From: Naegleria gruberi | Lineage: Eukaryota | Direction: 5' to 3' (one strand) | Length of the DNA stretch: 64,000 nucleotides | Assembly: GCA_000004985.1 (NCBI GenBank) | Contig: GG738862.1 | Shown: one piece after another, positions 1 to 64,000 of the stretch | Numbering within the stretch: the first letter of the stretch is position 1 | Layout: the number at the start of each line of letters is the position of its first letter | Position numbers and translations under genes: made by a program | Notes under the pieces: generated by a model | Databases searched by the model: none | What the model was told of the DNA's origin: nothing | Seen by the model: the letters and a program-made list of their open reading frames with translations, nothing else

Positions 1-59
1 CCACACAACAATGTTTTCTCGTTTTCTCTCTTGTCCTTAGAAAAGCAAAAAAAAACAAA

Positions 60-1919
60 ATGTATCAAAGGAAAGCATTGATAACTAACCAATCAATCCT
101 TAGTGTCAGTTTGCTGCTAGTTTGTTTACTGGCATTAAGTATTTTGCATGTTCCATCATCTGTTTTGTGTGCTTCCTCAAGTAGCTCATCAAGTAATGGA
201 ACTGTGAGAGAATGGCTCAATGACTTGAATGATCAAGCTGCTAATCTACAATCCTCTGCTTCAAGATTGCAAAAAGCTATTGCAATTTTGAGTATGGCCA
301 ACAATACAGCATCCATCATCAGCATGAGAAATGCCCAGCTAAAGAAGATTAATTCTGCACTTGACATGATTAATCAAGAAATTTCAATCTTTAAAATCAC
401 CTGCAGTAATAATGATGGTCCTGATTGTAGCATTCCAGTATGTGTATCAAAGTGTTTGAACTGCTCTGGACCTGGAAAGTGTGGTGTTTGTTCTGGTAAT
501 TTTGATGGAAGTGATTGCTCTGCATGTAAATCTGGATGGAGTAATTACAATAGCAATTGTACTGTTCCAATTTGTGATTCTAAATGTATTATTTGTCAAT
601 CACCTGGAAACTGTACCAATTGCTCTGGTAATTATGATGGTTCTGTATGTTCATCATGCAAATCAGGATGGAATGGTTCTAATTGTTCAACACCTATTTG
701 TGATTCTAAATGTGTAACTTGTCTCTCACCAGGAAACTGTACTAATTGCTCTGGTAATTGGACTGGATCTGCCTGTTCTATTCCTGTATGTGATTCCAAA
801 TGTTTGAATTGTTCAGCACCTAGTGTTTGTTCTCAATGTTCTGGTAATTGGGTTGGTTTAACTTGTTCAGTATGTCAGACAGGATGGACAGGAGCAACTT
901 GTTCAACACCAGTATGTGATTCCAAATGTACAACCTGTGCATCTCCTGGTGTTTGCTCAGTTTGTTCTGGTAATTGGCAAGGATCTACATGTTCCACATG
1001 TAAGACAGGATGGACAGGAGCAACTTGTTCAACACCAATTTGTGATTCCAAATGTACAACCTGTGCATCTCCTGGTCAGTGTTCTGTGTGTTCTGCTGGT
1101 TGGACAGGAGCAACTTGTTCAACACCAGTTTGTGATTCTAAATGTACAACATGTGCATCTCCTGGTCAGTGTTCTGTGTGTTCTTCTGGTTGGACAGGAG
1201 CAACTTGTTCAACACCAGTTTGTGATTCCAAATGTACAACATGTACATCTCCTGGTGTTTGCTCAGTTTGTTCTGGTAACTGGGATGGTCCTTCATGTTC
1301 TGTGTGTAAAACTAGTTGGACAGGTTCATCTTGCAATCTCGCTCTTGGTGATTTTGCAAACTCACCATTATTCTCCGCTAGTTATGGAGCTAGGTTGATC
1401 ACATCTATTTTGAGTGGCGTTATGAAGAAAACACCAACCAGACTCTATAGAGCCATGGCAACTTATGGTATGGGAATTGGTTATGGCTATCATCCTTACG
1501 CTTTCCATAATGCCTGCAATGGTTATTCTTCAACAGTTACAATTGTGAAAACATCAGCAGGGGCTGTATTTGGTGCCTATCTAAGCATTCCATGGGAAGA
1601 TTATAATGCTGGGGATACAACAACTCGTAAGACATTTTCAGATCCTAATGCATTTCTATTTAGTATGGTAACATCGAGCGGTGTGGAGAGATTTGTGAAA
1701 TTGGGTTATTCTGGAGCTGTTGGACAAACTGTTACATACAATTTTATAACACATCCATTGTTTGGAGCGTCGGATATTTATTTGGGACAAGGGATGAGCT
1801 ATCAGCCAGCACCTGATGCTTATTCGAAACCAGCAACTTTTCAACCTTTGGAACCTAACTGGAGTTATGGAACTACATATTCATTCACTGTTTCTGATTA
1901 TGAAGTGTATAGTATTTAA
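60..1919 (+). CDS. Secreted cysteine-rich repeat protein with a C-terminal TLDc domain (619 aa, single exon)
   Basis: ATG at 60 with a signal peptide, MYQRKALITNQSILSVSLLLVCLLALSILHVPSSVLCA. A short coiled-coil-like segment follows, then nine or more tandem ~30-38 aa modules, CDSKCTTCASPGQCSVCSxGWTGATCSTP, with CxxC and EGF/furin-like spacing. The C-terminal ~190 aa match the TLDc signature: YRAMATYGMGIGYGYHPYAFHNACNGYSSTVTIVKTSAGAVFGAYLSIPW and later DPNAFLFS. The ORF is uninterrupted for 1860 nt. Confidence 0.8.
   Translation: MYQRKALITNQSILSVSLLLVCLLALSILHVPSSVLCASSSSSSSNGTVREWLNDLNDQAANLQSSASRLQKAIAILSMANNTASIISMRNAQLKKINSALDMINQEISIFKITCSNNDGPDCSIPVCVSKCLNCSGPGKCGVCSGNFDGSDCSACKSGWSNYNSNCTVPICDSKCIICQSPGNCTNCSGNYDGSVCSSCKSGWNGSNCSTPICDSKCVTCLSPGNCTNCSGNWTGSACSIPVCDSKCLNCSAPSVCSQCSGNWVGLTCSVCQTGWTGATCSTPVCDSKCTTCASPGVCSVCSGNWQGSTCSTCKTGWTGATCSTPICDSKCTTCASPGQCSVCSAGWTGATCSTPVCDSKCTTCASPGQCSVCSSGWTGATCSTPVCDSKCTTCTSPGVCSVCSGNWDGPSCSVCKTSWTGSSCNLALGDFANSPLFSASYGARLITSILSGVMKKTPTRLYRAMATYGMGIGYGYHPYAFHNACNGYSSTVTIVKTSAGAVFGAYLSIPWEDYNAGDTTTRKTFSDPNAFLFSMVTSSGVERFVKLGYSGAVGQTVTYNFITHPLFGASDIYLGQGMSYQPAPDAYSKPATFQPLEPNWSYGTTYSFTVSDYEVYSI
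907..1290 (+). repeat. In-frame tandem DNA repeats (90-nt and 114-nt units, >90% identical) encoding the Cys-rich modules of the gene at 60-1919
   Basis: The string caacttgttcaacacc recurs at 1021, 1111 and 1201 with near-identical 90-nt units. A longer 114-nt variant unit starts near 907. Confidence 0.85.
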
Positions 1920-2098
1920 ATTCAAACAATAAAAGATTCTTCATGAGCCATTAAAATAATGTGATGAAATTCCAACTTGGAAATCTTGCTGATTTTCAAC
2001 TGCATTTATTTATTTTTGATGTGTTTCAAACGAAACGACATCACTTCTACCAAGTTTATTATTTATAAAACAATAATGATGTAAACTAACAAATCAAT

Positions 2099-2830
2099 TT
2101 ATTGAGACAAACATTGATTAATGGATGGACATTGAGATGGAAGAATAAAATTAGCATTATCCACCTTTTCAATCATGTCATAAAAAACTTGTTCTTGAGA
2201 AGCATTCGAAACTACAACATACGAGCTCAATAACCAACACTTATTGGAGGTCATTTGTGGTTCTCTGAATGTCCACATGGTTCCAGTGGATCCGTTTTGA
2301 GAAGAAACAACTTTCAATGCATCATAATTACCAATCTTTCCTTTTGTAATCTTTCCATTGGATGCTGGAATGCAAATTGAATTCCATTGATTGAAATCTG
2401 AAACCTTTCTACAAACACATTGACCATCTCTTAAACCATACAAAACAGTTACTGTAGAACTAATCTTGATATCCCAATTGGTGTAATTGAAAACAACTCC
2501 ATCAACTGTATAACTGATATCTTGTCTCATCTTTCCAGTATTGTAATCTGCTGAAACTTTAAAGTTTCCATCGTAATGTTGTAAAGTGTTATTGGACAAG
2601 ACAGCAATTTGATTGAAACTTCCTTTCAAAGAAAAGACATTTGGCAAACAACAAATATTTGAATCAGATGGAGCTCTCTTATTGAAAGCAGAACTTTCGA
2701 ATAATTGATTGAAAACAAACATTGGAGAAGCAGCGTGGCACATTGAAGCCATGGTTGCAACAACAAGTAAGAATGAAAGAATTGTTAGTTTCAACATTTT
2801 TTTTGGTATGAGAAATTGTAAGATATTCAA
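2099..2830 (-). CDS. Secreted hypothetical protein (~230-243 aa)
   Basis: ORF with an N-terminal hydrophobic signal, MLKLTILSFLLVVATMASMCHA. The true start may be the internal Met at about 2797. There are several Cys and N-glycosylation sequons, no recognisable catalytic motif, and a 732-nt open frame in an AT-rich background. Confidence 0.55.
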   Translation of the reverse strand: MNILQFLIPKKMLKLTILSFLLVVATMASMCHAASPMFVFNQLFESSAFNKRAPSDSNICCLPNVFSLKGSFNQIAVLSNNTLQHYDGNFKVSADYNTGKMRQDISYTVDGVVFNYTNWDIKISSTVTVLYGLRDGQCVCRKVSDFNQWNSICIPASNGKITKGKIGNYDALKVVSSQNGSTGTMWTFREPQMTSNKCWLLSSYVVVSNASQEQVFYDMIEKVDNANFILPSQCPSINQCLSQ

Positions 2831-3969
2831 ATTATTTTACTAATTTATACATTTTCAAATTGGAAACTCAATCGAAACAATTTAATTGATCAATCTTGAA
2901 ACTTTAGTTGAAAGAATAAAAAGACTACAGCACCACAGGTTCCCAAGTTGTCTCCAACCTCAGTACTGATGTGGCTCGACGATGCTTAACTTCTCAAATC
3001 GGACGGGATGAGGTGCATTCATCGTGATATGGCCGTAGCCATTCTTTATAATAATCTTTCATCATTCAATTCCTTAATCTTTTACTCTTCAATTAATAAT
3101 TTTACTAAAATTGCAAAAGGAAAAAGAGTACGTGACAAATTGTTGCCAAAAGGTTTGTTGTTCTTTCTGGATAGGATTTGAAATTGAAAGAACAAGAAGA
3201 ACATCACTGCTAGATAACATCACGGAGATGTATTTATTGGTGTCTTGATGAAGATTGATGAAGTAGATGATGAATAATTATTGTTGGGAAGACATGTGAA
3301 AATTCAACTTTCCAATCTTTGGAAAATTGCTGAAAAACATTGCAAATCTACCTTTCCTGTTGTGATTTAATAACAAATCTTGTTCGTCCTGTTGAAATTG
3401 AACAAGTTTTCCAGTGCTGTTTTTGGCTGTGAAAATTAACGGTCAAACTTTCATCTTCTCCAACTCTACATCTGCTTGAAGGAAAATTTTGAAACTTTCT
3501 GGTATGATGCTAATTAACATTTAGAACAAGCCTAGGATGTTCTTGTTGCTTTTGATGATGTTCTTCATGATGAAAATATTAAAATTATTAATTTGATGAA
3601 AATATTCTTAAAGTAATACAATCGCACCCATTTGATTGTTATATCATTGCTGTATACTAATGGATGATGTGGGTTTTACTTCTCCAACTCGACAAAATGT
3701 TCCATCAATTTAATCGGTGCCTTTTAAAATTTGTAATTCATGTTGAAATACAACAAAATTAATTCCCACATGTTCCATATTATCCTATCCTCTTGTTCTG
3801 AAAATATTTTCCGCAGTGTCGAAGAATTGCCTTTGAAAATCAGCAATGATGAAAACTGTAGCAGAGTGATGAAATTTTTTCCTCTTTTTTTTTGCTTGCA
3901 CTTTCTTTCATCAAACTTCATTTAATGCAAAAACTCGGCAAAGATTTTCATTTACATATGTAACGGTTT

Positions 3970-5013
3970 TTGAAGAATAAAAAAAAGATTTTAATAATTT
4001 TCGAAAAAATGAGTAGGATCGGGAAAGTGTGGTCATTGTTCGATCATTTTTGCGATTTATTAGCATCTCATCACGCAATACTAAATGAGGAACCATTTGT
4101 AAATTTCCCTACTACTTCACTATCGGTCAGCCAAAAGCTTTTTGAAGATTTTAAACAATACACCACCCACCATAGAGATTATAAAGGGTTTCCTACAAGA
4201 AAAGGACATAAAAAGAACAAGTCTCTTCTTCCGAAGAACACAACAATGCCAAAGAATCACGAAGGTATTGTTAAAATGTTCAATAATTTCTTCAATGCAA
4301 AGAAATCTTACATTCAAGAAAAACTCGAGGAAGATAAAAAGAACGGCCCTACCATTGCAGGTGTTGTTGAAGTTGTTGAGTGTGATAAAGATGACAATGA
4401 GCAAGAATTATCAGATGACGAGGTTGTTGTGGATCCCAATGACGAAGATGTTGAAAAGAAATCATATTCTGTCTCGAACGAATCAGTAACAAGTATAATT
4501 AAGAAAGATATGAATGAATTAAAATCCAAACAGAGGAAAATATCTGACATTCAAGACTATGAAATTGAAGAAAAGCCCTTAAAGATTAAAAAGAAAGAAC
4601 TTGTTAAACAACAAGACCAGCAGGCCAATCTATGCAGAGGTGCTATTATAACATTAAAGAAAGAGGCAAAGCAAGCTATTGATATTGATACAGAATCTCA
4701 AGATAAGAATATGACACAAACAAAGCTGTGTGTTCAAAAGATAGAACAAGTGTTAGAAGAAACTGTACCTATAATTGAAAAAGAAGCAAAAGAACTTCAA
4801 CAAAGAAAAGAAAAAGTATTGGCTGAATTACAAAAAGAAGAAGAACGTATCAAATTAAGCATGGGACTTGTAACTACTGCTTCTCAATTCAAAGAACATT
4901 TGGTTGGTTTTATTCATGAGAAGGAAATAGAGTTTGCTAAATTGGAACAACAAGAGGAGGAGAACTTGAACGATTTTTATGCAAATCTGTTCAAAAACTC
5001 AAACAATAAATGA
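3970..5013 (+). CDS. K/E-rich charged, coiled-coil-like hypothetical protein (347 aa)
   Basis: Long ORF with acidic and basic low-complexity and heptad-like stretches, for example EAKELQQRKEKVLAELQKEEERIKL. I recognise no domain. Confidence 0.5.
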   Translation: MKNKKKILIIFEKMSRIGKVWSLFDHFCDLLASHHAILNEEPFVNFPTTSLSVSQKLFEDFKQYTTHHRDYKGFPTRKGHKKNKSLLPKNTTMPKNHEGIVKMFNNFFNAKKSYIQEKLEEDKKNGPTIAGVVEVVECDKDDNEQELSDDEVVVDPNDEDVEKKSYSVSNESVTSIIKKDMNELKSKQRKISDIQDYEIEEKPLKIKKKELVKQQDQQANLCRGAIITLKKEAKQAIDIDTESQDKNMTQTKLCVQKIEQVLEETVPIIEKEAKELQQRKEKVLAELQKEEERIKLSMGLVTTASQFKEHLVGFIHEKEIEFAKLEQQEEENLNDFYANLFKNSNNK

Positions 5014-5071
5014 AAGCGAGTAATGGCCTAAAATTGGTGTAAATTTCCAAAAACGTTTGGCTAATGGACTT

Positions 5072-8000
5072 TTATTTAAAAACAATTTTCTGATTGTTAA
5101 TTAAAACATTGTAAAGATGAGAAAGTTCAAAGAGACACGACTTGTCACGAATGTTAATAATTGTCCTCAAATATTTCACTGCATCCCTATTAAATATTCT
5201 ACACTTGTACAAGAGTGGAAGTCCTTCAAGAGATTCTCTTGAAATAAGTCCAAATTCATCAATAATTGATTGTTGGAATAATTCCTCTTCCTTAGAGTTT
5301 GGTGCATAGGGTTTTGGAGCTATTCCCAAGAATTTACAGAACTCATCTTGTTCTAATTGATTGGCAAAATAGAGAGATCCAGCAAATATGTGAATGTCAG
5401 TCAACAAGTTCAGTAATACCTTGTCAGCAATTTCAAAGTTATTATTTGGTACACTCCATGCTGGTTCATCAATCATGATACGAGAGGTAGGACTTGTTCG
5501 TGAGCAGAACATGAGTATACGAGTTGGTGAAAATTTGTCCAACTTTTGAATATAATGATTAGCCTCTTCTGGACTCAAAATGATAATTGTTTGTGAGTAT
5601 TCACTGTAGGCCAGCCAAGTGACGGGTTTGAAGAATGGACTATTCTTGGAAGCATTCGAAACAGTTTTGAGGTAATTGTCAGTGGCATAAATGTTGTGAT
5701 TCCAATTGATTGGAGAGGCCAATAGAGTTTCTTCCAAAGATTCAGATAATGGACGGGCTTTAAGTGGTTGAATGGAGACATCATATTCCTCTTGGAGAAT
5801 GCCCTTCTTCATGAATAACTCCAAGGTATCGTCAATTACAGTAGCTGCAGGATCACATTTTTGAGGTCTCTCTACAATTCTTTGCTCTTCCAATTCATTT
5901 TCCAATTCTCTTTCCTGTTCCTCGTTGAGTATTTGTGAAAAGATAGTTTTAGAGTGAGCTCTCTTATTAATATTTGCTCTAATTAATTCCAAAGAAGGAG
6001 AAATATCTATGGAAAAGAGTTTTGAAATGTGAAGGGCTCTCTTTTCAAAGATACTGAGAAGGTATTGTTCATATCTTTCCTGTCCATAAAAATCACTAAT
6101 TTTGAATAATTCATTTTCAGTGCACTGCTCTGCATATTCATCCATTTTAAGCTTGGCATCATATTCGGTTTTGGCAATTTTTTTAGAGTAGAAGAGCAAT
6201 CCACTAGTTGACCATTGTAGATAGTGATCATTTTCCATTTGTACTCTATTGTGAATGGACCATTTCAATATTCTTTCTTGGATTGTAAGCTGTTGTGAAA
6301 AATTGTCATTAATAAAACGATCAACTTCTTGACTTGCCCAGAAGGCAACAGAGTGTCCTTTTCCTAATAATCTCATTCTCATACAGGCTTGGCATAGTCT
6401 CTCAAATGTAAGACCATTACCCAGTGTTACGGCTGCTTTCATTCCAGTAGGGAATTTGAGATCTGTACCTCTTGTGTGAATATCATCAAGATAAATCAAA
6501 CATCTTTCCAATTTGTTCTTATAGGGAGATATTTCGAATGGAATTATCAAACCATTTCTATCCAAAACAACCAATTGATCTTGGGTGTTGAAAAATACAG
6601 CTGCATCTGCAACTTGTTCAGTCACAGAGTTTAACCAGTATTTGCAAAGATTCATATTACTCATTTCAAGCATGAGCGCTCCCACATCAATTAATACTCG
6701 TTGGTTATTAGCATTCAATTCAGATATAAAGTTAGTAATCTCTGCTTGTTTGACAACATGATATTCTTCATTCTCTTTAGAGAGGAGAATTTTCAATAAT
6801 TCTCCAGTAGTTCCCCTAAGGGAAGGAAGCTCATTTTCCTTAATGGTGATTGGCAAAAGGAATGCCTTCGTTCCAGAGAATCCACAAGTAGGGAATTTAC
6901 TTTCCTTACAAAGATTCCAAGCTGATGCTGAAATCTTTCTATCAAACTGTTTACATTCTCTTGAGAATACAGCTCGATTGAGGAAAAAGTCAATCACTGC
7001 CATGTTATTTCTTAAAGCTGGGTATAAAACTTGTGTCTTTTGAATAAAGTCTTCCAAGTTAATGCTCTTGTAATGTTTGATTGATTCGGGAATATTTTTC
7101 ATTTCATAGACCCATTTCTCATATTCCACATCGGGAGATTCTATTCTTTGAAGGAATTGGAAAACCACATCTAATTGTTCATTAGTCAATCCAGAATAAT
7201 AATAACTCAATAATGTTAAAAGAATTGCAATATCTGGATGCCCAAACTCGGCTCTATCAGAAGGGCAATCCTTAGCTCTGTAAGGAACAGCCACCAATCT
7301 CTTGATATTAGGATTGACTCCATAATTAACTCTCCATCTCTTATTGAGCGAGTGATACAATAATCCAAAAGCAAATATACCTCTCATTAATAAAATTTCC
7401 GATTTTAAAATATCATTTGACATGGTAGAAAGAATATCCAACTCAGTTTGTGAAATGGTTTCTGCTGTTAATATCTTCTTAATATTTTCTCGGTCGTTCA
7501 ATTTGTAAGGAATGAAAATTTCACTTGCCCTTCCTTCTAAAATATCATCTACAATTAAATCAACTAATTGATTGTAAGATGTCTTATCTAAAACTCTAAA
7601 ATAAGGGAAAGTATGAGAATCTCCTCTAGTAAAGAATTCAACATGTGAAGCGCCAAGTTTGTTGAATAAACTTTCAGCATGCTTTCTAACAATTCTCATA
7701 ATTTTTTGAGGTAATATCCATCTCAGATTTCCCATATCCAAATCTTTTTGTTCTCCCACAGTATAAATTAATTGATATCTAACATGAAGAATTTCATCAC
7801 TTTCATCGAGAATATCTCTGCAGTGTTTTTCGAAATAGTCTTGTAATCTCAAATAATCGTGAGCAATTGATTCCTTAGCAATTGCTTTTTCAATTCCTTT
7901 CAATTCAAATGACAATCTATATTCTGGAACAGTGATAAGAATGCTCCTTTCCTTTTCCATTACTTCCAATACACTTCTAATAGTCTTTAAATCTGTTGCA

Positions 8001-11000
8001 GTAATTTTCAAATCTCTGCTAAATGGTAGATAGATTACCTTTCTATTAAGAATTCCACCAAGTTTAAATGAAAGATATGTATAATTGGTCTGGAGTAATT
8101 GTTTTAGTACAGTCAATCGAGGAATTTGTGCTTCGTTAAATGCAAGGACTAACATTGGAATAATTACCGATGTTTTGCCTTCTCCCATATTGAATTGGAG
8201 AACCATGTTTGTACTTGAGGAAAGCATGTGATTTGCAACTTCATATTGTCTTGGTCTAATCATCAAATCGAGTTCAATTTCCAATAATAACCATTGGGGG
8301 AACTTTTTAGGGCTCCAATTAACATGTCCACTATTTTCAAGTTCTCTATCAAATTGTACCTTCTTATTTGGATCATTGTTCATAAGTTTCAATCTGTTGT
8401 ATCGTTGTTCCAAAGTTGTTAATACAGCAAGAGCTCCAATCAAGTCTTTACAACCACAATACTGTTCAGTATCTGATATCAAATCCTGGAATAACAGATA
8501 TGGGCATAAACGATTTGAAATTCCACATTCTGCTATTGCTGATTTTGCAGTATCGGAAAAATTAGAAAGTTTACATTCCAGAGCTTTCCAAATTTTTTCT
8601 TTCAATTCCAATATGACAGAAATATTAGGCAGTTGTGCTGAGGTTACTTGGTTTGGGTTATTGGCTGTCAAATAACTGCCCTCCAGGTCTAGAATGTACT
8701 CGTTGTAAAGAGGGTCATGAGAGTCATGTGAAAATAATTGAACATCATGCTCCAAGGTTTTGATTACATCCTTCTCACAATATGGTGATATGTCACCTTT
8801 TTCAAAAATGTATTTAGCCATTTCTGGAACATCAGCTAATCCAAAAACAAGCTTATTTCCATCTTCTTGTACCTTGGTAAAATTCTGAATATCAAATGTT
8901 TGATTTGTTTCGTTTGGCTGTAAATTCTCCATTGTAATGTTGACTATTGTTATGTCACCTTTAGCATTATTCATCATATTTTGGAGAACTGATTTAATAC
9001 CTTGTAAAAATTTTTGAACTCGTTCTCTATTGTAAAGTGTAGATAAATAGTTATTGATATGATCGACAGCTTCACTCTTATCAATAAAATTTAATCTTCC
9101 AAATTTGTTTTTCTCCATTAATTGCTCCTTATTGAATGCTATTTCAGCAAACCTTAGGCATGTTCTAATATCATTATTAAACGTTTCATGGTCATCCTCA
9201 TCATCAAATGTTAGTCTACTATTTGCCGCTTTCAATAAATTTATAACGTCATCTTCATCAAAATCAGTACATTCCAAATCATCAACACTTGAAAAAATTA
9301 AAGGTGAATGTTGATTTCTAAAAGAATTGGCAAATAAATTAATAATCATGAAACAAGCCAACATTTTCTTTTTTTCTGGGAATACATAACCGAGATAAGA
9401 TATGAAAACTTTGAAATCGGCAGGTGTTTGAGTTTTGGCTGCTTCATAGAGTGTGAGGAAATCATCTTCGAGGTCAATATTTTTCCAATCATACAGGAAG
9501 TTCTCCACTTTTTTTTCTGGATTGAACGAGGACACTGAATTGATAAGTTCAACTGCTGAAATTTTCTGAAAATTATTTTTTGAAATAGATGCCAAGTACT
9601 TGCAAGCAACATAGGATGTCATTGAAGAGATCTTGATTGTTTCAACATAATTGACATCTTTTTGAGAACTAATTCTTAAACGTACAATAGGATTGTAATA
9701 ATTAAGGTAGGCTTTGTAATACCTTCTTGCCAAGAAGAGAGGATCTTCCTCGTCACTCTTTTTAACACTACTGCCACTTTCCCCGTCTAGGAAAATTGTC
9801 TCCTCTGACTTTTTAACAATAGAGTCCACAATTAGTTTGTAAGCATCCAAAAGACATAAACTTGATAAATTTGTTTTAGGCCATGTTATCTTCTCATTGA
9901 CTTTCATTTTTGGTGGATGGAAGCTTCTGTCAGGAGAAATAGATGAAATGGCCTCTAGTAGAGAGGTTTCCAATTTTGAGAGAGGTCTCATTGGCCAACA
10001 TCTTGCAGATTTCAAAATTTTGAGAGCTGATTCATAACCTGTTAATTTTGTGAATGGATCGACTATTACAGAGCTGGTGATACCATGAAGAAGTGCCAAA
10101 AAAAGCCAGGACGATAAGCTATCATTAGCTTCTAATTGCCACATGTACTCATTAACAGAATAGGTGAAATAAGGAGTATCTATTGATTTAGTCATATCGA
10201 TACGTGTTAAATGGTGATGTTTGAATTTTTCTGTTGAAATTTCACCATTTGGTACAAGCACAATCTTTTTAGAAGAGTTTGGATTTTCGTCCTTCAGCAT
10301 TATGGCATTAGAAAGTCCAATTAATGTACCACAATAAAATGAATCGCAAACTATCATTGAAAACTCCTTTGATCGTAAATAGCTGTTGTTCACCAATTCA
10401 AAGTGAAGTCCCAAACGTGGAAGTTCCACTAACACTTCATCATTATTTGCAAATATATGAATATTATGTTTGAGTTCAATTCTTGAAATTGATTTCAATA
10501 CTTCTGTATACGTTTCTCCAAAATAATTCATGAGTACTCTTTCAGTACCAACTTCTTTCAATTTCTTTTCTGTGACATCGAGTTTGTAAGCAATGCTACT
10601 TTTAAATTTTGGAGAAAAGAAAGAAATAGGTCTGAAAAGCACACAATTAGTTGTAACATCATACCAATGACTGTAGTTTTCCACAAATTGAGCTGGAAGA
10701 TCATATTCAAAAATTTTGTGAGACAATAAAATAGATGTTTCAGAGCCATGCTTCAGAATGAATTGCATACTTTTTCTAAACTCCAGTTGACAGCCGTCAA
10801 TATCGTACGATGTCACAAAAGCATCTGGACGTGTGGCTTGTTGCACATCAAACACAAAATTACCAAACACTCTCTTATACTTTGCATCTGCTGTGATAGG
10901 ATCAGGAAGTCTTCCAATTGGATTTCCATTGACAAGGAATGTTCCTCTAACAATATTGAAGGCAATTGCTGTAAATCCCGAATCGGTAAGAAGTGCTGCC

Positions 11001-14000
11001 TTAACCCATCCATTGGCTACCTTTTCCCATTTTGCATATGGATCAGTGTATCCAGACCAATAGAACTCAGCAAATATATTCAGTGCAATAGATGGTAATC
11101 CAATATATTTTTCAATTAAACAAGCAGTTTGGTAATAGCGTCTCAATAGGAAAACTTTGAGAGTGTTTTTAGGAAATGTGAATTGTTTGCTCAACACAGT
11201 GTTGTCATGAATTCTAGAAACACATTTACACCAAATTTCTACGTTTGTGTGAATAGCTAATTGAGGTTTTAGTACTGAAGGTTCCAAATTGAATGTAAGA
11301 ACTGCACAACAATTAATGTCAATCAGATTTTGTCTAATTTTGGCTATTTCTAGAGGTGGAGAATCAGTCATTGTAACAATAAGCGTTTCAATGTCTTTGG
11401 ACCACTTCAATATCAAGTTTCTGATTTTGGTCAAAAATTCAATGTACTTGTCAATAATTGATTGAGTAATATGAATATTGATAACCCTCAGAGCAGCAAC
11501 TATTAAAACTAGTACAACTTGGTATGATTTCCAGTTTTCCTTATACTTTTCCAATATAGATTCGAGCAATTCCAAAAGTTTTGAGCAAAACATTGAATTT
11601 TGTAATGGCTCATTAACTTCTCTGTACCACACATCAGAATCGTTTGGGCAATTTTGAAGCATGGATTGAAGCAGTAGAACAGTAACATCTGGCCTCTGAA
11701 TGGAAAGTTTTTCATTGGCCAAACATCTCACTATATTGTGCCACTGTAGTCTAAATCCTGCCCGTAGTGAACCATATTCTACAAACTCGGCCAAACTTAG
11801 ATTTGGATGACAGAGTGCTTGGTTGGCTATTACTTGATTTTGAGAGTGATCGAAACCACTAATAGCCCATTCCAGATTGGCATATTCAGGTGATTCAATT
11901 TTAAAGGTAAAATTACTTTCCTTCATTGATGAATGAGTCATTGTGTATGTGTGGTCGTTACCAACTGTTGCCACTAGGTCACATCCATTTGGTTTTAAAA
12001 AGCTATCCTCTGAACTCTGTACATGCTGCCGTGAGTAGTGAGTGTCAGAAAATCCTTTCACAGTACTACCAATAGTTGAGCAAGGTGGACGTCCAGATGT
12101 GAAATTCTCAAGGTAGCCTTGTTCTCTCCAAGTGCTTGGAATTTTATCTGTTTTCTGAACTCGGCATTGAAGCTGAGCCATACAGAAGAATGCATCTCTA
12201 TAATTCATATAATAATTCGGAATTAATAATTCAAAAACAATTGCATATTGTTCCACATATCCTGAAGGTAAAAAATCTTCAAAAATTGAAACATAAGTAT
12301 TGTCCAAACTTCTTTTCAATGAGCATTTGGAGCAATATTTGGAATGCCTTGTATAGCCATGAACATTAATGAAATATTCACATTCCATATTATTGTATCT
12401 GTTATAGTTTCTTTGATAATCATTCTTTCCTCTCCTTACTTCTTCAAGCTTTTGTTTTTTTCTTTCTTCATTCTCTTTTAGAATTTGATCCAATGTTTGT
12501 CTCATTGTCTTGTCGTGTCTCACAAAAAGGACACAATAGGAGTTAGCACTGAGTTTGTTTGTCAAAAAATCACATGGGCGTTTGGTTGTCTTATCGAAAC
12601 GTGTGAAATATTGTTCCAATTCGAGAGCAAATTTCATATCACTCGGAGAATCGAGTAATAAATATTTAAATGTAGATACATCCACTCCTGTTGAATATTC
12701 TTCTAACAGTTTGGAGCATGAAATGGCTATAATGTGCATAGCTTTCAAGAAGCCAAATAATGTCAGTATGAATCTGCTCTTTCCTATTGGATCGTTTTCA
12801 TAGAATTTCGAACCTAAATTGTAATAGGCATCCATTTTCTTATATACTGTATCAGAGAATGATTTTCCCTTCTTACTTTCATCAATGATTGTGAATAGCT
12901 CGTCTCTAACCCATGATTCATACTCCATTAATTGTCTTGTTGTGTAAATGTTATCATGTTCTTCCTTAGGAAGTGATGAATTCAAAAGACTGATTTCCCT
13001 TTGTTCAAAAAGGGTTTTGTTGTCCTTAATCTTTTGCAGAGAGTTACTTAAATTTTGAGAGCAAGAATCGGTATTCTTTGGAAAATTAGTGTTAAATGTA
13101 TCATTCTTTTTGATTTCCTGAATTGTTACATCCATTCTTTTTTGGATGAATTCCTTTGTGTCTCTAGTTGTAAATAATGCTGATGACTTGGATACGTGAA
13201 GCATATCCTTTAACTTTTGATTATTCACCTCTTTGCTTAAGGTACTTTTAAGGTTTTCTAACTTGGTCGCTCTCAATGAAATTTTGATTATCATTTGCAT
13301 TAGATAATCATTACTCATATTAATATACGTTCTCGCTTTTTTGCATAAATAGCTCATAAAATCCAGCATGAAAAGTTTGTAAAGAAACTTCCCCTGAATA
13401 GGTCCATATATTTTGTTGAATTTGTAATGCAGTGATGCTTTCAGGGAAATCCAGAAAGGAGATCTTCTTGTGCCATCCTGTTTAGGCCTCACAAAACTTC
13501 TCACTTTCTTTTTAATATTATTAGCTACAATATTAGTAGGACCACCAGAGAGTAGTGAAAGCATCCATTCTGTTATTAAAATTGGAGAAGAAACTTCTCT
13601 ATCTTCCGAAACAACTGTTCCTTTCCTCTTTGTTTTTGCTGAACTCATTTCCTGACTTTCAGTCAAATAAGTTAATTGATTTAAAAATGATTGACTTTCT
13701 AATACTGGAATATTATCATCCAGTACTGAAACTGATAACTCGGGATAAGTCATGCAACAAATGTCACATTTATAAATATTTGCATTCTTTGGATGACAAG
13801 TAAATGCTGACGCAATATACTTTGGTGTACTATCACTCGAATATTCGAACATTAACAAACAATTATTTCCAGTTAAATAGAACGAAATGCAATCATTACT
13901 TTCAGTCAGGTAAGATGTAATTGTTTTTCCCTTAGGAATGTCAATATCATTCAAATTAGATTGCACTGCAGCAATATTTGCAAAATATTTATCCAACCAC

Positions 14001-14299
14001 TTTAAGGAAATACCAGATAGTAAATTATCCGAATGTTCCTTTCTAAATTCCATCAAATGGTGCAAAACTTCCATATTTTCATCCAATCCACTTTGTTTTA
14101 TCGTGTAAAACACATCGGAATACATTCTAAACATTGACTCTGATGCCGTCTTACTCCTCTGTGATGACGATAACGTACCAGAAGCCTTTGTTGGCTGATT
14201 ATTGTTTGCATTATTTGCCGTTGTGTTAGTATTTGCTGTTGTTGAAGTTTGTTGCGAAGAAGAATTCGCTGATGGAACAAAAACCATTTTTTTTTTCAA
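5072..14299 (-). CDS. Giant 3075-aa single-exon protein with a P-loop-like GEGKTS motif (possibly the DUF3638/DUF3645-type large eukaryotic protein family)
   Basis: Uninterrupted 9.2-kb ORF. It has an N/T/S-rich N-terminus and a Walker-A-like MGEGKTSVIIPMLVLAFN near aa 1870, followed by hydrophobic strand-like segments. The family assignment is from memory of the GEGKTS context only. Confidence 0.8.
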   Translation of the reverse strand: MKKKMVFVPSANSSSQQTSTTANTNTTANNANNNQPTKASGTLSSSQRSKTASESMFRMYSDVFYTIKQSGLDENMEVLHHLMEFRKEHSDNLLSGISLKWLDKYFANIAAVQSNLNDIDIPKGKTITSYLTESNDCISFYLTGNNCLLMFEYSSDSTPKYIASAFTCHPKNANIYKCDICCMTYPELSVSVLDDNIPVLESQSFLNQLTYLTESQEMSSAKTKRKGTVVSEDREVSSPILITEWMLSLLSGGPTNIVANNIKKKVRSFVRPKQDGTRRSPFWISLKASLHYKFNKIYGPIQGKFLYKLFMLDFMSYLCKKARTYINMSNDYLMQMIIKISLRATKLENLKSTLSKEVNNQKLKDMLHVSKSSALFTTRDTKEFIQKRMDVTIQEIKKNDTFNTNFPKNTDSCSQNLSNSLQKIKDNKTLFEQREISLLNSSLPKEEHDNIYTTRQLMEYESWVRDELFTIIDESKKGKSFSDTVYKKMDAYYNLGSKFYENDPIGKSRFILTLFGFLKAMHIIAISCSKLLEEYSTGVDVSTFKYLLLDSPSDMKFALELEQYFTRFDKTTKRPCDFLTNKLSANSYCVLFVRHDKTMRQTLDQILKENEERKKQKLEEVRRGKNDYQRNYNRYNNMECEYFINVHGYTRHSKYCSKCSLKRSLDNTYVSIFEDFLPSGYVEQYAIVFELLIPNYYMNYRDAFFCMAQLQCRVQKTDKIPSTWREQGYLENFTSGRPPCSTIGSTVKGFSDTHYSRQHVQSSEDSFLKPNGCDLVATVGNDHTYTMTHSSMKESNFTFKIESPEYANLEWAISGFDHSQNQVIANQALCHPNLSLAEFVEYGSLRAGFRLQWHNIVRCLANEKLSIQRPDVTVLLLQSMLQNCPNDSDVWYREVNEPLQNSMFCSKLLELLESILEKYKENWKSYQVVLVLIVAALRVINIHITQSIIDKYIEFLTKIRNLILKWSKDIETLIVTMTDSPPLEIAKIRQNLIDINCCAVLTFNLEPSVLKPQLAIHTNVEIWCKCVSRIHDNTVLSKQFTFPKNTLKVFLLRRYYQTACLIEKYIGLPSIALNIFAEFYWSGYTDPYAKWEKVANGWVKAALLTDSGFTAIAFNIVRGTFLVNGNPIGRLPDPITADAKYKRVFGNFVFDVQQATRPDAFVTSYDIDGCQLEFRKSMQFILKHGSETSILLSHKIFEYDLPAQFVENYSHWYDVTTNCVLFRPISFFSPKFKSSIAYKLDVTEKKLKEVGTERVLMNYFGETYTEVLKSISRIELKHNIHIFANNDEVLVELPRLGLHFELVNNSYLRSKEFSMIVCDSFYCGTLIGLSNAIMLKDENPNSSKKIVLVPNGEISTEKFKHHHLTRIDMTKSIDTPYFTYSVNEYMWQLEANDSLSSWLFLALLHGITSSVIVDPFTKLTGYESALKILKSARCWPMRPLSKLETSLLEAISSISPDRSFHPPKMKVNEKITWPKTNLSSLCLLDAYKLIVDSIVKKSEETIFLDGESGSSVKKSDEEDPLFLARRYYKAYLNYYNPIVRLRISSQKDVNYVETIKISSMTSYVACKYLASISKNNFQKISAVELINSVSSFNPEKKVENFLYDWKNIDLEDDFLTLYEAAKTQTPADFKVFISYLGYVFPEKKKMLACFMIINLFANSFRNQHSPLIFSSVDDLECTDFDEDDVINLLKAANSRLTFDDEDDHETFNNDIRTCLRFAEIAFNKEQLMEKNKFGRLNFIDKSEAVDHINNYLSTLYNRERVQKFLQGIKSVLQNMMNNAKGDITIVNITMENLQPNETNQTFDIQNFTKVQEDGNKLVFGLADVPEMAKYIFEKGDISPYCEKDVIKTLEHDVQLFSHDSHDPLYNEYILDLEGSYLTANNPNQVTSAQLPNISVILELKEKIWKALECKLSNFSDTAKSAIAECGISNRLCPYLLFQDLISDTEQYCGCKDLIGALAVLTTLEQRYNRLKLMNNDPNKKVQFDRELENSGHVNWSPKKFPQWLLLEIELDLMIRPRQYEVANHMLSSSTNMVLQFNMGEGKTSVIIPMLVLAFNEAQIPRLTVLKQLLQTNYTYLSFKLGGILNRKVIYLPFSRDLKITATDLKTIRSVLEVMEKERSILITVPEYRLSFELKGIEKAIAKESIAHDYLRLQDYFEKHCRDILDESDEILHVRYQLIYTVGEQKDLDMGNLRWILPQKIMRIVRKHAESLFNKLGASHVEFFTRGDSHTFPYFRVLDKTSYNQLVDLIVDDILEGRASEIFIPYKLNDRENIKKILTAETISQTELDILSTMSNDILKSEILLMRGIFAFGLLYHSLNKRWRVNYGVNPNIKRLVAVPYRAKDCPSDRAEFGHPDIAILLTLLSYYYSGLTNEQLDVVFQFLQRIESPDVEYEKWVYEMKNIPESIKHYKSINLEDFIQKTQVLYPALRNNMAVIDFFLNRAVFSRECKQFDRKISASAWNLCKESKFPTCGFSGTKAFLLPITIKENELPSLRGTTGELLKILLSKENEEYHVVKQAEITNFISELNANNQRVLIDVGALMLEMSNMNLCKYWLNSVTEQVADAAVFFNTQDQLVVLDRNGLIIPFEISPYKNKLERCLIYLDDIHTRGTDLKFPTGMKAAVTLGNGLTFERLCQACMRMRLLGKGHSVAFWASQEVDRFINDNFSQQLTIQERILKWSIHNRVQMENDHYLQWSTSGLLFYSKKIAKTEYDAKLKMDEYAEQCTENELFKISDFYGQERYEQYLLSIFEKRALHISKLFSIDISPSLELIRANINKRAHSKTIFSQILNEEQERELENELEEQRIVERPQKCDPAATVIDDTLELFMKKGILQEEYDVSIQPLKARPLSESLEETLLASPINWNHNIYATDNYLKTVSNASKNSPFFKPVTWLAYSEYSQTIIILSPEEANHYIQKLDKFSPTRILMFCSRTSPTSRIMIDEPAWSVPNNNFEIADKVLLNLLTDIHIFAGSLYFANQLEQDEFCKFLGIAPKPYAPNSKEEELFQQSIIDEFGLISRESLEGLPLLYKCRIFNRDAVKYLRTIINIRDKSCLFELSHLYNVLINNQKIVFK

Positions 14300-14467
14300 G
14301 CAATTTTATGAAATTTTTTCCATCACGTGATGAGAATATAAATTTATTTAATTTTGCGCAATCGGAATGAATTTTCGGAATTAATTGAAAGTAAACAAGA
14401 TAACAATAATAATATTGTTTTTACAGCAGCAACTTGTATTCAATTTGGTGAAAGTTATTAAAAAACT

Positions 14468-15034
14468 CTATTTCCTTAAATGTCTAATCAATTTTTGAAT
14501 TTTTGGAGCATACTTGTAAGTGGCAATTAATCTAAAAGGTTCCAACAGACGATTCACAATGTAAGCCACTGCAAAATTAGCATACTTTTCCGATTGATCG
14601 ATTTTTGTGGCATCAATGAGATTCAACTGAATTAAATATTCCATCACTGCTCTTGTTGGCAATAATCCATTCTGGAATAACAAGTACAAACAACCCAATG
14701 TTGCAAAGTATTGAGAAAAGTAAAAGATTAAACCTGTAGCTCCGTAATTCTTGATGAATTCTTTGATTTTTTCGAGGAGAGTCTTTTTGATTGGTGGATT
14801 CTCCTTAGTTTCGGTTGAGGAAGAGGTTGGGTTGATGGTTAGAGGAGTTTGTTGGAAGGATTTCTCTTGAGTTTGTTCGTGATTTTGCTTGACAATGTTT
14901 TGGTAGAAAGTTCGAGAGCAGACAATGAGCGGTTCCATGAGGAAACTGTTTACGAAAGGTTTCGAATTGGATTTGGAGAGAATAACAGTGGATCCTTTTG
15001 AGAGGACAAAAGATCTTCTTGTAGATGTAATCAT
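14468..15034 (-). CDS. DUF1279/FAM210-like small protein (188 aa)
   Basis: The segment KEFIKNYGATGLIFYFSQYFATLGCLYLLFQNGLLP matches the FAM210/DUF1279 core (KxYG..G..fY.....lG.fY). A hydrophobic helix lies in the C-terminal half. Confidence 0.55.
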   Translation of the reverse strand: MITSTRRSFVLSKGSTVILSKSNSKPFVNSFLMEPLIVCSRTFYQNIVKQNHEQTQEKSFQQTPLTINPTSSSTETKENPPIKKTLLEKIKEFIKNYGATGLIFYFSQYFATLGCLYLLFQNGLLPTRAVMEYLIQLNLIDATKIDQSEKYANFAVAYIVNRLLEPFRLIATYKYAPKIQKLIRHLRK

Positions 15035-15190
15035 GTTGTTGTTTTTTTGTGTTTTGGAATGTGAAATTCAAAGCTGGAGTAGTGACACTTGATTGTAAAT
15101 CTATGTTCCACTGTGTAAAATAGAAATCCTTCCATTAGAATAAAGATCATCCACAAATCATTACGGAGAAGATAATTGTAAATGTTTATT

Positions 15191-18100
15191 TTACAATTCC
15201 ACAATTTCAATTTCATCACTCTTATCTTTGAGTTGAATGACTGGATAAATATCATTCAAGAGTTGAGGATCATTGCTCACTGAGAGTTTCTTGAGAAGAA
15301 TGAAAGGTTTCTTATTATTGACCGAAACCCAAATTGTTCCATTCTTATCTAGATTCATTTCAACAGTTGTTCCACTTCTTTCATTTACAACCACTTCTCT
15401 CACTCCAGATTCTGGCATTTTAATTCCCTCCTGTCCACAGAAAAATCCATCATTCAAATAATAATACCATCCACATGTTTCATGATTTGAAAAATTGTAT
15501 TTCAATTTGCTTTTTGGTGCAAAGCCAAACATGATGCTTGAACTGATAGTGGAGAGGACTTTGATTTTGTATCTGAAAGTTTTGGTTAATACAACTGTGC
15601 AATTCCATTCACTTTGTGACATGCCAATCTTTTTGGCACGTTTTGGATTGGTGAGTTGAGCTGTGAGACTCTTTGCTTCTGAATCGAATGTAATATCCAC
15701 AATGGCTTGATCAAAGTTTGATCCACAAATGTTAATATTCGAACCAGCAAAATCATGTCCATTTAAATTACATTTAGATAAATTGGCACCAAACATATTA
15801 GAGTTGGTAATGAGAGTTTGTGAGAGGTTACATTGAGAGAAATCTGCCTCTGTAAGATTACAATTGGTAAAGACAGCTCCTTGTAAATTGGCATGTTTGA
15901 ATACTGCTCTGGAAAGGTCGAGTTTTGTAAACTGAAATCCTTCCAAATTACAATCAGTAAAGTCCACTCCTGTGACACTTAATGAACTTTGCAACACATC
16001 CGTATCAAAGAAGGCAGAACAGAGTTTGGCTCCGCTGAGACTGAGTCCATCATTGAGGATTGACTTGATATTACATCCAAAAAGGATAGCCTTATTGAGC
16101 GAGCTGTTTCTCAATAGAGCTGAATCTAAATTACAATAGGTAAAGTTTGCTCCCTCAAAATTACAATTGGATAGATTAGTTTTGGAAAGGTTGCAATTGG
16201 ACAAGTTGGCCAAACTGAAATCAGAGCCAAAGAAATCTAAGGATGACAAGTCGAAACCAATCAATGAAGATCTTGACCAATTGGTGGATCTTAGACTTGT
16301 AGATTTTCTCAATAATCTTTCATTAACCATAGAACCACTAAATTGTGAGCTACTCAAATCATATCCAGTACTCGTAGATGCTACTTGTGTCAAGTCACAC
16401 AAATTAAAGTTTACATTTCTACATATTGCCTTTTCAATGTTACAACCAAATAATTTAGAGATTTTGAGTGTAACTCCATTCAAAGAGGCTCCAACGAACT
16501 TGGAATTACTCAAATCACATCCAATCATTTCACAATTACTGAGAGTGCATCCACTGAAATCACAATACTTGAAATTGCAATTGTGGAATTTGGCCTTGGA
16601 AATTTGAATTCCAGATAAATCACAATCAACAATTTCAGCATCCATAATAGTGATATTACTCAAATCCAATTGTTTGAGATCCTTCTTGGTGAGAATGAGT
16701 GGTTTCTTTTGATATTTGGAAGTACTCAATAAGAAGGTGAAATCATTTTGAGAGAGAACAGTTGAATCAGTTGTCAATTCAGCAGTTTCCTCATCAATTT
16801 CATTGACAATTTCATCCTTGAGAGATGCTTTCATCTTGTTCAATCCGAAATATTCCGCAACATGACTCAATCTTTCCTTTAAATATTCACAATCAATACT
16901 AATATTACCATATCTGAGCCAATGCAATATATATTTGAACAATGCAGGATCACAATCAATAAAGTAAGAACCATCCTCACATTTTCTCAATGGATATTCA
17001 CCATCAAACATTTTAGCCAACACTGAATTCTTTTCCAAACTCGTATCAGTAAGTGTTTGAAGAGTTGCCTTCATCTTTTTACCTCCAACGTTCAAAGTAA
17101 TTGGTTGATTAGATTTTGGAAGCTTGACACGATATTTAGCTGTCTGATCCCATTTTTTAGTTTCACTCTCCAACTTTTCTTTAAGAGTTTCAATTTTTTC
17201 CTGTAACATTTTACAATCATTTTCCAATTTGGCTTGCAAATCTGCCTTATCCGCAATTTCCTTCTCAAACTTGTCCTTCTTTGTGAGATATTCCTTTTCC
17301 CAATCCTGTTCAGTTTTAATCTTTGATTGGAGACGTGAGAGAGATCTAGATTTGGAAGGACTAAATGCTGGATTATAGGCATTCGATGCTGGACTTGGCA
17401 TTTCCTTCTCAGCATCCAAAGCAATTGCCTCTTTCACCAATGCAGCAATTGGTGAATTCTTAATCGATGCACGATAAGCAAGAGCTACTGAATTAGCAGA
17501 TGGAGTTGTCTTTCCATGTTGATAGAGAGGATTGATGAATTCAATTTCTTCCTCATCTTGATCTTGTGTTGGTTGTTCTTGTTGGAAATTGAGAGAAACT
17601 TGACTTGCTTCTTGAGCAAAGAAATTCAAGTTGACAGCACTTGCGAATGGATTTGCTTTCTTGACACGGACAACTTTGACTTTTTTGACATTTGGTGCTG
17701 ATGATGATTGTTGAAGATTTGTTGATGGATTTGATGATGATGGTGATGGTGATGAATTTTGATTATTATTATTCTTAATGATGAAAAATAATTATTATTC
17801 GAAAGTTGGTGAATGTAAATTTTACATACATTGATAAAGACACTTTGACTTCTATAAATTGTATTAGATGACAAGGCTCCCATAGAATTAAAATCCGTAA
17901 TTACATGTTGTGAATCCGCATCCAATAAAGTAGACGAAACTTGTGGAGATTCCAAAGAACAAGGAGAAACCACAGAAGGTGATTCGTCCACAAATGATGA
18001 TACTGGCGAAGGTTGTATATCCAAACTTCCACGTAATTCTTCAGCTTCATCAGGAAAATCCGAAATTTGTGGCTTTCGTGTAGATTTCGAATTCTTTGGA

Positions 18101-18192
18101 GGAGTAGACGAATCTCCTTCGCCACCACCACTTGTTTGATTGGAACCTAAACCAATTCTGTCCTTGAAAGTGCCCAAGTTTAGTCTTCTCAT
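15191..18192 (-). CDS. KCTD9-like protein: coiled coil, BTB/T1 domain, a long pentapeptide-repeat array and a SPRY-like C-terminus. Two exons.
   Basis: BTB/T1: ITLNVGGKKMKATLQTLT...DGSYFIDCDPALFKYILHWLRYGNI. More than 40 pentapeptide repeats (NCNFKYCDFSGCTLSNCEMIGCDLSNSKF...). Upstream exon 17829-18192 (MRRLNLGTFKDR, S/P-rich) joins through a 56-nt intron at 17773-17828 on the minus strand (gtatgt...attaag), in frame with ...NLNFFAQE. The ORF-track start at 17629 is a TTG, not a real start. Confidence 0.7.
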
Positions 18193-18376
18193 TTTTTTTT
18201 GTATGGTTTTTGGGTGATTTTGTAAGGTTTCGAATTTTCTTGTCGAGATTCGAATAAAAATGTGAAAGGTGAATTTGGGTCGATATTTGTCGAATTACCA
18301 AAAAGAATAGTTTTACCAAATGATATCTTTACCATTGTATTAAAAGAGTAAAATACAATAATTAAAAAAAACAATA

Positions 18377-19126
18377 ATGAAAAACAGTTATTCGAAACAT
18401 TTGAATCGTCTAGTTTCCAAACACTGGACAAAAACCAATCAAAATTACCTTTCCTCTCATTCCAATACACCAATTCCATTCTCCTCCCAATCCTACAGTC
18501 TCATTTTCAATTCCAAATCTACCAAAGTTTCGTCTCCTTTCTTCCCAACCAATTCCTTCCAATCCTTTCTCTATTCCTCAACCTCAACCTCCAAACCAAC
18601 TTCCACTCCAAACTCCAATCTTTCCAATCAAGTTTCAAGTGGTCGCGTTTTCGATAATTTAAATTCCTCGTCAATTTTATTTATCGATCCAACGAGTGGA
18701 ATTCCAATTGTTTTTCGAAAGGAAAAATTAGAAACTTTTCCAATGAATAGTGAGAAGGAAGCTTCTGAAGAGGTTATTTATCATAATTTAAAGTTTCTGG
18801 TGAATAATTCGATTTTGGAAGAAAGTGATTTGGTTATTCGATTGTGTGAATTGTGGATTTCTAATTTTGGAGATCCTGAGGATGAACAACATTCAATGGT
18901 GTTGTTGGGACAATATTTGAGAAAATGTGGAATTAAGAATAAGAACATTGATCAAATAATGAAGCAAGTGAATAGTTTCGGTTCGCATTATTCGAATTCG
19001 TTCAAAACCAATCATTCTTTATTCAATAGGGGAAATGAAGAGGTGGAACATCAAGATGAAGTGAACATTGACCGATTATTGACAACACACAAAGCATTTC
19101 CCTACATTCAACTCGAAGAAGAATAA
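18377..19126 (+). CDS. Hypothetical S/T-rich protein (249 aa)
   Basis: ORF only. The N-terminus is low-complexity Ser/Pro/Thr-rich. No motif recognised. Confidence 0.4.
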   Translation: MKNSYSKHLNRLVSKHWTKTNQNYLSSHSNTPIPFSSQSYSLIFNSKSTKVSSPFFPTNSFQSFLYSSTSTSKPTSTPNSNLSNQVSSGRVFDNLNSSSILFIDPTSGIPIVFRKEKLETFPMNSEKEASEEVIYHNLKFLVNNSILEESDLVIRLCELWISNFGDPEDEQHSMVLLGQYLRKCGIKNKNIDQIMKQVNSFGSHYSNSFKTNHSLFNRGNEEVEHQDEVNIDRLLTTHKAFPYIQLEEE

Positions 19127-19167
19127 AACCAAAATTTATCTTTTTAATTCCACAAAATGTGTGAAAT

Positions 19168-20847
19168 TTAAATTGAATTCATAAAATATTCATCATCGTC
19201 ATGCTCAATTGTAGTTCCCATCGATTCTAGATAAGTTTTGGCATCACCTTTTATCCAGCCAAACCAAGTTGGAAATTTAGAGCACCAAAATAATGCCTTC
19301 TCATAATCAACAGGAATTCCACATTCACCCCTCATGTATAATTGTCCCAATGATATTAAGACTTCTTTTCTCGATAAAAAGGAACACGATTTGGAAAGTT
19401 GTACGAGCTCTGCAAATCCACGCTGTTTATCTTGTGCAAGAAATCCTTGAATTCCTGTAATGTGTTTCCTTGCTATCCATGGTGAATACCAGTCAATATC
19501 GTCTCGTTTCTGTAAGAATGTGTAGATTTGGAAAATTGTGGAAATAGGTAATTGAGAATTACAAGCCCAACAAAGTGAATGAATTGTCGATTGTTTCATG
19601 TTTCCAACAAAATATTGGAAAAATTCATTACAAATCGTACTTCCTTTCTTTGATAGAATTGTGGCATTGAAAAATAGTTCACAAGATATTCCATGCCCGA
19701 TTTGACTGGGAGAGGTTGCTATACGAGAAAGACGCAAATTATCAAAAGTGGACAAAGCAGAGTCGTTACAATAATTGGATTCTTCATAGTTGTTATCGTA
19801 CAGAGGAAGAAACAAGGAAAAACATGTCATTGACGAAAGTACATTGGAAATTTCGTTGTGTATCAGTTCTCTCTCTGATTCATCAAATAGGTTTTCCTTA
19901 TTTTGATTGATAATGCTTAATTCACCAAGAAAGCGCATGATATTCGAATAGACATCTTTGGAATTAAAACAATCACTTAAATTTGTTAAGGCAAGATTAG
20001 AAATCAGACTAATATCCTCTCTTCCAATTAATTTTACCAGAAATCTATTACACAAATCCATAGCACTCTGGTTTCCGTTATAAGCAAGACGACACAAGGC
20101 CAAAAAACCACATTCTTTCGTTTTTTCAAATAAGGTGACTCTCTTTAGTCCCAAATTCATTTCACTCAATTTTGTTTCAAGTTCAGTAGTAAACTTTTGG
20201 CTTATCTGACAAATCTTTTCAGAATTTCCCTCCTTTAAATATTCTAATAGTGATGAAATACAATTTTCTAAACTAGGTAAATTATCATAACTCTGTTTCA
20301 CATCTATCAAGCTCAGTTTCTTTGCAAACTCAACATCTCCATTCAACAATGAAGAAACATACCAAGCCAAACTTGTGGGCATATACCTTCTAAAATCACC
20401 AACAAACATGCAGAGTTCTGGATATTGGTCGATTATGAATATAATCTTTTTCAATAATTCACACATTTCTAATAGTGGTTCAGTGATATTGTCGTCTTTG
20501 TTGCTGTCCACTAAAAAACGACACAAAACAATGGACGGATCATCCCAACACAATTCATAAATTGTTGCTTCACTACCAATTTCAAACCTCACTCTCCAAC
20601 TGACATCATTTTCTTGATATTCAACATGAAACGGAGCAATCTTTCTCCATAAAAAACCATTAATAAACAATCGTCCGATTACATCTTGACTTGTTAAATT
20701 ATGAAATGAAGAAGTACTTGAAGAACTCAAGGGAAATAAGGCAAATTCGACAAGGTATTTAAACGAAGAGGTTTTCCTCTTGATGAAATACAGCAATCCG
20801 CCTCTTTCTTCTGCCTTTATCCCTTTGAAATAAAAGAACGTGGACAT
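19168..20847 (-). CDS. Hypothetical protein (559 aa), possibly with Sel1/TPR-like helical repeats at the C-terminus
   Basis: 1.68-kb ORF. The C-terminal GQLYMRGECGIPVDYEKALFWCSKF resembles a Sel1-type repeat. This is weak. Confidence 0.5.
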   Translation of the reverse strand: MSTFFYFKGIKAEERGGLLYFIKRKTSSFKYLVEFALFPLSSSSTSSFHNLTSQDVIGRLFINGFLWRKIAPFHVEYQENDVSWRVRFEIGSEATIYELCWDDPSIVLCRFLVDSNKDDNITEPLLEMCELLKKIIFIIDQYPELCMFVGDFRRYMPTSLAWYVSSLLNGDVEFAKKLSLIDVKQSYDNLPSLENCISSLLEYLKEGNSEKICQISQKFTTELETKLSEMNLGLKRVTLFEKTKECGFLALCRLAYNGNQSAMDLCNRFLVKLIGREDISLISNLALTNLSDCFNSKDVYSNIMRFLGELSIINQNKENLFDESERELIHNEISNVLSSMTCFSLFLPLYDNNYEESNYCNDSALSTFDNLRLSRIATSPSQIGHGISCELFFNATILSKKGSTICNEFFQYFVGNMKQSTIHSLCWACNSQLPISTIFQIYTFLQKRDDIDWYSPWIARKHITGIQGFLAQDKQRGFAELVQLSKSCSFLSRKEVLISLGQLYMRGECGIPVDYEKALFWCSKFPTWFGWIKGDAKTYLESMGTTIEHDDDEYFMNSI

Positions 20848-21058
20848 TTTTTTATATTAAGGATGTGATGAACTAACTCTCTGTTGGTTTTTCAACGATC
20901 GTGTGTGTAGTTTCCACCTTAATATTAATAATGTTAATAATATAAGTGTTAATTAAAAAATTAATGTCACACCTTAAATATCTACGCAACACTAAGCATT
21001 CGTATACTAATTGAAATATTTTACAAATTATTTGGGTTTAATTTCCAAACTGGAAACA

Positions 21059-23234
21059 TTAAATGTTATTAGTTTTTTTCAAATTTTGAACGGATAACCA
21101 TTTAGAATAGGTTGAGGTTTGTTGTAAACGATTGAAAGTATCCTGGAGGTTCAACAGCAAATCAGTTTCAACACATCTCCAAACTAAATCAAATTCAATC
21201 TGAGATTCAGCTTCACACTTTTCTAAAAGTGAATAAAACTTCCTCCTGCAAGTGAAAGGAAGGTTCACTTCATATTTTGAATAGTTTCTAATAAATTCAG
21301 CTTCAATTTCTTGTAATTCTTTGAACTTGACAAACTTTCTACCCTGTAGCGATTTCAACTTGATGTAAAATTCATAATTCTCTGAACTAAACTCCTTTTC
21401 ACAGTATTCCTTTAAAAGTACAAGTAAATCTGCATTTTTCAATTCTTGATCCCAATCCAGTTTTGACATTTCCTTTCGTTTTGTTATCATTTTGTAAATT
21501 TCAATCAATAAAACATTTCCTCCACTAATTTGGACGAAACTCAAACAAAGTAAAGTGTTGAAAATTCCTGTAAATATTGATAAATTTTGAATAGTTTCCA
21601 CATTTGACGAGCTCACTACTGAATTTTCAATTCCAGTTAGAATTCCAATGAAAAGTGGTATAAAAGTCGAAATTAAATCAACTCTAAAATAGAAAGGATC
21701 GTCGAAAAAGAAGAACTTTCGAATACCTCCTCCCTTTAGCATGTTTTTTCTTTGCAAGAACAAATCTAATAGCAAACAAAGTCCACAAAAAATCCACAAA
21801 ATAAGAATAGCAGCTAATAAAATAATAGGTCTATAAACATCGGCTGCTATCTTGCTTTCATTCACAAAATAGTAAACGCTTGTCAAGTTCAGTAAATGTG
21901 AAATTGGGAAGGTAAGAACTACGGTCACTAGCAATCCTGCCTTTTGAGAAGCGAGCATTTTCAATAACTTTTCTCTCTTTGGAAACATTACAATGAGAGA
22001 GTATAAATTTCGCAAATAATAGAACCGAACAATGGTGGTTCCATAAATGGTAACCCACCAAAAAAAGCAAAATAAAGAAACGCTATACCAAAATCCAACA
22101 CAAGTTCTGGATAGTCCAGTGAATGTAAGCATGATACCCAATATTAGAAGTGATGTGTATGGAATTCCAATTCTTCTTTTGATTGATGGTTTTTTGTAAA
22201 CTTTCAAACCGAATAACAATAAAAAATAAATTACTATAATTAGGAATTGAGGAATGATAAAGTAATCCAAAATTGGTACGAAATCCTCGCCATAACACCC
22301 ATCAGTTTGGCACATATAGCACGTAGAAGGAAGTAAATTTTGCCAAGTTTCATTCAAGGAAAGATCACCAGACATGTTCAAATTAATCTTATCATTAACG
22401 AGAGTCCAATTTCCATTAATTTGTGTCTTTCCAGTAATGTTACTAATGATATCAATATCTAGTTGAGAAAAATTAGCATAACCAGTCATCCTTCTAAAAA
22501 ATTGAGCATCCGAAATGTCAGGTCTGTTATCACAATTTGTAACTTCAAAATCAAACATGTTAGCAACTAACTGTATTGGTAGTAGATTGTGTGTAGACTT
22601 CATACGGGATGAGAGGTATCGCAACAAAGTCGGCAGTGTTCATGTAGATGCCAGATGCCATGTCAACATCGCGATAAAATCTCAGATAAAACGAAAAGTA
22701 ATAGGGATCCAACAAGATGGCATCATATTTTGCAAAGTAATTTCTTCTCTGACACATGTCCACCTGTGGATAAATAGGAAAGTAGCTGGAAGAATCTAAA
22801 CTATTTGATGACCCGACAGAAAGTGACAGATTTACACAGGTGAAAAATCTTGCCAAGTAATCATAAAAATCTGGAATAGGGCCGATGGTTAAACCCTTCT
22901 CCTTGACCGATTCTATCAAATACTTTCGTCTAGAATCGTTATTATTTGTGGTGATTAGTTTAGTCAAAGTTTCATTAGAAAATTTACTTTTCCACACGAA
23001 TAGTATTAGAAATGTTCTTACTCCAACCACAGAATCTCCGGTTTTAACTTGTGTAAGAAGTGGAGAAGTTGTAGTAACCAAGTCTAAAGCATTCTTTCTT
23101 TCACAAGTTGTGTGTGAAATGAGAAAAAACCAAGTGAATGTCAATAGAAGGAGAAAAGCTGATTTTTTCATGGTTGTCAAACGCAAATTTCGAAATTTCA
23201 TGCACTCTAGTTCTACTTGTTTCCAAAATAACAT
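21059..23234 (-). CDS. 7TM receptor with an RGS-domain fusion and a large N-terminal ectodomain carrying a signal peptide. Probably one gene, with the junction at about 22560-22640 unresolved.
   Basis: ORF 21059-22627 has seven hydrophobic helices and a C-terminal RGS box: KEYCEKEFSSENYEFYIKLK...EIEAEFIRNYSKYEVNLPFTCRRKFYSLL...FDLVWRCVETDLLLNLQDTFNRLQQTSTYSKW. ORF 22560-23234 begins with the signal peptide MKKSAFLLLLTFTWFFLISHTTC and ends 60 nt inside the next ORF in another frame. A 1-nt frameshift or an unrecognised splice is needed to join them. Confidence 0.6.
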
Positions 23235-24044
23235 TTACTTACTGGTTTTGGGGCACAACTGGGCACTTTAGGCAAGTTTCACATTTACCTTAGCTTAGGA
23301 ACTCGTCATGTATGATTTTGAAAACATAATATGAAACCAACACATCATCATCTTAAGATCATCATTGGTCTATCTAAAATGTATAGGAACTTGGTAAATT
23401 GACAACATGATGAAAATCTGATAATAAATATGATTTTAATCTGATAATAAATAGTAGTTACTAAAGACATGATTCAAGTTGGTGAAGTACATGTTGAGTT
23501 ATGGTCCAAATACTTTTTCAAAATTAGAATGTACCTATCCCTATAATAACTTGACCAAAATTGATTAGAGAAAGTTCTTCTACTATTGACCATTCCGAAC
23601 AATACTACATTAACATGATTTTTCCAACTTGTCCAGTAGATATTTAAAATTAAATTACTAAAAATTAATTTCCACAAATACAAATGGCATTATATTGATG
23701 ATGGAACACAATAATGATGATGGTTGGTGAATGATCGAATGATGGAACACCAACTTGTGATTTTCCATCATGAAAAATAAATTCCAATTTCATGATGATA
23801 ATCCACCAATAAAAATTACTATTATTATTACTATTTAGATCATGTTGAGATGATGTTGTGAAGGTTTGGTAGCTTCAAGATGTGAAACCACTCCGAAAAT
23901 CATTAAAGTACATCACATACTCGATGTTGAAATATTTTTTATTGTTTTTTGTTATTTACATATTACATATTTATTTTTATTGTTTTTTTGTTTTATTTAA
24001 ATCTGAGAAAAGATGAAGAACAGTTTATTCCAATAATCATTCAC

Positions 24045-25190
24045 TTATTGAAGAGAAAAAACTTCATAATCTTCAATTTGGAAATATTGTGATCCTGTCA
24101 AGTATGATTGTGCGGTTGAACCTGGTGTCAATATTCCATCACCATAGCTGTGACCTAGATTAGCATAATTGTAATTATCTGCAATATGTAAATCATGTCC
24201 TGCTCCAAATGCTGGTCCATATTGAGGATTGTGATAAATTGAGTATTGAGAAGAGTTGTCTCCAATCTTGAAGTAATATCCATATTGTTGAGTCAATTTT
24301 GTAAATCTTTCAACTTTGTCAGCTGAAACTAAACTAAATAGAAATGCTGATTTGTCTGGAAAGAATGCTCCAGTAGTTGAGGTCCATGAAATACTTGTAT
24401 AACCTCCAAATACAGCACCTGTTTTTGCCTTGACAATTACAACGGTTGAACCTTTGTTATCACATTTCGAATGGAATGCTTGAGCTGAGAAACCATCTCT
24501 TGATGCCTTAAATATTAATTTGAGTCCATTTGGTGTTGGAATGCCATTCAATATTTCTGTTGCTAATCTTTCTGATTGTTTTTGAGATAATAGTGTTGAA
24601 TCTTTCAATCCACTTATTTTGGATTCGAGTTCTTTCTTTACTTGTTCTTCCTTATTCTTCTTTTCTTGTTCTTCTTTCAATTTCTTTTGATATTTGAGTT
24701 TCTTCTCTTGTTCTTCTTTCATCTTTGTTTCCAGTTCCTGCGAGGATTCAGATTTGAGCTGTTTGTTATCTTTGAGTTTATTCTTTTGGTTTTCTTTAGA
24801 TTTAGATTCATGTCTTTCATGTAATGGTCTTGTTTGATATAATAGTTCAAGATTTTCAATTTCAATTTCCAAAATAGATTTCAATTCATTCAATTCATTT
24901 CTTGTTGTTGATTTATCAGATGTGTAAGATTTAAACAAAGATGATTTCTTTCCACTCACTTCAAATGCATCCAATAAAATGTTAATTTCCTTCAATGCAT
25001 TTGATGTGTCTTTCAAATATTGCTTTTTATCTTTCAATACTTTGAACACATCTCTTGTTGAATATGTTGATGATGAAGAATTGTTGCTTGTTCCTTTACT
25101 AAGTAATGTTACTGTTGATGATTGTGCATGTGTAGCCATTACTAATGCACTCATCAATATTATTAAGGCAAATAAACAACAACGCAACAC
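24045..25190 (-). CDS. Secreted coiled-coil TLDc-domain protein (381 aa)
   Basis: Signal peptide MLRCCLFALIILMSALVMATHA. K/E-rich coiled coil (KEEQEKKLKYQKKLKEEQEKKNKEEQVKKELESK). TLDc core LIFKASRDGFSAQAFHSKCDNKGSTVVIVKAKTGAVFGGYTSISW ... DKSAFLFSL ... GAGHDLHI. Confidence 0.8.
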   Translation of the reverse strand: MLRCCLFALIILMSALVMATHAQSSTVTLLSKGTSNNSSSSTYSTRDVFKVLKDKKQYLKDTSNALKEINILLDAFEVSGKKSSLFKSYTSDKSTTRNELNELKSILEIEIENLELLYQTRPLHERHESKSKENQKNKLKDNKQLKSESSQELETKMKEEQEKKLKYQKKLKEEQEKKNKEEQVKKELESKISGLKDSTLLSQKQSERLATEILNGIPTPNGLKLIFKASRDGFSAQAFHSKCDNKGSTVVIVKAKTGAVFGGYTSISWTSTTGAFFPDKSAFLFSLVSADKVERFTKLTQQYGYYFKIGDNSSQYSIYHNPQYGPAFGAGHDLHIADNYNYANLGHSYGDGILTPGSTAQSYLTGSQYFQIEDYEVFSLQ

Positions 25191-25635
25191 AATTGTGACG
25201 ATTGTTGGTACAGATATTACTGTTAATCTGTTTCATTCAACAGATCCACAACTATTAAATGTTGGTTATCTTTTTGTGGGCCTGAAAATAGAAGTACAAC
25301 ACAATATGGTAATTGAATGTGATTACAACTATTACAATTGGACAATTAAAGAAATATTGAAAGTTCAATAATAATTATCACAGTTACTCCATTAAAAGGA
25401 CAATTAACTTGACTCTCATCCAATTTTTAACCATACCAGTGATATTTAAATAATCTTAAATAACCCATTCTGGGCCCAAAATGATATTTACTTTTAAAGA
25501 AACTTTACTTTGTAAATTTGGAAGTTTGACAAAAAAGATATGTAATTTGTTTGGAGAAACACTTGCTTTGGGTTATTCAAAAAACACTATAAAACACCAC
25601 CTATTCACACCTTACTTGAAACAATCGAAAAAGAA

Positions 25636-26385
25636 ATGGAAAAATCATCAAATAACTCCAATTTGGTTTTCATTACAGGTGTAACTGGTCATTTGGGAAG
25701 TGTTCTTTGTAAGAAACTGTGTGAATGTGGCTACAAGTGTAAAGGTTTGGTTAGAGATGAAGATTCCAAAACCTTGGCCATGAAGGAGATGGGTTGTTCT
25801 GATGTAATTGTTGGTGATTTGGTAGATTGCAATCCAAGTGACATGGTTGACTGGTTGAAAGATTGTGATTTTGTCATTGATGCTGCAGGAGCTTCAATGC
25901 AATCAGAAATTGAACAGGTTGAATTCATTGCAGGAAAGAAACTATTCGATGCTGCTGTCAAATCCAATGTGAAAAAGTATATTTGCATGTCTGCGCTAGG
26001 TTGCGATATCATTGCCTCTGGACAAACTGGAAAGGAACAACAATTGGTTTGTAAAACATGTAGTGAGAATCCAAAGTATGCTAAATCTCAATACAAGTTG
26101 GATAAGTACATTCAAGATCAAGCTCCAAGAAATTTGGACTATCTCATTGTCAGATGTGGAGATTTAACTCAAGAGAGTGGATGTAATAAGATTATGGTGG
26201 CTCCCAATTTGAGTAAGAAGTATCATGAAAAGAATTGTTGCGTGTCCAGGCAAGATTTGGCAAACTTTATCGTGGCTGCCATGAAGAGCAATAACTTGAC
26301 AAGAACTACTCTCGAGGTGATTAATAGTGAAAGAGATGGAGTAGCACCAGAGGAAGCTCTTAAACAAATTAATGTTGCCATCTAA
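25636..26385 (+). CDS. NmrA-like/atypical SDR NAD(P)-binding protein (249 aa)
   Basis: N-terminal Rossmann motif VFITGVTGHLGSVLCKKL (GxTGxxG). Sized and patterned like the NmrA/HSCARG family. Confidence 0.65.
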   Translation: MEKSSNNSNLVFITGVTGHLGSVLCKKLCECGYKCKGLVRDEDSKTLAMKEMGCSDVIVGDLVDCNPSDMVDWLKDCDFVIDAAGASMQSEIEQVEFIAGKKLFDAAVKSNVKKYICMSALGCDIIASGQTGKEQQLVCKTCSENPKYAKSQYKLDKYIQDQAPRNLDYLIVRCGDLTQESGCNKIMVAPNLSKKYHEKNCCVSRQDLANFIVAAMKSNNLTRTTLEVINSERDGVAPEEALKQINVAI

Positions 26386-27890
26386 TCATGAATAATCAAC
26401 ACATCGTGGAAAGGAACTGTCTCTGAAGAGTGAGTCAATTCGTGAGTTGCATACCTTTTCATTTTCAATAAATTATTGATCAGTAAAGTGTTATTTCTAA
26501 TAACATCCATCATGACTGCAATCAAACTGCTTCCACAAGCCACATCAATCACTGTATGGCTATCAATGTAATTAGCAAGCTCAACGTTTTCAGCATACTG
26601 CACCTTTAATTTTTCCATAATATTGTAAGGAGTATTAGGAGCATTCGTTGCTGAACCACATGACATTAATTCCCTGGTTCTAGGATTGAACGAAACAATA
26701 CTTGTGAAACCTCCAAACATTCTCAAATCATGAGCATAATCCACATGCTTTGAAAATTGATATGATTTCACAGTCTCGAATCCACCTATATTATCATGCC
26801 CCACGTATCCATTAATCATAAATAAATTATTGGTTGTGTAACAAGTGAGATGGCTCAATCTTAATGCATTAATATTTACAACTCCAGGAATACTTGGTAA
26901 TTTCTCTAATACATTGGATGATGTGACTGAAAGAGTTTGTCCATAATTATTCATTCCCATCACATAAATATCTCCATTCACTGTTTGAACAATCATGTGT
27001 CCATAACCTGCTGTAATATTTCTAATAATTGGATAACCAGTTCCAACTGTAAATGGAGTAAAATCAGTCAATTGTTGTTCCACTCTTCCTGCAATGTAAA
27101 TGTATCGATTATCCAAAACTACAATGGTGCTATACGTTCCACAAACTGCATGTGTAATTCGTTGTCCATCCATAATAATGTGTTTTGTGGCAACCAAACT
27201 GAATGGTTCCACTCCAGAAGTAGTTGGTTTCTCCAATTTACCATATTGACTATTTTCAGAAAGGACATCTTTAGAATCATCATTTGGTGTAATGAATACA
27301 ATTTGAAATCAAATGTACTTACGAACATAAATCTTGTTACTCTCCTTAATGGCAATCACATGATAATAGCCAGCCAATAAAAACTAATGATCATCATATT
27401 ATGTTAAAATACACACAAAATGATATGAAACTTACCTTTACTTTTGTCTTATCATTGGCAAAATCCTCAGATGTTGGTACAATTATTGTTTCTATTGTAT
27501 TATTCTCTGCAGCATCACTTCTCAAAATGAGTCCTTTCGCTGTGTGCCCATATTTAATAAATAAATAAATTAAAATCATGATCAATAATATATTTAAATA
27601 TAATATTAGAGATGATCACAAAACATACCTGTAGAACAAAAGAATTGTGATCCGGGTGCAGTGATCATATGAATCTGATCATTTCCGACCTCTTTGGGCA
27701 TTTTGATCTTCAAATAAAGTTGATCTTTGAATGCAATAAAGACCTTCCTCTCTACACATGGCAAATCACTCAAATTAGAAGGATCAAAAGATGAATTTTG
27801 TTGTTGATGTCTCTTTTCTGCTATATTACTGTGATTATTATTGCTGCTGATCATTTTTCTGTTTTTTCTAGAGCTTGTTTTGTTGCCCAT
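26382..27890 (-). CDS. N-myristoylation-motif RCC1-like beta-propeller repeat protein, multi-exon with about four exons (internal boundaries approximate)
   Basis: Exon 1 (27633-27890) starts MGNKTSS (Gly2/Ser6 myristoylation consensus) and ends at a gtatgt donor. On the minus strand, candidate introns are 89 nt (gtatgt...cacacag), 52 nt (gtaagtttcat...cattag) and 54 nt (gtaagtacat...ctaaag), with consistent phases. The last exon (26382-27280) has RCC1-like repeats: GYGHMIVQTVNGDIYVMGMNNYGQ and HAVCGTYSTIVVLDNRYIYIAGR. Its stop overlaps the stop of the convergent gene at 25636-26385. Confidence 0.55.
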
Positions 27891-28261
27891 TTATTTTTAG
27901 GTTGTGTTTGATGAACTTTTGTTCATGATCACCGATCAAGTGTAAGCATGTCCATCTAATGAGCCAAGCAAGGAGTGAATAAGTTTTTTAAAACATGCTC
28001 ATTGTTAAAGAAGCAATGAATACATTGAGATGATTACCACCATTCAATGAACACTCATTTAACACTAAATAATGAATGTTCAATAACAAACAATCTAAAA
28101 CTGGGATATTCATATCTAAAATTGTTCCCATTATTATTGTACTGGACTCTATATCCCTCCTTAATTAATTTGAACATCTGTAAATCACTGTAAATATCTA
28201 TGTATTACAATAACTGTTTTAGTCATCCACACAATAATCCCTTGGAAAAGCAAACAAAAAA

Positions 28262-29410
28262 AATGTATCAATATAAAGCATTGCTTAGTGTCACTTTGCT
28301 GATAGTTTGTTTACTGGCATTAAGTATTTTGCATGTTCCATCATCTGTTTTGTGTGCTTCCTCAAGTAGCTCATCAAGTAATGGAACTGTGAGAGAATGG
28401 CTGAGTGACTTGAATGATCAAGCTGCTAACTTACAATCCTCTGCTTCTAGATTGCAAAAAGCTATTGCAATTTTGAGTATGGCCAACAATACAGCATCCA
28501 TCATCAGCATGAGGAGTGCTCAACTCAAGAAGATTAATTATGCTCTTGACATGATTAATCAAGAAATTTCAATCTTTAAAACCACATGCAGTAATAATGA
28601 TGGTCCTGATTGTACCATTCCTATATGTGTATCAAAGTGTTTGAATTGTACTGCACCTGGCATATGCTCACAATGTTATGGCAATTGGAATGGTACTGAC
28701 TGTTCCTATTGTAAGATGGGATGGAAAGGCATTGATTGTAACACTTCTCAATGTGATTCAAAGTGTTTGATATGCACTGGACCCTCTCAATGTTCAGTTT
28801 GTTCTGGTAACTGGGATGGTGCTAACTGTACTACTTGTAAGGCAGGATGGGCAGGAACTAATTGTGCTACCCAAGTTCCTGTGGGAGATTTATCATCTTC
28901 TTCCATATTGACACCAGTTAATGCCACAAGATTTGTTTCTGAAATAGTTAATAGTGTAAGATCCAAACCAATTACACTATTGTATAGATCTTCAAGAGAT
29001 AGTTATAATCCTTCAATCTTCCATAGTTTATGTGATAATAAGGGGCCAACTATTACAATTGTTAAGGCTAATACGGGAGCCATATTTGGAGGTTATACTT
29101 CAATTAGTTGGAATTCAGGTGGTGTCAATTTTATAGTGACCCAAATGCTTTCTTATTTAGTATTATTTCTTCAACAGGAGAGCAAAGATTTACAAAGATA
29201 CTCCAACAACCACCATACGCCTATAGTATTTATACATCTTACCACCATTTCCCTGTATTTGGTGCCGGGAATGATCTTTATATTGGCACAAGTTATTGCA
29301 GCACTACCCCTTCCTCATACATATATCAATCCAGAGCTTATTTCGCTTGTCTCCCAAATGTTAATTGTGATACTTGGGTTCTTTCAGATTTCGAGGTTTA
29401 CTCGTTGTAA
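28262..29410 (+). pseudogene. Truncated paralogue of the 60-1919 Cys-repeat/TLDc gene with a 1-nt frameshift inside the TLDc region (pseudogene or assembly indel)
   Basis: The first ~420 nt, 5' flank included, are ~95% identical to 60-480. Only about three Cys-rich modules remain. The reading frame breaks at about 29129-29132 in a T-run (...ISWNSGGVNF then SDPNAFLFSIISSTGEQRFTK continues in the +2 frame). The ORF-track pieces are 28200-29420 and 29108-29410. Confidence 0.6.
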
Positions 29411-29963
29411 GCAAATTTAATCTGACGAAAACAACATGTGGATACTCAATACTGTTGAAACCTTTCAAATAGGGACTGTGGCAAGATAAATGATCTGGTG
29501 GTTCCAAAACACTGCTGTGATAGCAGCATTCCCAATATTTCTTATTGTGCCATCCAAAAGAGATAATTTACTAGTAAATGATTGCATATCCTTTCACTTC
29601 AGCCTCACAAACAACTCTACAGTATCCAAAGGAAGCCTTCTCGTTTTTCCTTTCTATTCTTGATATCCACCAGTGGCTGTATCCTTGTTCATTTCGGTTT
29701 TTCCTTCCATGAATTGTTTAATTAAGTCCACTGTTTGATTTTTCCTTCCATGTATTGTTTAATGAAGTCCACTGTTATTGATTCTTGTTGATGGTTATTC
29801 TGTTATTATTGTTGATGATGATGCAGTTTGTTGCCAAGAGTCAGAATTTTATGAATCATCAGACTAGGATGATACCTCCTTTCTCTTTCTTGCCATTTTT
29901 TTTAAACATTAAATTAAACTTTGTTACAAAGGCGGGAACAAGTTCATAGTCTTACAAAAAAAA

Positions 29964-31113
29964 ATGCCTTCAAGTGATTATGTTGTTCCCTATGGTTTTG
30001 ATTTTGGAAGTTACATGACACAGGCTGGAAATACCGATCACTACAATTCTTCAGCAGATTTTCGAACAATCATGGGATTTCCAAAGGAAAAACCAATCAT
30101 GGCCTTATTATTGGATTCGGAGAGAAATTATGGATCAAGTAGAATGAAGGAAGGCTGGATTGGAGATGAAGTATTTTGGAAGAGTGGAATTGCTCGTTTG
30201 GAATATCCTATTCGGAGAGGAATTGTTAAGGATTGGAATTTATTTGAGTTGTTTCTAGAGTTTGCCTTTTCGAATGCTTGTAGAATATCGAGTGCTGAAC
30301 ATCCAATAATTGTTACTGATTCTCCTTTTGTTCCGAATCAGCAGATCGAAAATGACTGAATTGATGTTTGAGAGATTTAATGTTCCTGCTTTTGCAATGA
30401 TCAATTGTGCAATGGCCAGTTGTATGCATTATGGAAGAACAACTGGAACAATTGTAACTTCTGGAGAGGGAAAAACTTTCGTACAATCATTTTATGAAGG
30501 CTATTTGTTGAAGGAATCTATTGTAAAGATGGAAGTTGGAGGTTGGGATATTACTGAAAATCTTCAAAGAATGCTCAATCAAAAAGGACATTCTTTCAAG
30601 ACTTCAAGTGACTTTGAAGTTGTGAGATTGATTAAGGAAAAGCTATCCTTTTTAAAGATGAGTGAAGCTGAAATGATGGTAGAGAAAGAATATGAGCTAC
30701 CAGATGGAAATATTATCAATTTGGGAGAGGAATTGCACGAATGTGTCGAGCCATTATTTAACCCACATTTGGCTGGACTTGATTGTTTGGGCGTTCATGA
30801 GCTTGTTACCAAATCAATTCAAGATTGTACTATTGATGTGAGGATGGATCTGTATAGAAATATATTACCTGCTGGCGGTAATACAATGATTTCTAATTTT
30901 ACTGGTCGATTGAAATGTGAAGTTGAAGCATTGGCTCCACCTAATGCCAAAGTCAAAGTTATAGATGATGCATCGAGAAAGTATTCGGCTTGGAATGGAA
31001 TGGCAACTCTTTCTAACATGTCAAGCTTTCAAGATAAGTGGTACACAAAAGAATACTATGAGGAGAATGGGTCGTCTTCTTTACTGAGGAGTTGTGTTAA
31101 TTTTTCTGGGTAG
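29964..31113 (+). CDS. Divergent actin-related protein (Arp/actin fold), with an apparent 1-nt frameshift at about 30349-30352
   Basis: The two ORF-track pieces align end to end with actin: GIVKDWNLFELFLEFAFSNACRISSAEHPIIVTDSPFVPNQQIEN, then MTELMFERFNVPAF...GRTTGTIVTSGEGKTFVQSFYEGY...YELPDGNIINLGEELHECVEPLFNPHLAG...VRMDLYRNILPAGGNTMISNFTGRLKCEVEALAP...RKYSAWNGMATLS. They are split inside a gaaaatg A-run. Confidence 0.75.
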
Positions 31114-31282
31114 TGATTTAAATTATTCCAGTAATTTTGGACGATTCTTCTTTCCTTATTGAAGCAATAAGGTAAAAAAAAGCACCCAACAACATTGGAA
31201 AGCCACAAATGGCTGTCTGAACACAAAAGAATGTGTAAACAGATGTTCTTTCATAACAGGAATAATTATTGAAGATGAAAAC

Positions 31283-31711
31283 CTACATGATACAAAATAC
31301 ACACTGCACTGGATTCAAATTAAAGGTTGACAAGGTGATACAAACCACTTGTGGCCATCCTCGTGGTCGTAAGATTGAATCAACACTTTTGTCCTGCTTT
31401 GTGAATTCACCCACAAAATGCCCAATGTAGATAAAGATTGCCAACACAATACAGTAAATTCCAGGAGCTGTTGTAAATGCCATAGATGACGACCTATCCT
31501 GTGCCATCAGAATTGCTACCAACCCAAATATGAACAGAAAGTAAATATTACTATTAACAAGAACACGAGCGAGTGGGGCAAACTCTAATCCTTTCGACAG
31601 GGTGACTGCCATACTTTCAGGAGGTTTATATTTGCTTTGTCTTCGCTGTTTAATGCTATCAGATTCTGAATGGGTTGTTTCGAGGAGTGGTACTTTTAGA
31701 GTTCTTGACAT
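31283..31711 (-). CDS. Small two-TM membrane protein ending in a CaaX-like CIM (142 aa)
   Basis: Two hydrophobic helices. The C-terminus is ...QCVFCIM then stop (Cys-aliphatic-aliphatic-Met, a farnesylation-type box). Short ORF, so uncertain. Confidence 0.4.
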   Translation of the reverse strand: MSRTLKVPLLETTHSESDSIKQRRQSKYKPPESMAVTLSKGLEFAPLARVLVNSNIYFLFIFGLVAILMAQDRSSSMAFTTAPGIYCIVLAIFIYIGHFVGEFTKQDKSVDSILRPRGWPQVVCITLSTFNLNPVQCVFCIM

Positions 31712-31860
31712 TGTTTTGATTTGTTTTTTTATCTTCTTAATAAGTCCGTGAAATCTTCTATTTTCTCTTGTTTGTTCTGTTTGGAGTTCGTAAGTGCAAA
31801 CAATGTTCTGAATTTAACAATTTAAAAAGCTGTAAACATGGGGTGAAATAAACTCTTTAT

Positions 31861-32889
31861 TTAATCAATACGAATGACAACCTTACCAACATGCTTTTGA
31901 GATTCCATATGCTTGAATGCTTCTTGAGCTTGATCAAAACTAAAGACCTTATCAACAACTGGATGAATATCATTATTTTCAATAGTCTTGACCATATCTT
32001 CAAACATGGCACGAGAACCAACAATGAATCCTCTCAAAATTGCTCCAGAAAATAAAACACTCATTCCAACATCAAAATTATCATTTGGATCCTTTTGAGC
32101 TAATAAACCAATCATGTGAACTTGACCTCCTCTCTTGACAGATTGTAAAGAACGTTGCAAAGTGCCAGCACCTCCAACTTCAATAACATGATCAACACCA
32201 TTTGGCACAATTTCTCTAACTTTTTCTTGCCAATTTGGAGTTTTAGAATAATTAATTAAATGTTGAGCTCCCAAAGATTTGGCCTTTTCCAATTTTTCAT
32301 CACTTGAAGAAACAACAATGACCTTTGCACCAGCAGCAACTGCAAATTGAGCAGCAAAGATGGAAACACCACCAGTTCCAATAACCAAAACTGATTGAGA
32401 TGGTCCAACATGTTTAATTCCATTTTGTGCAAGTGCATGATAAGCAGTCAATCCAGCACATGGCAAAGTAGCTGCCTCTTCAAATGTCAAATTGGATGGC
32501 ATCTTGATAATTCCATGCTTTTCAAAAACTCTATATTGACTCAAAACTCCATGACTCGATCCACCCAAATCATTGGCCATATGTTCATCCTTCATATCTC
32601 CAGCAATCCAATCCTGATGAAACAATCCACATACTCTATCTCCAACAACAAATTCCGAAACATCCTCTCCAACACTCACAACTTCACCTGCTCCATCCGA
32701 GCAAGGAATTAATTGTGATGGAAATGGTCCCGGATACAAACCCTTAACCACCAATAAATCACGAAAATTCAAGGAAGCAGCACGCATACGAACGAGTACT
32801 TGTCCTCTTTTTGGTTGCGGAATGGTGGCTTCCTGGGTGAGAGCCAAATTTTCAATGCCTTCGTGTTTGGCAATGTGGTAGGATTGCAT
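31861..32889 (-). CDS. Medium-chain dehydrogenase/reductase, quinone oxidoreductase/zeta-crystallin-like (342 aa)
   Basis: GQVLVRMRAASLNFRDLLVVKGLYPG... then a nucleotide-binding VLVIGTGGVSIFAAQFAVAAGAKVIVVSSSDEKLEKAKSLGA. Typical MDR length. Confidence 0.8.
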   Translation of the reverse strand: MQSYHIAKHEGIENLALTQEATIPQPKRGQVLVRMRAASLNFRDLLVVKGLYPGPFPSQLIPCSDGAGEVVSVGEDVSEFVVGDRVCGLFHQDWIAGDMKDEHMANDLGGSSHGVLSQYRVFEKHGIIKMPSNLTFEEAATLPCAGLTAYHALAQNGIKHVGPSQSVLVIGTGGVSIFAAQFAVAAGAKVIVVSSSDEKLEKAKSLGAQHLINYSKTPNWQEKVREIVPNGVDHVIEVGGAGTLQRSLQSVKRGGQVHMIGLLAQKDPNDNFDVGMSVLFSGAILRGFIVGSRAMFEDMVKTIENNDIHPVVDKVFSFDQAQEAFKHMESQKHVGKVVIRID

Positions 32890-33177
32890 TTTGCACAGTT
32901 TTCGAGTTTTTTGATTTTTTTTTTATTTTTTTTAAATTTGTTTTTGGCGCGAGATTCTTGTGAGAATTAATTTTTTTGAGATTTGTGATGAATTTGATAA
33001 AATTGGAAGGTTGTGAGAGTGGATTGTTTTAAGATATTTGTTAAGCTTTGATGTTCTTTGGATTGTTTTCATCAAGATAAACACTTTTGAAAAGAAACTG
33101 AAAGAGAACAGAAAAGATTAAGGATGACAAGAGATGAAAGTACTTTAAAAAGAGTGAGAAACAAATGATTCTTACAT

Positions 33178-34625
33178 TTATTTAGAAAATTCTATGAATT
33201 TGTTAATGGCATCAACTTCTTGTTGCATTGTTTCGTCTCTAATTTCATTAATTTCATTTGTGAAATAATTCAAGAGTTGACCAAATTTGGAATTCCATTC
33301 TTCTGAGCTAGTTGAAGGTTTTGTATTTGTTGTATAATCATGGCTTTGTTGTACAGTATCCATTTCTTGTAAGTAACCTTTCACATTCTCAACATATCTC
33401 ACCAAAGCAATTGCCTTTCGAATACCATTAGTTTCGAAATAATTTTCAAGATTTGAGTCAACATTGACATGTTTTTCCTCTCTAACCTTCTTACCCTCAA
33501 CAGTTTCATATGAAAGTGTCAATTTCACATTCGAAACTCCCTTAAAATTATTCTTTGCTTTCAACCTTAATAAAATTATTCCACCCTTAACTCCTCTTTC
33601 GTCCAATTGACCAGCTGAACAAGTATCCACTTTCATAATTTCTCCAGTCGATTCTCCAGCAAAATTTGTCCCAAAACATTTTTCAATTTCATAATTTTCA
33701 CATTCCATAGTCAACTTGACATTGTAACAAATTGGCGTTACAATATAATTGAAATCCTCATTCAAAATCTTCTTAAATTCTTCGGTAGATTTGACTGAGA
33801 AATAATTACAACCACGAACTCGAGTCAATTCGTCCACAATTTTCGAATTAAAGTCCAAACCAATTCCAACAAAAGTGGAAAAGATAGAATATGGACCAGA
33901 ATTCGCATCTTTTGTGAGAATATCGAGAGTGGCAGTACCACCAACATTTGGACAAGCATCTGTCAAGTAAATGATTCGATTAGAGTTGGATAAATCAGAC
34001 GAATCTAAACTGGAAAATAGATCAATTCCTCTTTGCATGCCAGCTTCGAAATTTGTACTTCCTTTCTCTTTAATGTTTAGAACAGTTTCCTTGAGTGATT
34101 TCTTATCTAAATCCTGAACTATTGTTAGAGGAAGCAAAGTTTCGGCCTTATCATCGAATAAAACAATTCCCAATCTTTCGAATTCTCTCAAATTTTCAAT
34201 TATTTCACAAATTACTTCATTAGCAACTTGCATTTTAGTTTTTTCCTTGCTGGACATGGCAGATCCCATCGATCCACTAATATCCAATACAATCTTTACA
34301 ATAAAGTTTACAATAAATGTTAAATTAATAAACATACGACGAGATTCAAATCTTTTCTTTCATTGAGTCCATCTTTACAGCTGTGTAATCCTAAAGCCAA
34401 GTGAAGTTGCTTTTCCAAAGTGATCGGATCGTGATCAATAGCAATCGAATAGGCAGCTTCCAATAACTTATCCGAAACTTTCAAACCAGTTTGATAAAAG
34501 TATTCTTTCATAATTCCTTCAAATGTAATAGAAGAAGGCAAAGGCAATCCTGCTCCATTACTATTAAACAAGACATCTCTAAATGCTCCAATATTGAATG
34601 CTCCCGAAGAGTGTGATGCTCCCAT
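33178..34625 (-). CDS. vWA-domain protein with an N-myristoylation motif (two exons, ~470 aa)
   Basis: Exon 1 (34338-34625) starts MGASHSS. A 44-nt intron on the minus strand, plus-strand 34294-34337 (gtatgt...gtaaag), joins ...KDLNLV to IVLDISGSMGS, the vWA MIDAS motif DxSxS. This gives a clean beta-strand, LNLVIVLDISGSMG. The ORF-track start at 34335 lies inside the intron. Confidence 0.7.
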
Positions 34626-34948
34626 TATGACAAAATTATTCGAATAAAACTTGCAAACTGCTTTTGATCTATTGATATTTTTTTGATTGAATGAAACTGC
34701 TGTTTCTGGTGGAGTTTAAAGAAATTTGAAATGTTACAAAGTTCAGAGATAAAAGGAGCGCTGATGTTAATCATGACGTGGAGATTTGTTGTAAACAATT
34801 CAATATCTATGTAAAGCATTATACAATGAACCAAATTTTCATTTCCAATTTTATATTAGAATAAGCCAAGAATTTTGTTGTAAATTTCCAATTTATTTTG
34901 TGAATATGTTACATTGAAACAGTAAACTGTGCGCTCAAAATATAGAGC

Positions 34949-36253
34949 TTAGTAATGTTTCTTGTGATGTTTCTTTGGTTTCTTGTGGTGTCTCTTTCCT
35001 CTCTTCTTTTCCTTCTTTTCATTCTTATCACATTCTTCCTTCTTCTTGCAAAATTCAGAATCTTTGTGATAAACCTTGAAAATGTCAACCATACCATCCA
35101 TGTGATGGTTATCAATGTGACAATGGAATAACCAGTTACCAGTATTGTCAACTTCAACATCCAAAGCTCTGGCAATACCTGGAGCTACGAAAACTGTATC
35201 TACTCTTCTGATACCATCTTCCAATCCAACAATACCATGCCAGTGAACTGGATGCAAATCAAAGTTACCAATAGTTCCTGCATACCATCTGACTCTTTCA
35301 CCTTCACACATAGAGAATCCACCAATATTGTTAATACTCATGTATCCATTGATTGAATCCTTTTGATTACTGGCAGTTAATGAACCAGCTTTGAATGCCT
35401 TGTATTGAGCTTCTGTCAATGTACCAGTTGCATTCAAATACTTTTGAATGTTTTGATCCAAGTAGAAACTGGTTTGTTCGTTGAAAATCTTTGGAAGAAC
35501 AAAGAATTCTCTATCAACATCCTTTGGAGAACCATCCTTTCTAGCATAACCTTTTTTAGTAATAACAATGAAACCAATCAAACCAGCTTGAGTTTCTGCT
35601 GGTTCATCCAAAGCATGTGAGTGATACATCCAAGGAATTGAACTCAATGGACTGTCTTCAAGTGGACCTGCACGATCAGGAACATTGAAAATATATTCGA
35701 AACTAGCACCAGCAGGTACAGCATCACCAGTTCCAGGACTAGCAAATGACATATCCTTATCATTATCTACGTAGGCAGCTCCTTCTGATAACTTATCATA
35801 TTGAACACCATGAGGATGGATACCAGCTGGGAATTCCAACTTGTTTCTAAACAAAACTCTAATTTGTTCACCAACTTCTCCTCTAATAATTGGACCAACA
35901 ATTCCCAAATGTGGAGCTTGTTCCTTCTTTGTGGTAAAAGTCTTGTCAGTATACTCGATATACTTTGCCTTCAAATATTTAAGACCAATGGTTGTGGCAG
36001 ATGGACGATGATTGACTCCAAATTCCATTCCCATGAACATATCCTTTCCATAAGGTCCATAATTCCACTCAACTCTTTCAGCTTGAATGTAATAACGTCT
36101 AATACGAGTTGGCTTGAAAGGTTTCTTTGAAGGAATATTGTTTTCTGCTGGAAGATTTGGTTTTGGCAATGAATGGTCTTCACCATTATGTGCCAAAACA
36201 AGTGCAGCAAAGAAGAGAGAGATTACCAAGAGACAAGTAAGTGTCTTGTGCAT
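34949..36253 (-). CDS. Secreted two-domain multicopper oxidase, ceruloplasmin/hephaestin-like (434 aa) with a His/Lys-rich tail
   Basis: Signal peptide MHKTLTCLLVISLFFAALVLA. RRYYIQAERVEWNYGP parallels ceruloplasmin REYYIGIIETTWDYAS. Copper ligands HPHG, HSH, HPVHWHG and HCHIDNHHMDGM. C-terminal KRHHKKPKKHHKKHY. Confidence 0.85.
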   Translation of the reverse strand: MHKTLTCLLVISLFFAALVLAHNGEDHSLPKPNLPAENNIPSKKPFKPTRIRRYYIQAERVEWNYGPYGKDMFMGMEFGVNHRPSATTIGLKYLKAKYIEYTDKTFTTKKEQAPHLGIVGPIIRGEVGEQIRVLFRNKLEFPAGIHPHGVQYDKLSEGAAYVDNDKDMSFASPGTGDAVPAGASFEYIFNVPDRAGPLEDSPLSSIPWMYHSHALDEPAETQAGLIGFIVITKKGYARKDGSPKDVDREFFVLPKIFNEQTSFYLDQNIQKYLNATGTLTEAQYKAFKAGSLTASNQKDSINGYMSINNIGGFSMCEGERVRWYAGTIGNFDLHPVHWHGIVGLEDGIRRVDTVFVAPGIARALDVEVDNTGNWLFHCHIDNHHMDGMVDIFKVYHKDSEFCKKKEECDKNEKKEKKRGKRHHKKPKKHHKKHY

Positions 36254-37345
36254 TTCTTTCGTTTTTTTGATTGTTTTGATGATAAAGTTGTTCAGTCCAT
36301 TAGGCTTATAAAGGAATGGTATATGAAATGCCTGGTTACTAATTAATAGTGAAAGTTGAACGCTAAAAACTTAAGTAAATCCTTTTATGTACTTTGAGAT
36401 GAGGAGAGGTCATTTCCAATCTAATTGATGAAGTCTTTTCGGGTGTAGGACATTGTTGTAATTTTAAACATTGGTGTTCTGTATTATTTTTCCTCCTTAA
36501 TCTTAATGTTGATTTGATATGTTCATATATTACTATGAGGAATTAATAATTATTTGTGTGGTTGTGATGATGAGGGAATTCATAGTCATTGTGTTGTTTG
36601 ATGTCTGGCGAATATTTTTTTAAAAAGATTTTTTTGTTAAATATTTTTTGGTGATTACAATAATTATTTAATAAATATTATTTAAAAAAATGTGCCATCA
36701 TCAAATTGTCATTGATAGCTAGCGGATTCGATCCAGATTGATCGCGATCAATATATTTTGGCTTAACAACAATAAATAGTAATAACACCATCAAGCAATT
36801 CATATTATTACCTTCATCAAAAAGTATAATAGTTGATAGTAGAAACAATGGCAGAACAAGAAGTACCAATATTGATACACAAAATCTCATGAGCAGAATA
36901 TTCGTTACTTTTGGTCATTCCAAATTCTCCTCCAATCATACAAAACAATTAAAAGTTGTGCGTCCGACACTATTACATCAACACTGGTTATTTCCAAGCA
37001 AATTTATATTAATATAATAACATGATCATTAGCAAACCATATGATAATTATAATTATAATTTTCCATCGATATCAAGGAGTGTAGTTGTTGCTGGCTTGT
37101 TGTTGATATCAACAACCTTTGCAGATTGCGTGTCCAAATTCGAAGCCTATCTTCGGAAAGATCCCAAATAGCAGGTTGCCTTCTCTGGACTCAACGAGTA
37201 AGCACAAGCCAACAACAGGGATGGCTTGACTATTTTGCACCATTTAGAATAATTATTTGATGGACAAAACACAAACTTTTGAAGGTTTGATATGCTTGCT
37301 CGTTAATCGAAAGGTTTCAATTTTGTTAACAATAGAAAAAACAAG

Positions 37346-39563
37346 ATGAAGATTCCCCTGCCGACACAAAGTTATGAACAACAAGAACATTTAGTTAGTA
37401 CTGACGAGGAAGAGGAAGATGATTTTTCATCATCTCTTTCGTATTGTTCCTCTTCGTATGTGATGGACCAAATTATGATGAAAAGGAAGAATTCGTTTAG
37501 TGGTGGTAGTTATGGAGCAGCACATCAACAATTGTATGGTAATGAAGAGGAGGAAAGGAATCATGTCATTTGGTGTGATGTGTGTAAACAGGAAGGATTT
37601 GAAGAAGCTGCCACTCATTACTGTTCAACATGTTTCAAGGAAAATCAGAAAGATAAGAGTAATCGAGTGATTGTTGTTCAACAAAATGATGAAAGGGAGA
37701 GTTTGGAAGAAGAGGAAGACGAATCGAATGTAACAATATGTCACTATTGTCAATATCATGCCAATAGACATAATAGGAGAGATCCACTGCATCAAATAGT
37801 GTCCATTAGACAGGAAAGGATATTTGCATCATCGAGCTTGTTACGTTCTGGTTCATTCATGTCGAGTGCTTCATCTTTTGATTCGAACATGTCCAATTCA
37901 TCACCAATTCCTTTTTTCACAACTGGTAGTACATCAACTGGACCACTGTTCAATTATGGTTGTAATGGTAATAACAGCAGTAGTAATAACATGTTGGCGA
38001 GTAGTAATATTGTCAGATATTGTTTTAAACATGAAGAGGCCATTCCACTTAATACCTACTGCAGAACTTGTGAATTGGTAATTTGTTCTCAGTGTGCCTT
38101 GTCCAAAGCACATAAAGGACACTTGATTGAGTTAATCAAGGATGTAGAAAATAGTGAAAGAATGCAATTGGGTGAACATGTTAAGGTTCTTAAACAATCA
38201 TTCGAAGAATGGGAAGAGGAGTTCAGTGTCCATGATGAAGACTTGGAGGAAGAACTGACACTAATTGATGAACGAGAAGAATCACTCACATATCAGATTA
38301 ATTTAGCATTTGATGAAATGAAGGAATGTCTAGAAAAGAGAAGAAATGTTCTCATAGAACAAGTGGAACAATCATCTCATGAAAACAAACAATCTGTTCA
38401 TAACATTCTCAAAATGAAGAAGGAATCCAAAGAGTTACTTGGAGAGTTTGACAATTTGGAAGAGATGAGTGGATTTGATGTAATTGATAAAAAGTTGAAT
38501 AGACTCAATCTTATCATTGTACTATACGAAAAGATGCAAAAAGAATTCAAGACGAGAAAACTCTCTGACCTTCATAGAATATCTCTGGACAAGTTTGCAA
38601 GTAGGAAGAATATTATTCAACATCACATTGATGAGCTAGGTCAAGTTGTCAAGAAGACAAATGATGATTCTGGTCCATCATCGACTTCTGTACCTATCAA
38701 TTTCAAACATATAGAAACTATTGGATCAGCTAGCAATTCAAATAATAAGCATGTGCAGTTTAGCTTTCCATCCGATGTTAAAATTTCTCATCAACATGCA
38801 TGTATTGTTGTAGCAGATTTTGGCAACAAGAAGATTCGTGTTTTGGATTTGATAACTAGGCAGTTCAAGTACGATATTGATACTGCGTCAGCTCCAAGAA
38901 ACATTTCAATAGATCACACAGATGACGACTCTATTATTGTATCATGTGCAGATCACTGTGTTTACAAGTATTCATTACTTAATCAGGGAAAGTCAATAGT
39001 TTGGAGGAGCGGATCGCCAAATGAGAGTGGAAATTCTCAACATCTTTTCAAATATCCAAGAGCAAGTATTGTGGATATAGATGGCAATGTATACGTGTGT
39101 GATCATGGTAATCACCGAATCAAGGTATTAACATCTAGCAATGGCCAATTTGTGAAAATTATTGGAATAGATCAAAATTCAATTTAAACGGCCTTGGGGT
39201 GTTTGTATTGATAAGGATGGAAATTTAGTTATTAGTGAGAAGAAGAATAATAGAATACAAAGAATATCAAAGGAAGGAGATATTTCACTCTTTATGTTAG
39301 GAAAGAAAGGATCATCTCAATACGAATTTAACAAACCGAGAGGTATATTAATTGACAATCACACTGAGCATATGTTTATTTGCGATGGAGCTAATCATAG
39401 AATACAGGTATTTTCCAAAGCAGGAAAATTAATCAAAACCTTTGGTTCTGAAGGTTCCAAATCAAGCCAATTATTTCAACCTCATAGTTTATGTTTTGAT
39501 TCAGTGAGTGGTCAATTATTTGTAGCGGATTGTGGAAATCACCGAGTACAGATATTCCAATAA
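37346..39563 (+). CDS. B-box zinc finger, coiled coil and NHL-repeat protein (TRIM-NHL-like, no RING seen), with an apparent 1-nt frameshift at about 39170-39185
   Basis: B-box: CFKHEEAIPLNTYCRTCELVICSQCALSKAHKGHLI (C-x2-H...C-x2-C...C-x2-C-x5-H-x2-H), plus an upstream C/H cluster. A ~200-aa E/K-rich coiled coil. NHL repeats HACIVVADFGNKKIRVLDL and VYVCDHGNHRIKVL continue after an a-run in another frame as RPWGVCIDKDGNLVISEKKNNRIQ, MFICDGANHRIQVF and LFVADCGNHRVQIFQ (ORF 39294-39563). Confidence 0.75.
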
Positions 39564-39616
39564 ACTTTTAATCGCTTTCACTGCTGCTTGAATTGTCTTG
39601 CTTAGAGCTTAGAAAC

Positions 39617-42600
39617 TTAATTGCCTTGTTTGGTGAATTCCATGTAACCCAATCTTTTTCCTTGTGAATTGAATGGAAAGGAGTTCTTTTTTGAACTATC
39701 GTGTTCGTAAAGTGTAGAATCTGAAAAGTTAGCAGTAAATTTCTTTGTTCCGACTGTAAGTTCCATATATCTTGGATACCTGTCTCTATGGTACTTTCGT
39801 TTTCCTCTCAGCAACTTGGCGCTTGTTTTGGCGTCGAAAATTATAAACTCCTTTCCCGAATTATAAACTGTGACCTTATATTTTGAAGCTTTCTTTTGCT
39901 TAAATGGAGCGTAGGCATGTTCAAGGAAATTATTCTTTGTAGGATTGAAAGAGCCAATATGTTGTTGTCCTGGATCTATTTGAATGAATTCAATTTGTGG
40001 AGAGAGGTTACTATTCATCTTTTTTGGTCTCAGAATTTCCTGAATGTCATTAAGGGAGTACTCAAAGAATGTTGATAATTTGAGGTTATTGGTAATGTAT
40101 TTTACACGTTGATCTATTTTTCTAAATCCCTCACTTGCAGTGTCATATGCAAAAGTAATGTCCACTTGTGAATAGTCATGCTTCTTTGATGGTTCTGTTA
40201 GTGATAAATCTCTTTCTGTACTCTCTATTGTTCTTCTTCCTTTAATCGACACAAGAGCGTCAAATTCGTGAAGTTTTTTAAACGAGTTGATAATCATTAA
40301 AATTCTTGCAAGACCATTAAATTGAGTGATGGTTGGCTTTAGATCACCTAATAAAATAGGATTTACCACCTTCTTAATATCGTAGCCACAAATACCTATC
40401 CTAAACCCTCTCATTGCATACTTTATCAATCTAGTTTCAAAAGTTGTTGATTGTCTATCCACATCCACAATATTACATCTAGTTCTTATTGCTTCTCTAG
40501 CTCTTGGTACGCAAAATACTTGATTTCCATCAAAACCAATGCTGCAACAGGCAATATCAAATCCCATCAACACTTCAGCCTTTTGTTTATCAAAAGATTT
40601 GTAAATTCTCAAAATTACTTAAACTTACTGGTGATTTGTAAATTCTCAATACTATTTGTACAGATTTTTTGTGATATCCTGAACATTTGAAGGTGATAGC
40701 ATGTTGTGTTCTGATAATTAGTAATTCTCCATCCTTAGTATTTTTCTTGAAAGTGTTAAAAATACTAACAATCTTCTTTTCAGCATCTGTTTCTGAAAGA
40801 CCATACAAAAATAAATCAATATCACTCTTTCTCCAAGGCTTATTTTGGAAATACTGTCTAATGGTATATTCTTCTGATGAAGTATTTTGACTCGGGCTAA
40901 ATTTAGTATGCATATCATTTTCTTCATCTGTCACGTAATCATCATCTGATGAATCATTAGTATTTGGAGCTTCTCCATCACTTGCATCGTTATTACCCCA
41001 AAATTTGGAAAGACTTTTTTGTTGTTTCCATAGCTCAGTATTATATAACCTGCCACGTGAAAATTGTGTATCGCTACGAACTTTAACTTTCAAACAGGAA
41101 GCTAAAACTGATCCTCCAGCCACAAAAACATTAGACCAATCCATCTCCTTAAATATTCCATCTGTGAAAATGTCAAATTGTTTCAGAAATTGTTCTCTTG
41201 ACTCTACAAGTTCAGGAGGTGTAGGAATTGTTAAGGATGACTTTTTGGCTAGCTCAAAAGCTTCACAAGGATCCTCAAAGTTGAAAAGTAACTTGCTTGG
41301 TTCCAAAACTGGATCTTTGCACCTGAAAGATTTCCTAATACTGTTGCTAGATCCAAAAATATTAATCAAGTTGATATATGGATCATTGAGGATTACATTT
41401 TCTCTATCAGCAACAAATAAATTTCTCAAAAAGTCCTCATATCTTTTGTATTTCAAATTCTTTTCTCCGATTTCTTCTATTGGATATCTACAAATATCAA
41501 AATATTCTAGAATACCGTTCAATCTGAAATATTTAGCCTCACTATAGACTTGTTTCTTTGTTTCTGTTAGAGTTGGGAAATTATCAATCTTTCCATTCAA
41601 AAGATATTCATGAATAAATTTGAAAATTTCTGGATCTCTATCAATAAATATTTCGATTCAATTTGGTAGAATTCTTTACAATGGTATAGAGCAAACTGTC
41701 AGGTTCTCTCAAAAGCTTGGATTTGGTTAAACTAAACTTGACTCCTCTAACATTGAAAGTGATATCCGTCATGTTCTTGGACATTTCCATTTCTTTCAAG
41801 TCTTCGAATTCCCTGGTTAGTTTTTCTTTTTGGTCCTTGATATATTTCTCAACTTTTTCCTTTTCTTCAAGAGTGATCATGGCAAACTTGGAATAAAATT
41901 CCTCATCCAAAGCTTCGTCGACCAGAGAAGAAGAAACTACTTCGGGTACTTCATCTGGAATATAGATATTCTTTCGTTCTCTAACCTCATTCTTGTAAAT
42001 ATCTATAAGTGATTTTAACTTGATAGTGAGTTTATCAAGCGCAAAAAAGTCTGATTCCTCCAAAAGCTTTTTCAAACGTTTGATATTCCTCTTACTTGCA
42101 TCCTCCCAAATACCAATATGAGTGGTTGAACCAGTTCTCAAGTGTTCCAAAATTATTGGAAAATATTCAGGATCTCTATCAATTAAAATACACCCATTCT
42201 CATCCTTATCGACTCCAAACTGAGATTCCAACATGACACGAAGCATATTATCCCTCTTACACAAAGTAGACATTGTGCTTACAAAAATCTTCCCTCTCAA
42301 ATTAAGTTTCACAATATTTTCCTCTTGTTGGGACAATTCAAATTCTTGTAAAACTTGTTTTCCATGAACATCCATCTCTGCAACCTCTTCTCCATCATCT
42401 CCACCAGAAAAACGCTCCACAAGCAATTCAACTTCCTTCTTCTTCATCTCATTCCGCTTCACTTCATCCTTCAACTCGATCAAACTCTCAACTCTAAATC
42501 TTTCCAAAGCCCGACGTTCCTTCCAAATATTTCTCTTACTTTCCATCTCCTTATCATCAAGAACACGAACATTTTTTTGATCATCATCATCACCCGAAGG

Positions 42601-42669
42601 CTGATTATTATTTTCCTTTCCGTGATGATCTTTTAGAGTTTCGTTTTTACGCTTCTTTGATTGCGGCAT
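39617..42669 (-). CDS. Tandem BTB/T1-domain protein with an N-terminal charged coiled coil and a large C-terminal domain of unknown function (about 1000 aa). It has one 49-nt intron and one apparent 1-nt frameshift.
   Basis: BTB#1: IVKLNLRGKIFVSTMSTL...ILIDRDPEYFPIILEHLRTGS. BTB#2: ITFNVRGVKFSLTKSKLLREPDSLLYTIV... then, after a frame slip near 41645-41655, IFIDRDPEIFKFIHEYLLNGKI. Intron on the minus strand at plus 40580-40628 (gtaagtttaag...aaacaaaag) joins ...VLRIYKSP to AEVLMGFDIACCSIGFDGNQ. The C-terminal region carries FVAGGSVLAS, DIDLFLYG and GFDIACCSIGFDG motifs. Confidence 0.55.
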
Positions 42670-42894
42670 TTTTTTTAATGTTTTTTTGCCAGTTTTGAAA
42701 GGAAATTTATAGATTTTACAATGAGATCAAAGATCATGAAAATTGAGTTGTTGACTTCTAGCGGAAAATTGAAGATTGAAAATATTATTGAATAAGACAC
42801 TTTACAAAAATTGGATAAAAATGGAAATTTGATAAGAGATGGACGAAACCCTTTGAAATTTCAAAAATCAATTTTCCTAAACATCAACAAAAAA

Positions 42895-44457
42895 ATGTCT
42901 CTTCAAGGTTGGACCCTTTCGAATAACATAATCTTCTTCCTCCTCTTGTTGGTTTCCACAACTTTCGTCTATTGTGATTTTCAACCAAGAGAGCTTCATC
43001 TTGCATTCACCAACAATCCAAATGAACTTGTTGTTTCCTTCCACACTTCAAACTATTCGGAACAACTTTTAGGTAAACCTCTCATCACCTTCAGCACAAG
43101 TGAAAATTTAGCAAATTACGAAACTGCAAGTATTGGAAGTGTTGTTACAAGTTATGGAGATTCGTCCAAGACAGGATTTGATTTTCATGTCCTGTTAACA
43201 AATTTGAAATTTGCTACCAAGTATTACTACAAGTGTGGATTTGAAAAGGCAGAATTCTTATCCGAAACTTTCTTCTTTTACACAAGAACTGATCCGATGT
43301 CAGACGAAAGTAAGGAGACCACTATTGTTATCTATGGTGATCAAGGAACAACCAACAGCAAATATGTTATTGCTCAAACTCAAGGTTTCGTCTCAAATTT
43401 CCTTCAAAAATCAAAGAATAAGAATTTATTCATTTATCATTTAGGTGACATTGGTTACGCTGACGATTTTGCTGGTGCAATGTATCAACCAATTTGGACT
43501 AAATACATGCAAATGATGAATAGAATTATGCCATATGTTCCATATATGGTTTGTGTTGGAAATCATGAAGTAAGTTTATTTGGAGCAATTATTTATTCGA
43601 ATCTACTTATTAGAATGGTCCTCAAAATAAGCCATATGATGAATTTGAAGCTGGTTTCCAAGCTTACAATCACAGATTCTTCATGCCAAGTAGAAACGAT
43701 TCCTCAATCGGTCACAACATGTGGTACACTTTCAAACAAGGATTAATCACATTCATTGCAACCGATACTGAAACTAATTTCCCTCAATCATTCTTCCCTC
43801 AATATGATAATCTCTTTTCTGGAAATAAGAATCAATTAATTTGGTTGGAAGAAACTTTGAAGAATGTCGATAGAAAGGAAACTCCATTTTTGATTATTGT
43901 TGGACATCGTCCAATTTATTCATCAGATTATGCATTTTCTGATATTCCTGGAAATATTATTGGAGAATCTCTTAGATTACAAGCAGCATTTGAAGATTTA
44001 TTGTACAAATATCATGTTGATATTGCATTTTATGGACATGTTCATTCCTATGGTAAGTGAATTCTTGAATTTTCCAAATATTTAACAATTTTTTGTAATC
44101 TTTGTAAAATATTTTTCAATTATTTCATTATTTAATTATTGGAAATTGATATCAATTTCTCGAGTAGAAAGAACTCATCCAGTCTACAAAACTAAAGTAG
44201 AATCCAAAACCAACATGCACAATCTCAGATATCCAATTCACATTGTCAATGGAGCTGGTGGAAATATCGAAGGTTTGACAGCAACCAAAGATTATCATTT
44301 TGGACATGAATGGACTGCTTCCATTTACAATAAGGATGAAGGTTTTGGAGTCCTCAAAACTTCTTCTGATTCCAAAGTCAACTCGTTAACATTTAATTAT
44401 TTTGCTGCCACAACTGGACAACAAGTTGACACATTCACCATAACCAAGGACATTTAA
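42895..44457 (+). CDS. Secreted purple acid phosphatase (metallophosphatase), three exons
   Basis: Signal peptide MSLQGWTLSNNIIFFLLLLVSTTFVYC. Motifs GDLG...D (as HLGDIGYADDF), CVGNHE and GHVHSYER. The 44-nt intron at 43570-43613 (gtaagt...tattag) restores NHE|NGPQNKPYDEFEAGFQAYNHRFFMP. The 115-nt intron at 44053-44167 (gtaagtgaa...cgagtag) restores GHVHSY|ERTHPVY. Exons: 42895-43569, 43614-44052, 44168-44457. Confidence 0.8.
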
Positions 44458-44492
44458 TAAATGTCAAGGTCAATCATTTCACCTGCAGACAA

Positions 44493-47477
44493 ATGACGTT
44501 TTTAACATCACAAAAAAACATGTCTCTGCATCACCTAATCTTGGTTGCTTTGCTCATCTCAGCACAATTTGTTTGCTTTTCACAACAGCAAGCAACCATG
44601 GCGCCAAGTGTCAGCCACATGCTTCTTGCTGGCGGAAACACACCTTTCGGCTATTATGGAAATACGAAAGGTCTCACTCCTTCTTCCATCTTGTGTGGTC
44701 AAGATGATTTCATCTACAGTGTGGACACAAGCGTTGCTGGTATCAAAATAGCCAAATTACTACCTAGCGGCGTTATTTCCTCTTCTTTTGGCACTGACCA
44801 TAGCTCAGCCACAGGAAGAACACTGGGAATGGCTTCGTATCCTGATGGCTCTGCTGCTGGAAAGTATTTTGTCTATGAATTGGATCCTGTAACCAAAATC
44901 CTAACCAAGAATTCAGTGAGTTTGAATGCTAATGGACCTGTTGGAACTATTCCAATGGCTGCAGAGGTGATAAGTGATCCAAGTGGATTGGCTGTCACAT
45001 CAAATGGTGATTTACTATTTTCAGATAGTAAGGCGAATGTTATTCGAAGAATTAACATGACAGCACCTGGATTGGATGGAAATTACACAACAACAATTGT
45101 TGCTGGAGTTGTTGGAGCATCTGGATATGGTGGAGAATCTGTTGTGGCCACAGGAGCAATTTTATCTTCACCAACAGGAATAACTGTATTTGGAAATGCT
45201 TTTTATTTTGCTGAAACTTCTCTTAATATTATTCGAAAGGTTGACATGCAAACTGGATTATTGACAACTGTTGCTGGAATACAAGGTCAAAGTGGTGATA
45301 GTGGAGAGGGTTATTTGGCCACATCAGCATTTCTGAATGGTCCTCAATCAGTTGCCTTTAATAGCAATGGTGATATGTTCATTTCTGACTCAAAAAATAA
45401 CAAAATCAAAAAGGTGTTTTTCAATAATGGAACTATTATCACAATTGCTGGAACTGGAAGTGCTAATTTTACTGGAGATGGATCAAATGCCAAGTTTGCA
45501 ACTTTGAATTTGCCAACATTTATTTCAGTTTCCAATTCAACTGGTGACATTTATATTATTGATTCTCAAAATTACAGAATTAGAAAGATTACTGCAAGTA
45601 CCAATGTTATTTCCACATTTCTAGGCAATGGACTTTCGAGAAATTACGGTGAAAATATTTCAGCTGGTGCAGCTTCTTTCAATTCCCCAGTTGGTTTCAC
45701 ATTTTCTTTGGCTTATCCTAATAATGTGATTTATGTTGCTGATACAGGAAATCATAGAATTAGATCATTCTCTCAATTCTATTCTGGCAGAAATATTGTA
45801 ACTGTGGCAGGTTTACCGAGACCTGGACTTGGAGGTGAGAATTTGCCTGCCTTATCAAGTTCTTTCAATTTTCCATCTAATTTGGTGTTTCATCCAATTT
45901 CAGGAGATTTACTAATAGTCGATACCCAAAATCATAGAATTAGAAGTATGAGCAAGAGTACATCCTTCGTTAAAACAATTGCTGGAACTGGAATAGCAGG
46001 TTACAATGGAGAGGGTATGCTTTCGAATATGACCAAAATGAACTCACCATCTGGCATTGCAGTCCTAAGTACTGGTGAGATTATCTTTGCAGATACATTC
46101 AACAATTTGGTAAGAATGATTAATTTGCAAGGTATCGTTTCAATATTTAGTTCTAATGTTTCTGCACCTGTTGGTATTGCTGTCAATTCAAAAGATGAAA
46201 TTTATATTGGTGATAGTGGTAATCAAAGAGTATTACGCTGTACCAAACAAGGAGTTTGTGTTACATTTGCTGGTACAAAGGGAGTTAAGGGTTATTATCC
46301 AAGCAGTTCCAAAGTTGCTGTTCCAGTTTCTCAAGTTTTATTCACTCAACCAACTTACATTGCACCTAATAATGCAGGAGATGTTTATGTGGTGGATAGT
46401 GGAAATGGAAGAATTGTTAAAATTGCAAGAGATGGAAAAGCTGCTAATGTTTTGAATAATTTGGTCAATCCAGGAAATATTGCATTCAATGAATATGAAC
46501 AAAGTCCAATCTTTATCAGTTCTGATATAGTTCATGAGTTAAAGTCCACATGTAACTCCAATTATGTGCTCTCCATTTATGATTATGAATGTAATTTGAT
46601 AACATGTTCTGGAGTTGCCTTGACAAACAGTTCTGTATGCTCCTCGCACGGAGTTTGTGCCTCAATGGACACATGTATCTGCAACACGGATGATACCTAT
46701 TTTGGAAAGAATTGTGAGTTTAAACTATGTAATGGAGCTCAAATTTCATCCACTCAACCATGTGTAGCTCAACAATCACCATCCACAAAGGAAATCAAAG
46801 TTGAAACAATTTTAATCTCTTCATTGAATGCAAAGAATGTTACTTTTGACAAGTTTGAAACCATTCAAGTAACCTTCCCTTCTTCAATCGTTTCTCAATT
46901 GAATAGCACAGGTTCAGTTTCAGGCAATCTCAACATTGACCTCGTCAGTTCAGTTGTAAATCAAACTTTGGACAATTCACTCAATAGCTTATCAGAAAAC
47001 AATACAATTTTCCTAGTGAGCTCCATTGTGACAATTTCACTATTTGACAGAGACACTGGAAAGGAAATTTCAGTCAAGCAACTCAGTGAACCAATCAATA
47101 TTCAAATGAAATCCATCTCTGTTCCGAATTCCCTCCTTGAAAACCGTGAATTCTCCTTTGTGTGCATGTACCTAGACATTTCCTCCAACACTTGGAAAAC
47201 CGATGGTGTTGAAACCATTATTCAAAACTTACAAAACACCACAGAAACATTGACCTTCTCCACCCTATGCAGAACCACACACTTGACCAGTTTCGCAGTC
47301 ATTGATCCAACCTATAAAAAAGCCTCAAAATCTGATTCAAACAATAGCAATCTCCTCGATCTTGGCACCATCATTGGAATTGCTGTAGGAGGTGGTGCAG
47401 GTCTCTTAATTGTTTGCACCATGATGGTTCTCGCCATTGTTGTATTGGTTGTTTGCTGTGTGAAAAAGAGAAAGTAA
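44493..47477 (+). CDS. Type I membrane protein with an NHL-repeat beta-propeller ectodomain, EGF-like Cys module(s) and a single TM helix (994 aa), no kinase
   Basis: Signal peptide (MSLHHLILVALLISAQFVCFS). Twelve or more NHL-type repeats (...VADTGNHRIRSF..., ...IVDTQNHRIRSM..., ...YIGDSGNQRVLR...). EGF-like CSSHGVCASMDTCICNTDDTYFGKNCEFKLC. C-terminal TM IIGIAVGGGAGLLIVCTMMVLAIVVLVVCC followed by KKRK and the stop. Confidence 0.8.
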   Translation: MTFLTSQKNMSLHHLILVALLISAQFVCFSQQQATMAPSVSHMLLAGGNTPFGYYGNTKGLTPSSILCGQDDFIYSVDTSVAGIKIAKLLPSGVISSSFGTDHSSATGRTLGMASYPDGSAAGKYFVYELDPVTKILTKNSVSLNANGPVGTIPMAAEVISDPSGLAVTSNGDLLFSDSKANVIRRINMTAPGLDGNYTTTIVAGVVGASGYGGESVVATGAILSSPTGITVFGNAFYFAETSLNIIRKVDMQTGLLTTVAGIQGQSGDSGEGYLATSAFLNGPQSVAFNSNGDMFISDSKNNKIKKVFFNNGTIITIAGTGSANFTGDGSNAKFATLNLPTFISVSNSTGDIYIIDSQNYRIRKITASTNVISTFLGNGLSRNYGENISAGAASFNSPVGFTFSLAYPNNVIYVADTGNHRIRSFSQFYSGRNIVTVAGLPRPGLGGENLPALSSSFNFPSNLVFHPISGDLLIVDTQNHRIRSMSKSTSFVKTIAGTGIAGYNGEGMLSNMTKMNSPSGIAVLSTGEIIFADTFNNLVRMINLQGIVSIFSSNVSAPVGIAVNSKDEIYIGDSGNQRVLRCTKQGVCVTFAGTKGVKGYYPSSSKVAVPVSQVLFTQPTYIAPNNAGDVYVVDSGNGRIVKIARDGKAANVLNNLVNPGNIAFNEYEQSPIFISSDIVHELKSTCNSNYVLSIYDYECNLITCSGVALTNSSVCSSHGVCASMDTCICNTDDTYFGKNCEFKLCNGAQISSTQPCVAQQSPSTKEIKVETILISSLNAKNVTFDKFETIQVTFPSSIVSQLNSTGSVSGNLNIDLVSSVVNQTLDNSLNSLSENNTIFLVSSIVTISLFDRDTGKEISVKQLSEPINIQMKSISVPNSLLENREFSFVCMYLDISSNTWKTDGVETIIQNLQNTTETLTFSTLCRTTHLTSFAVIDPTYKKASKSDSNNSNLLDLGTIIGIAVGGGAGLLIVCTMMVLAIVVLVVCCVKKRK

Positions 47478-48604
47478 ATTGTTATCAAGTTCATCCAGTC
47501 TGGACCTCTTTTGGATGTCTCGAATATTGAGCTTGTTCAAAAACCTTGTTGAAATATCTTAATCAGGCTGCAAGACCCAAACATCGCAGTGGAATGATTC
47601 CTCAACCTTGAACATTTCTACTCCTTCACAACTACTGTTCCTTTTAAGGCGAATTGGGGTTGTTGAATCTCAAAACGCCTTGTTTTCAATAGCTGCATGG
47701 ATAATGAGAAGCATTGGTCAATATCCGTTTCAATATCCTCATGCCATTATTCAGTCAATTTAATACGTCCTGCTTAATAGCGCACTGACAAACATCATCA
47801 GCATCACGTCAAATATTATTCCTCAACTACTACTTTCTCTCAATGATTGAAGATGATTACTTCTTTCTTTTTTGGGCTATCAAACAAAAGTGTGTGCCAA
47901 CAAACAACCCATTCGATATTGAAGTATTCCTTCTATTAAATCCCTCGCGAATTCTTGTTGGTGTTTTTCGCTTCTCCTCAACAGCGATTCAGAAGACTTT
48001 CGATTTGAGCGCCAAAATGGTGCGACCTCAAGCAACAATTGTTTTGCATTTTGGTGTGTGGTGAAGTGGTTTTGTTGTATGAAAATTGTTCGGACAGCTC
48101 CTTTGTACCACTTGAAGTATTTTAGGTGAAGCATTTTCAGTAATACAACAAAAAAAACCCTCAACAACAACTAGAAGGCGAACTGTTGCTCTCAAGAGAT
48201 TCCATTATACACTAACGAGCTAGGTACGAAAAGGTTCTTTTGAGTTAAATAGAAGGTAGGTAATATTATCAATGATTACAGTCTTGCTGATTATATTGTT
48301 CTTGTATTGTTCATCGTCATCTTTTTGTATTTTCATATTGCGTTATCTTTGGTCTTCTTTCGTCATCATTATCCAATAATAATAATTATTGCTTGCTTAC
48401 TTGCCCGTTGGTGTTATTAATATATTTGATGACCGTCCTCATCACTATGAATTTCACCGATATGGAATGAATATCAATTATGGACAAATGTGCAAATTGT
48501 CCTCATCGACACCCAACAACAACATCCACAATTTATGCTTTGTTTATTTAACACACTCAACGAATCATCATGATGAATTAAAAAATTGCAACAATAACAT
48601 CTAG

Positions 48605-50219
48605 ATGTCAACGCTAACACAAAGAAGCAATACCAAACAAAAACAAGGTTTGGCAGCAACACCATCATCTCACGATGTTGCCAAGAACAAGGACAATAAG
48701 AAATCACCATTCAGAGCTATTCACTACAACAAGGATATTGTACAAACAACACCAGAAACACAATGGAGACCATATCCATGGTGTTTGTGGCCTGATTGGG
48801 TCAGTGGTGTTATGGGAATGTGTGTGATGGCTCCACTCACTCCTCCTCTCATTGTCTTGTTGACATTATCTAATGTTTGGATGGCTGCTATGCAGTGGTC
48901 CTGGAGCAAGTTTTTGAGTGTAACACCTCTCATCAGATCCATTCCTGACCTTGTTTATGAAAAGTTTGCCAAGTGGGCAGCCAAAAAGACCTTGAATGAT
49001 GAAAAGAATTCTGAATTTATTCCTTCTCTAATTTGGTTGACCGTATTGTGCCCAACCATTCTTGCTGTTTCAACCTATAGATTGTACGTTGTTATTGTTA
49101 ATTGTTTTATATTAATATTATCAATATTTTCACATTAATCCATGTGAAAAACATTAATAATTAACATTTCACACATTCCAACAACAAATTGGAACCCTCA
49201 TCAACGATTTTCTTGTCACACAACGAACTCTTTTTCAATGTCACAACAATCAAATGAATCACAACAGCTATCATTATGGATTTGAATTCTCTACCTTCTT
49301 CCTTTTCCACTTGTTACGTTTGGGACCTCGTTTCCGTTTCTTCACTCACTTGCACGTTCTTCTCCACAAAGAAGGACACGACCATGATGGTTTCTTTAGT
49401 TCAAAGAAGACCAAATTATTACACCTTTTAAACCATTGGTATGTTCAATGGTTCTTGGGTCCATTCTATGGTCAAGTTCCAAACTCCTACTGTATTGGTC
49501 ACAACAAGATCCATCACAAGTATGACAATGGTTTGGATGATGTTCACACAAATATTGACTTGGATCGTACTTCATCATGGAGTTTCATTATGTATGCTCC
49601 AAGATTTGGTGGCTATTGGGTTGGTATTACACCATTCTTCCATTTCCTCTTCACTGAAGAATACCAATTTGCTTGGGATATCTTGAAGGGAATGATTCTC
49701 TATTATGGAATTTGGGTTCTTGGATACTTTACTTTGGGATTCACTTATACTTTCTGTTACTTGATTTATCCACAATTGGAAGCCATCACTTTCTTTGCTG
49801 CCATTTCTTATATGTGGCATTTGTGGATTGATCCAAAGGATCCAACTAATCCATACATTAACTCTGTCACAATTGTTAAGGGTCACGATAACGTTTGGGG
49901 AGAAGATTACCATGCCATTCACCACCATGCTGTTCATGTTCACTGGAAGGATGCTGATGATCACTATGATGATCATGAAAGTGAATATGGAGAAAATCAA
50001 GCAACAATTTTCACTGATTGTGAAGAAGGTGTCTTGTTGTACTGGGTATTTAGTGGTCAATGGGATGAAATTGCTTCTCACTTTGTCGATATGTCTGGTA
50101 AGATGACCCATGATGAAAAGAAGGAACTTTTAATTAATAGAGCCAAATGTACTTTTGGTAAAAAGACACAATATGGGTGGTCTCACATGTTAAAGTTCTT
50201 TACCTCTAGTAAGAATTAA
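48605..50219 (+). CDS. Membrane fatty-acid desaturase/hydroxylase-superfamily protein (three His boxes). Possibly two exons joined by a 184-nt G-poor intron.
   Basis: ORF 49254-50219 carries HLHVLLHKEGHDH, HNKIHHKYDN and HAIHHHAVHVHW, the HX3-4H / HX2-3HH / HX2-3HH pattern. The upstream ORF 48605-49138 is hydrophobic. A candidate intron at 49084-49267 (gtacgt...aacag) has no AG for ~180 nt before the acceptor and joins ...AVSTYR to FYHYGFEFSTFF in frame. If it is not spliced, the two are separate genes. Confidence 0.5.
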
Positions 50220-50258
50220 ATTTTAAAAACAAATAAATTAAAAATTAATCATTAAAAA

Positions 50259-50879
50259 ATGAGTGAAGAAATCATCGTGATCTTGAAACTGGATCATCAC
50301 ATCGGATCTGGAGTTTTAACTAATTTTTATAGGACCACTGCCAAGTTAGAGAGTAAACTAATCAACTATTCACAATATCTTTCATTATTCAAAGGTGAAT
50401 TAAAGATCCACACACGTCCAAGATTATTATTCAGATCGAGCAGGGATGGATTTTCTCTTTCTGATTTTCATTCACGATGTGATAATCAATTCAAACTTGT
50501 AATTATTGTAAAATCACAAGAGGGTGATTTATTTGGAGGATACACAACTAAGAATATCAATACAATGCCAAAATCTACATATGACTCTGTGGGGGATAAT
50601 GATTCATTTACTTTTCAATTTGATGAAGAAAAATTGCATATTTTCAGATTGTTGCCTTCGAGGTTGGAAACTGCCTTGCATCGATATGAGTTAACTTATC
50701 TTTTTGCCTTTTCTTGGAGTTTCTGGATTTGTGAAGATGCCAATACTAAAATATCTGGTTCACATGAGTCAACAACTGAAAATATACTTCCAGAATGTAG
50801 ATTACCAGTTGGAAAAAAGTATTTTGGTGGATTGACTTTTCGTGTTGAGGATATGGAAGTTTTCAAGATTGAGGAATAG
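50259..50879 (+). CDS. Cytosolic TLDc-domain protein (206 aa, no signal peptide)
   Basis: LLFRSSRDGFSLSDFHSRCDNQFKLVIIVKSQEGDLFGGYTTKN... This is the TLDc core. It lacks the N-terminal hydrophobic segment of the other three TLDc genes. Confidence 0.75.
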   Translation: MSEEIIVILKLDHHIGSGVLTNFYRTTAKLESKLINYSQYLSLFKGELKIHTRPRLLFRSSRDGFSLSDFHSRCDNQFKLVIIVKSQEGDLFGGYTTKNINTMPKSTYDSVGDNDSFTFQFDEEKLHIFRLLPSRLETALHRYELTYLFAFSWSFWICEDANTKISGSHESTTENILPECRLPVGKKYFGGLTFRVEDMEVFKIEE

Positions 50880-51243
50880 TATTGTGTGCTATAGTTACAT
50901 TTAGTAAATTCTGGAGGTAAAAACATGATCAGCATTCACAAGTTTTGATACGTGATCAGAAATTATATTTACCACCAATATCTAAATCTGTGGACCATTT
51001 AAAACCATATTTATCATTCCAACTGATATCATTTTCACAATCTTTTTCTCGGGAATTCAAGTAATTTCCTTCCACAACAAGACGAAACAAAAATCAATTG
51101 GAATTACATCATTTTTTAATATTTAAATTTTAGATTAATTTTCAAAAATTACGTAATTGGATGGTGTGTTACTTTGTTTCATCCGAAACTTTAAGTGGAA
51201 CACAACTTGGCACACTAAAGTCATCCATCATGTGAAAAGAAAA

Positions 51244-54200
51244 ATGCGCAGACTGCTCGTTTTGCTGAGTTTATTCTTGTTTATTCAGCTTGGTTATTCG
51301 AAACTGGTTGAGTATAGATGGGAACCTATCAGTGGTGTGGCCAAATTTTCAACATCTTTTGCCAATGCATACCAATCCGAAAATCAGCCAGAAATTATAT
51401 ATTTTCAGGAATCTTCTTTTCGTATATTTAAATATAATCAAACTTCTGGTGATCGAAAATTATTGCTTGGTTGTTATACTAGTAGTATTTGTATGCCCGA
51501 GAATTCGGTTTCTACTGGTGATATCAATAGTGCAACTACCATTGATCTCACCATTACTGCTTTTCATGTGGACGAAACTTCATACGAAACTATTTATGTT
51601 GCTACCCACAAGCAGATCTACAAATTTCAAAATGGAAATTTAATTCTTCTTTCCAAGCAGTTAGGAGCTTCCACTACCATTCAGGAAGGTTCAGCACTTT
51701 CGAATACCACTTTCACCAAAATTGGTTCAATTTCTAGGGATCCTATTGGAAACTTGTATATTTGTGAGGAATCAAACCTATATAGAGTTGATTTAAACGG
51801 AATTATTAATTTTATGAGTTTGCGAGGTGGATTTACGCTAACCAAGAAAGATGGCTTTTCAAACGAAACAATTTTTTCAACTTATATTTCGAATATAAGA
51901 TATCACAAGGGATACTTGTATGGATGTGATTTATTCTCAATATTCAAGATTAATTTACAAACATGGTGGATGACTGTCATTCAAGGGAGACAATTTGATG
52001 GAAATACCAATGATGGACCTGCTTTGGATGCTAAAGTGAATTTTGTGTATGGATTTGCAGTTTCTCCTCTTGATGATTCAATTTATCTTACAAATTTAGG
52101 ATATTGGAAAGTGATTAATCAAACTACTGGGAATATTTCGACCATTTTGTTGTTCGATTCATCCATTGCATCACCAACTTTTTTCTCACCAAATCATATT
52201 TTAAATGGACAAACTATAATGAAAACTGATTTGTCCCTTAAACAAGTTTATCCAATTTTAACTATTAATGGAGCTATTAATGATGGTACTAATGTGCAAA
52301 ATAGAGTGTTTGATTCAATAGCTGCTATTGCGTTCAATCAATCAAGTAATGAACTATTAATTGCTGATTCTAATTTTGGATTTAATTTGAAGAAAGTGGA
52401 TTTGACAACTGGAACTGTGTCTACCATTACATTAATAGACAAATTTTCAAATGTTTCATGTTGGAATTCTTCTGAAGAGACTAATGAGAGTTTTATCCGT
52501 TCAAAATTCATTCCCAATGCATTACAACTCAGAAATTCTGATTTATACGTTTCATCAACTCAGATGATTCAAAAAATAGATGTATCTAAAGGAAATGGTT
52601 GTTTCTATGCTGGTTCCATTACTGGTGATAGATTAAGAAAGGAAGGTCCTCCGTCCTCAATAATTTTGAAAAATCCAACAGGAATATTCTGTCTCGATTC
52701 ATTTTCTACGATTTATATTGCAGATACTGATAATCATAGAATTCTCAAATATATCTCAAAAGAAATGGTAGAGGTTATTGCTGGTATTGGAGTTCAGGGA
52801 TTTTCTGGTGATGGAGGTTTGGCAATTAATGCTCAATTAGACAAACCTCATTCAGCTCATTTTGATAAGATTTCTGGGAATATTTACATTGCTGACAGTG
52901 GAAACCACAGAATTAGAATGATATTTCCTAATGGAACAATAACCACAATTGTTGGAAGTGGTACTAATGGATTTAATGGAGATGGATTGAATCCATTAGA
53001 AACTCATCTCAACTTACCAAAATATGTATTCTATGATTCTGAAATTTTATACATTTCAGATTCTTTCAATCATAGAGTCAGATCTTTTTTCAATGGAACT
53101 ATAAGTACAGTATTAGGAAATGGAATTACTGGATCTAGACTTGTTCCCAATAATCCTAAAGAAACTCAATTGAATTCACCATTTGGATTGTTTGTTTCAA
53201 ATTATAATCTCTTTGTAGCAGGTAAGTTTCTCTTTCCTACTAGTTAGGATACATTAATTTATATTAGATACTTATAATCACAGAATATTGTGTGTTTATT
53301 ATGATTCCAAGGTTGAAATCATTGCTGGAACAGGTGAATCAGGTAAGTTTCTAATACATTAATGAATATTGATGAGAATAGGATATAATGGTGATGGTAT
53401 GGTTGCAACACAGGCAAAACTCTTCCTACCAAGTATGGTATCTGTAGTTGACCAATCTATTATTTATATTGCTGATACTGCTAATAACAAAATTCGTATA
53501 ATTTCTAGAGGTGTTATTTCATCCTTCTATGAAAAAATAATATCTCCAATTGGTTTATGCCCAGAAGTGTCATATTTTGCTTATACAGCAGGAAATTTAG
53601 TTTTATCAAATGGTCGAACGGAACCACTTGTAGGAGGTATTGCAGATGGATTGAATGTCTTTTATGCTAATGTAAATCCCACAAGAATTCTGTTAACTAC
53701 AGACAACAAGATGGTCATTTCGGAATCTGAAACTAATAGGATTAGAATGATTGATAATATTAAGGGAGGTATCAAGACAATTTCTGGAACAGGTAAATTT
53801 GGATTTAGTGGAGATGATAATGCTGCAAACCTTGCCATGCTAGCTTCTCCAACTGGATTAGCACAAGGAGTAGATTCCAATTTGATTTATTTTGCTGATT
53901 CAAGTAATAATAGAATCAGAGTAGTAACTGGTGCCTCAACTTTGACATCATTAATAATGACAAAAGCTGGAACAGGAGATCAATCATATTCTTTTCCTGA
54001 TTTACCGATAGATCCACTGAAGGCCAAGTTCAATACTCCAAGATTAGTGTCTAGGTTAAGCAATGGAAATATTCTGATTGGAGACACTCTCAACTATCGA
54101 ATTCAGATGATTTCGAATACTGAAAATGGCGAGAAATTACGAACCATAGTCAATGTAGCAGACGCATATGGAAGTTCAGTAATTACAGACATGGTTGTGA

Positions 54201-56010
54201 CCGAGCAAAATATAATTCTCGTCTCCACTATGGATGCAATTTACAACCTCTTGCCCCTTTGTGATAAGGGGTATCAACTTGTGAATAACAATACTGAATG
54301 CCTTCCTATTTGTTTTGGATCTCTTGGGCAATTTTCCTGTTCAGGCAGAGGCAAATGTGTAGAGCCAGATAATTGCTCATGCCTTCAGGGACTCTACACA
54401 GGAAGTCAATGTGAAATTCCAATATGTAATGGAATTGCTGCAAATGAATCAAGCGTTTGTTCTTATATGAATGGTACTTGTGGAATCAATAATCAGTGTA
54501 CATGCAAGGATGGATTTTATGGCAACATGTGTGAGAATCCAATTTGTTTCTCACAAATAGTTGGAGAATCATGCGGAGGTAGTCTCAGAGGAACTTGTAT
54601 TCATAAGGATAGATGCTCATGCAATCAACATTTTACTGGAGAGCGTTGTGAATTAAGAATGTGTTCAGGAAAAAGTGAGAATGACACTAAAGTGTGTAAT
54701 GGACATGGTAAATGTGTGGAAAATGGAAGATGTACCTGTGACGCTTTATATTCTGGTTTAGATTGTTCAGATATGAGTCAAATATATGCCTTAGGTATTA
54801 GTGCTTCTATTGTTCTATTGATATTGACTGTATTGGCTGTGGTTTCTATTATATTAGGATTAGTTGTTCATAGAAAGAATAGAAAGGAAAGAAAAATATT
54901 GGAAACTGAGCTATCTCTTGATGAGAGGTTGCTATCAACTACTGACGCATACGAAATGTCTATTTCTTCTGCTTCTAGTAATATTCATTCAACTAGTGAT
55001 GATCCTTCCTCTTTTGTTATTCCTCTCCATAAAATTGGAATGGATAAACCAATCAAGGTAAGTTTACTTTCGAATATAACAATTATTTAACAATTTTAAT
55101 ACAGAGACTGGGAGAAGGTGGAATAGGAAGTGTATTCATGTCAAAATATAATGGAATGATCGTTGCAGTTAAAGTATTTGATTTAAATAACTTGAACATT
55201 TCGGAAGAAGATTTCAAAAATGAGGCTATTCTATTAAGCAAACTTCGTCATCCTAATATTATCAATTTTTACGGAGTTTCTACATCACCAACGAAACGTT
55301 ACATAATTATGGAATGTTTGGATCAGAGTATGGAGAAGGTGATTGCCAAATTAGAGTTTAAACAATTAACTCTCTCATTGGATCAAAAATTGAAAATGAT
55401 TCTTAATATTGCTAATGGAATTGAATATTTACACAGCTTGAAACCAAGAAAAATCATCCATCGTGATCTAAAACCACAAAATATTCTATTGGATTCGAAT
55501 GGAAATTGTAAATTGTGTGATTTTGGATTGAGCAAATCCATTTCACAAGCAACTGTTTCTGCACTTACTAATCAGTTGGGTACACATTTCTACATGAGTC
55601 CAGAAATGTTTGATATTAATGCTGTTGATCCTACCTATGCTACTGCAGTTGATATTTACAGTTTCTCAATAATCATGTGGCAATTATTATTCGAAATCAA
55701 AGATCCCTACCTCTTTAAATCGTCAGAATTATTCCACAAATTGAAAACGAAATCACTTGAACAAGTCTCATCCTATCAGCTTACCAAAATGATTTGTGAA
55801 AATAATTATAGACCTTCTATTCCATTCCAATCTATCAACGAATGTACAGATTGGTGTACCGAATTTATGAAGTCAGAACTAGGAAATACTTCAACAATTT
55901 TCAAATTGGGCCAATTGATTAAAGAGTGTTGGCAAGCAGATCCAAAACTCAGACCAAGTATTGAACAAGTTGTAGATCAATTACAATCACTTGAGAATGA
56001 GCTTGTATAA
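51244..56010 (+). CDS. Receptor protein kinase with four exons: signal peptide, NHL-repeat block, second NHL block, EGF-like repeats, TM helix and a TKL-type Ser/Thr (or dual-specificity) kinase domain
   Basis: Exon 1 51244-53221 (MRRLLVLLSLFLFIQLGYS, NHL repeats such as ADTDNHRILKY and ADSGNHRIRMIF). Intron 53222-53267 (46 nt). Exon 2 53268-53342 (DTYNHRIL...IAGTGESG). Intron 53343-53381 (39 nt). Exon 3 53382-55057 (NHL repeats, EGF-like CSGRGKCVEPDNCSCLQGLYTGSQCEIPIC..., TM LGISASIVLLILTVLAVVSIILGLVV then HRKNRKERK). Intron 55058-55104 (47 nt, gtaagttta...aatacag). Exon 4 55105-56010 carries the kinase subdomains LGEGGIGSVF, VAVKV, HRDLKPQNILLD, DFGLSK and SPE. All donors are GTAAGT and phases are consistent. 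Confidence 0.8.
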
Positions 56011-56420
56011 TGAAACGTTGGAAGTTGTCACAATTTGGCTTATTAAAAGTTTTTGTAAATCTTCTGGAAGTTGGTGAATCTCTTGGCTTTTTTACACTCA
56101 ATATCCTTGTTGACCAAACTCAATTTCTTAGAGTCAATGAGGTAAAAGATCAAGTATAGCTTCATGTTGATGTTTCTCATTCTGGAAGGAATGTACTGTA
56201 CAAGACCGTAATCATGTTGTATGAGATAACAATGTCTTATTTGAAGTGCGTAACTCCTTTAACATGATAACTTGTCGATACCAAAACATTCCATTTAAAC
56301 CACCAAATACGATACGTTGACAACCCTTGACAAGATACAGCCAAAACAATGAAAGATTCCCTTAAAAAAGAATAGGATATCTCTGCTGCTACAGTGGAGA
56401 CAAAGAAAACAAAGAAAAAA

Positions 56421-57511
56421 ATGTCAACAGCATTCAACAGTACCTATATGAATGTCACCAATGATTTCTTTCCACCTGTGTGGACCAGCAGTACATCAAT
56501 TGGTAACAGTGTCTTGTATCTCTCTCTGTACTCAATTTACTTGATTACTTTTATTATTCTATTCTCAAGGATAAATGGACGAATTAAGATCTTGAACGAA
56601 AGTGCAAAATCCAAATCACGGAATAAAGTGATAAAGAGGAACCACATTATCATATTTGCCTTCGTTCTGATTCTAATCCTTGTTGAAATGATTAATTTGA
56701 TTTTACGAATTGTTGGAGATGGATTATCGCTCAATGCAAGAATGAAACTGGACAATAATATGCAAGTTCTCACCAGTGAATATCTTGCCATTTGGATAGT
56801 GAATGGATTTTCAACTTTATTCATGTATTCCAATTTCATCATGCTCTTTTTGATAATGTTTGTTGTTCAAATGATATTGTAAGTAATTCATCTGAAATAG
56901 TCAACTGAAAAATTGAAAGTTGGAGAACAGCCATGATTATGAGATCCATTTCAAAATTTGCATTTCGAAGAATTAAAGAAATATCCACAATATCCATTAT
57001 CATCTCTGCAATTCTCATACTTACATGCAATATCTTTTTAGCTATTACCATACCCTTGACCAAAATGGGAATAATAGATAATAATGTCTACACCATTCCA
57101 AATTTTATTCTGCTACTCATTGTTGTTATATTATTTATCAAAGATATGCTTGTTGTTTTGATTTCTGGTTTCATGGTCATTCGAACCATTAAGAAATCCT
57201 TAGAAAAGAATAACAAATCAAAGAATGACAAGCTGGAGAACCCATTCATTGTCATAGTGTCCCTAATGATTGGTTTAGTATTGTGCATTTTCCTTCAAAT
57301 CTTTGCAGGGGTATTGGCTGGTGTTTTGCTTAGTACGGAGCTAAAACACTTAAAGTTTCTGTGGCACTTTTTTAATGGATTGGGAATAATTGTATTTGCC
57401 ATATTGAATTTGTGTTTATTCTATCCATTATTTGTACAAACACAAATGGTGTTTGAGGAATTACATATTGATGATGTCAAGTCAACTGTATCAAGTCAAG
57501 TACAATCTTGA
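56421..57511 (+). CDS. Seven-TM (GPCR-like) membrane protein, two exons
   Basis: ATG at 56421 (MSTAFNSTYMNV...). Seven hydrophobic helices run across the two ORF-track pieces. A 47-nt intron at 56879-56925 (gtaagtaatt...gttggag) joins ...VVQMI to L-TAMIMRSISKF in frame. No family motif recognised. Confidence 0.55.
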
Positions 57512-57649
57512 GCCATGTAATCAGAAAAATTTCTTGTTTGTAAGAAACAATCAAGAATCAAGAGAGGTTGGTGAATTGACGGCTTGGGATGACTTTCAGA
57601 TCAGGAATAAACTGACTGGCAACAAACTTGGAAAGCTCTAAATTTTGTG

Positions 57650-60600
57650 GAATGGATAATCCTTTGTTAACCTGTCATTCTCTCTCCGCACATATTCAGA
57701 TCTTACAACTTATCATTGTGATGAATGATAGACTGATCTACATGTGTTAAAAACGTGTAATATGCTTGATATAACCAATAAAGTTTAGAATTTTCCAGAA
57801 ATACCCTTTCGCCAAGATTTCATTTTGCCATATTTGGGATCTCCACAGAAACCACTATTGAAATATAAAATGTACAGATATGTGAGAAACATAATGTGGT
57901 GAAACTGATCAATAACTCGTTGAAATGACTGATATGGATTGCAAACTATTGTTTACTTGTCATGTAATTGTGACTAGACAGTGTCAATTCCACTAAAGTA
58001 TTTCATACTGAATTGACATCATCAAATACACTTCTATACATCATATATATCATATAGAACTAGTTTTAATATTTGATATTGTGAACTGACTCTGTTGGAT
58101 ACCATCTCTATAAATATAGCTAGATGAAAAGTGTCAATATTTGTTTTCACATACATGTTACTATGGAGAGTCCTCATTATATCATCTAAATAGGTATTTC
58201 TACTTTCAGTGGAATTGACTTTAGAAATAAATATTTAGTTGACTTGAAGATATTGAGCAGGGAATATGAAACTTTCTCAGATTGTTCTCCTCATCTAGGG
58301 AAGTGTATTCATATTTTATAATAGTATGATATTTTGTAAAATGACTGAGATAGAATGTAATCTATGAATTGAAAGTTGACTTTTTGATAGATTGTTATTA
58401 ATATCATAGTGAATTCAATTCTGACAGACTGAAATTGATACTATATGTATAATAGTATGATTAAACATACCTGGTAAAGTTACACGATGGTTGGATGTAC
58501 TTTCATTGAGATAGAGTGTACACTTGGATATAAGCACTATTGACATTGAACATTAACTGACTGACTAATTGAAAGTAATACGAATTGTTTCCAAACTACT
58601 ACCAGTGTATTAAATAGATGTATACTCTGTGTGGTATCAATTCTAGACTGATTGTACGTGTAATGAGTGAGTTGGAGTATAATCTATGACATCATGTCAA
58701 ATTTCTATAGTAAATTGATAGAGTTGATATGGGGTTGGTTAGGATTCAGAGTTGATTTATTTGGGTTATTTAAGAGATTACTTATTGAAGATTCATATCA
58801 TTGATTATATTTCTTATCATCTATAAATGATGTAAATTTGATGTTTTCATTTCTTGTATTGATAGATATATAAAGGTCAGGTCAGTACTAACTTTTGAAA
58901 TATGGAGTTGGGTTGGTGGGGTTTGGGTGAGTTTTATACACTTTCATACAATAGAGTGATATTGAAATGTACCCTTTGATATTTCTGGATGGGTAGCATG
59001 ATTTAGTGATGATTCCGACAATAAAAATCATATATTGTTCATATAATTATCAAGATATTGTATAATTTATTAAATATAAAGTGGGTAATATTGAATATTC
59101 TTTGTAGGAGCGGAAGCACTTATTCTTGTCAGTTGGAGTCAGTATTGTATTAAGGTTCATTTAAGGAATCTTAAAAAAATACAATAACAACTCACCTGCA
59201 TCAACATCATCAAGTATATCATCTATATTGAATATAAAGCAACAGCAAGAATGTATGGAGTTGATTCAACATGATTATTGGATTGGAGAGATGGCAAAAA
59301 TATTACTATTATTGTATTTGTCAAGTTGGAAGTACCCTCAGGATCATCAGCGAGGTTTCCTCTTCATCTCTTCTTGTTAGAGAGGTTTTTCATCCACAAG
59401 ATGGTCATCTTCTTCAATTGAAGAGGTTGCTTTATTATTAAGCACTGAGAGAAGCGTTTTTAAATTTTATTTTGATGAAATAAATCAAAATTTATTACGC
59501 ACAACACATCAAGAACAACAACAGCAACATGCTGATACACCATCATCATCACTGGGTGAATTGGCCATCATTGTTGTATAATTTCTTGGAATTTATTGGA
59601 TTAACAGTAAATTTTGGAATTACTCTCCTATTGAAGATGGAACATCAGCAACATCACCAAGATGATATTTAATTGGATAGTATTGTTTTCAGGAGTGGTT
59701 TCACGCTTTTTGTGGGCTCTTTCAACATACCATCATAAGAATGGTCATCATCTTGTTGAGGGAAGATGTTCAACCTTGTTTTGGAAGGTAGAATATCTTA
59801 CCACCACTCTATTCTCCTATTTTGATTGGATTGGTGGAGGTGCCACCACCTCTTCATACATTACATCAAGTTGAATCTTCCCTCCATCATTTGATGGGGG
59901 AGCAACTTCTCCCTTCCATATTGTTTAATAAATTATTGTTATTATCATATAATGATACAATTATTGTTGTTGTTTGTTGTTAATTGTTGTTCTTAATAGA
60001 AACCGACAATTCCCCCTTAATAAGTTATACAACCACTTGGTTATTCGTATGAATTATTTCTAGATAATAATGCTATAGCACTGTTGGTTCAGTGGTTGTA
60101 TGTTGGAATGTCAATTAAGGGACGAGTGATCGATTCAGGGTTTTGGGTTTGGGTGGGTTTGGGTTTGGGTTAGACGAAAACCCATCGACGACTAACGAAC
60201 GGCCAATATTGAGTATCTGAATTTCATATATGTCATTCAAATATTAATAAAAAGCTTATATTGTAACGAAGCAGTCATATCTCAAAGTAGTTATAGAGAT
60301 AATCAACTCTGATAAAATAAAAGTTAGGTTTTCCCGGTATTACTCTATGAATATGGAGATCGCCGGTCTGGATTAAATATATGTAGTAGACATAAATATG
60401 AGTTGACTATATTCGCAAATAAATTTGAAAAATATCATTGCGTTCAAAAATAATAAGGCACTGCCTGAAATATTAAGGTTTTTACCCTAGTAGGTCTAAA
60501 ATTTCAAAGTTGGGTTGAAATTTAAATTTTAATATATTGTAGATATATATATGAATAGATGATATTATGAATTAATCATGTTGAATCGGTGTATTTAACA

Positions 60601-61815
60601 AGTTACAACATGTCTAAATATTAACTTTTCAACATTTATTGTACTATTATATGAATGTTATTAGAATCATCATCAATCTCATATATATGATGTATAATGA
60701 TGATTTTCACATTGTAGAAGTGTTGGAAGTATAATATATGATATCCTTAGTATACTGTACTCATTCTACCTTAATTGACCAAGATATTGAGCCATACTAT
60801 GGAAACACTATACCAATTTATTAAACTTGTTAATATTGTAGTAAATATCAAATATAATCATATATAATTGAAATAATCATTATTGGATCCATACTCAGAC
60901 TGTAGGAAGTCAACTTGTGTGAAAATGACAATATCGGTAATTGAAGGATGAATATCATACATGACTTAATTCCACTCATTGATACATGTCTAATTATCAT
61001 ATTTTATGATATGTAATTGAAATAATTGAAATCTATCATATATATAGGGAGATAACCAATTAGGATGAAAGTAGGGGAAATTAAGCTCACTATTTACCAG
61101 GTAAACACTTTCAATAAGGACCTACATATTTTATTTGATAATATCGTTTAACTATGCATTTTATCGATAAATACCTCGTTTCATGATGTAATATTCTATA
61201 TTTCCAATTTGGGAAATGTTGCAATGTCAATACTCAATAGAAATATTGCCATAATACCAATTATTGATTATATATCATGAAACTGATATTATAGACTCTA
61301 ATTGATGTATGTATGAATGTATGATAGAAATATTTCAATTTTGACATTTCTTAATGACATGGATAGTTCACTAAGGTAGTAACTTTGTCATATGACAACT
61401 ATCTAAGATGATATTGAAATCATTCCAAAATTGATAATATGAGAGTATTTGATGATTATAACATGACTATATTGAATTAGAATTGATTCTAATCATTATT
61501 GACATGTAAGAATGCAACCTTTGATCCATTGGGTCAGTAACTTGACAGATATCCCATTTATATAGATATTGATTTCTATCACTCAGTAACGTTACCAATA
61601 TCATTTATAAGAGTAGTGGTATTATATTCTATCTTGTTGCACATCTTGATATTGACTTGTCATATTGTCATGAGTAGTTACCTACATGGCTAAATGACAT
61701 GAATACTGAATGATGTCCAAATGATATGAAATTGATAGGAACCTCATTATATGATGTTAATAACATACTGTATCAATTTGGTAATGAATCTCATTGTCCT
61801 TAGGGTACTTCCTTA
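57650..61815. repeat. Gene-free AT-rich degenerate satellite-like tract
   Basis: No ORF over 70 aa across ~4 kb. Short words recur, such as tgatat, attgaa, catgat and gtcaat. Degenerate telomere-like runs occur at about 58909-58932 and at 60137-60172 (GGGTTT for about 5 units). Confidence 0.6.
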
Positions 61816-62088
61816 NNNNNNNNNNNNNNNNNNNNNNNNNNNNNNNNNNNNNNNNNNNNNNNNNNNNNNNNNNNNNNNNNNNNNNNNNNNNNNNNNNNNN
61901 NNNNNNNNNNNNNNNNNNNNNNNNNNNNNNNNNNNNNNNNNNNNNNNNNNNNNNNNNNNNNNNNNNNNNNNNNNNNNNNNNNNNNNNNNNNNNNNNNNNN
62001 NNNNNNNNNNNNNNNNNNNNNNNNNNNNNNNNNNNNNNNNNNNNNNNNNNNNNNNNNNNNNNNNNNNNNNNNNNNNNNNNNNNNNNNN
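61816..62088. other. Assembly gap (273 N)
   Basis: Run of n. Confidence 1.
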
Positions 62089-62934
62089 ATTCCCTAATTG
62101 ACCATATATATATTACCAATTGATGAAACTAATATCAATCGACTAGATTTTCAATTGTGAACACAATGGTATCAATAGTTATATGATTCATGATAGTTTA
62201 AAATTGAGTTGGTCATCTAAGGATAGGTCATTAAGGTTTGAATGAATTGATATGAAATTCAATACCAATTATTGAAATACCATGATTAATTGATCTATAT
62301 ATGATGCTATAATTGAAAGATTTTAAAATTAATATGATTTGATTATCTTGATATTCATTATTCCCATGATTACACTCCTGACATGTTGAATGATTTCAAA
62401 TTGTCATGAAACTGATACAGTGGTGTTCATTCACCATTAGTAAGGTACTGTATCAATTTCATAAAGATTGGTATAGTTGATATCATTGTCACATCCCTGT
62501 TGGTATCAAGTGGATCAGCCATGTACCATGTATGATATGGATGAATGTCAAAATGATATTAATGTATTTAATTATCATGTATAGATGTATTGGAAGTGAA
62601 TTGAAGTGGTATAGATTTCTATCTTCAATGTTAGTATAGGTCAGTTGACAAGTTGAATAGTTAATTTCCTGATATGATACCAAAGTATTTGAAATTGATA
62701 TATATTGTTATTAACATGATTTATAAGGTGATATATTGATTTGAAATGATTTTGAAATGTTTTCATTGATATTCTAATTGTCTAATCTATTATATGAAAT
62801 TAACTTAAATAAGTTATTATAATGATGTAATATTATGTTATAATATGATTATATATTCAATTTGGAGTATATTGATATATAATATATTGATTTATAATGA
62901 GTATTTATTGAGATAATTAATTAAGATGAATAAA

Positions 62935-63322
62935 GGTTTGGGTTTGGGTTGGGTTTGGGTTTGGGTTTGGGTTGGGTTTGGGTTTGGGTTTGGGTTTGGG
63001 TTTGGGTTTGGGTTTGGGTTTGGGTTTGGGTTTGGGTGTTGGGTTTGGGTTTGGGTTTGGGTTTGGGTTTGGGTTTGGGTTTGGGTTTGGGTTTGGGTTT
63101 GGGTTTGGGTTTGGGTTTGGTTTGGGTTTGGGTTTGGGTTTGGGTTTGGGTTTGGGTTTGGGTTTGGGTTTGGGTTTGGGTTTGGGTTTGGGTTTGGGTT
63201 TGGGTTGGGTTTGGGTTTGGGTTTGGGTTTGGGTTTGGGTTTGGGTTTGGGTTTGGGTTTGGGTTTGGGTTTGGGTTTGGGTTTGGGTTTGGGTTTGGGT
63301 TCGGGTTTGGGTTTGGGTTTGG
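62935..63322 (+). repeat. Telomere-like hexamer array, about 64 GGGTTT units (TTTGGG in telomere convention) with occasional GGGTT or GGGTGTT variants. The G-rich strand points to the right end.
   Basis: Read directly from the sequence. The array abuts a 50-N gap at 63323-63372. Confidence 0.95.
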
Positions 63323-63372
63323 NNNNNNNNNNNNNNNNNNNNNNNNNNNNNNNNNNNNNNNNNNNNNNNNNN
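63323..63372. other. Assembly gap (50 N)
   Basis: Run of n immediately after the telomere-like array. Confidence 1.
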
Positions 63373-63414
63373 ACTGAATTATGCAATGTTCACAAAATGT
63401 CTGAAATTAGAACC

Positions 63415-64000
63415 ATATGTAGTATTTGAGATGTTAAACATGATGGTAAAGTTGCATAGAGTGGTCATTTTCCAGATTTTCATCCATGTCCACAGTTGAC
63501 TAGTTGGTATGAAAGGGATGAAATCATGAATATGAAAGTGAAAATAAACTTGATATTCTATCTCTACTCATCGAATGGAGCATTTTCATGTATATATTGT
63601 TGGTTGAAGTGATGTATTTGATAGAGTTGGTCTGACTTGTCTTTCTCAACAATAAAATATCAACATTTACCTTCCCATGATACCATTTCTGATTTTTATG
63701 ATATGAAATTGAATTCTATATCATTATATATCATCTACATCATGTTGGTAAAGTTTCAATAGGTGGTCCTTTTTCAAGAGATTTCATCCTTTTGTCATAG
63801 TTGACCATGATGGTTGAGGGAAGAAATCTTTAAATATGAAAGTGAAAATAAATTTGATATTCGATGTTTACTCATCAAATGGAACATTTTCATATTAGGA
63901 TTCAATATGTTTTGATGAGAAACTCAAAAGTTATAGGTGACCTCTTTTACCTCACATCTTCCCTTTTCACTCGATACTTTTATATCTACAGACTTGTACT
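63415..64000. repeat. Tandem repeat with a period of ~300 bp, about 1.9 copies at ~80% identity, running to the window edge
   Basis: catgatggtaaagttgcatagagtggtcattttccagattttcatcc...gttgac at ~63438 recurs as catcatgttggtaaagtttcaataggtggtcctttttcaagagatttcatcc...gttgac at ~63738. Likewise atatgaaagtgaaaataaacttgatattc...catcgaatggagcattttcat at ~63530 recurs at ~63835. Confidence 0.8.

What the first reader, a model, noticed from the sequence alone, without database searches (positions are those of the whole stretch)
60..50879. Family of four TLDc-domain genes, three with signal peptides: secreted TLDc fused to Cys-rich EGF/furin-like arrays or coiled coils
TLDc domains (OXR1, NCOA7, TBC1D24, MEAK7 lineages) are, as far as is established, intracellular oxidative-stress and v-ATPase-associated modules. 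This 51-kb stretch holds four TLDc genes: 60-1919, 24045-25190, 28262-29410 and 50259-50879. Three begin with unambiguous cleavable-signal-like hydrophobic N-termini. One of those carries nine or more extracellular-type Cys-rich modules with N-glycosylation sequons ahead of the TLDc. A secreted or surface TLDc subfamily that is locally amplified would be an unusual topology and a lineage-specific expansion worth characterising. It might be a surface-antigen-like or redox-sensing ectodomain.
Basis: partly seen in the sequence, partly recalled or inferred. Interest (0 to 1): 0.65.

Follow-up and report, generated by a model that had tools for sequence, protein, structure and literature searches.

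The report
Secreted stalk proteins with TLDc heads
This stretch of the amoeba Naegleria gruberi holds four genes with a TLDc domain, and three of them belong to a Naegleria-only family of apparently secreted proteins that carries TLDc, so far known only inside cells, in the position where sister proteins carry classical extracellular binding domains.

Summary

The signal-peptide claim holds fully only for g1.
- g3 has the same leader, but its TLDc is broken by a 1-nt frameshift.
- g2's hydrophobic leader has no in-frame ATG. A 97.6%-identical environmental ortholog has 14 more bases there and a clean ATG-started leader.
- g4 is an ordinary small cytosolic-type TLDc of another lineage.

The four are not recent tandem copies: their TLDc domains are 22-40% identical.

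The main result is that g1, g2 and g3 share an N-terminal module: hydrophobic leader, heptad leucine-zipper stalk, a conserved N-x-S/T site, and usually Cys-rich EGF-like repeats. Among 1.84 billion representative proteins this module occurs only in N. gruberi and close environmental relatives. There it carries three alternative C-terminal heads: TLDc, fibrinogen-C or ConA-like Laminin_G_3.

Most likely these are oligomeric secreted or surface binding proteins with TLDc as one head. Signal cleavage, secretion and ligand are inferred. No paper I found describes secretory TLDc.

The parts
60..1919 (+). g1: intact 619-aa gene with leader, leucine-zipper stalk, eight Cys-rich modules and a C-terminal TLDc. 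No exact protein is on record in the public collection.
   Evidence: ORF and translation; Pfam TLD 38 bits; no exact record.
60..176 (+). g1 signal-like leader, aa 1-39: n-region MYQRKALITNQ (+2), hydrophobic core ILSVSLLLVCLLALSILHV, then PSSVLCAS and poly-Ser.
   Evidence: Hydropathy maximum 3.12 (10-aa window) at aa 19, and no other hydrophobic segment in the protein. Heuristic n/h/c parse. SignalP was not available.
189..428 (+). g1 stalk module, aa 44-123: a heptad Leu zipper (R-x5-L-x6-L-x6-L-x6-L), a loop with a positionally conserved N-x-T sequon, a second helix, and a C-x5-G-x-D-C end.
   Evidence: Invariant R7, L13, L20, L27 and L34 in alignment A3. Heptad score reached by 0 of 200 shuffles. 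12-member alignment.
441..1355 (+). g1 array of eight CDSKC-type Cys-rich (CxxC, EGF-like) modules, aa 128-432. The underlying DNA is tandem repeats of 126 nt (76-80% matches) and 90 nt (96% matches).
   Evidence: Module parse; TRF; self-megablast; Pfam EGF_TEN 30-33 bits, below the cut-off of 65.
1329..1916 (+). g1 TLDc domain, aa 424-619. It is divergent: the SRDGFS motif is replaced.
24045..25190 (-). g2: ORF with a hydrophobic leader but no in-frame ATG, then the Leu-zipper stalk, a K/E-rich charged segment and a TLDc. It has no Cys-rich modules. Annotated as XP_002678470, starting at M18.
25128..25236 (-). g2 5' lesion. The ATG at 25236-25234 lies 46 nt upstream of the leader ORF's first codon (25190), so it is out of frame. 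The environmental ortholog L001 has +10 and +4 nt here, which puts the same ATG in frame and gives MKQINSNICKKMCQQSSQLFVLRCCLFALIILMSALAMATHA|QSS.
   Evidence: Sequence; DNA alignment; L001 ORF of 401 aa. The leader segment differs by 3 synonymous and 1 non-synonymous changes.
24048..24635 (-). g2 TLDc domain, aa 186-381.
   Evidence: Pfam 97.8 bits; domain envelope; phmmer hit to mEAK7 chain 7u8o_U.
28263..29410 (+). g3: leader and stalk (5' 377 nt 94% identical to g1), two Cys-rich modules and a TLDc interrupted by a frameshift. Annotated as XP_002678372, which reads through the shift.
29129..29132 (+). T4 run where one base is missing relative to an intact reading frame. Adding one T gives a 382-aa protein with a full TLDc.
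   Evidence: Frame analysis; repair and translation; Pfam TLD 71.7 bits after repair. No GT..AG interval of suitable length and phase exists.
50259..50879 (+). g4: 206-aa stand-alone TLDc with no hydrophobic N-terminus. It belongs to a different TLDc subfamily, whose paralogs are XP_002668740, XP_002669048, XP_002675560 and the unlooked-up N. gruberi protein P0139.
   Evidence: It is 21-28% identical to the N. gruberi stalk-family TLDc domains, the three in the window and those of P0003, P0123 and P0121.

Best explanation
g1, g2 and g3 belong to a Naegleria gruberi-specific family of secretory-pathway proteins built as stalk plus head. The proposed steps are:
1. An N-terminal signal peptide, or an uncleaved signal anchor, takes the chain into the ER. 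This is inferred.
2. A conserved module of about 80 aa follows: a four-heptad leucine zipper, a loop with a conserved N-x-S/T site, a second helix and a Cys pair. It oligomerises the chains. The heptad pattern is shown; oligomerisation is inferred.
3. A variable spacer sets the reach. It has 0 to 8 CxxC/EGF-like modules that expand by tandem duplication, and in g2 a K/E-rich helix takes its place. This is shown.
4. A C-terminal globular head does the binding. The head is TLDc in these genes, and fibrinogen-C or ConA-like Laminin_G_3 in paralogs. The head swap is shown; the binding role and the ligand are inferred from the design shared with tenascin, angiopoietin, ficolin and collectin.

TLDc would therefore sit outside the cytosol, where it cannot reach the V1 sector of the V-ATPase. 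There it would act as a multivalent recognition or adhesion head, for example for prey surfaces, substrate or cyst material.

In this reference genome only g1 is intact. g2 has lost the in-frame start of its leader, and g3 has a 1-nt frameshift. g4 is an unrelated, ordinary cytosolic-type TLDc that happens to lie nearby.
For: - TLDc identity: Pfam; the family profile hits ten solved TLDc sequences; fold match for g1.
- Leader: a single N-terminal hydrophobic segment with a charged n-region and a small or polar tail in g1, g3, P0003, P0123, P0125 and the L001 ortholog of g2.
- Stalk: invariant R and four Leu at 7-residue spacing in six sequences, g2 included. The heptad score is reached by 0-2 of 200 shuffles.
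- A positionally conserved N-x-S/T sequon sits in the stalk loop of 11 of 12 members.
- Head swap: a profile of the stalk searched against 1.84 billion representatives gives 13 hits. Ten are N. gruberi proteins, the P0143 cluster contains one, and P0143 and P0145 come from environmental contigs. Their heads are TLDc (P0122, P0003, P0123, P0001, P0140), Fibrinogen_C (P0125, P0142, P0146) or Laminin_G_3 (P0141, P0144, P0147).
- Module shuffling: the g1 and g3 5' ends are 94% identical in DNA, while their TLDc domains are 33% identical in protein.
- Repeat expansion: 90-nt units at 96% matches, and 8 modules in g1 against 6 in P0121.
- The g2 leader is ancestral and was coding: the ortholog L001 has an in-frame ATG, and dN/dS is 0.38 overall.
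- Outside Naegleria, TLDc also sits at the C-terminus of collagen, EGF, Ig or signal-plus-cathepsin architectures.
Against: - No signal-peptide predictor could be run. The hydrophobic cores are long (14-27 aa), so a type II anchor is as possible as a cleaved signal.
- There are no expression, proteomic or binding data. No paper mentions these loci.
- The oligomeric state is unknown, and the only full-length model attempted failed (pLDDT 39).
- Two of the three secretory-type copies in the window carry disabling lesions, so the local genes may be decaying.
- Pfam does not confirm the EGF assignment.
- Sequon counts are not enriched.
- The binding-head role rests on analogy only. Every characterised TLDc binds the cytosolic V-ATPase (PMC8608904).
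Confidence: 0.6

Rival explanations
1. The proteins are type II membrane proteins. The long hydrophobic N-terminus is an uncleaved signal anchor, so the stalk, the repeats and the TLDc form a cell-surface ectodomain that acts as a receptor or adhesin, and nothing is released in soluble form.
For: The hydrophobic cores are 19-27 residues long in g1, g3, P0003 and g2/L001, which is nearer to transmembrane length than to a typical signal h-region. The n-regions are positively charged (positive-inside rule, general knowledge).
Against: A proline and a run of small residues (PSSVLCASSSS, VVGSSSS) follow the core, as in a cleavable c-region. P0123 has a 14-residue core. Neither feature is decisive.
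Confidence: 0.25
2. The window copies are largely dead or changing role. g3 is a pseudogene. g2, having lost its leader's start codon, is either a pseudogene or is now made from M13 or M18 as a cytosolic protein of coiled coil plus TLDc, which could act on the V-ATPase like other TLDc proteins.
For: There is a 1-nt frameshift in g3. g2 has a 14-nt deficit relative to its ortholog, which leaves the ATG out of frame. The NCBI model starts at M18. g2 keeps the RDGFS, FGGY and FGAGHD motifs that correspond to NCOA7 residues needed for V-ATPase binding (PMC8608904).
Against: The g3 lesion lies in a homopolymer and could be an assembly error. g2 compared with its ortholog shows dN/dS of 0.38, and the leader has 3 synonymous and 1 non-synonymous changes, which suggests recent constraint. 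g1 is intact.
Confidence: 0.35
3. The g2 hydrophobic segment is not coding at all. It lies in a short 5' intron, from GTAAT at 25220 to TTAG at about 25147. Splicing would give MKQIN(I/T)MATHAQ... in both the window and L001.
For: The proposed splice would be in frame in both sequences, and the 10-nt and 4-nt indels would then lie inside the intron.
Against: The segment is an open frame that closely resembles the leaders of the paralogs. It is in frame with the ATG in L001. Three of its four substitutions are synonymous. There is no transcript evidence either way.
Confidence: 0.08
4. One reading: a surface-antigen-like or redox-sensing TLDc ectodomain amplified locally.
For: The Cys-rich CxxC repeat arrays vary in copy number, as in protist surface antigens. 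TLDc has a historical link with oxidative stress (PMC8608904).
Against: The family is small, and its TLDc domains are old and divergent (22-52% identity). No conserved Cys or redox motif is seen in the TLDc heads. The head-swap partners are the lectin-type FReD and LamG domains.
Confidence: 0.07

Closest known systems
TLDc-domain proteins (OXR1/Oxr1p, NCOA7, TBC1D24/Skywalker, mEAK7/TLDC1, TLDC2, Rtc5p)
   Different: Every characterised member is cytosolic and binds the V1 sector of the V-ATPase (PMC8608904 and the other papers listed). Here the TLDc follows a secretory leader, a coiled-coil stalk and disulfide-type repeats, so it is predicted to face the lumen or the outside. g1 and g3 have lost the DG-x-S motif.
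Tenascin, angiopoietin, ficolin and collectin-type oligomeric secreted proteins (signal, coiled-coil or collagen stalk, EGF repeats, C-terminal recognition head)
   Same: The same order of parts. N. gruberi paralogs on the identical stalk carry a fibrinogen-C head (P0125, P0142, P0146) or a ConA-like LamG head (P0141, P0144, P0147).
   Different: The stalk has no detectable homology outside N. gruberi. The head in the window genes is TLDc. Oligomerisation and ligand binding are untested.
Teneurin/tenascin-type EGF and furin-like CxxC repeats
   Same: Cys-rich units of 30-45 aa with a C-x2-C...G-W-x-G-x2-C pattern, and a weak Pfam EGF_TEN hit.
   Different: Scores of 30-33 bits are far below the cut-off of 65. 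The CxxC spacing differs from the canonical CxC of EGF.
Other TLDc proteins with extracellular-type partners in public databases (coral EGF_CA-TLDc and collagen-Ig-TLDc; signal-cathepsin L-TLDc; Anaeromyxobacter collagen-TLDc)
   Same: The TLDc sits at the C-terminus after secretory-type modules or a signal-like leader.
   Different: The stalks and lineages are unrelated. None appears in the papers searched.

Membership tests
TLDc domain (Pfam PF07534) | HMM score above the Pfam gathering threshold of 24.5 bits | tested here: met
   g1 38 bits, g2 97.8, g3 48.9 (71.7 after frame repair), g4 63.8.
TLDc domain (Pfam PF07534) | TLDc fold: a beta-sandwich flanked by helices | tested here: met
   [not shown]
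TLDc domain (Pfam PF07534) | Conserved residues needed for NCOA7-V-ATPase binding (equivalents of G815, S817, G845, G896, E938) | tested here: inconclusive
   By motif alignment, g2 and g4 keep RDGFS, FGGY and E-V. g2 also keeps the FGAGHD glycine motif, whereas g4 reads FAFSWS there. g3 has RDSYN (G to S, S to N). g1 has an insertion in place of RDGFS, FGAY for FGGY, and FGAS-D. The residue mapping is by motif and not by structure superposition.
TLDc proteins as V-ATPase regulators | Cytosolic location and binding to V1 | not testable with these tools
   The predicted topology of g1 and g3 argues against access to V1. There is no experimental data.
Secretory proteins with a cleavable signal peptide | n-, h- and c-regions with a (-3,-1) cleavage site, as called by a trained predictor | tested here: inconclusive
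   A heuristic parse finds all three regions in g1, g3 and L001-g2, and they are conserved across 12 family members. SignalP and DeepTMHMM were not available, so signal anchor against cleaved signal is unresolved. g2 in the window lacks an in-frame ATG.
Stalk-plus-head oligomeric proteins (tenascin/ficolin-like design) | Oligomerising coiled coil N-terminal to the head | tested here: inconclusive
   Heptad periodicity is significant against shuffles, and four invariant Leu lie at spacing 7. The oligomeric state was not testable, and the single-sequence AF2 run failed.
Stalk-plus-head oligomeric proteins (tenascin/ficolin-like design) | Fibrinogen-related (or other lectin-type) C-terminal head | tested here: not met
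   The window genes carry TLDc instead. Paralogs on the same stalk do carry Fibrinogen_C (24.9-27.5 bits, cut-off 22) or Laminin_G_3 (60.8-81.7 bits, cut-off 27.6). The resemblance is therefore one of design and not of membership.
EGF-like domains (Pfam EGF_TEN and related models) | HMM score above the gathering threshold | tested here: not met
   g1 scores 30.4-33.2 bits against a cut-off of 65. The modules are best described as CxxC Cys-rich, EGF-like repeats.

The most novel reading that the evidence does not exclude
TLDc may be a general ligand-binding beta-sandwich and not a dedicated V-ATPase module. On this reading, N. gruberi (and independently corals, some protists and a myxobacterium) use it outside the cell as a recognition head. 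N. gruberi would then have built its own collectin/ficolin-like repertoire of soluble or surface receptors by swapping TLDc, fibrinogen-related and ConA-like heads on a private leucine-zipper stalk, perhaps to recognise prey or substrate.
Probability: 0.35. Interest if true: 0.65.

Novelty: new variant of a known kind. Interest (0 to 1): 0.5.

Why it matters
All functional work on TLDc proteins (OXR1, NCOA7, TBC1D24, mEAK7, Rtc5p) now converges on binding the cytosolic V1 sector of the V-ATPase. A TLDc that sits behind a secretory leader, on the same stalk that elsewhere carries fibrinogen-related or ConA-like lectin domains, cannot work that way. That would imply the fold has a V-ATPase-independent binding capacity.

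The family also gives a compact natural experiment in domain shuffling. It has one private stalk, three heads, spacers that vary in copy number, and a 94%-identical 5' module shared by genes whose heads are 33% identical. It is a candidate non-animal analogue of soluble pattern-recognition proteins. Recombinant heads would be easy to test.

Tried and rejected
- Exact-protein look-ups for g1, P0121 and P0001 found no record. So there is no independent copy of g1 or g3 to check the frameshift.
- Single-sequence AlphaFold of P0003 was useless (pLDDT 39).
- The afdb50 fold library was not available.
- One literature query was badly designed: min_terms 3 did not force 'TLDc', and the results were irrelevant. 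Searches for TLDc with Naegleria, and for the locus tags, found nothing. Naegleria secretome papers concern N. fowleri and were not mined.
- Sequon enrichment as evidence for secretion was rejected, because it is not above shuffles.
- Rescuing g3 by an intron was rejected. The only GT..AG intervals are 13-18 nt long and in the wrong phase.
- g4 as the last exon of the upstream fatty-acid desaturase ORF, which ends 40 nt before it, was rejected. Paralogs and an environmental ortholog are stand-alone proteins of 207-232 aa.
- The heptad test on g2 alone was not significant. Its stalk homology rests on the alignment and on the profile hit to P0001, E 6.9e-24.


Full report
**Source and setting.** The window is gene-dense, about 34% G+C. 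g2's translation is 100% identical to the NCBI 'predicted protein [Naegleria gruberi]' XP_002678470, on a 502-kb scaffold. This is therefore eukaryotic nuclear DNA, and GTG or TTG ORF starts from the bacterial-code ORF lister are not valid starts. Pfam annotation of 30 neighbouring ORFs shows unrelated genes. Among them are a 3075-aa DUF3638/DUF3645 protein, BTB_2 with pentapeptide repeats, an NmrA-like protein, actin, an ADH, a VWA protein, a multicopper oxidase, NHL/EGF/kinase ORFs and a fatty-acid desaturase. There is no operon-like or island-like context.

**The observation.** tblastn with TLDc queries finds exactly four TLDc loci. All four exceed Pfam's TLD cut-off. g1 is the weakest, at 38 bits with a partial profile match. 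I modelled its C-terminal 196 aa with a 75-sequence alignment, giving pLDDT 80.6 and pTM 0.82.
- Foldseek returns only TLDc structures in the top 15.
- The family profile hits ten solved TLDc sequences.

The TLDc claim is confirmed.

**Gene integrity.**
- g1 (60-1919) is an intact ATG-started ORF.
- g3 starts at ATG 28263. Its 5' 377 nt are 94% identical to g1. The TLDc changes frame at a T4 run (29129-29132). Adding one T gives a 382-aa protein with a complete TLDc, 71.7 bits. No plausible intron restores the frame. The GenBank model XP_002678372 reads on in the wrong frame.
- g2's listed ORF begins with GTG. Upstream in frame there is a stop, and the nearest ATG (25236-25234) lies 46 nt upstream of the ORF's first codon (25190), so it is out of frame. 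From M13 or M18 the hydrophobic segment is lost, and GenBank starts the protein at M18.
- An environmental contig, ENA ERZ929261 (L001), carries the g2 ortholog next to the same NmrA-like neighbour. It is 97.6% identical in DNA. It has 10 + 4 extra bases between that ATG and the hydrophobic segment. This gives a 401-aa ORF that begins MKQINSNICKKMCQQSSQLFVLRCCLFALIILMSALAMATHA|QSS.
- Between the two g2 sequences the leader has 3 synonymous and 1 non-synonymous differences, and the whole gene has dN/dS 0.38.

The g2 leader is therefore ancestral and was coding, but in this reference genome it is disconnected from a start codon. A rival reading, that the segment is a short intron, fits the indels but not the open, paralog-like, mostly synonymous sequence. 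I give it about 8%.

g4 (50259-50879) has no hydrophobic N-terminus. Its relatives are stand-alone TLDc proteins of 207-232 aa.

**Relationships.** TLDc identities are as follows:

| Pair | Identity |
|---|---|
| g1-P0121 | 96% |
| g2-P0003 | 52% |
| g3-P0123 | 44% |
| g1 against g2 and g3 | 32-33% |
| g2-g3 | 40% |
| g4 against the other N. gruberi TLDc domains | 21-28% |

The four are old paralogs of two lineages and not a recent tandem amplification. Even so, four TLDc genes in 51 kb is far more than chance would give. This is a rough inference. g1 and g3 are mosaics, with a near-identical 5' module and divergent heads.

**Anatomy of the secretory-type members.**
- g1's only hydrophobic segment is N-terminal: n-region MYQRKALITNQ, a core of about 20 aa, then PSSVLCASSSS.
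- After the leader comes a conserved module of about 80 aa. An alignment of six sequences, g2 included, has invariant R7, L13, L20, L27 and L34, which is a four-heptad leucine zipper.
- The heptad score is reached by 0-2 of 200 shuffles in g1, g3, P0003, P0123 and P0125.
- A 12-member alignment shows a positionally conserved N-x-S/T in the loop, present in 11 of 12 members. It also shows a second helix, R..QL.K...A...L..EI, and an ending C-x5-G-x-D-C.
- g1 then has eight CDSKC modules. They are encoded by 126-nt and 90-nt tandem repeats, the latter 96% identical. g3 and P0003 have two modules and P0123 has one. g2 has a K/E-rich segment instead.
- Pfam does not validate these modules as EGF: 30-33 bits against a cut-off of 65.
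- Raw sequon counts are not enriched.

**The key result.** I searched a profile of the stalk against 1.84 billion representative proteins and got 13 hits. Ten are N. gruberi proteins, the P0143 cluster contains one, and P0143 and P0145 come from environmental contigs. On this one leader-plus-stalk (plus EGF-like) scaffold the C-terminal domain varies:
- TLDc: g1, g2, g3, XP_002680281, XP_002672177 and XP_002670338.
- Fibrinogen_C: XP_002672788, XP_002672422 and XP_002683287. XP_002674556 qualifies by motif only.
- Laminin_G_3, the ConA-like lectin/glucanase superfamily: XP_002669727, XP_002680352 and XP_002671397.

Fibrinogen-related and LamG/ConA-like domains are classical extracellular binding modules (general knowledge). 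Their interchangeability with TLDc on a secretory stalk is the strongest available argument on two points: that these TLDc domains are extracellular or lumenal, and that they act as binding heads.

**Wider context.** Among 120 TLDc homologs of g2, about six non-Naegleria proteins have signal- or anchor-like N-termini. One example is P0028, with a signal, a cathepsin propeptide, Peptidase_C1 and TLDc. Others are fused to EGF, collagen or Ig domains and come from corals and Anaeromyxobacter. Secretory-type TLDc is thus scattered across public sequence data.

The literature I could search treats TLDc only as a cytosolic V-ATPase partner. PMC8608904 is an example, and the other titles are listed. 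Searches for 'TLDc' with 'signal peptide', with 'Naegleria', or for the locus tags gave nothing relevant.

**Mechanism and confidence.**
- Shown: the domain identities, the head swap, the heptad pattern, the repeat expansion, the lesions in g2 and g3, and the intact ortholog of g2.
- Inferred: ER entry and cleavage, oligomerisation, and a binding function.

I put about 0.85 on TLDc being outside the cytosol in g1-type proteins. I put about 0.6 on the full model of an oligomeric secreted or surface binding protein. The rivals are a type II surface anchor (0.25, compatible with most of the model), decay or re-targeting of g2 and g3 (0.35, not exclusive), the g2 intron reading (0.08), and surface antigen or redox sensor (0.07).

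**Verdict.** The interpretation improves when reframed as a Naegleria-specific stalk family with swappable heads. This is a new variant of a known domain's use and is moderately interesting. It can be tested with a signal-peptide predictor, reads or transcripts, and simple binding assays.

Noticed in passing
window 62935-63322, with an N gap at 63324-63373: An array of about 65 copies of GGTTTG (that is, TTTGGG/GGGTTT; 96% matches) runs straight into an assembly gap. The surrounding 4 kb is unusually A+T-rich (G+C 0.28) with a GC skew of +0.28. It could be an interstitial telomere-like or satellite repeat.
   Followed up: partly
window 60-1919 and 50259-50879: Neither g1 nor g4 has an exact protein in the public collection, although both are clean ATG-to-stop ORFs with close paralogs. 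They appear to be unannotated or differently modelled in the GenBank record.
   Followed up: partly
P0121 (XP_002668896, 59,947-bp scaffold) against window 60-1919: A near-identical copy of g1: the TLDc is 96% identical, it has 6 Cys-rich modules instead of 8, and the modelled N-terminus is unrelated and has no signal. It may be an allele or haplotig, or a very recent duplicate with a mis-modelled 5' end. The locus could not be fetched.
   Followed up: partly
window 5072-14299 (-): A single 3075-aa ORF with DUF6606, DUF3638 and DUF3645 domains. It is a giant protein of unknown function.
   Followed up: no
window 15191-17629 (-) and 41641-42669 (-): A BTB_2 (KCTD-type) protein with pentapeptide repeats, and a second BTB_2 protein. 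In other organisms BTB_2, pentapeptide repeats and B-box are common fusion partners of this same TLDc subfamily, for example P0066 and P0011-P0013. A B-box/NHL gene lies at 37346-39187.
   Followed up: no
window 44493-47477 (+) and 51157-56010 (+): NHL-repeat (teneurin-like) ORFs. One carries a GPS motif. Another is followed by ORFs with teneurin-type EGF domains (EGF_2 at 50.9 bits is above its cut-off) and a protein kinase domain. These may be exons of one receptor-kinase gene.
   Followed up: no
window 30310-31113 (+): A partial actin ORF of 267 aa that matches Pfam Actin positions 109-409 only. The first third is missing from the ORF, so it is either an intron-containing gene or a truncated copy.
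   Followed up: no
window 2099-2830 (-): A 243-aa ORF with a signal-like N-terminus (MLKLTILSFLLVVATMASMCHAASP) and no Pfam match, lying just downstream of g1.
   Followed up: no
[not shown]
   Followed up: no

What the first reader, a model, noticed from the sequence alone, without database searches (positions are those of the whole stretch)
5072..14299. 3075-aa intron-less giant protein with a lone P-loop-like motif
A 9.2-kb uninterrupted ORF is unusual in a compact AT-rich genome. The only motif I recognise is MGEGKTSVIIPML near residue 1870. From memory this resembles the core of the poorly characterised DUF3638/DUF3645 family of ~3000-aa eukaryotic proteins, which has no assigned function. 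Size, conservation and unknown function make it a candidate for structural and functional characterisation.
Basis: inference. Interest (0 to 1): 0.5.

Follow-up and report, generated by a model that had tools for sequence, protein, structure and literature searches.

The report
Giant helicase-like ATPase, family function unknown
This 9.2-kb gene is real and encodes an intact but divergent member of a large, already catalogued family of ~3,000-residue eukaryotic proteins of unknown function, and its "lone P-loop" is really a complete helicase-type (SF2) ATP motor whose nearest solved relative is the bacterial protein-export motor SecA.

Summary
The ORF is real. It lies at window 5072-14299 on the minus strand, with 3075 codons from a TTG. 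The likely start is the ATG at 14287, giving 3071 aa. It is open against a chance expectation of about 1e-106.

Pfam finds DUF3638 (E 4.5e-81) and DUF3645 (E 2.3e-15), plus an N-terminal DUF6606 (E 9e-25). The protein aligns end to end with the family. The family has at least 4,155 clusters at 50% identity, typically 3,000-3,200 aa.

The P-loop is not alone. Residues ~1985-2720 carry helicase motifs Q, I, Ia, Ib, II, III, V and VI, and every family-conserved catalytic position is kept. An AlphaFold model (pLDDT 82) is a two-RecA-lobe SF2 motor. It has a ~275-aa insertion between motifs II and III, and DUF3645 is a conserved loop within that insertion. A long helix follows lobe 2.

The first ~2,000 residues are largely an alpha-helical scaffold. 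No fold could be assigned there.

Nothing supports the "ubiquitinyl hydrolase" name that databases give to some relatives.

Verdict: an ordinary new member of a known but uncharacterised family. The substrate is unknown.

The parts
5072..14287 (-). Complete coding sequence, 3071 aa plus TAA stop (ATG at 14287-14285). The mechanical ORF extends 4 codons further upstream, to the TTG at 14299.
13340..14008 (-). DUF6606 (PF20255) match, aa 94-316. Conserved E228-x-R230...P235 and R274-R275-S276 motifs. Fold not determined.
   Evidence: The AF2 model is below pLDDT 50 here.
12323..12382 (-). Cys/His cluster C636...H648...C652-x-x-C655. C652 is invariant in 155 relatives. It looks like a small zinc-binding knuckle (inference only).
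11201..12943 (-). aa 449-1029. The confidently modelled parts (about aa 449-640 and 839-1029) are all alpha-helical and solenoid-like. The stretch also holds the conserved but unassigned K744, H750, Q823-x-x-C826 positions.
10076..10513 (-). aa 1259-1404, conserved beta-rich region around 'VELPRLGLHFEL'. It is shared with the distant oomycete and bacterial DUF3638 proteins.
   Evidence: (hhalign probability 84%, E 7e-6)
6128..8335 (-). SF2 ATPase module, aa 1985-2720: RecA-like lobe 1, an insertion domain, lobe 2 and a long C-terminal helix.
7667..8326 (-). DUF3638 (PF12340) match, aa 1988-2207. This is the N-terminal part of RecA lobe 1 with motifs Q, I, Ia, Ib and II.
8171..8188 (-). Walker A / motif I, MGEGKT (aa 2034-2039).
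7793..7810 (-). Walker B / motif II, LDESDE (aa 2160-2165).
6953..7774 (-). Insertion domain of about 275 aa between motifs II and III (aa ~2172-2445). This is the same topological position as the SecA preprotein-binding domain.
   Evidence: secondary structure of the model, alignment. SecA topology is taken from established knowledge.
7214..7300 (-). DUF3645 (PF12359) match, aa 2330-2358. Near-invariant loop AVPYRAKDCPSDRAEFGHPD inside the insertion domain.
6869..6883 (-). Motif III, GFSGT (aa 2469-2473).
6371..6478 (-). Motifs V to VI in RecA lobe 2: HTRGTDLK ... AAVTLG ... QACMRMR (aa 2604-2639).
6161..6283 (-). 41-residue helix following lobe 2 (aa ~2669-2709), reminiscent of the SecA helical scaffold helix.
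5879..5923 (-). Family-conserved acidic motif EEQERELENELEEQR (aa 2789-2803).
5075..5860 (-). C-terminal conserved region, aa ~2810-3071. Not modelled; function unknown.

Best explanation
The ORF is an intact, probably functional gene. It encodes a divergent member (about 23-28% identity to fungal relatives) of the giant DUF6606-DUF3638-DUF3645 protein family.

Its catalytic heart is aa ~1985-2720, a complete superfamily-2 (helicase-type) ATPase. Two RecA-like lobes would bind ATP between them through motifs Q, I, II, III, V and VI. A ~275-aa domain is inserted in lobe 1 between motifs II and III. That domain carries the near-invariant DUF3645 loop. A long helix follows lobe 2. The overall layout is closest to the SecA DEAD motor.

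The most likely mechanism is that of other SF2 motors. ATP binding and hydrolysis open and close the cleft between the lobes. This clamps, moves along or remodels a bound polymer. The insertion domain would act as the family-specific substrate or partner clamp. The ~2,000-residue, largely alpha-helical N-terminal part would act as a scaffold for recognition.

What is shown: family membership, the motif set and the SF2 fold.

What is inferred: ATPase activity, the clamp role of the insertion and the scaffold role of the N-terminus.

The substrate is not determined. On priors and on weak DEAD/ResIII sequence signals I rate nucleic acid at about 50% and polypeptide or protein complexes at about 25%. 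The wider family's patchy, expanded distribution hints at a role in biological conflict. That distribution includes fungal accessory genes, an expanded microsporidian family and intracellular bacteria. This hint is weak.
For: Pfam hits lie far above their cutoffs. The same architecture is found in 15 of 15 relatives.

The protein aligns collinearly with the family HMM.

The family is large: 4,155 clusters at E<=1e-3 and 2,167 at E<=1e-30.

All positions that are at least 90% conserved in the ATPase motifs of ~60-105 relatives aligned there are kept in the query. These are R2011, Q2014, Q2031, G2035, G2037, K2038, D2161, E2162, D2164, G2469-T2473, D2534, D2601, H2604, R2606, G2607, D2609, T2621, Q2633, R2637 and R2639.

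The AF2 model of aa 1985-2720 has pLDDT 82.1 and pTM 0.70. Walker A follows strand 1 and Walker B ends a strand.

Foldseek against PDB gives 52 matches at E<=1e-3, all SF2 motors among those listed. The top hits are SecA: 1tf5 at E 2.4e-8, and 5eul_A with TM 0.47 over ~780 columns.

Sub-threshold Pfam DEAD and ResIII hits appear in 5 of 15 relatives each.

The N-terminal model is helical where it is confident. Its only structural matches are non-significant hits to solenoids such as importins.

Distribution hints come from three papers: a list of lineage-specific genes in A. oryzae (PMC6237848), an expanded family in microsporidia (PMC5423893), and 'SecA-like helicase-related domains' in Amoebophilus effectors (PMC3482391). 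A relative also sits on a contig with bacterial-type gene content.
Against: No biochemical data exist for any family member.

No sequence-level match to any solved structure was found.

SecA leads the structural rankings only narrowly, so 'SecA-like' is a resemblance and not a demonstrated relationship.

The query departs from the family consensus at several near-invariant positions outside the ATPase. Examples are W273 to T, D518 to H, R564 to F, D775 to V and H892 to N. Non-ATPase functions may therefore be altered.

The N-terminal 2,000 aa could not be modelled well (pLDDT 55.9), so a second enzymatic domain cannot be excluded.

A related strain carries a truncating 1,282-bp deletion. This could mean the gene is dispensable.

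The conflict-role idea rests only on distribution anecdotes. PADLOC gives no hit.
Confidence: 0.72

Rival explanations
1. It is a SecA-type polypeptide motor working in the eukaryotic cytosol. On this reading the DEAD motor, its inserted clamp domain and the scaffold helix grip and push or unfold protein chains rather than nucleic acid. Substrates might be ubiquitin-marked.
For: SecA is the best match in two independent structure comparisons. The insertion lies between motifs II and III, as the SecA preprotein-binding domain does. A long helix follows lobe 2. The only stretch hhalign pairs with E. coli SecA is motif II plus the following strand.

A distant oomycete relative (P0009) carries a UBA domain (23.2 bits, cutoff 22.4) and a weak RanBP2-type zinc finger.

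No nucleic-acid-binding accessory domain was seen in any of about 20 members scanned.
Confidence: 0.2
2. It is a deubiquitinase (cysteine peptidase), as the automatic name 'ubiquitinyl hydrolase 1' on some relatives implies.
For: UniRef names two relatives this way (P0004 and P0009).

The query has an OTU-like string, TGNNCLL, at aa ~150.

The family has near-invariant H750, Q823-x-x-C826 and H892.

Distant relatives have an N-terminal GH...PQxxGxC pattern.
Against: No peptidase family is detected in the query (Pfam E<=1) or in 15 relatives at E<=10.

The Cys of TGNNCLL is Ala, Ser or Thr in homologues.

A profile of aa 640-905 hits nothing in PDB or Pfam.

The query lacks the family's H892 (it has N) and D775 (it has V).

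Neither DUF6606 nor aa 640-905 shows hhalign similarity to the Cys-containing N-terminal region of the distant relatives.
Confidence: 0.07
3. The long ORF is an assembly artefact or a decaying gene rather than a functional one.
For: An independent contig from run ERR1078381 lacks window 11514-12795 and ends the reading frame at 516 aa. The window itself is a scaffold with an N-gap elsewhere.
Against: The open frame has a chance probability of about 1e-106. It aligns end to end with the family, and the conserved residues lie inside the stretch that the other contig lacks. All ATPase motifs are intact. There are no N bases in the ORF. The other contig is a different allele (98.3% identity), and its first 496 residues differ from the window's by only six substitutions and one single-residue gap.
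Confidence: 0.04

Closest known systems
Giant fungal DUF6606-DUF3638-DUF3645 proteins, e.g. Suillus paluster EDB91DRAFT_1303212 (P0001), Cucurbitaria berberidis K460DRAFT_404218 (P0004) and Lecanora helva ACLMJK_003878 (P0005)
   Same: Same three Pfam domains in the same order. Same length class (~3,000-3,200 aa). Collinear over the whole length. Same ATPase motifs, DUF3645 loop, acidic EEQERE motif and C-terminal region.
   Different: Only 23-28% identity in the global alignment; the best local BLASTP match is 34% identity over 37% of the query (P0001). The DUF6606 match is partial and weaker (profile 45-267, E 9e-25, against E ~1e-90 in fungi). Several family-invariant residues outside the ATPase are substituted. 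The neighbouring genes (EGF, NHL, B-box, GPS, TLDc) do not look fungal.
SecA, the bacterial preprotein translocase ATPase (PDB 1tf5, 2fsf, 5eul)
   Different: No significant sequence or profile similarity. The insertion is about twice as long, and its fold was not compared. The protein is embedded in a 3,071-aa eukaryotic protein with no signal peptide or clear membrane segment. There is no evidence of any link to a SecY-type channel.
RIG-I / MDA5 / Dicer / Hef-type and DEAD / ResIII SF2 helicases
   Different: No Pfam hit at threshold. The accessory domains differ. No RNA- or DNA-binding module was recognised.
Distant DUF3638 proteins of oomycetes and other stramenopiles and of bacteria, e.g. 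Thraustotheca clavata THRCLA_20266 (P0009, named 'ubiquitinyl hydrolase 1') and P0012 on a bacterial-type contig. Compare 'SecA-like helicase-related domains' of Amoebophilus effectors (PMC3482391).
   Same: They share the ATPase module (DUF3638 and, in most, DUF3645). They also share a region about 700 aa upstream of the P-loop.
   Different: They lack DUF6606. Their N-termini are different, with a GH...PQxxGxC pattern. Some carry extra thioredoxin-like, UBA, RanBP2 zinc-finger or EF-hand domains.

Membership tests
DUF3638 (PF12340) | Match to the Pfam model above its gathering score | tested here: met
   271.9 bits against a cutoff of 31, E 4.5e-81, profile 1-224 of 225, aa 1988-2207
DUF3645 (PF12359) | Match to the Pfam model above its gathering score, located C-terminal to DUF3638 | tested here: met
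   56.1 bits against a cutoff of 25, aa 2330-2358
DUF6606 (PF20255) | Match to the Pfam model above its gathering score, at the N-terminus | tested here: met
   87.9 bits against a cutoff of 27, aa 94-316, but covering only profile positions 45-267
Giant DUF6606-DUF3638-DUF3645 family | About 3,000 aa, collinear with relatives over the whole length | tested here: met
   hmmalign to the family HMM shows only small indels. Fifteen of 15 relatives have the same architecture. 292 positions are at least 90% conserved, and most are shared by the query.
Superfamily 2 helicase-type ATPases | Two tandem RecA-like lobes | tested here: met
Superfamily 2 helicase-type ATPases | Motifs I (GxGKT), II (DExD), III, V and VI present and conserved | tested here: met
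   MGEGKT, LDESDE, GFSGT, HTRGTDLK and QACMRMR, all at family-invariant positions
Superfamily 2 helicase-type ATPases | Polymer-stimulated NTP hydrolysis | not testable with these tools
   Needs biochemistry
SecA | Sequence match to SecA_DEAD, SecA_PP_bind or SecA_SW, or to SecA itself | tested here: not met
   No such Pfam hit at E<=1 in the query or at E<=10 in 15 relatives. hhalign against E. coli SecA gives E 0.054 over 19 columns. The profile against PDB sequences finds nothing.
SecA | Domain inserted in lobe 1 between motifs II and III, and a long scaffold helix after lobe 2 | tested here: inconclusive
   An insertion and a helix occur at the right places. SecA is the top structural hit. 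The fold of the insertion was not compared separately with the SecA preprotein-binding domain, and the margin over other SF2 motors is small.
SecA | Works with a SecYEG channel to export preproteins | not testable with these tools
   Nothing in the sequence suggests it. No clear membrane segment was found.
Deubiquitinases (OTU, USP, UCH, Josephin, MINDY, ZUFSP, VTD) | A recognisable peptidase domain | tested here: not met
   No Pfam peptidase hit. No PDB sequence hit. The VTD paper does not mention this family.
Deubiquitinases (OTU, USP, UCH, Josephin, MINDY, ZUFSP, VTD) | A conserved catalytic Cys/His pair | tested here: inconclusive
   The OTU-like TGNNCLL Cys is not conserved. Q823-x-x-C826 and H750 are conserved family-wide, but no fold could be assigned to that region. 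H892 and D775 are lost in the query.

The most novel reading that the evidence does not exclude
DUF3638/DUF3645 giants are eukaryotic (and symbiont-borne) descendants or analogues of the SecA motor that act on polypeptides in the cytosol. They would be a previously unrecognised class of SF2 protein translocases or unfoldases. The DUF3645-bearing insertion would be the substrate clamp. In some lineages ubiquitin-binding modules would do the targeting.
Probability: 0.17. Interest if true: 0.8.

Novelty: new member of a known kind. Interest (0 to 1): 0.35.

Why it matters
The gene itself is one more member of a catalogued family. The family, however, is large (thousands of 50%-identity clusters), made of huge proteins, widespread in fungi and protists, and still has no known function.

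This work shows that its 'DUF' core is a complete and apparently active SF2 motor with a SecA-like layout. It also shows that the 'ubiquitinyl hydrolase' label has no domain support here. Together these turn a vague annotation into concrete experiments: ATPase assays with nucleic-acid versus polypeptide substrates, Walker mutants, and a structure of the insertion and DUF3645 loop.

If the motor proved to act on proteins, it would be the first SecA-type machine outside protein export.

Tried and rejected
1. An OTU-type catalytic site at TGNNCLL (aa ~150) was rejected, because the Cys is Ala, Ser or Thr in homologues.

2. The VTD deubiquitinase family, which I recalled from memory, does not cover these proteins.

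3. Homology between DUF6606, or aa 640-905, and the Cys-containing N-terminal region of distant relatives was tested with hhalign. Probabilities were below 1%.

4. The candidate Cys-enzyme domain (H750 / D775 / Q823 / C826) has no PDB or Pfam support. The AF2 model is unreliable there. It is kept only as an unexplained conserved pattern.

5. The three word-indexed homologue searches returned only 15 distinct proteins between them and no close relative beyond a fragment of the same gene from the ENA contig (P0013), probably swamped by low-complexity words. The exhaustive HMMER search was needed to see the family.

6. Sequence searches against PDB with the whole protein and with the ATPase profile found nothing. 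NCBIfam and PADLOC also found nothing.

7. The second AF2 job (aa 140-1200, 7 sequences) gave pLDDT 55.9. Its fold search gave only non-significant solenoid matches.

8. The afdb50 fold library was unavailable.

9. The source organism could not be named. The exact-protein lookup finds only an unlabelled metagenome run. The actin-like ORF is too divergent to place. A literature search on TTTGGG telomeres was uninformative.

Full report
**The observation**

The window holds one uninterrupted ORF at 5072..14299 on the minus strand, 3075 codons from a TTG. The first ATG is codon 5, in the context AAAAAAAAAATGG. An independent gene call on another assembly begins at the same methionine. I therefore take the product to be 3071 aa (window 5072-14287).

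With the local base composition, a stop is expected every ~13 codons. The probability of 3075 open codons is about 7.5e-107, and the other five frames contain 151-319 stops.

**Family membership**

Pfam hmmscan finds three families, all far above their curated cutoffs:
- DUF3638 at aa 1988-2207, E 4.5e-81
- DUF3645 at aa 2330-2358, E 2.3e-15
- DUF6606 at aa 94-316, E 9e-25

NCBIfam, PADLOC and sequence searches of the PDB find nothing.

The word-indexed protein search found only a dozen relatives. The best was a Suillus protein with 34% identity over 37% of the query.

An exhaustive HMMER search with a profile of aa 140-1200 found 4,155 clusters at 50% identity with E<=1e-3, and 2,167 with E<=1e-30. 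Full-length members are typically ~3,000-3,200 aa.

The query aligns to a family HMM from end to end with only small indels. Fifteen of 15 full-length relatives show exactly the same three Pfam domains and no other.

The literature held here still describes the domain's mechanism as undefined (PMC12615304).

**The P-loop is not alone**

I aligned the region around the P-loop with both close and very distant relatives (fungi; oomycetes and other stramenopiles; bacteria). The alignment shows the full SF2 motif set:
- an R..Q element 20 residues upstream of the P-loop
- Q..MGxGK[ST] (motif I)
- a Ia-like VVPRPLL.Q (weaker in the query)
- a Ib-like LPEHLLSF
- DExD (motif II; LDESDE in the query)
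- GFSGT (motif III)
- D..HTRGxD (motif V)
- Q..MRxR (motif VI)

Across 155 family representatives (60-105 of them aligned at each ATPase-motif position), every motif position that is at least 90% conserved is retained in the query.

AlphaFold2 on aa 1985-2720 with a 13-sequence alignment gave a confident model (mean pLDDT 82.1, pTM 0.70). It has the expected strand/P-loop/helix and strand/DExD arrangements and two alpha/beta lobes. A ~275-residue, mostly helical insertion lies between motifs II and III. A 41-residue helix follows lobe 2. DUF3645 is a near-invariant loop (AVPYRAKxxPSxxxEFGHPD) inside that insertion.

**Structural neighbours**

Foldseek against the PDB gives 52 matches at E<=1e-3, and all of those listed are SF2 motors. 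The top hits are SecA structures (1tf5 at E 2.4e-8; 6itc_A; 5eul_A with TM 0.47; SecA2 4uaq). They are followed by MDA5/RIG-I, DinG/XPD and INO80.

In SecA the preprotein-binding domain is likewise inserted between motifs II and III, and a long scaffold helix follows the second lobe. This is established knowledge of SecA architecture.

Sequence does not confirm a specific relationship:
- hhalign of the family profile against E. coli SecA pairs only motif II and the following strand (E 0.054).
- No SecA Pfam model is hit, even at E<=10.
- Five of 15 relatives give weak DEAD hits and five give weak ResIII hits.

I conclude that the module is an SF2 motor with a SecA-like layout. It is not a member of the SecA family.

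**The rest of the protein**

A second AlphaFold job on aa 140-1200, with only 7 sequences available, was poor (pLDDT 55.9). The DUF6606 part is below 50. The confident parts (aa ~449-640 and 839-1029) are helical. The fold search gave only non-significant matches to solenoids such as importins and Ufd2.

Family-wide conservation outside the ATPase is striking but unassigned:
- a Cys/His cluster around the invariant C652
- K744, H750, D775, Q823-x-x-C826 and H892
- an LPDPLTGRTGTEEA-like motif at ~1401-1417
- an acidic EEQERExExE motif after the motor

A profile of aa 640-905 matches nothing in the PDB or Pfam.

The query itself has V at D775 and N at H892, and it is substituted at several other near-invariant positions. 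It is a divergent member.

There is no clear transmembrane segment or signal peptide (by inspection).

**The 'ubiquitinyl hydrolase' label**

Some relatives carry this automatic name. I found no support for it here:
- There is no peptidase domain.
- The OTU-like TGNNCLL string is not conserved.
- The VTD deubiquitinase paper does not concern this family.

Distant relatives (oomycete and other stramenopile, and bacterial) share the motor and a region about 700 aa upstream of it (hhalign probability 84%, E 7e-6). Their N-termini are different, with a GH...PQxxGxC pattern. That pattern shows no detectable similarity to DUF6606 or to aa 640-905.

One of these relatives has a UBA domain just above threshold, a thioredoxin-like domain and a weak RanBP2 zinc finger. 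Another sits on a contig with bacterial-type genes. This fits an older remark about 'SecA-like helicase-related domains' in Amoebophilus effectors (PMC3482391).

A DUF3638/DUF3645 gene appears in a list of lineage-specific genes of an A. oryzae strain. A DUF3638 family is among the expanded families of microsporidia. These are weak hints of a role in biological conflict.

**Integrity of the gene**

A contig from ENA ERZ929261 (run ERR1078381) is 98.3% identical to window 17022-12796. It then jumps to 11513-11304. This is a 1,282-bp deletion with 1 nt of microhomology, and it truncates that copy at 516 aa.

Its first 496 residues differ from the window's at six positions plus one single-residue gap. 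It is therefore another allele or strain.

The stretch missing there encodes family-invariant residues in the window. The window's version therefore looks like the intact gene. Whether the deletion is a real allele, an amplification chimera or an assembly error cannot be decided here.

**Verdict**

What is there is an ordinary though divergent new member of a known, uncharacterised family.

The useful addition is that the family's core is a complete, apparently active SF2 ATPase with a SecA-like layout, set in a very large helical scaffold. The substrate is unknown. I rate nucleic acid at about 50% and polypeptide at about 25%.

The most novel reading not excluded is a cytosolic SecA-type protein motor, with a probability of about 0.17.

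Noticed in passing
window 62935-63373: About 65 tandem copies of GGGTTT (TTTGGG), with the G-rich strand running 5'->3' on the + strand. They are followed directly by a 50-N scaffold gap and then unrelated AT-rich sequence. This looks like a telomere-type repeat at a contig end that was scaffolded onto another contig.
   Followed up: partly
window 11514-12795, versus locus L001 (ENA ERZ929261 contig k127_463786): A 98.3%-identical contig from a metagenome run lacks this 1,282-bp stretch of the giant gene. The junction has 1 nt of microhomology, and the deletion truncates that copy to 516 aa (P0013). It could be an allele, a chimera or a misassembly; this is unresolved.
   Followed up: partly
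window 60-1919 (+), 24045-25190 (-), 28200-29420 (+): Three separate ORFs with TLDc domains lie within 30 kb. The first also has EGF-like Cys-rich repeats, encoded by 126- and 90-bp tandem DNA repeats at 488-1256.
   Followed up: no
window 37346-39187, 44493-47477, 51157-53247, 53369-55090 (all +): A cluster of NHL-repeat proteins. One has a B-box zinc finger, one has a GPS motif, and one has teneurin-like EGF repeats. This looks like a local paralogue expansion of surface or receptor-like proteins.
   Followed up: no
window 30310-31113 (+): An actin-family ORF that matches only actin profile positions 109-409 and is strongly divergent from conventional actins. The N-terminal third must lie in another exon or be missing.
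   Followed up: partly
window 39617-40612 / 40590-41600 (-) and 21059-22627 / 22560-23234 (-): Two pairs of adjacent same-strand ORFs that overlap by a few tens of bases in different frames. This suggests short introns or frameshifts, so the genome is not strictly intron-free.
   Followed up: no
window 15191-17629 (-) and 14468-15034 (-): The immediate upstream neighbours are a BTB/POZ plus pentapeptide-repeat protein (KCTD9-like architecture) and a FAM210-domain protein. The FAM210 protein is identical in the ENA and Logan contigs, which is how the source run was found.
   Followed up: no
proteins P0009-P0012 and P0014-P0015 (distant DUF3638 relatives), N-terminal regions: They share a pattern P-G-G-W...G-H-[AS]-[IM] followed ~90-130 aa later by T-P-Q-x-x-G-x-C, reminiscent of a papain-like Gln/Cys site. 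P0009 has N and G at the His and Cys positions. No Pfam family matches this region in the three proteins scanned (P0009, P0012, P0015).
   Followed up: partly

What the first reader, a model, noticed from the sequence alone, without database searches (positions are those of the whole stretch)
28262..29410. Paralogue of the 60-1919 gene with a gene-converted 5' end (~95% nt identity over ~420 bp including the 5' flank), only ~3 Cys modules and a 1-nt frameshift in TLDc
From just upstream of the ATG to the first Cys module, the two loci 28 kb apart are almost base-for-base identical: signal peptide, LQSSASRLQKAIAILSMANNTASIISM..., first Cys module. Downstream they diverge strongly. This mosaic pattern implies recent gene conversion of the 5' portion, or a conserved promoter and signal cassette. 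The copy is frame-broken in a T-run at about 29129, which makes it either a young pseudogene or an assembly indel.
Basis: seen in the sequence. Interest (0 to 1): 0.5.

Follow-up and report, generated by a model that had tools for sequence, protein, structure and literature searches.

The report
Mosaic, frame-broken secreted TLDc gene (Naegleria)
Two Naegleria gruberi genes for secreted TLDc-domain proteins, 28 kb apart, share a recently exchanged 5' end, and one has a single-base frame break that the public annotation reads straight through; this is an ordinary case of recombination in a gene family plus one unresolved base.

Summary
The window is Naegleria gruberi NEG-M. Gene B (28263-29410, +) and gene A (60-1919, +) are 94% identical in nucleotides from at least 35 nt upstream of the ATG to the first Cys module (breakpoint near B 28644 / A 459; 0 of 2000 permutations reach the observed contrast). 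In that tract dS is 0.16. Downstream, dS is saturated and the TLDc domains share 39% of residues. Selection on a signal or promoter cassette cannot explain the low synonymous divergence, so the cause is ectopic recombination.

The frame break is real in this sequence. The run TTTT at 29129-29132 needs a fifth T. With it, B encodes an intact 382-aa protein that keeps all 18 near-invariant TLDc positions and the family's C-terminus. GenBank XP_002678372.1 is the read-through translation with a spurious tail of about 95 residues.

Young null allele and consensus error remain about equally likely; reads were not available. Programmed frameshifting is unsupported. B has 2 Cys modules, not about 3. 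This is a new member of a known kind, of low to moderate interest.

The parts
28228..28262 (+). 5' flank of gene B homologous to window 1-59 upstream of gene A (probable 5'UTR and core promoter)
   Evidence: 31 of 35 aligned nt are identical, with a 21-22-nt and a 2-nt indel. The 5' limit is unknown because the window starts inside the homology on the A side.
28263..28644 (+). Coding part of the shared recombination tract in B: signal peptide, Ser-rich linker, two-helix stalk, CX7C and the start of Cys module 1
   Evidence: 94.2% nt identity to A 60-459; dS 0.16, dN 0.037; maximum chi-square breakpoint at about 28644.
28263..28358 (+). Predicted signal peptide (aa 1-32, MYQYKALLSVTLLIVCLLALSILHVPSSVLCA)
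   Evidence: A 15-aa window reaches Kyte-Doolittle 2.94. Assigned from sequence features only; no signal-peptide predictor was available. Between 28283 and 28284 B lacks 18 nt (ITNQSI) that A has and that P0002 has in equivalent form.
28389..28598 (+). Helical stalk (two long helices, aa about 43-112)
   Evidence: AlphaFold2 model of P0001: H43-72 and H78-112, pLDDT about 90. P0002 shows the same.
28626..28877 (+). Two 42-aa EGF-like Cys modules (CVSKC... and CDSKC...)
   Evidence: Motif segmentation. Weak Pfam EGF_TEN similarity in the paralogues.
28878..29410 (+). TLDc domain region of B, split between two frames; true-frame stop TAA 29408-29410
   Evidence: Pfam PF07534: 71.7 bits (E 9e-20) after adding one T, 49 bits and only profile positions 3-101 as the sequence stands.
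29129..29132 (+). TTTT run where the reading frame breaks (one T short)
   Evidence: GTC AAT TTT(T) TAT AGT GAC restores GGVNFYSDPNAF.
29133..29420 (+). Out-of-frame read-through tail used by the public gene model (about 95 aa, hydrophobic, stop TAA 29418-29420)
   Evidence: P0001 = XP_002678372.1 is identical to this reading. Absence of stops is compatible with chance (codon shuffle P = 0.06). pLDDT is 30-58 in this tail.
1..459 (+). The matching tract in gene A (5' flank plus codons 1-134)
60..1919 (+). Gene A: 619 aa with signal peptide, stalk, 8 Cys modules and TLDc. It is a three-part mosaic, and codons about 283-619 (nt 906-1919) match NAEGRDRAFT_76184.

Best explanation
Gene B (28263-29410, +) belongs to a Naegleria gruberi family of secreted proteins. 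Each has a signal peptide, a two-helix stalk, EGF-like Cys modules and a C-terminal TLDc head.

Shown: B's 5' flank and first 128 codons share a much more recent origin with the same part of gene A, 28 kb away, than the rest of the two genes does.

Inferred mechanism: ectopic homologous recombination, either interlocus gene conversion or an unequal exchange that built a chimeric gene. Its 3' junction lies in the first Cys module, at the conserved CVSKCLNC motif.

Inferred direction: the segment is native to the B/P0002 lineage and was copied into A. A is itself a three-part mosaic.

Shown: in the reference sequence B is one T short in a T-run (29129-29132), which splits TLDc between two frames. 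Nothing else in the gene is damaged.

Inferred: the break is either a very young slippage deletion (a null allele, possibly heterozygous; about 0.5) or a consensus error in the draft assembly (about 0.45). In either case B was a working gene until extremely recently or still is one.

Shown: the public protein model reads straight through the break and therefore carries a spurious C-terminal tail.
For: Organism and annotation:
- P0001 (XP_002678372.1, NAEGRDRAFT_66521, N. gruberi) is identical to the read-through frame.

Mosaic:
- Nucleotide identity is 94% to the left of the breakpoint and 59% to the right; 0 of 2000 permutations reach this.
- dS is 0.16 in the tract and 2.5 or saturated outside it.
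- Cassette identity A-B is 95% aa, against 39% aa for TLDc.

Direction:
- The A/B cassette is 67-68% identical to P0002's.
- TLDc identity is 49% for B-P0002 but only 36% for A-P0002.
- A's residues about 283-619 are 96-98% identical to P0003.

Frameshift and intactness:
- One added T gives 382 aa with Pfam TLD at 71.7 bits, against 49 bits for the read-through.
- All 18 near-invariant TLDc columns are kept, including 8 downstream of the break.
- The post-break half is no more diverged from paralogues than in intact family members.
- The conserved C-terminus DFEVYSL and the position of the stop are kept.

Fold:
- The P0002 model has mean pLDDT 82, and its TLDc matches solved TLDc structures (6r82, 7obp, 4acj; target-normalised TM-score 0.70-0.77).
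- In the P0001 model pLDDT collapses after residue about 290.
Against: - No reads, transcripts, peptides or second assembly of this locus could be reached, so whether the missing T is real is untested.
- DNA of the P0003 and P0002 loci was not available. The A-P0003 relation and the direction of transfer therefore rest on protein identities only.
- The A-P0003 similarity could itself be a conversion or an alternative haplotype, which weakens the polarity argument.
- The tract's 5' boundary lies beyond the window.
- With dS 0.16 the exchange is more recent than the rest of the gene but not very recent.
- The pLDDT collapse in the read-through tail is expected simply because that tail has no homologues in the alignment.
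Confidence: 0.75

Rival explanations
1. B is the recipient. A's cassette was copied over B's original 5' end.
For: The data show only that A and B share the tract. B carries a derived 18-nt deletion in it. The A-P0003 similarity used to call A 'the mosaic' might itself be a later conversion.
Against: The cassette is 67-68% identical to P0002's. That fits B's relationship to P0002 (TLDc 49%, the same 2-module architecture, 382 vs 385 aa). It does not fit A's (TLDc 36%). The N-terminal helix of P0003, A's closest relative, is only about 30% identical to any cassette.
Confidence: 0.22
2. No recombination took place. The 5' end is simply kept similar by strong selection on promoter, signal peptide and stalk.
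For: dN/dS of 0.23 in the tract shows constraint on the protein. The cassette is a conserved module across at least 13 N. gruberi proteins.
Against: Synonymous sites are 85% identical inside the tract and saturated just outside it. Other cassette-bearing paralogues are only 42-68% identical in protein. The change in divergence is abrupt.
Confidence: 0.02
3. The missing T is an error of the draft consensus, or only one haplotype carries it. In the organism B is an intact, functional 382-aa gene.
For: There is a single lesion in a homopolymer. No other decay is seen: all near-invariant residues, the C-terminal motif and the stop are kept, and the post-break half is not more diverged. The repaired protein scores 71.7 bits on Pfam TLD, within the family range of 38-98 bits.
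Against: I recall that this genome was sequenced with Sanger reads; if so, a T4/T5 run is short and rarely miscalled at normal coverage (my own knowledge, not checked here). Homopolymers are also true mutational hot spots. No intact version of the protein exists in about 5.8 billion public protein clusters.
Confidence: 0.45
4. The break is genuine and is decoded by a programmed -1 ribosomal frameshift on AAU UUU A. This would give both a full TLDc protein and a read-through form with a hydrophobic tail.
For: A -1 slip of tRNA-Phe on UUUU would give exactly the homologous sequence VNFYSDPN. The zero frame stays open for 97 codons, and its tail has a membrane-helix-like stretch (Kyte-Doolittle 2.12). 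A 9-bp hairpin lies downstream.
Against: There is no canonical X XXY YYZ heptamer. The hairpin is weak (-10.4 kcal/mol, z -1.4) and starts 14 nt after the run, not 5-9. The open zero frame is compatible with chance (P = 0.06). Every paralogue encodes TLDc in one frame.
Confidence: 0.03
5. Gene A is an assembly chimera that joins reads from B's 5' end to a NAEGRDRAFT_76184-like gene, so the 'tract' is an artefact.
For: Gene A has no model in public protein sets. It sits at the very start of the window. Its two ends resemble two other genes.
Against: A differs from B at 5.8% of tract positions and by 18-nt and 21-22-nt indels, and it differs from P0003 at several residues and a 7-aa indel. Its middle (aa 135-282) is unique. 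A chimera of misplaced reads would be about 100% identical to its sources.
Confidence: 0.04

Closest known systems
TLDc-domain proteins (OXR1, NCOA7, TBC1D24/Skywalker, mEAK7; Pfam PF07534)
   Same: The C-terminal domain matches PF07534 above the gathering score. The model of the close paralogue P0002 superposes on solved TLDc domains (6r82, 7obp, 4acj, 7u4t; probability 1.00, target-normalised TM-score 0.70-0.77).
   Different: The known members are cytosolic, and several of the matching solved structures are complexes with V-ATPase. This protein has a signal peptide, an extracellular-type stalk and EGF-like modules. Sequence identity to solved TLDc domains is only 16-21%. In the reference sequence the domain is split by a frameshift.
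Coral EGF-TLDc proteins (Acropora, Montipora and Stylophora 'fibropellin-like' or 'crumbs-like' predicted proteins)
   Same: They combine EGF-type Cys modules with a C-terminal TLDc, and are 33-40% identical over the TLDc part.
   Different: They have calcium-binding EGF domains (PF07645, PF12947) rather than the C[DV]SKC modules, and they lack the Naegleria N-terminal helical cassette.
Stalk-plus-globular-head secreted proteins of animals (ficolins, angiopoietins, tenascins)
   Same: In N. gruberi the same cassette (signal, helices, CX7C, EGF-like spacer) is joined to Fibrinogen_C, Laminin_G_3 or TLDc heads. That is the same layout: an N-terminal helical region, a spacer and a C-terminal head.
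   Different: No homology of the stalk to the animal proteins was shown. Oligomerisation and ligand binding are untested, and a TLDc head is not known in those animal families.
Interlocus (ectopic) gene conversion and chimeric duplication in multigene families
   Same: A sharp tract boundary, low dS inside and saturated dS outside, and conflicting relationships between gene segments.
   Different: Donor and recipient, and conversion versus unequal crossover, cannot be separated here. The tract's 5' end is outside the window.

Membership tests
TLDc domain family (PF07534) | Profile match above Pfam's gathering score (24.5 bits) | tested here: met
   71.7 bits (E 9e-20) with one T restored; 49 bits for the sequence as it stands.
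TLDc domain family (PF07534) | Complete domain encoded in one reading frame | tested here: not met
   As written, only profile positions 3-101 of 170 are in the N-terminal frame. The rest is in frame -1 from 29129 onward.
TLDc domain family (PF07534) | TLDc fold | tested here: met
The model has pLDDT 82 and matches 6r82, 7obp and 4acj with target-normalised TM-score 0.70-0.77. B keeps all 18 near-invariant columns.
Gene-conversion / ectopic recombination tract | Abrupt change of divergence along the alignment, beyond chance | tested here: met
   Maximum chi-square 118; 0 of 2000 permutations reach it; identity 94.3% vs 58.6%.
Gene-conversion / ectopic recombination tract | Low synonymous divergence in the tract, high outside it (excludes selection on the protein) | tested here: met
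   dS 0.16 vs 2.5 or saturated.
Gene-conversion / ectopic recombination tract | Different segments give conflicting relationships | tested here: met
   Cassette: A-B 95%. TLDc: A-B 39%, A-P0003 96%, B-P0002 49%.
Gene-conversion / ectopic recombination tract | Donor and recipient identified from orthologues or an outgroup | tested here: inconclusive
   Protein identities favour transfer from B's lineage to A. DNA of the other loci and of sister strains was not available.
Pseudogene | Disabling lesion in the coding sequence | tested here: met
   1-nt frame break at 29129-29132.
Pseudogene | Lesion present in the organism's DNA (not a consensus error) and on all alleles | not testable with these tools
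   No reads were available. Two metagenome scans gave 0 hits, and no independent protein copy was found.
Pseudogene | Relaxed constraint or further decay | tested here: not met
   No further stops or shifts. The conserved residues are kept, and the post-break half is no more diverged than in intact paralogues.
Programmed -1 ribosomal frameshift site | Slippery heptamer X XXY YYZ in the zero frame | tested here: not met
   The zero-frame codons are GUC AAU UUU AUA, so only single-tRNA slippage on UUUU is possible (read directly from the sequence).
Programmed -1 ribosomal frameshift site | Stable stimulatory structure 5-9 nt downstream | tested here: not met
   The best hairpin is -10.4 kcal/mol, z -1.4, and starts 14 nt downstream.
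Programmed -1 ribosomal frameshift site | Frameshift conserved in homologues | tested here: not met
   A, C, P0002, P0003, P0004 and P0088 all encode TLDc in a single frame.

The most novel reading that the evidence does not exclude
The missing T is genuine and the gene is still expressed through low-efficiency -1 slippage on the UUUU run. One mRNA would then yield a secreted stalk-EGF-TLDc protein and a zero-frame product whose 95-aa hydrophobic tail anchors a truncated head in the membrane. The zero frame, open for 97 codons, would be maintained rather than accidental.
Probability: 0.03. Interest if true: 0.65.

Novelty: new member of a known kind. Interest (0 to 1): 0.25.

Why it matters
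Practically, the public model XP_002678372.1 / D2VCC4 (NAEGRDRAFT_66521) has a wrong C-terminal quarter, and gene A appears to be missing from the public protein set. Both are annotation fixes.

Biologically, the pair shows that a lineage-specific N. gruberi family of secreted proteins is being reshuffled by ectopic recombination. The family combines a common stalk cassette with TLDc, fibrinogen-like or laminin-G heads. That is the expected way for such repertoires to diversify, but it has not been described in the papers searched here. A secreted TLDc domain is also unusual, given that the solved TLDc structures matched here include cytosolic V-ATPase complexes. None of this changes a major question.

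Tried and rejected
Locus retrieval and outside evidence:
- The look-up of encoding contigs for gene A, P0001 and P0003 returned nothing; N. gruberi DNA is not in that index.
- Two JGI metagenome scans gave 0 hits. One used 33 specified bases around the T-run and allowed T4 or T5. The other used 24 bases of the 100-nt stretch identical between A and B.
- Literature searches for Naegleria with TLDc, and for the locus tags and accessions, gave 0 papers. The supplements of one N. gruberi proteomics paper did not mention these genes.
P0002 and P0001 were modelled instead.

Rescue by an intron was rejected:
- The only GT...AG pairs around 29120-29165 are 13-18 nt long or would delete the conserved SDPNAFLFS motif.
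- Homology runs right up to both sides of the T-run (read directly from the sequence).

Meaning in the stop-free read-through frame was rejected:
- Shuffling the codon order gives no stop in 5.9% of trials, with a mean of 2.1 stops.

Programmed frameshifting was rejected as the leading reading.

Segmental duplication was rejected:
- Self-BLAST shows no similarity in the flanks beyond the tract.

Other same-strand split ORFs in the window were checked as a gauge of assembly indels:
- The two junctions clearly interpretable (about 22560-22630 and about 40590-40612) look like ordinary GT...AG introns. This gives no evidence for or against a high indel error rate.

Full report
**What the window is.** The composition is about 34% G+C, with long, mostly uninterrupted ORFs. 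A protein search with gene B returned 'predicted protein [Naegleria gruberi]' P0001 (385 aa, on a scaffold of 502,116 bp). P0001 is residue-for-residue the translation of 28263-29420 in one frame. Its accessions are XP_002678372.1 / EFC45628.1 / D2VCC4, locus tag NAEGRDRAFT_66521. The window is therefore the N. gruberi NEG-M reference, and the frame break discussed below is present in the deposited sequence.

**Checking the observation.**
- Gene A is a 619-aa ORF at 60-1919. Gene B starts at ATG 28263.
- A pairwise alignment shows near-identity from the 5' flank to the first Cys module:
  - A 35-459 vs B 28240-28644: 381 of 405 identical (94.1%).
  - Coding part: 360 of 382 identical (94.2%).
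  - Indels: 18 nt in frame in the signal peptide, 2 nt in the A-rich leader, and 21-22 nt further upstream. Beyond that last indel, A 1-12 again matches B 28228-28239.
- The homology therefore reaches the first base of the window, and its 5' end cannot be seen.
- A maximum chi-square scan on the codon alignment puts the breakpoint at A about 459 / B about 28644. Identity is 94.3% to the left and 58.6% to the right, and 0 of 2000 permutations reach the observed statistic.
- Nei-Gojobori estimates are dS 0.16 and dN 0.037 in the tract, dS 2.5 in the Cys modules, and saturated dS in TLDc.
- In a self-comparison this is the strongest dispersed repeat in the window, and the neighbouring genes are not duplicated.
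- B has two 42-aa C[VD]SKC modules, not about three. A has eight.

**The frame break.**
- The N-terminal frame reads ...ISWNSGGVNFIVTQML... and stays open to TAA at 29418-29420.
- Family homology (FYSDPNAFLFS...PVFGAGNDLYIG...DFEVYSL*) continues in the -1 frame from 29129 to TAA at 29408-29410.
- The switch is confined to TTTT at 29129-29132. A fifth T gives GTC AAT TTT TAT AGT GAC = VNFYSD and a 382-aa protein.
- Pfam TLD scores 71.7 bits (profile 3-141) for the repaired protein, against 49 bits (profile 3-101) for the read-through protein. Intact paralogues match profile positions 4-169.
- An intron cannot rescue the frame. The possible GT...AG pairs are 13-18 nt long or would remove the conserved SDPNAFLFS motif (read from the sequence).

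**Is B decaying?**
- In a 60-sequence TLDc alignment, B keeps the consensus residue at all 18 near-invariant columns. Eight of these lie downstream of the break.
- Identity of B to paralogues, pre-break half / post-break half, is 57/49, 57/46, 47/38 and 50/34%.
- Intact pairs show the same ratio (65/53, 63/44, 49/34, 54/40), so there is no excess divergence after the break.
- The family C-terminus and the stop position are conserved.
- The lesion is therefore either not real or extremely young.
- The read-through frame has no stop for 97 codons. That is why the public model uses it. Shuffling the codon order leaves that frame stop-free in 5.9% of trials (mean 2.1 stops), so this is compatible with chance.
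- The AlphaFold2 model of P0001 drops from pLDDT about 80-90 to 30-58 after residue about 290. In P0002 the equivalent region is at 83-97 apart from one 58 dip. This is only weak evidence, because the tail has no homologues in the alignment.

**What the proteins are.**
- The P0002 model (pLDDT 82) shows an N-terminal hydrophobic helix, two long helices (49-78 and 84-118), small beta-hairpin Cys modules and a well-packed C-terminal domain.
- That C-terminal domain matches solved TLDc structures: Skywalker/TBC1D24 6r82, NCOA7 7obp, OXR2 4acj and mEAK7 7u4t (probability 1.00; target-normalised TM-score 0.70-0.77 for the isolated domains).
- B's frame break would remove roughly the last six strands of this domain.
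- A profile of the N-terminal cassette finds 14 proteins among 1.84 billion representatives. All of those looked up are N. gruberi proteins or about 90%-identical copies from metagenomes.
- Their C-terminal heads are TLDc, Fibrinogen_C or Laminin_G_3, usually behind EGF-like spacers.
- The cassette is thus a shared secretion-and-stalk module placed in front of interchangeable globular heads. This layout resembles ficolins, angiopoietins and tenascins. Oligomerisation and binding are inferred from that resemblance and were not tested.
- A third secreted TLDc gene lies between A and B at 24045-25190 (-).

**Which gene is the mosaic.** Segment-wise protein identities disagree with each other:

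| Pair | Cassette | TLDc |
|---|---|---|
| A-B | 95% | 39% |
| A-P0002 | 67% | 36% |
| B-P0002 | 68% | 49% |
| A-P0003 | not comparable | 96% |

- BLASTP shows A residues about 283-619 nearly identical to P0003 (XP_002668896.1, NAEGRDRAFT_76184, on a 59,947-bp scaffold). Upstream of that the two differ strongly, and P0003's N-terminal helix is only about 30% identical to any cassette.
- A is therefore a three-part mosaic: a B-like 5' end, a unique middle and a P0003-like 3' end.
- B is coherent with P0002 in architecture (2 modules; 382 vs 385 aa) and in every segment.
- The cassette's 67-68% identity to P0002 fits B's lineage and not A's, so A is more likely the recipient (my estimate about 0.75 vs 0.22).
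- The caveat is that this rests on proteins only. The A-P0003 similarity could itself be a conversion or a haplotype variant.
- The 18 nt missing from B's signal peptide correspond to residues that P0002 has in equivalent form, so this is a later deletion in B.
- Gene A has no exact or near-full-length counterpart in public protein sets.
- An assembly chimera is unlikely, because A differs from both putative sources by several percent and by indels.

**Alternatives for the break.**
- Programmed -1 frameshifting would give exactly the homologous peptide through a tRNA-Phe slip on UUUU.
- Against it, there is no X XXY YYZ heptamer. The only downstream hairpin is weak (-10.4 kcal/mol, z -1.4) and starts 14 nt away. 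All paralogues are in a single frame.
- I give programmed frameshifting about 0.03.
- Between a real slippage deletion (a null allele, possibly heterozygous) and a consensus error I cannot decide, and I put them at about 0.5 and 0.45.
- No independent copy of the locus exists in the protein collections or in the JGI metagenomes. No paper or supplement examined mentions the gene.

**Verdict.**
Recombination is supported. A selection-maintained cassette is rejected. Pseudogene versus indel is still open.
- This is a new example of a well-known process, ectopic recombination in a lineage-specific secreted gene family, together with a one-base annotation problem. Interest is low to moderate (0.25).

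Noticed in passing
window 60-1919 (+): Gene A is a three-part mosaic. Codons 1-134 resemble B. Codons about 283-619 are 96-98% identical in protein to NAEGRDRAFT_76184 on a 59,947-bp scaffold. The middle is unique. Gene A has no exact or near-full-length model in public protein collections.
   Followed up: partly
window 1011-1256 (+): Inside gene A, 90-nt units that encode 30-aa Cys modules are 96% identical to each other. This points to recent tandem duplication or homogenisation.
   Followed up: no
window 24045-25190 (-): A third TLDc gene lies between A and B. It has a signal-like N-terminus, a Lys/Glu-rich coiled coil and a TLDc domain (Pfam 97.8 bits), but no Cys modules. Its start codon is unclear: the ORF opens with GTG, so there may be an upstream exon.
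   Followed up: partly
window 2922-3040 (-): A complete 5S rRNA gene (Rfam RF00001, 105 bits) lies about 1 kb downstream of gene A, among protein-coding genes.
   Followed up: no
window 62935-63322: A (GGTTTG) x 65 microsatellite with 96% matches. It coincides with the strong positive GC skew of the last 2 kb.
   Followed up: no
window 53369-55090 (+): An ORF with NHL repeats and teneurin- or tenascin-type EGF domains. It is the other Cys-module match to gene A in the window.
   Followed up: no
window 5072-14299 (-): A 3075-aa uninterrupted ORF. It was not examined.
   Followed up: no
N. gruberi proteins P0002, P0004, P0008, P0088-P0096; locus L001: The N-terminal cassette (signal peptide, two helices, CX7C) is shared by at least 13 N. 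gruberi proteins with TLDc, Fibrinogen_C or Laminin_G_3 heads. For three of them (P0089, P0090, P0008), copies at least 90% identical come from ENA assemblies; the one traced (P0089) lies in metagenome ERZ929261 (ERR1078381, PRJEB11402).
   Followed up: partly

What the first reader, a model, noticed from the sequence alone, without database searches (positions are those of the whole stretch)
37346..39563. B-box, coiled-coil and NHL protein without a RING (TRIM-NHL/BRAT-like architecture) in a non-metazoan-looking genome
The B-box, coiled coil and NHL tripartite layout is considered a metazoan hallmark (TRIM2/3/32/71, Brat, NCL-1) used in RNA regulation and ubiquitination. Here a clean B-box2-type Cys/His cluster, about 200 aa of heptad-rich E/K sequence and six or more NHL repeats occur in that order, with no C3HC4 RING ahead of the B-box. 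Either this lineage has TRIM-NHL-like genes, or the architecture arose convergently. Both are interesting.
Basis: partly seen in the sequence, partly recalled or inferred. Interest (0 to 1): 0.55.

Follow-up and report, generated by a model that had tools for sequence, protein, structure and literature searches.

The report
RING-less TRIM-NHL-like gene in Naegleria
The amoeboflagellate Naegleria gruberi, which is not an animal, carries a gene built like the fly growth regulator Brat (zinc-finger B-box, coiled coil, six-bladed NHL propeller, no RING), a layout that the TRIM evolution paper I read treats as animal-only.

Summary
The window is Naegleria gruberi NEG-M. ORF 37346-39187 is XP_002678374.1, annotated as a 613-aa "NHL repeat" protein. 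It is cut short by one extra A in the run at 39171-39174. A 99%-identical environmental strain has AAA there and encodes an intact 738-aa protein.

That protein has these parts:
- a conserved N-terminal Cys5His3 finger with B-box1 spacing, not confirmed by HMM or fold search;
- a B-box2, above the Pfam cut-off;
- about 185 aa of helix whose profile matches only TRIM B-box/coiled-coil structures, TRIM3 best;
- a six-bladed NHL propeller whose nearest solved folds are TRIM71, Lin41, Thin, TRIM2 and TRIM3.

There is no RING. Homologues exist in N. fowleri (two paralogues), N. lovaniensis and an environmental relative.

The likely mechanism is inferred, not shown. I expect a coiled-coil dimer that presents NHL propellers as RNA- or protein-binding platforms, with no E3 ligase activity of its own.

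Whether the architecture shares ancestry with animal TRIM-NHL or was assembled independently stays open, because the NHL tree is unresolved.

Verdict: a real, moderately interesting new non-animal member of a known kind.

The parts
37346..39563 (+). Whole single-exon gene. It encodes 738 aa once the extra A is removed. NCBI annotates it as a truncated 613-aa protein, XP_002678374.1.
37574..37792 (+). N-terminal binuclear Cys5His3 finger, aa 77-149 (C77, C80, C93, C96, C135, H138, H142, H149). The spacing is that of a B-box1. It is split by a disordered acidic insert of about 31 aa (aa 99-129).
38012..38131 (+). B-box2 zinc finger, aa 223-262 (C-x2-H-x9-C-x2-C-x4-C-x2-C-x5-H-x2-H).
   Evidence: Pfam PF00643 scores 34.4-34.7 bits against a cut-off of 24.1. 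All ligands are invariant.
38105..38665 (+). TRIM-type coiled-coil region, aa 254-440: a long helix at 254-368 plus helices at 376-400 and 407-440.
   Evidence: Profile hits go only to TRIM B-box/coiled-coil structures, with TRIM3 best at 2e-10. hhalign gives 98.8% over 137 columns.
38696..39560 (+). Six-bladed NHL beta-propeller, aa 451-738 of the repaired protein.
   Evidence: Pfam NHL scores 92 bits. AF2 gives 24 strands. The Foldseek top 16 hits are TRIM71, Lin41, Thin, TRIM2 and TRIM3, with TM (target) 0.60-0.84.
39171..39174 (+). A4 run holding one extra A compared with the intact allele. It shifts the frame at the start of NHL blade 4 and creates the stop at 39185-39187.

Best explanation
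What it is. This is one Naegleria gruberi gene for a RING-less TRIM-like protein with a Brat-type layout. In order it has a B-box1-like zinc finger, a B-box2, a TRIM-type coiled coil and a six-bladed NHL propeller.

State in the reference. The reference assembly carries a one-base insertion in an A-run. That insertion splits the ORF and made NCBI annotate a 613-aa stump holding three of the six blades. A near-identical strain has the intact gene.

Conservation. The family is conserved in the genus: N. fowleri has two paralogues, and N. lovaniensis and an environmental relative at 48-49% identity each have one.

Mechanism, inferred by analogy to Brat, TRIM71 and TRIM2/3. The coiled coil probably forms an elongated dimer. 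The zinc fingers would serve assembly or partner contacts. The basic NHL propeller would be the ligand-binding platform. RNA is the most likely ligand, which would make the protein a post-transcriptional regulator. A protein ligand is nearly as likely. Without a RING the protein should have no E3 ligase activity of its own.
For: Shown here.
- Identity and organism.
- Single gene: intact allele; the ORF continues across the site in N. fowleri.
- Purifying selection between the two strains: pN/pS about 0.27, from 10 synonymous and 11 non-synonymous changes.
- B-box2 above the Pfam cut-off in all five family proteins scanned here.
- The B-box2/coiled-coil profile matches only TRIM chains at E below 0.01. 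The TRIM-NHL member TRIM3 is best, at 2e-10 over 137 positions.
- hhalign against nine B-box-NHL proteins: 98.8%, E 8e-17.
- BLASTP alignments to RING/B-box/filamin/NHL proteins cover 86-99% of the query.
- NHL: PDB sequence hits TRIM71 at 2e-42, then Thin and TRIM3. Foldseek top 16 are all TRIM-NHL propellers.
- No RING.

Support for a basic binding face. The NHL domains of all four aligned homologues have pI 8.3-8.9. The loop motifs FKYPR, FKRPWG and NKPRG are conserved between N. gruberi and N. fowleri.
Against: - No experiment or expression data were available, so dimerisation and the ligand are inferred.
- The Pfam TRIM_CC model (PF25600) did not hit.
- The N-terminal finger fails the B-box HMM, and fold searches for it are not significant.
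- By sequence, the NHL domain is as similar to bacterial-type NHL arrays as to animal TRIM-NHL proteins. An NJ tree does not place it.
- If the frameshift is real in NEG-M, that strain's copy is probably non-functional.
Confidence: 0.75

Rival explanations
1. Independent assembly (convergence). The lineage fused an ancient TRIM-type B-box/coiled-coil module, such as the TRIM37-like genes reported in excavates, to an unrelated NHL propeller. On this reading the likeness to Brat and TRIM-NHL is in architecture only.
For: Marin 2012 (PMC3503706) finds only the TRIM37 subfamily outside animals, so a B-box/coiled-coil donor existed. NHL similarity is not specific to TRIM-NHL. The NHL tree is a star.
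Against: Both modules independently score best against TRIM-NHL members among solved structures. Alignments to TRIM-NHL proteins are collinear over 86-99% of the query. The other NHL genes in the same window are much more distant, at 38-63 bits against 77-108 bits for the B-box-NHL proteins.
Confidence: 0.4
2. Ancient horizontal transfer of a Brat/TRIM-NHL-type gene from an animal, or a close relative of animals, into an ancestor of Naegleria.
For: The distribution is patchy. No relatives were found in JGI metagenome contigs. I found no description of the architecture outside animals in the papers searched.
Against: Paralogues within Naegleria are only 34-49% identical. Base composition matches the flanks. 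Nothing in the tests run here groups the family with a particular animal clade.
Confidence: 0.1
3. The NEG-M copy is a true pseudogene or null allele, not a sequencing error.
For: The extra A is in the deposited assembly, and NCBI's model ends there. NEG-M is a long-cultured laboratory strain (my own knowledge).
Against: The downstream frame stays open for 129 codons, with only two substitutions relative to the intact allele. The scaffold is draft quality nearby, with N-gaps at about 61.8-62.1 kb and 63.3 kb. No independent NEG-M data were available.
Confidence: 0.45
4. The two ORF pieces are separate genes, and/or the Cys/His cluster is a generic zinc ribbon. These are the first reader's own refutation criteria.
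For: None beyond the raw stop codon at 39185-39187.
Against: An intact 738-aa allele exists. Orthologues read through the site. A three-blade propeller cannot close. The B-box HMM is passed in five proteins.
Confidence: 0.02

Closest known systems
Drosophila Brat / C. elegans NCL-1 (RING-less TRIM-NHL proteins)
   Same: The same domain order: B-box1(-like), B-box2, coiled coil, six-bladed NHL, and no RING. The Brat NHL is among the sequence and fold hits.
   Different: The Brat NHL scores lower than TRIM71, Thin and TRIM2/3 (68 against 104-149 bits). The Naegleria first finger is not recognised by the B-box HMM and carries a low-complexity insert. RNA binding is untested. The lineage is Heterolobosea, not Metazoa.
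TRIM71/LIN-41, TRIM2, TRIM3, TRIM32/Thin (animal TRIM subfamily C, class VII)
   Same: They are the best sequence and structure matches for the NHL. TRIM3 is the best solved match for the B-box2/coiled-coil.
   Different: They have an N-terminal RING, which gives E3 activity. TRIM2, TRIM3 and TRIM71 also have a filamin repeat before the NHL. Neither is present here. Identity is only 21-27%.
TRIM37-like subfamily A (RING, B-box, coiled coil, MATH), the only TRIMs reported outside animals, including in excavates (Marin 2012, PMC3503706)
   Same: They show that a TRIM-type B-box/coiled-coil module predates animals and exists in excavates.
   Different: They have a RING and a C-terminal MATH domain instead of an NHL. 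I could not retrieve a Naegleria TRIM37-like sequence to compare.
Bacterial and other NHL propellers (PknD sensor domain, NHL arrays, teneurin-type NHL)
   Same: The same six-bladed NHL fold. Consensus-like arrays reach 110-129 bits against the Naegleria NHL.
   Different: They have no B-box or coiled coil and are usually extracellular. The teneurin-type NHL genes in this same window are far more distant.

Membership tests
TRIM-NHL (animal TRIM subfamily C / class VII) | N-terminal C3HC4 RING finger | tested here: not met
   No RING family in the Pfam scans. No RING pattern in the 1.1 kb upstream. The start M1-K2 is conserved with N. fowleri. Brat and NCL-1 also lack a RING.
TRIM-NHL (animal TRIM subfamily C / class VII) | B-box2 zinc finger | tested here: met
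   PF00643 scores 34.4 bits against a cut-off of 24.1. All 8 ligands are invariant.
TRIM-NHL (animal TRIM subfamily C / class VII) | B-box1 ahead of B-box2 (present in some members, such as Brat and TRIM71) | tested here: inconclusive
TRIM-NHL (animal TRIM subfamily C / class VII) | Coiled coil directly after B-box2, in register with TRIM coiled coils | tested here: met
   Profile against the PDB: TRIM3 at 2e-10 over B-box2 plus about 100 aa of coiled coil, and only TRIMs significant. hhalign gives 98.8% over 137 columns. AF2 helices. Periodicity z 7.4. The Pfam TRIM_CC model did not hit.
TRIM-NHL (animal TRIM subfamily C / class VII) | C-terminal six-bladed NHL propeller | tested here: met
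   Pfam NHL 92 bits. 24 strands at high pLDDT. TM (target) 0.84 to TRIM71.
TRIM-NHL (animal TRIM subfamily C / class VII) | Filamin/Ig repeat between coiled coil and NHL (TRIM2/3/71 subset) | tested here: not met
   There is no room for it and no Pfam hit in this protein. The N. fowleri paralogue P0107 has a 150-aa insert ending HIYQSPFKLNV, but Pfam, PDB and hhalign tests of it are not significant.
TRIM-NHL (animal TRIM subfamily C / class VII) | Phylogenetic placement inside the subfamily (common descent) | tested here: inconclusive
   In an NJ tree of NHL domains the Naegleria family is monophyletic (100%). Its sister group changes between bootstraps, and Naegleria+TRIM is recovered in 0% of them once NHL arrays and other eukaryotic NHLs are added.
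TRIM-NHL (animal TRIM subfamily C / class VII) | Antiparallel coiled-coil dimer; RNA binding by the NHL top face | not testable with these tools
   Only indirect evidence: NHL pI 8.3-8.9 and conserved basic loop motifs.
Pfam zf-B_box (PF00643) and NHL repeat (PF01436) | Score above each family's gathering cut-off | tested here: met

The most novel reading that the evidence does not exclude
Brat/TRIM-NHL-type regulators (B-box, coiled coil, NHL) are not an animal invention. They would date to an early eukaryotic ancestor and survive in Heterolobosea. That would overturn the 'animal-specific subfamily C' view. It would also give a unicellular system, with its amoeba-to-flagellate differentiation, in which to study the ancestral function of the NHL propeller.
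Probability: 0.3. Interest if true: 0.7.

Novelty: new member of a known kind. Interest (0 to 1): 0.5.

Why it matters
Marin's 2012 family-wide analysis (PMC3503706) lists the TRIM-NHL group as found in animals only, and the studied members (Brat, LIN-41/TRIM71, TRIM2, TRIM3, TRIM32) are all animal proteins. A conserved, paralogous family with the same collinear layout in a discoban protist means one of two things. Either the architecture is much older than animals, or it is easy to reinvent. Either answer bears on how this regulator class arose.

The finding also corrects three database gene models:
- N. gruberi XP_002678374.1 is truncated at the frameshift.
- N. fowleri XP_044560143.1 lacks its N-terminus.
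- N. fowleri CAG4715516.1 is fused to the neighbouring KTI12 gene.

Tried and rejected
- The frameshift as an intron or a programmed +1 shift: rejected, because the near-identical strain simply has one A fewer.
- A word-index search with the B-box2/coiled-coil alone returned nothing, not even the protein itself, so it was uninformative.
- The exhaustive representative search was swamped by giant multi-NHL proteins. It yielded only P0020 and P0107 as new family members.
- The afdb50 fold library, which would have given the taxonomic spread of the architecture, was not available.
- A metagenome scan with the B-box2/coiled-coil alignment found no relatives.
- The first NJ tree gave 100% support for Naegleria+TRIM against bacteria. 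That support vanished with wider sampling, so I do not use it.
- Filamin-like insert in paralogue P0107: not supported statistically.
- Synteny with the N. fowleri neighbour KTI12: absent from this window.
- Organism of the RING-less B1-B2-CC-NHL protein P0200 (Logan SRR26424591): could not be determined.
- P0221 sits in a tandem RING-B-box-NHL array next to a SID-1-type gene, so I took it to be from an animal.

Full report
**Identity and coordinates**

The window averages about 34% G+C. ORF 37346-39187 (+) is 100% identical to Naegleria gruberi NEG-M XP_002678374.1 / EFC45630.1, "NHL repeat domain-containing protein", 613 aa, on a 502-kb scaffold.

**The frameshift**

- Translating the three frames shows the NHL reading frame moving by +1 between 39168 and 39187.
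- The same 90% protein cluster holds a 738-aa member, P0007. It is encoded on an ENA metagenome contig (L001) that is 99.0% identical to the window over 5.6 kb, flanks included.
- Within the gene the two sequences differ by 21 substitutions and one indel. The window has CAAAAT at 39169-39174 where L001 has CAAAT.
- Removing one A gives ...IIGIDQIQFKRPWGVCID..., a normal start of an NHL blade.
- N. fowleri homologues also read through this point. The two pieces are one gene.
- The substitutions give pN/pS of about 0.27, from 10 synonymous and 11 non-synonymous changes. That is consistent with a gene under selection, though the counts are small.
- I cannot tell whether the extra A is an assembly error or a real null allele in NEG-M.
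- The downstream frame is open for 129 codons and nearly unchanged. The scaffold has N-gaps a few tens of kb away.

**Domain anatomy of the repaired protein**

*a. N-terminal finger, aa 77-149.*
- Eight residues are invariant across four homologues: C77, C80, C93, C96, C135, H138, H142 and H149.
- In the environmental homologue P0020 the cluster is compact: C-x2-C-x12-C-x2-C-x6-C-x2-H-x3-H-x6-H. It matches a generic B-box1 pattern that also picks out the B-box1 of RING-containing B-box-NHL proteins.
- In N. gruberi and N. fowleri a disordered low-complexity insert splits it.
- Pfam does not recognise it.
- Foldseek gives only non-significant ZZ-domain hits.
- hhalign against four B-box1 sequences aligns only the first half, at 73%.
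- I call it a B-box1-like binuclear cross-brace finger, not proven.

*b. B-box2, aa 223-262.* It scores above the Pfam cut-off here and in all four other family proteins scanned.

*c. Coiled coil, aa 254-440.*
- AlphaFold2 gives a 115-residue helix followed by two shorter ones.
- Residues 262-368 have no proline and strong 3.5-3.67-residue periodicity: z 7.4, with 0 of 2000 shuffles reaching it.
- A profile of the B-box2/coiled-coil from four homologues matches only TRIM proteins at E below 0.01 among all PDB sequences.
- The best match is TRIM3, a TRIM-NHL member, at 2e-10 over 137 positions. TRIM28, TRIM5, MID1/2, TRIM72, TRIM63 and PML follow.
- hhalign against nine B-box-NHL proteins from the database gives 98.8% probability and E 8e-17 over 137 columns, running about 100 residues into the coiled coil.
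- The Pfam TRIM_CC model itself did not hit.

*d. NHL, aa 451-738.*
- Pfam NHL scores 92 bits.
- The model has 24 strands, which is six blades, at high confidence.
- The best PDB sequence hits are TRIM71 (2e-42), Thin, TRIM3 and TRIM2, then designed Pizza proteins, Brat, PknD and Mei-P26.
- The top 16 Foldseek hits are all TRIM-NHL propellers, with target TM-score 0.60-0.84.

*e. No RING.* None is found in the protein or upstream. The N-terminus M-K is shared with N. fowleri.

**The family**

Homologues with B-box plus NHL are:

| Protein | Source | Length | Identity to P0007 |
|---|---|---|---|
| P0002 / P0012 (NCBI model XP_044560143.1, 821 aa, is a member of the same 90% cluster but starts inside the first finger's insert) | N. 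fowleri FDP41_005424 | 885-886 aa | 37% |
| P0170 | N. lovaniensis C9374_005813 | 888 aa | - |
| P0107 | N. fowleri FDP41_007119, a second paralogue | 785 aa | 34% |
| P0020 | environmental relative | 641 aa | 48-49% |

A profile of the family also retrieves RING/B-box/filamin/NHL proteins, with BLASTP alignments covering 86-99% of the query at 21-25% identity. One of these (P0221) lies in a tandem RING-B-box-NHL array next to a SID-1-type gene, so I took it to be from an animal.

**Origin**

- By BLAST, the NHL domain is as similar to bacterial-type consensus NHL arrays (110-129 bits) as to the B-box-NHL proteins retrieved here (77-108 bits).
- It is much less similar to the three teneurin/EGF-type NHL genes in this same window (38-63 bits).
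- A first NJ tree grouped Naegleria with TRIM NHLs against bacteria at 100%.
- With NHL arrays and other eukaryotic NHLs added, the Naegleria family stays monophyletic (100%) but its position is unresolved.
- Shared ancestry of the whole architecture, ancient transfer and independent fusion all remain possible.
- The B-box2/coiled-coil evidence and the collinearity lean toward shared origin.
- The literature leaves room for independent fusion. Marin 2012 lists TRIM-NHL subfamily C as animals-only and finds only TRIM37-like genes in other eukaryotes, including excavates (PMC3503706).

**Mechanism (inferred)**

By analogy with Brat, TRIM71 and TRIM2/3, I expect a coiled-coil dimer that displays NHL propellers as the binding surface. 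The NHL domains of all four aligned homologues are basic, with pI 8.3-8.9. The top-face loop motifs FKYPR, FKRPWG and NKPRG are conserved between N. gruberi and N. fowleri. This is compatible with RNA binding but does not show it. Lacking a RING, the protein should not be an E3 ligase on its own.

**Literature**

Full-text searches found no paper linking Naegleria with TRIM-NHL, B-box or NHL repeats. The proteins are in public databases with automatic domain names only.

**Verdict**

The finding is real and correctly read. It is a new non-animal member of a known architectural kind. It is of moderate interest for the origin of TRIM-NHL regulators, and its evolutionary status is still open.

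Noticed in passing
window 44493-47477, 51157-53247, 53369-55090 (+): Three further NHL-repeat ORFs lie 5-15 kb downstream. They are of the teneurin-type NHL/EGF kind with no B-box. They are only distantly related to the B-box-linked NHL (38-63 bits).
   Followed up: partly
window 62935-63322, and N runs at about 61.8-62.1 kb and 63.33-63.38 kb: A (GGTTTG)x65 tandem array with strong G/C skew sits next to assembly gaps. This shows the scaffold is draft quality in places.
   Followed up: no
window 5072-14299 (-): A 3075-aa ORF carries DUF6606, DUF3638 and DUF3645 domains. It is a giant protein of unknown function.
   Followed up: no
window 15191-17629 (-): An 812-aa ORF combines a BTB_2 domain with long pentapeptide-repeat arrays.
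   Followed up: no
window 34949-36253 (-): A multicopper-oxidase ORF with a lysine/histidine-rich C-terminal tail lies immediately upstream of the gene.
   Followed up: no
P0107 (N. fowleri FDP41_007119) aa 350-500: The paralogue has a 150-aa insert between the coiled coil and the NHL. The insert starts IDPQSCKI and ends HIYQSPFKLNV, which resembles a filamin repeat as in TRIM2/3/71. Pfam, PDB and hhalign tests were not significant.
   Followed up: partly
database models of the family: N. fowleri XP_044560143.1 (821 aa) starts inside the insert of the N-terminal finger and so lacks its first half. CAG4715516.1 (1134 aa) appears to be fused to the neighbouring KTI12 gene, which is an inference from cluster membership and lengths. 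No KTI12 neighbour is present in the N. gruberi window.
   Followed up: partly
L003 (Logan SRR26424591 contig, 2053 nt): P0200 is a 623-aa RING-less B-box1/B-box2/coiled-coil/NHL protein of unknown organism. It aligns over 99% of the Naegleria query at 25% identity. It may be another non-animal case, or an animal Brat-like gene.
   Followed up: partly

What the first reader, a model, noticed from the sequence alone, without database searches (positions are those of the whole stretch)
51244..56010. Receptor kinase with a double NHL beta-propeller and EGF ectodomain, paired with a kinase-less NHL-EGF-TM relative 4 kb upstream (44493-47477)
Exon structure and phases link a signal peptide, about 20 NHL repeats in two blocks, EGF-like Cys modules, one TM helix and a canonical kinase domain (HRDLKPQNILLD, DFGLSK) into a single receptor. 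I know NHL propellers as ligand-binding domains of intracellular TRIM-NHL proteins and a few extracellular proteins (for example teneurin-like ones). An NHL-ectodomain receptor kinase is not a textbook architecture. The neighbouring gene has the same ectodomain logic but ends right after the TM helix, so it looks like a decoy or co-receptor partner.
Basis: partly seen in the sequence, partly recalled or inferred. Interest (0 to 1): 0.6.

Follow-up and report, generated by a model that had tools for sequence, protein, structure and literature searches.

The report
Naegleria NHL-propeller/EGF receptor kinase gene
This is a real four-exon Naegleria gene for a single-pass membrane receptor with stacked NHL beta-propellers and four EGF modules outside and an active-looking Ser/Thr (TKL-like) kinase inside; it belongs to an unstudied Naegleria receptor family that public proteomes already hold as 'hypothetical' or fragmented entries, and the upstream 'partner' is an unrelated-by-descent adhesion-type protein with a GPS cleavage domain.

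Summary
Exons 51244-53221, 53268-53342, 53382-55057 and 55105-56010 join in frame, through GTAAGTTT...AG introns of 46, 39 and 47 nt, into a 1544-aa protein. It has a signal peptide, about 18 propeller blades (8-10 recognisable as NHL), four 6-Cys teneurin-type EGF modules, one TM helix and a complete kinase domain.

There is no RNA evidence. Comparative evidence supports every junction:
- The N. gruberi model D2VH83 (92% identical) uses junctions 1 and 2.
- A 58%-identical homologue shares introns 1 and 3 and lacks intron 2.
- A paralogue has NHL, EGF, TM and kinase in one uninterrupted ORF.

The kinase is TKL-like, not a tyrosine kinase.

The same architecture exists, uncharacterised, in N. 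lovaniensis (XP_044551476.1, XP_044553469.1) and N. gruberi (D2VPM5). No paper in the library I searched describes it.

The upstream gene (44493-47477) is indeed kinase-less. However, it carries a GAIN-B/GPS domain that the kinase gene lacks. It is only 29% identical, resembles other NHL-EGF proteins more closely, and is separated by unrelated genes. The decoy/co-receptor pairing is therefore unsupported.

Verdict: a real, moderately interesting lineage-specific receptor kinase, and a variant of a known kind.

The parts
51244..53221 (+). Receptor kinase exon 1 (aa 1-659 plus 1 nt): signal peptide and blades 1 to about 12
   Evidence: ORF and GTAAGT donor at 53222. N. gruberi D2VH83 is 92% identical and colinear.
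53268..53342 (+). Receptor kinase exon 2 (75 nt, aa 660-684), which completes an NHL core motif: ...NLFVA|DTYNHRIL...
   Evidence: The same junctions are used in the N. gruberi model P0241. Intron 1 is at the same position in L003.
53382..55057 (+). Receptor kinase exon 3 (aa 685-1243): the remaining NHL blades, four EGF modules, the TM helix and the juxtamembrane region
   Evidence: The L003 homologue is continuous across junction 2 ('NSPGYNGDG').
55105..56010 (+). Receptor kinase exon 4 (aa 1244-1544 plus stop): the kinase domain from the Gly-rich loop onward
   Evidence: The first in-frame ATG (55138) lies after the Gly loop LGEGGIGSV. Paralogue P0125 and N. gruberi P0124 read straight through the junction (...MDKPIK|RLGxGG).
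51244..51303 (+). Signal peptide (MRRLLVLLSLFLFIQLGYSK)
   Evidence: Hydropathy segment aa 4-23. No dedicated signal-peptide predictor was available.
51376..54253 (+). Beta-propeller region, aa about 45-975 (spans introns 1 and 2): about 18 four-stranded blades, probably three six-bladed propellers. aa 45-460 is degenerate; aa 467-951 is canonical NHL.
   Evidence: Pfam NHL and TEN_NHL. My own repeat HMM found 8 strong repeats. AlphaFold2 on orthologue P0241 shows 13 blades by aa 728, with pLDDT above 90 for aa 490-720. Foldseek's top hits are teneurin-like protein 9ifo and the NHLRC2 and SOQ1 NHL propellers.
54260..54766 (+). Cys-rich region, aa 978-1146: four 6-Cys EGF modules of teneurin/tenascin type, preceded by a Cys pair
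   Evidence: Pfam EGF_2, EGF_Teneurin and EGF_TEN. Cys spacing.
54782..54868 (+). Transmembrane helix (aa 1152-1180), followed by the basic stop-transfer sequence HRKNRKERK
   Evidence: Hydropathy peak of 3.25.
55052..55977 (+). Protein kinase domain, aa 1242-1534 (spans intron 3): GEGGIGSV, VAVK, HRDLKPQN, DFG, SPE, CW-x5-P-x2-RP. It is TKL-like.
   Evidence: Pfam Pkinase 169 bits and PK_Tyr_Ser-Thr 154 bits. The nearest solved kinases are CTR1, ZAK, TAK1, CERK1, DLK, Roco4 and BRAF.
44493..47477 (+). Upstream kinase-less gene (994 aa, single exon): signal peptide, about 11-12 NHL blades, EGF-like Cys region, GAIN-B/GPS stalk, TM helix and a KKRK tail
   Evidence: No kinase sequence lies downstream.
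47001..47321 (+). GAIN-B/GPS domain of the upstream gene (aa 837-943), with the THL|TSFAV cleavage-type motif at 47280-47300
   Evidence: Pfam GPS scores 22.3 bits on the whole protein and 26.6 bits on the segment; the cutoff is 22.5. A profile of nine homologous segments hits the GAIN domains of ADGRL3 (E=2e-11), ADGRG6, ADGRG1, latrophilin-1, CELSR1 and BAI3.
47361..47462 (+). Transmembrane segment of the upstream gene (aa 957-990)
   Evidence: Hydropathy peak of 3.27.

Best explanation
The locus is one four-exon gene of a Naegleria species close to N. gruberi. It encodes a type I single-pass receptor Ser/Thr kinase.

Shown:
- A cleavable-looking signal peptide.
- An ectodomain of about 950 aa made of about 18 NHL-type blades, most likely three six-bladed propellers. 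The N-terminal one is highly diverged.
- A membrane-proximal stalk of four teneurin-type EGF modules.
- One TM helix with a basic cytoplasmic flank.
- A Ser-rich juxtamembrane segment.
- A kinase domain with every catalytic motif intact, closest to the TKL group.

Inferred mechanism: the propellers bind an extracellular or luminal ligand, such as a protein or glycan on prey, matrix or other cells. The rigid EGF stalk holds the propellers away from the membrane. Ligand-driven clustering brings the kinase domains together for trans-phosphorylation of the Ser/Thr-rich activation loop, which starts a cytoplasmic Ser/Thr phosphorylation signal.

The gene belongs to a genus-wide family in which different propellers (NHL, and in other protists RCC1 or Kelch) and EGF arrays are shuffled onto related TM-kinase modules. 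The gene lies about 7 kb from a (TTTGGG)n telomere-type array.
For: Gene model:
- The exons join in frame through three short AT-rich GTAAGTTT..AG introns.
- N. gruberi D2VH83 (P0241, 92% identical) is spliced identically at junctions 1 and 2.
- The L003 homologue (1560 aa, 58% identical overall, kinase 80%) is colinear from signal peptide to kinase. It shares the positions of introns 1 and 3 and lacks intron 2.
- Paralogue P0125 on L001 carries NHL, EGF, TM and kinase in one uninterrupted ORF.
- The Gly-rich loop is encoded upstream of the first ATG of exon 4, so exon 4 cannot stand alone.

Domains: Pfam, hydropathy, repeat HMM, AlphaFold2 blades and Foldseek matches to NHL propellers with 2.4-2.6 A rmsd.

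Kinase: the best solved relatives are TKL kinases, led by CTR1 at 110 bits. The catalytic loop is the Ser/Thr type, HRDLKPQN. Naegleria has 0 group-A tyrosine kinases (PMC4342544).

Family:
- N. lovaniensis XP_044551476.1 has a signal peptide, NHL, EGF, TM and a kinase that is 44% identical over the full domain.
- XP_044553469.1 and N. gruberi D2VPM5 share the architecture.

Location: the telomere-type array is at 62935-63322.
Against: - No transcript, protein, localisation or kinase-activity data exist for this gene. The single-transcript model rests on comparative and splice-signal evidence only.
- The reference N. gruberi annotation does not show the full-length protein. The orthologue model stops at aa 836 and the paralogue kinases are annotated alone.
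- The number of propellers is inferred. The AlphaFold2 model had mean pLDDT 66.7 and was poor for aa 20-100 and after aa 730, and the full ectodomain could not be submitted.
- The margin for TKL over other kinase groups is modest (110 bits against 92 for CDK1). No phylogeny was made.
- The ligand, and plasma-membrane versus endomembrane localisation, are unknown.
Confidence: 0.78

Rival explanations
1. Two genes. An NHL-EGF-TM membrane protein ends at the stop after ...KPIKVSLLSNITII (55090), and a separate cytosolic kinase is translated from the ATG at 55138. This is the arrangement the fragmented N. gruberi annotation suggests.
For: ORF 53369-55090 has its own in-frame stop, and ORF 55138-56010 starts with ATG. 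The N. gruberi models P0122 (270 aa) and P0124 (303 aa) are kinase-only.
Against: - A protein starting at 55138 would lack the Gly-rich ATP-binding loop. That loop is encoded in frame just upstream at 55108-55134.
- The 47-nt gap has canonical GTAAGT..CAG ends.
- P0125 reads through the same junction in a single ORF, and P0124 contains MDKPIK|RLGSGG contiguously.
- The L003 homologue conserves the intron position.
- N. lovaniensis and N. gruberi D2VPM5 have full-length models.
Confidence: 0.04
2. The fused protein is real but is not a cell-surface ligand receptor. It sits on phagosomal or vesicular membranes with the propellers in the lumen, or the NHL propellers are catalytic (lactonase- or lyase-like). 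The kinase would then report on or regulate an organelle process.
For: Weak sub-threshold Pfam matches to Vgb_lyase and SGL appear for related NHL proteins, including the upstream gene (Vgb_lyase only). Many bacterial homologues are auto-annotated as 'sugar lactone lactonase YvrE'. From memory, vesicle-associated receptor-like kinases exist in Dictyostelium.
Against: The lactonase and lyase matches fall below the curated cutoffs. The best matches are the binding-type NHL domains of teneurin-like protein, NHLRC2 and SOQ1. The 16 N-glycosylation sequons and the EGF stalk fit a secretory-pathway ectodomain, but they do not distinguish surface from lumen.
Confidence: 0.13
3. The kinase gene and the upstream kinase-less NHL-EGF-TM gene form a functional receptor and decoy or co-receptor pair, kept together in the genome.
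For: Both genes are on the + strand, 3.8 kb apart. They share the NHL-then-EGF order and align colinearly through the NHL/EGF junction.
Against: - They are only 29% identical. The upstream protein scores higher against bacterial NHL proteins and N. lovaniensis P0250 than against the kinase's ectodomain.
- The upstream protein has a GAIN-B/GPS stalk that the kinase gene lacks.
- Unrelated genes lie between them.
- NHL-EGF proteins are numerous in Naegleria, and a third NHL gene lies in the same window. Proximity could therefore be chance.
- Conservation of the neighbourhood could not be tested, because the related contigs are too short.
Confidence: 0.08
4. The protein is mainly an adhesion molecule, and its kinase domain is catalytically dead or vestigial.
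For: The teneurin-like EGF and NHL modules are adhesion-type modules.
Against: All catalytic motifs are intact: GxGxxG, VAVK, the alphaC Glu, HRD, DFG and SPE. The kinase is also the most conserved part of the protein, at 80% identity against 43-54% for the propellers.
Confidence: 0.04

Closest known systems
Uncharacterised Naegleria paralogues: N. lovaniensis XP_044551476.1 (C9374_001816) and XP_044553469.1 (C9374_014037); N. gruberi D2VPM5 (NAEGRDRAFT_70916). The truncated orthologue model is N. gruberi D2VH83 (NAEGRDRAFT_68122).
   Same: They share the NHL blades, teneurin-type EGF, single TM helix and related kinase. XP_044551476.1 is 44% identical over the whole kinase domain, including the C-lobe insert. 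D2VH83 is 92% identical over aa 1-817.
   Different: The numbers of blades and EGF modules differ. D2VPM5 adds a GPS stalk and has a different kinase subfamily (HRDIKPSN). None has a name, a paper or a known function. The reference orthologue model lacks the EGF, TM and kinase parts.
Mycobacterium tuberculosis PknD (receptor Ser/Thr kinase with an NHL beta-propeller sensor)
   Same: A six-bladed NHL propeller outside, one TM helix and a Hanks-type Ser/Thr kinase inside (PMC3322341).
   Different: PknD is bacterial and has the opposite polarity, with the kinase N-terminal. It has a single propeller, no EGF modules and no signal peptide. The kinases are not specifically related.
Plant CRINKLY4/ACR4 receptor kinases
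   Same: Type I topology: signal peptide, beta-propeller, Cys-rich domain, TM helix and an active TKL-group kinase (bioRxiv 10.1101/2020.08.10.245050).
   Different: CRINKLY4 has one seven-bladed WD40/RCC1-like propeller with intra-blade disulfides and a TNFR-like Cys-rich domain instead of EGF. Its kinase belongs to the plant RLK/Pelle clade.
Teneurins and teneurin-like proteins
   Same: These give the best Pfam and Foldseek matches for both the NHL and the EGF modules: TEN_NHL, EGF_Teneurin, and 9ifo_A at 35% identity over 311 columns. In both, the EGF modules are membrane-proximal and the NHL propeller is distal.
   Different: Teneurins are type II proteins with a YD shell, a Tox-GHH domain and no kinase. 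None of those features is present here.
Metazoan YWTD-propeller/EGF receptors (LRP5/6, LRP4, megalin; ROS1/Sevenless among kinases, from memory)
   Same: Several six-bladed propellers combined with EGF modules in the ectodomain of a single-pass receptor. Foldseek lists LRP6, LRP2 and LRP4 as multi-propeller matches, although at about 20 A rmsd, so only the domain type is shared.
   Different: Those blades are LDLR class B (YWTD), not NHL. ROS1 and Sevenless are tyrosine kinases. There is no sign of common descent, so this is convergent domain shuffling.
Adhesion-GPCR and PKD1-type GAIN/GPS domains (relevant to the upstream gene only)
   Same: The profile matches GAIN subdomain B plus GPS of ADGRL3, ADGRG6, ADGRG1, latrophilin-1, CELSR1 and BAI3. 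The HL|T motif and the C1-C3 Cys pair are conserved.
   Different: The upstream protein has one TM helix rather than 7 or 11 and lacks the C2 and C4 cysteines. The helical GAIN subdomain A was not detected. Cleavage is untested.

Membership tests
Type I single-pass receptor protein kinase | N-terminal signal peptide and exactly one internal TM helix, with the kinase on the basic (cytoplasmic) side | tested here: met
   Hydrophobic segments occur only at aa 4-23 and aa 1148-1183. HRKNRKERK follows the TM helix. This was judged by hydropathy only, without SignalP or TMHMM.
Type I single-pass receptor protein kinase | Ectodomain, TM helix and kinase are encoded by one transcript | tested here: inconclusive
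   No RNA data are available. Comparative evidence is strong: identical splicing in D2VH83, conserved or absent introns in L003, and a single ORF in P0125.
Type I single-pass receptor protein kinase | A catalytically competent kinase domain | tested here: met
   Pkinase scores 169 bits. GEGGIGSV, VAVK, HRDLKPQN, DFG and SPE are all present. Activity itself cannot be tested here.
NHL-repeat beta-propeller (Pfam PF01436) | NHL HMM match above the curated cutoff | tested here: met
   78.1 bits against a cutoff of 20, and TEN_NHL 66.5 against 27.1. There are 8 strong repeats at aa 467-951.
NHL-repeat beta-propeller (Pfam PF01436) | Six-bladed propeller fold | tested here: met
   The AlphaFold2 model of the 92% orthologue has regular four-stranded blades, with pLDDT above 90 for aa 490-720. 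Foldseek matches the NHLRC2 NHL domain (TM-score 0.79 on the target, rmsd 2.7 A, 353 columns), teneurin-like protein and SOQ1.
   About 18 blades were counted, which fits three six-bladed propellers.
TKL-group kinase | Closest similarity to TKL kinases, plus HRDLKxxN and the C-terminal CW...RP motif | tested here: met
   The top solved matches are CTR1, ZAK, TAK1, CERK1, DLK, Roco4, TNNI3K and BRAF. The motifs were located. The margin over CDK1 is modest (110 against 92 bits).
TKL-group kinase | Placement inside the TKL clade in a kinome-wide phylogeny | not tested
   No tree was built.
Receptor tyrosine kinase | Tyrosine-kinase catalytic loop (HRDLAARN or HRDLRAAN) and membership of the TK group | tested here: not met
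   The loop is HRDLKPQN. A published survey reports 0 group-A tyrosine kinases in N. gruberi (PMC4342544, Table 1).
Teneurin | Type II topology, YD/RHS shell and a C-terminal Tox-GHH domain | tested here: not met
   The protein has a signal peptide and type I topology. Pfam finds no YD, RHS or Tox-GHH hit. Only the EGF and NHL modules resemble teneurin.
PknD-type bacterial sensor kinase | N-terminal kinase, TM helix, C-terminal NHL propeller | tested here: not met
   The domain order is reversed, and EGF modules and introns are present.
GAIN/GPS-containing protein (upstream gene) | GPS HMM match and similarity to GAIN subdomain B | tested here: met
   GPS scores 26.6 bits on the segment against a cutoff of 22.5, but 22.3 bits on the whole protein. 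All 9 homologous segments match. The profile hits ADGRL3 at E=2e-11 and other aGPCR GAIN domains.
GAIN/GPS-containing protein (upstream gene) | Autoproteolysis at HL|T/S | not testable with these tools
   The motif THL|TSFAV is present. The C2 and C4 cysteines are absent.
Adhesion GPCR or polycystin-1 (upstream gene) | A 7TM or 11TM domain after the GPS | tested here: not met
   There is a single TM helix and a 4-residue tail.

The most novel reading that the evidence does not exclude
Naegleria, a discoban protist far from animals and plants, has built its own cell-surface sensing system. It shuffles teneurin-like NHL propellers, EGF arrays and, in some members, an autoproteolytic GAIN/GPS stalk onto single-pass Ser/Thr kinases. 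N. gruberi D2VPM5 has NHL, EGF, GPS, TM and kinase in one annotated protein. On this reading the window's two genes are the kinase-only and GPS-only versions of one toolkit. The GPS-bearing kinases would couple adhesion-GPCR-style shedding or mechanical activation to a kinase instead of a 7TM domain, a receptor logic I could not find described in the literature I searched.
Probability: 0.15. Interest if true: 0.7.

Novelty: new variant of a known kind. Interest (0 to 1): 0.38.

Why it matters
Receptor kinases with lineage-specific ectodomains are how many eukaryotes sense prey, mates and surfaces. Almost nothing is known about such receptors in Heterolobosea, the group that includes the brain-eating N. 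fowleri.

This locus gives a clean, full-length example of a Naegleria family that combines 'animal-like' extracellular modules (teneurin-type NHL and EGF, and GPS in relatives) with a TKL-like kinase.

It also shows that the reference N. gruberi annotation splits or truncates these genes, so domain-architecture surveys will have undercounted them.

The family offers three things:
- Candidate receptors for prey or host recognition.
- A test case for convergent assembly of propeller-EGF receptors, comparable to LRP/ROS1, CRINKLY4 and PknD.
- Through its GPS-bearing members, a way to ask whether GAIN autoproteolysis can gate a kinase.

It does not overturn any principle. It is an additional, unstudied variant.

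Tried and rejected
- A full-length protein search was swamped by bacterial multi-NHL proteins and showed no full-length relative. I switched to separate searches with the kinase region and the N-terminal region.
- Exact look-ups of the upstream protein and of N. gruberi P0122 found no contig.
I folded the 92% orthologue P0241 instead. Its truncated end and first 100 residues were low-confidence.
- AlphaFold2 on the whole upstream protein gave no usable model for the C-terminal 350 aa. The GPS claim therefore rests on profile searches. A single-sequence PDB search of that region found nothing.
- A metagenome scan with exon 1 found no relatives, so conservation of the neighbourhood could not be tested.
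- Comparison with the 97.4%-identical contig L002 gave too few substitutions to say much about selection: 15 synonymous and 13 non-synonymous codon changes.
- Literature searches for Naegleria with NHL, receptor-like kinase, kinome, transmembrane kinase, or EGF plus kinase found no description of this family. The N. gruberi genome paper is not held in the library.
- Rejected: a tyrosine-kinase (RTK) reading, teneurin membership, and a hidden kinase exon downstream of the upstream gene. A tblastn search of the whole window found only the one kinase.

Full report
**Source organism and setting**

The window is AT-rich (about 33% GC), gene-dense, and has very short GTAAGT...AG introns. The kinase region's best named match is a Naegleria gruberi protein. 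The N-terminal 480 aa are 92% identical to N. gruberi NAEGRDRAFT_68122 (D2VH83). A metagenome contig, L002, is 97.4% identical in DNA to window 53400-57842.

A (TTTGGG)~65 array at 62935-63322 runs into a 51-N scaffold gap. TTTGGG is the candidate telomere repeat reported for N. gruberi (PMC3622300). The window therefore comes from a close relative of N. gruberi, and the gene lies about 7 kb from a putative chromosome end.

**Check of the observation**

The ATG at 51244 opens MRRLLVLLSLFLFIQLGYSK. The ORF runs to a GTAAGT donor at 53222. A 75-nt exon (53268-53342) and a 1676-nt exon (53382-55057) follow. The last exon (55105-56010) ends in a stop codon. The introns are 46, 39 and 47 nt long, all start GTAAGTTT, end AG, and have 19-26% GC. 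The joined CDS is 4635 nt and encodes 1544 aa with no internal stop.

Pfam finds NHL (78 bits), TEN_NHL, EGF_2, EGF_Teneurin and EGF_TEN, and Pkinase (169 bits, aa 1242-1534). Hydropathy gives exactly two hydrophobic segments. One is the N-terminal signal sequence. The other is aa 1148-1183, followed by HRKNRKERK. Sixteen N-x-S/T sequons lie in the ectodomain.

**Is it one gene?**

No transcript data were available, so I used comparative evidence for each junction.

- Junctions 1 and 2: the JGI model of the N. gruberi orthologue (P0241) reads ...NLFVADTYNHRILCVYYDFKVEIIAGTGESGYNGDGMVATQ..., exactly as my splicing predicts.
- A second full-length homologue, which I reconstructed on contig L003, has five exons and 1560 aa. 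It is 58% identical overall and 80% identical in the kinase. It has introns at the same positions as window introns 1 and 3. It is continuous where the window has intron 2, and it has two extra introns elsewhere.
- Junction 3: paralogue P0125 on contig L001 carries NHL repeats, four EGF modules, the TM helix, the juxtamembrane region and the kinase in one uninterrupted ORF. N. gruberi P0124 contains MDKPIK|RLGSGG contiguously.
- The glycine-rich loop (LGEGGIGSV, 55108-55134) lies upstream of the first in-frame ATG of exon 4 (55138). A stand-alone kinase gene would therefore lack its ATP-binding loop.

I put the two-gene alternative at about 4%.

**Anatomy**

A repeat HMM built from the clear repeats finds eight strong NHL repeats (aa 467-951) and two weak ones (aa 350-457). 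The N-terminal 460 aa have almost no sequence relatives outside Naegleria. The exception is a weak full-length match to a bacterial NHL protein.

AlphaFold2 on the orthologue P0241 nevertheless shows regular four-stranded blades throughout: 13 blades by aa 728, with pLDDT above 90 for aa 490-720. With the five further repeats up to aa 975, the ectodomain has about 18 blades. Three six-bladed propellers are therefore more likely than the 'double' propeller proposed. The full spliced ectodomain could not be submitted to the predictor, so domain packing is inferred.

Foldseek places the confident part next to a teneurin-like protein (9ifo, 35% identity) and to the NHL propellers of SOQ1 and NHLRC2.

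Cysteine spacing gives four 6-Cys EGF modules (aa 995-1146) directly before the TM helix.

The kinase has all catalytic motifs. Its nearest solved relatives are TKL kinases: CTR1, ZAK, TAK1, CERK1, DLK, Roco4 and BRAF. It has the Ser/Thr-type loop HRDLKPQN and the CW...RP motif. A published survey found no group-A tyrosine kinases in N. gruberi (PMC4342544). The kinase is thus TKL-like and not an RTK. The margin over CDK1 is modest, and I built no tree.

**The family**

An exhaustive HMMER search with P0125, followed by Pfam scans and name look-ups, shows that the architecture is already present in public proteomes, without a name or a function.

- N. lovaniensis XP_044551476.1 (1239 aa) has a signal peptide, NHL, EGF, TM and a kinase 44% identical over the whole domain.
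- N. lovaniensis XP_044553469.1 has NHL, EGF, TM and kinase.
- N. gruberi D2VPM5 (2807 aa) has a signal peptide, 13 NHL repeats, 8 EGF modules, a GPS-like motif, a TM helix and a kinase.
- N. gruberi D2V423 has an EGF-only ectodomain plus a kinase.

Related TM-kinase modules carry other propellers in unidentified protists: RCC1 in P0377 and Kelch-like repeats on contig L004.

In the N. gruberi reference, the orthologue of this gene stops at aa 836 with an aberrant tail. Two paralogue kinases are annotated alone. The family is therefore under-represented in architecture surveys.

Seven full-text searches found no paper describing it.

**The upstream gene**

ORF 44493-47477 encodes a signal peptide and then NHL blades: 9 confident blades in AlphaFold2 at aa 163-644, plus 2-3 weaker ones. 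An EGF-like Cys region, a Ser/Asn-rich stalk, a TM helix and a KKRK tail follow. No kinase-like sequence occurs elsewhere in the window, so the gene is genuinely kinase-less.

Pfam GPS scores 22.3 bits on the whole protein, just under the 22.5 cutoff. I therefore aligned the stalk with eight homologous juxtamembrane segments from large Naegleria-type EGF proteins.

- The profile hits the GAIN/GPS regions of ADGRL3 (E=2e-11), ADGRG6, ADGRG1, ADGRF1, latrophilin-1, CELSR1 and BAI3.
- All nine segments match Pfam GPS. The window segment scores 26.6 bits.
- The protein keeps the C1-C3 cysteine pair and THL|TSFAV, and it lacks C2 and C4.

It is an adhesion-type, single-pass GPS protein, not a truncated copy of the kinase gene.

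The two ectodomains are 29% identical and colinear through the NHL/EGF junction. However, the upstream protein scores higher against bacterial NHL proteins and N. lovaniensis P0250. Desaturase-like and TLDc genes lie between the two genes. A third NHL gene, with a B-box, lies at 37346-39560. The 'paired decoy/co-receptor' idea is not supported. It cannot be excluded either, because no related contig was long enough to test synteny.

**Mechanism**

Shown: the topology, the domains and the intact catalytic motifs. The kinase is the most conserved part of the protein (80% identity, against 43-54% for the propellers).

Inferred: the propellers bind a ligand, the EGF stalk acts as a spacer, and clustering triggers trans-phosphorylation of the Ser/Thr-rich activation loop.

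Alternatives are a luminal or enzymatic role for the propellers (about 13%) and an adhesion-only pseudokinase (about 4%).

**Comparison with known systems, and verdict**

The gene works like other propeller-bearing receptor kinases. PknD is bacterial, has an NHL sensor and has the opposite polarity (PMC3322341). CRINKLY4 is a plant receptor with a WD40-like propeller plus a Cys-rich domain (bioRxiv 10.1101/2020.08.10.245050). The gene also resembles metazoan propeller-EGF receptors. It is a member of none of these, and it is neither a teneurin nor an RTK.

It is a real, full-length member of an unstudied Naegleria receptor-kinase family, and so a new variant of a known kind. The most novel lead lies just outside the finding itself: a GAIN/GPS stalk coexists with a kinase in the paralogue D2VPM5.

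Interest: 0.38.

Noticed in passing
window 62935-63322 (N gap at 63323-63373): A (TTTGGG)~65 tandem array with the G-rich strand on +, ending in a 51-N scaffold gap. TTTGGG is the candidate N. gruberi telomere repeat (PMC3622300). The receptor-kinase gene is therefore about 7 kb from a putative chromosome end, and the 58-63 kb region is gene-poor and AT-rich.
   Followed up: partly
window 47001-47321 (upstream gene, aa 837-943): A GAIN-B/GPS domain with a THL|TSFAV motif sits directly before a single TM helix. This is an adhesion-GPCR or PKD1-type autoproteolysis module on a single-pass NHL-EGF protein. It keeps the C1-C3 cysteine pair and lacks C2 and C4.
   Followed up: yes
N. gruberi D2VPM5 / NAEGRDRAFT_70916 (P0254, aa about 2440-2807): One annotated protein combines a signal peptide, 13 NHL repeats, 8 EGF modules, a GPS-like motif (CRSSHLSVFSV), a TM helix and a kinase domain truncated at the model's end. 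I did not find a GPS stalk on a receptor kinase described in the literature I searched.
   Followed up: partly
N. gruberi reference models D2VH83 (P0241), D2VBV8 (P0122), D2V8X1 (P0124): These look like fragments of receptor-kinase genes. D2VH83 ends at aa 836 with an aberrant tail (VKKLGLTFRLGLGLGMAKT). D2VBV8 starts after the Gly-rich loop. D2V8X1 starts at the MDKPIK that ends exon 3 in the window gene.
   Followed up: partly
window 37346-39560 (+): A two-part ORF encoding a B-box zinc finger followed by NHL repeats (NHL 83.8 bits in the second part). It is a TRIM-NHL-like intracellular protein with no RING domain detected.
   Followed up: partly
L004 (JGI Ga0247389_10050571, 8.2 kb, 48% GC) and protein P0377: An unidentified protist contig carries three kinase genes. 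Two have teneurin-type EGF, a TM helix and a kinase, and are preceded by Kelch-like propeller ORFs. P0377, from another JGI contig, has an RCC1 propeller, EGF, TM and kinase. Propeller-EGF receptor kinases therefore extend beyond NHL and beyond Naegleria.
   Followed up: partly
window 60-1919 (+): A 619-aa ORF combining teneurin-type EGF modules (sub-threshold EGF_TEN match) with a C-terminal TLDc domain. A second, small TLDc gene lies at 50259-50879.
   Followed up: no
window 5072-14299 (-): A 3075-aa uninterrupted ORF with DUF6606, DUF3638 (272 bits) and DUF3645 domains.
   Followed up: no
window 2922-3040 (-): A 5S rRNA gene (Rfam RF00001, 105 bits) lying among protein-coding genes.
   Followed up: no
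window 15191-17629 (-) and 41641-42669 (-): Two BTB/POZ (BTB_2) genes. The first is fused to a long pentapeptide-repeat region.
   Followed up: no
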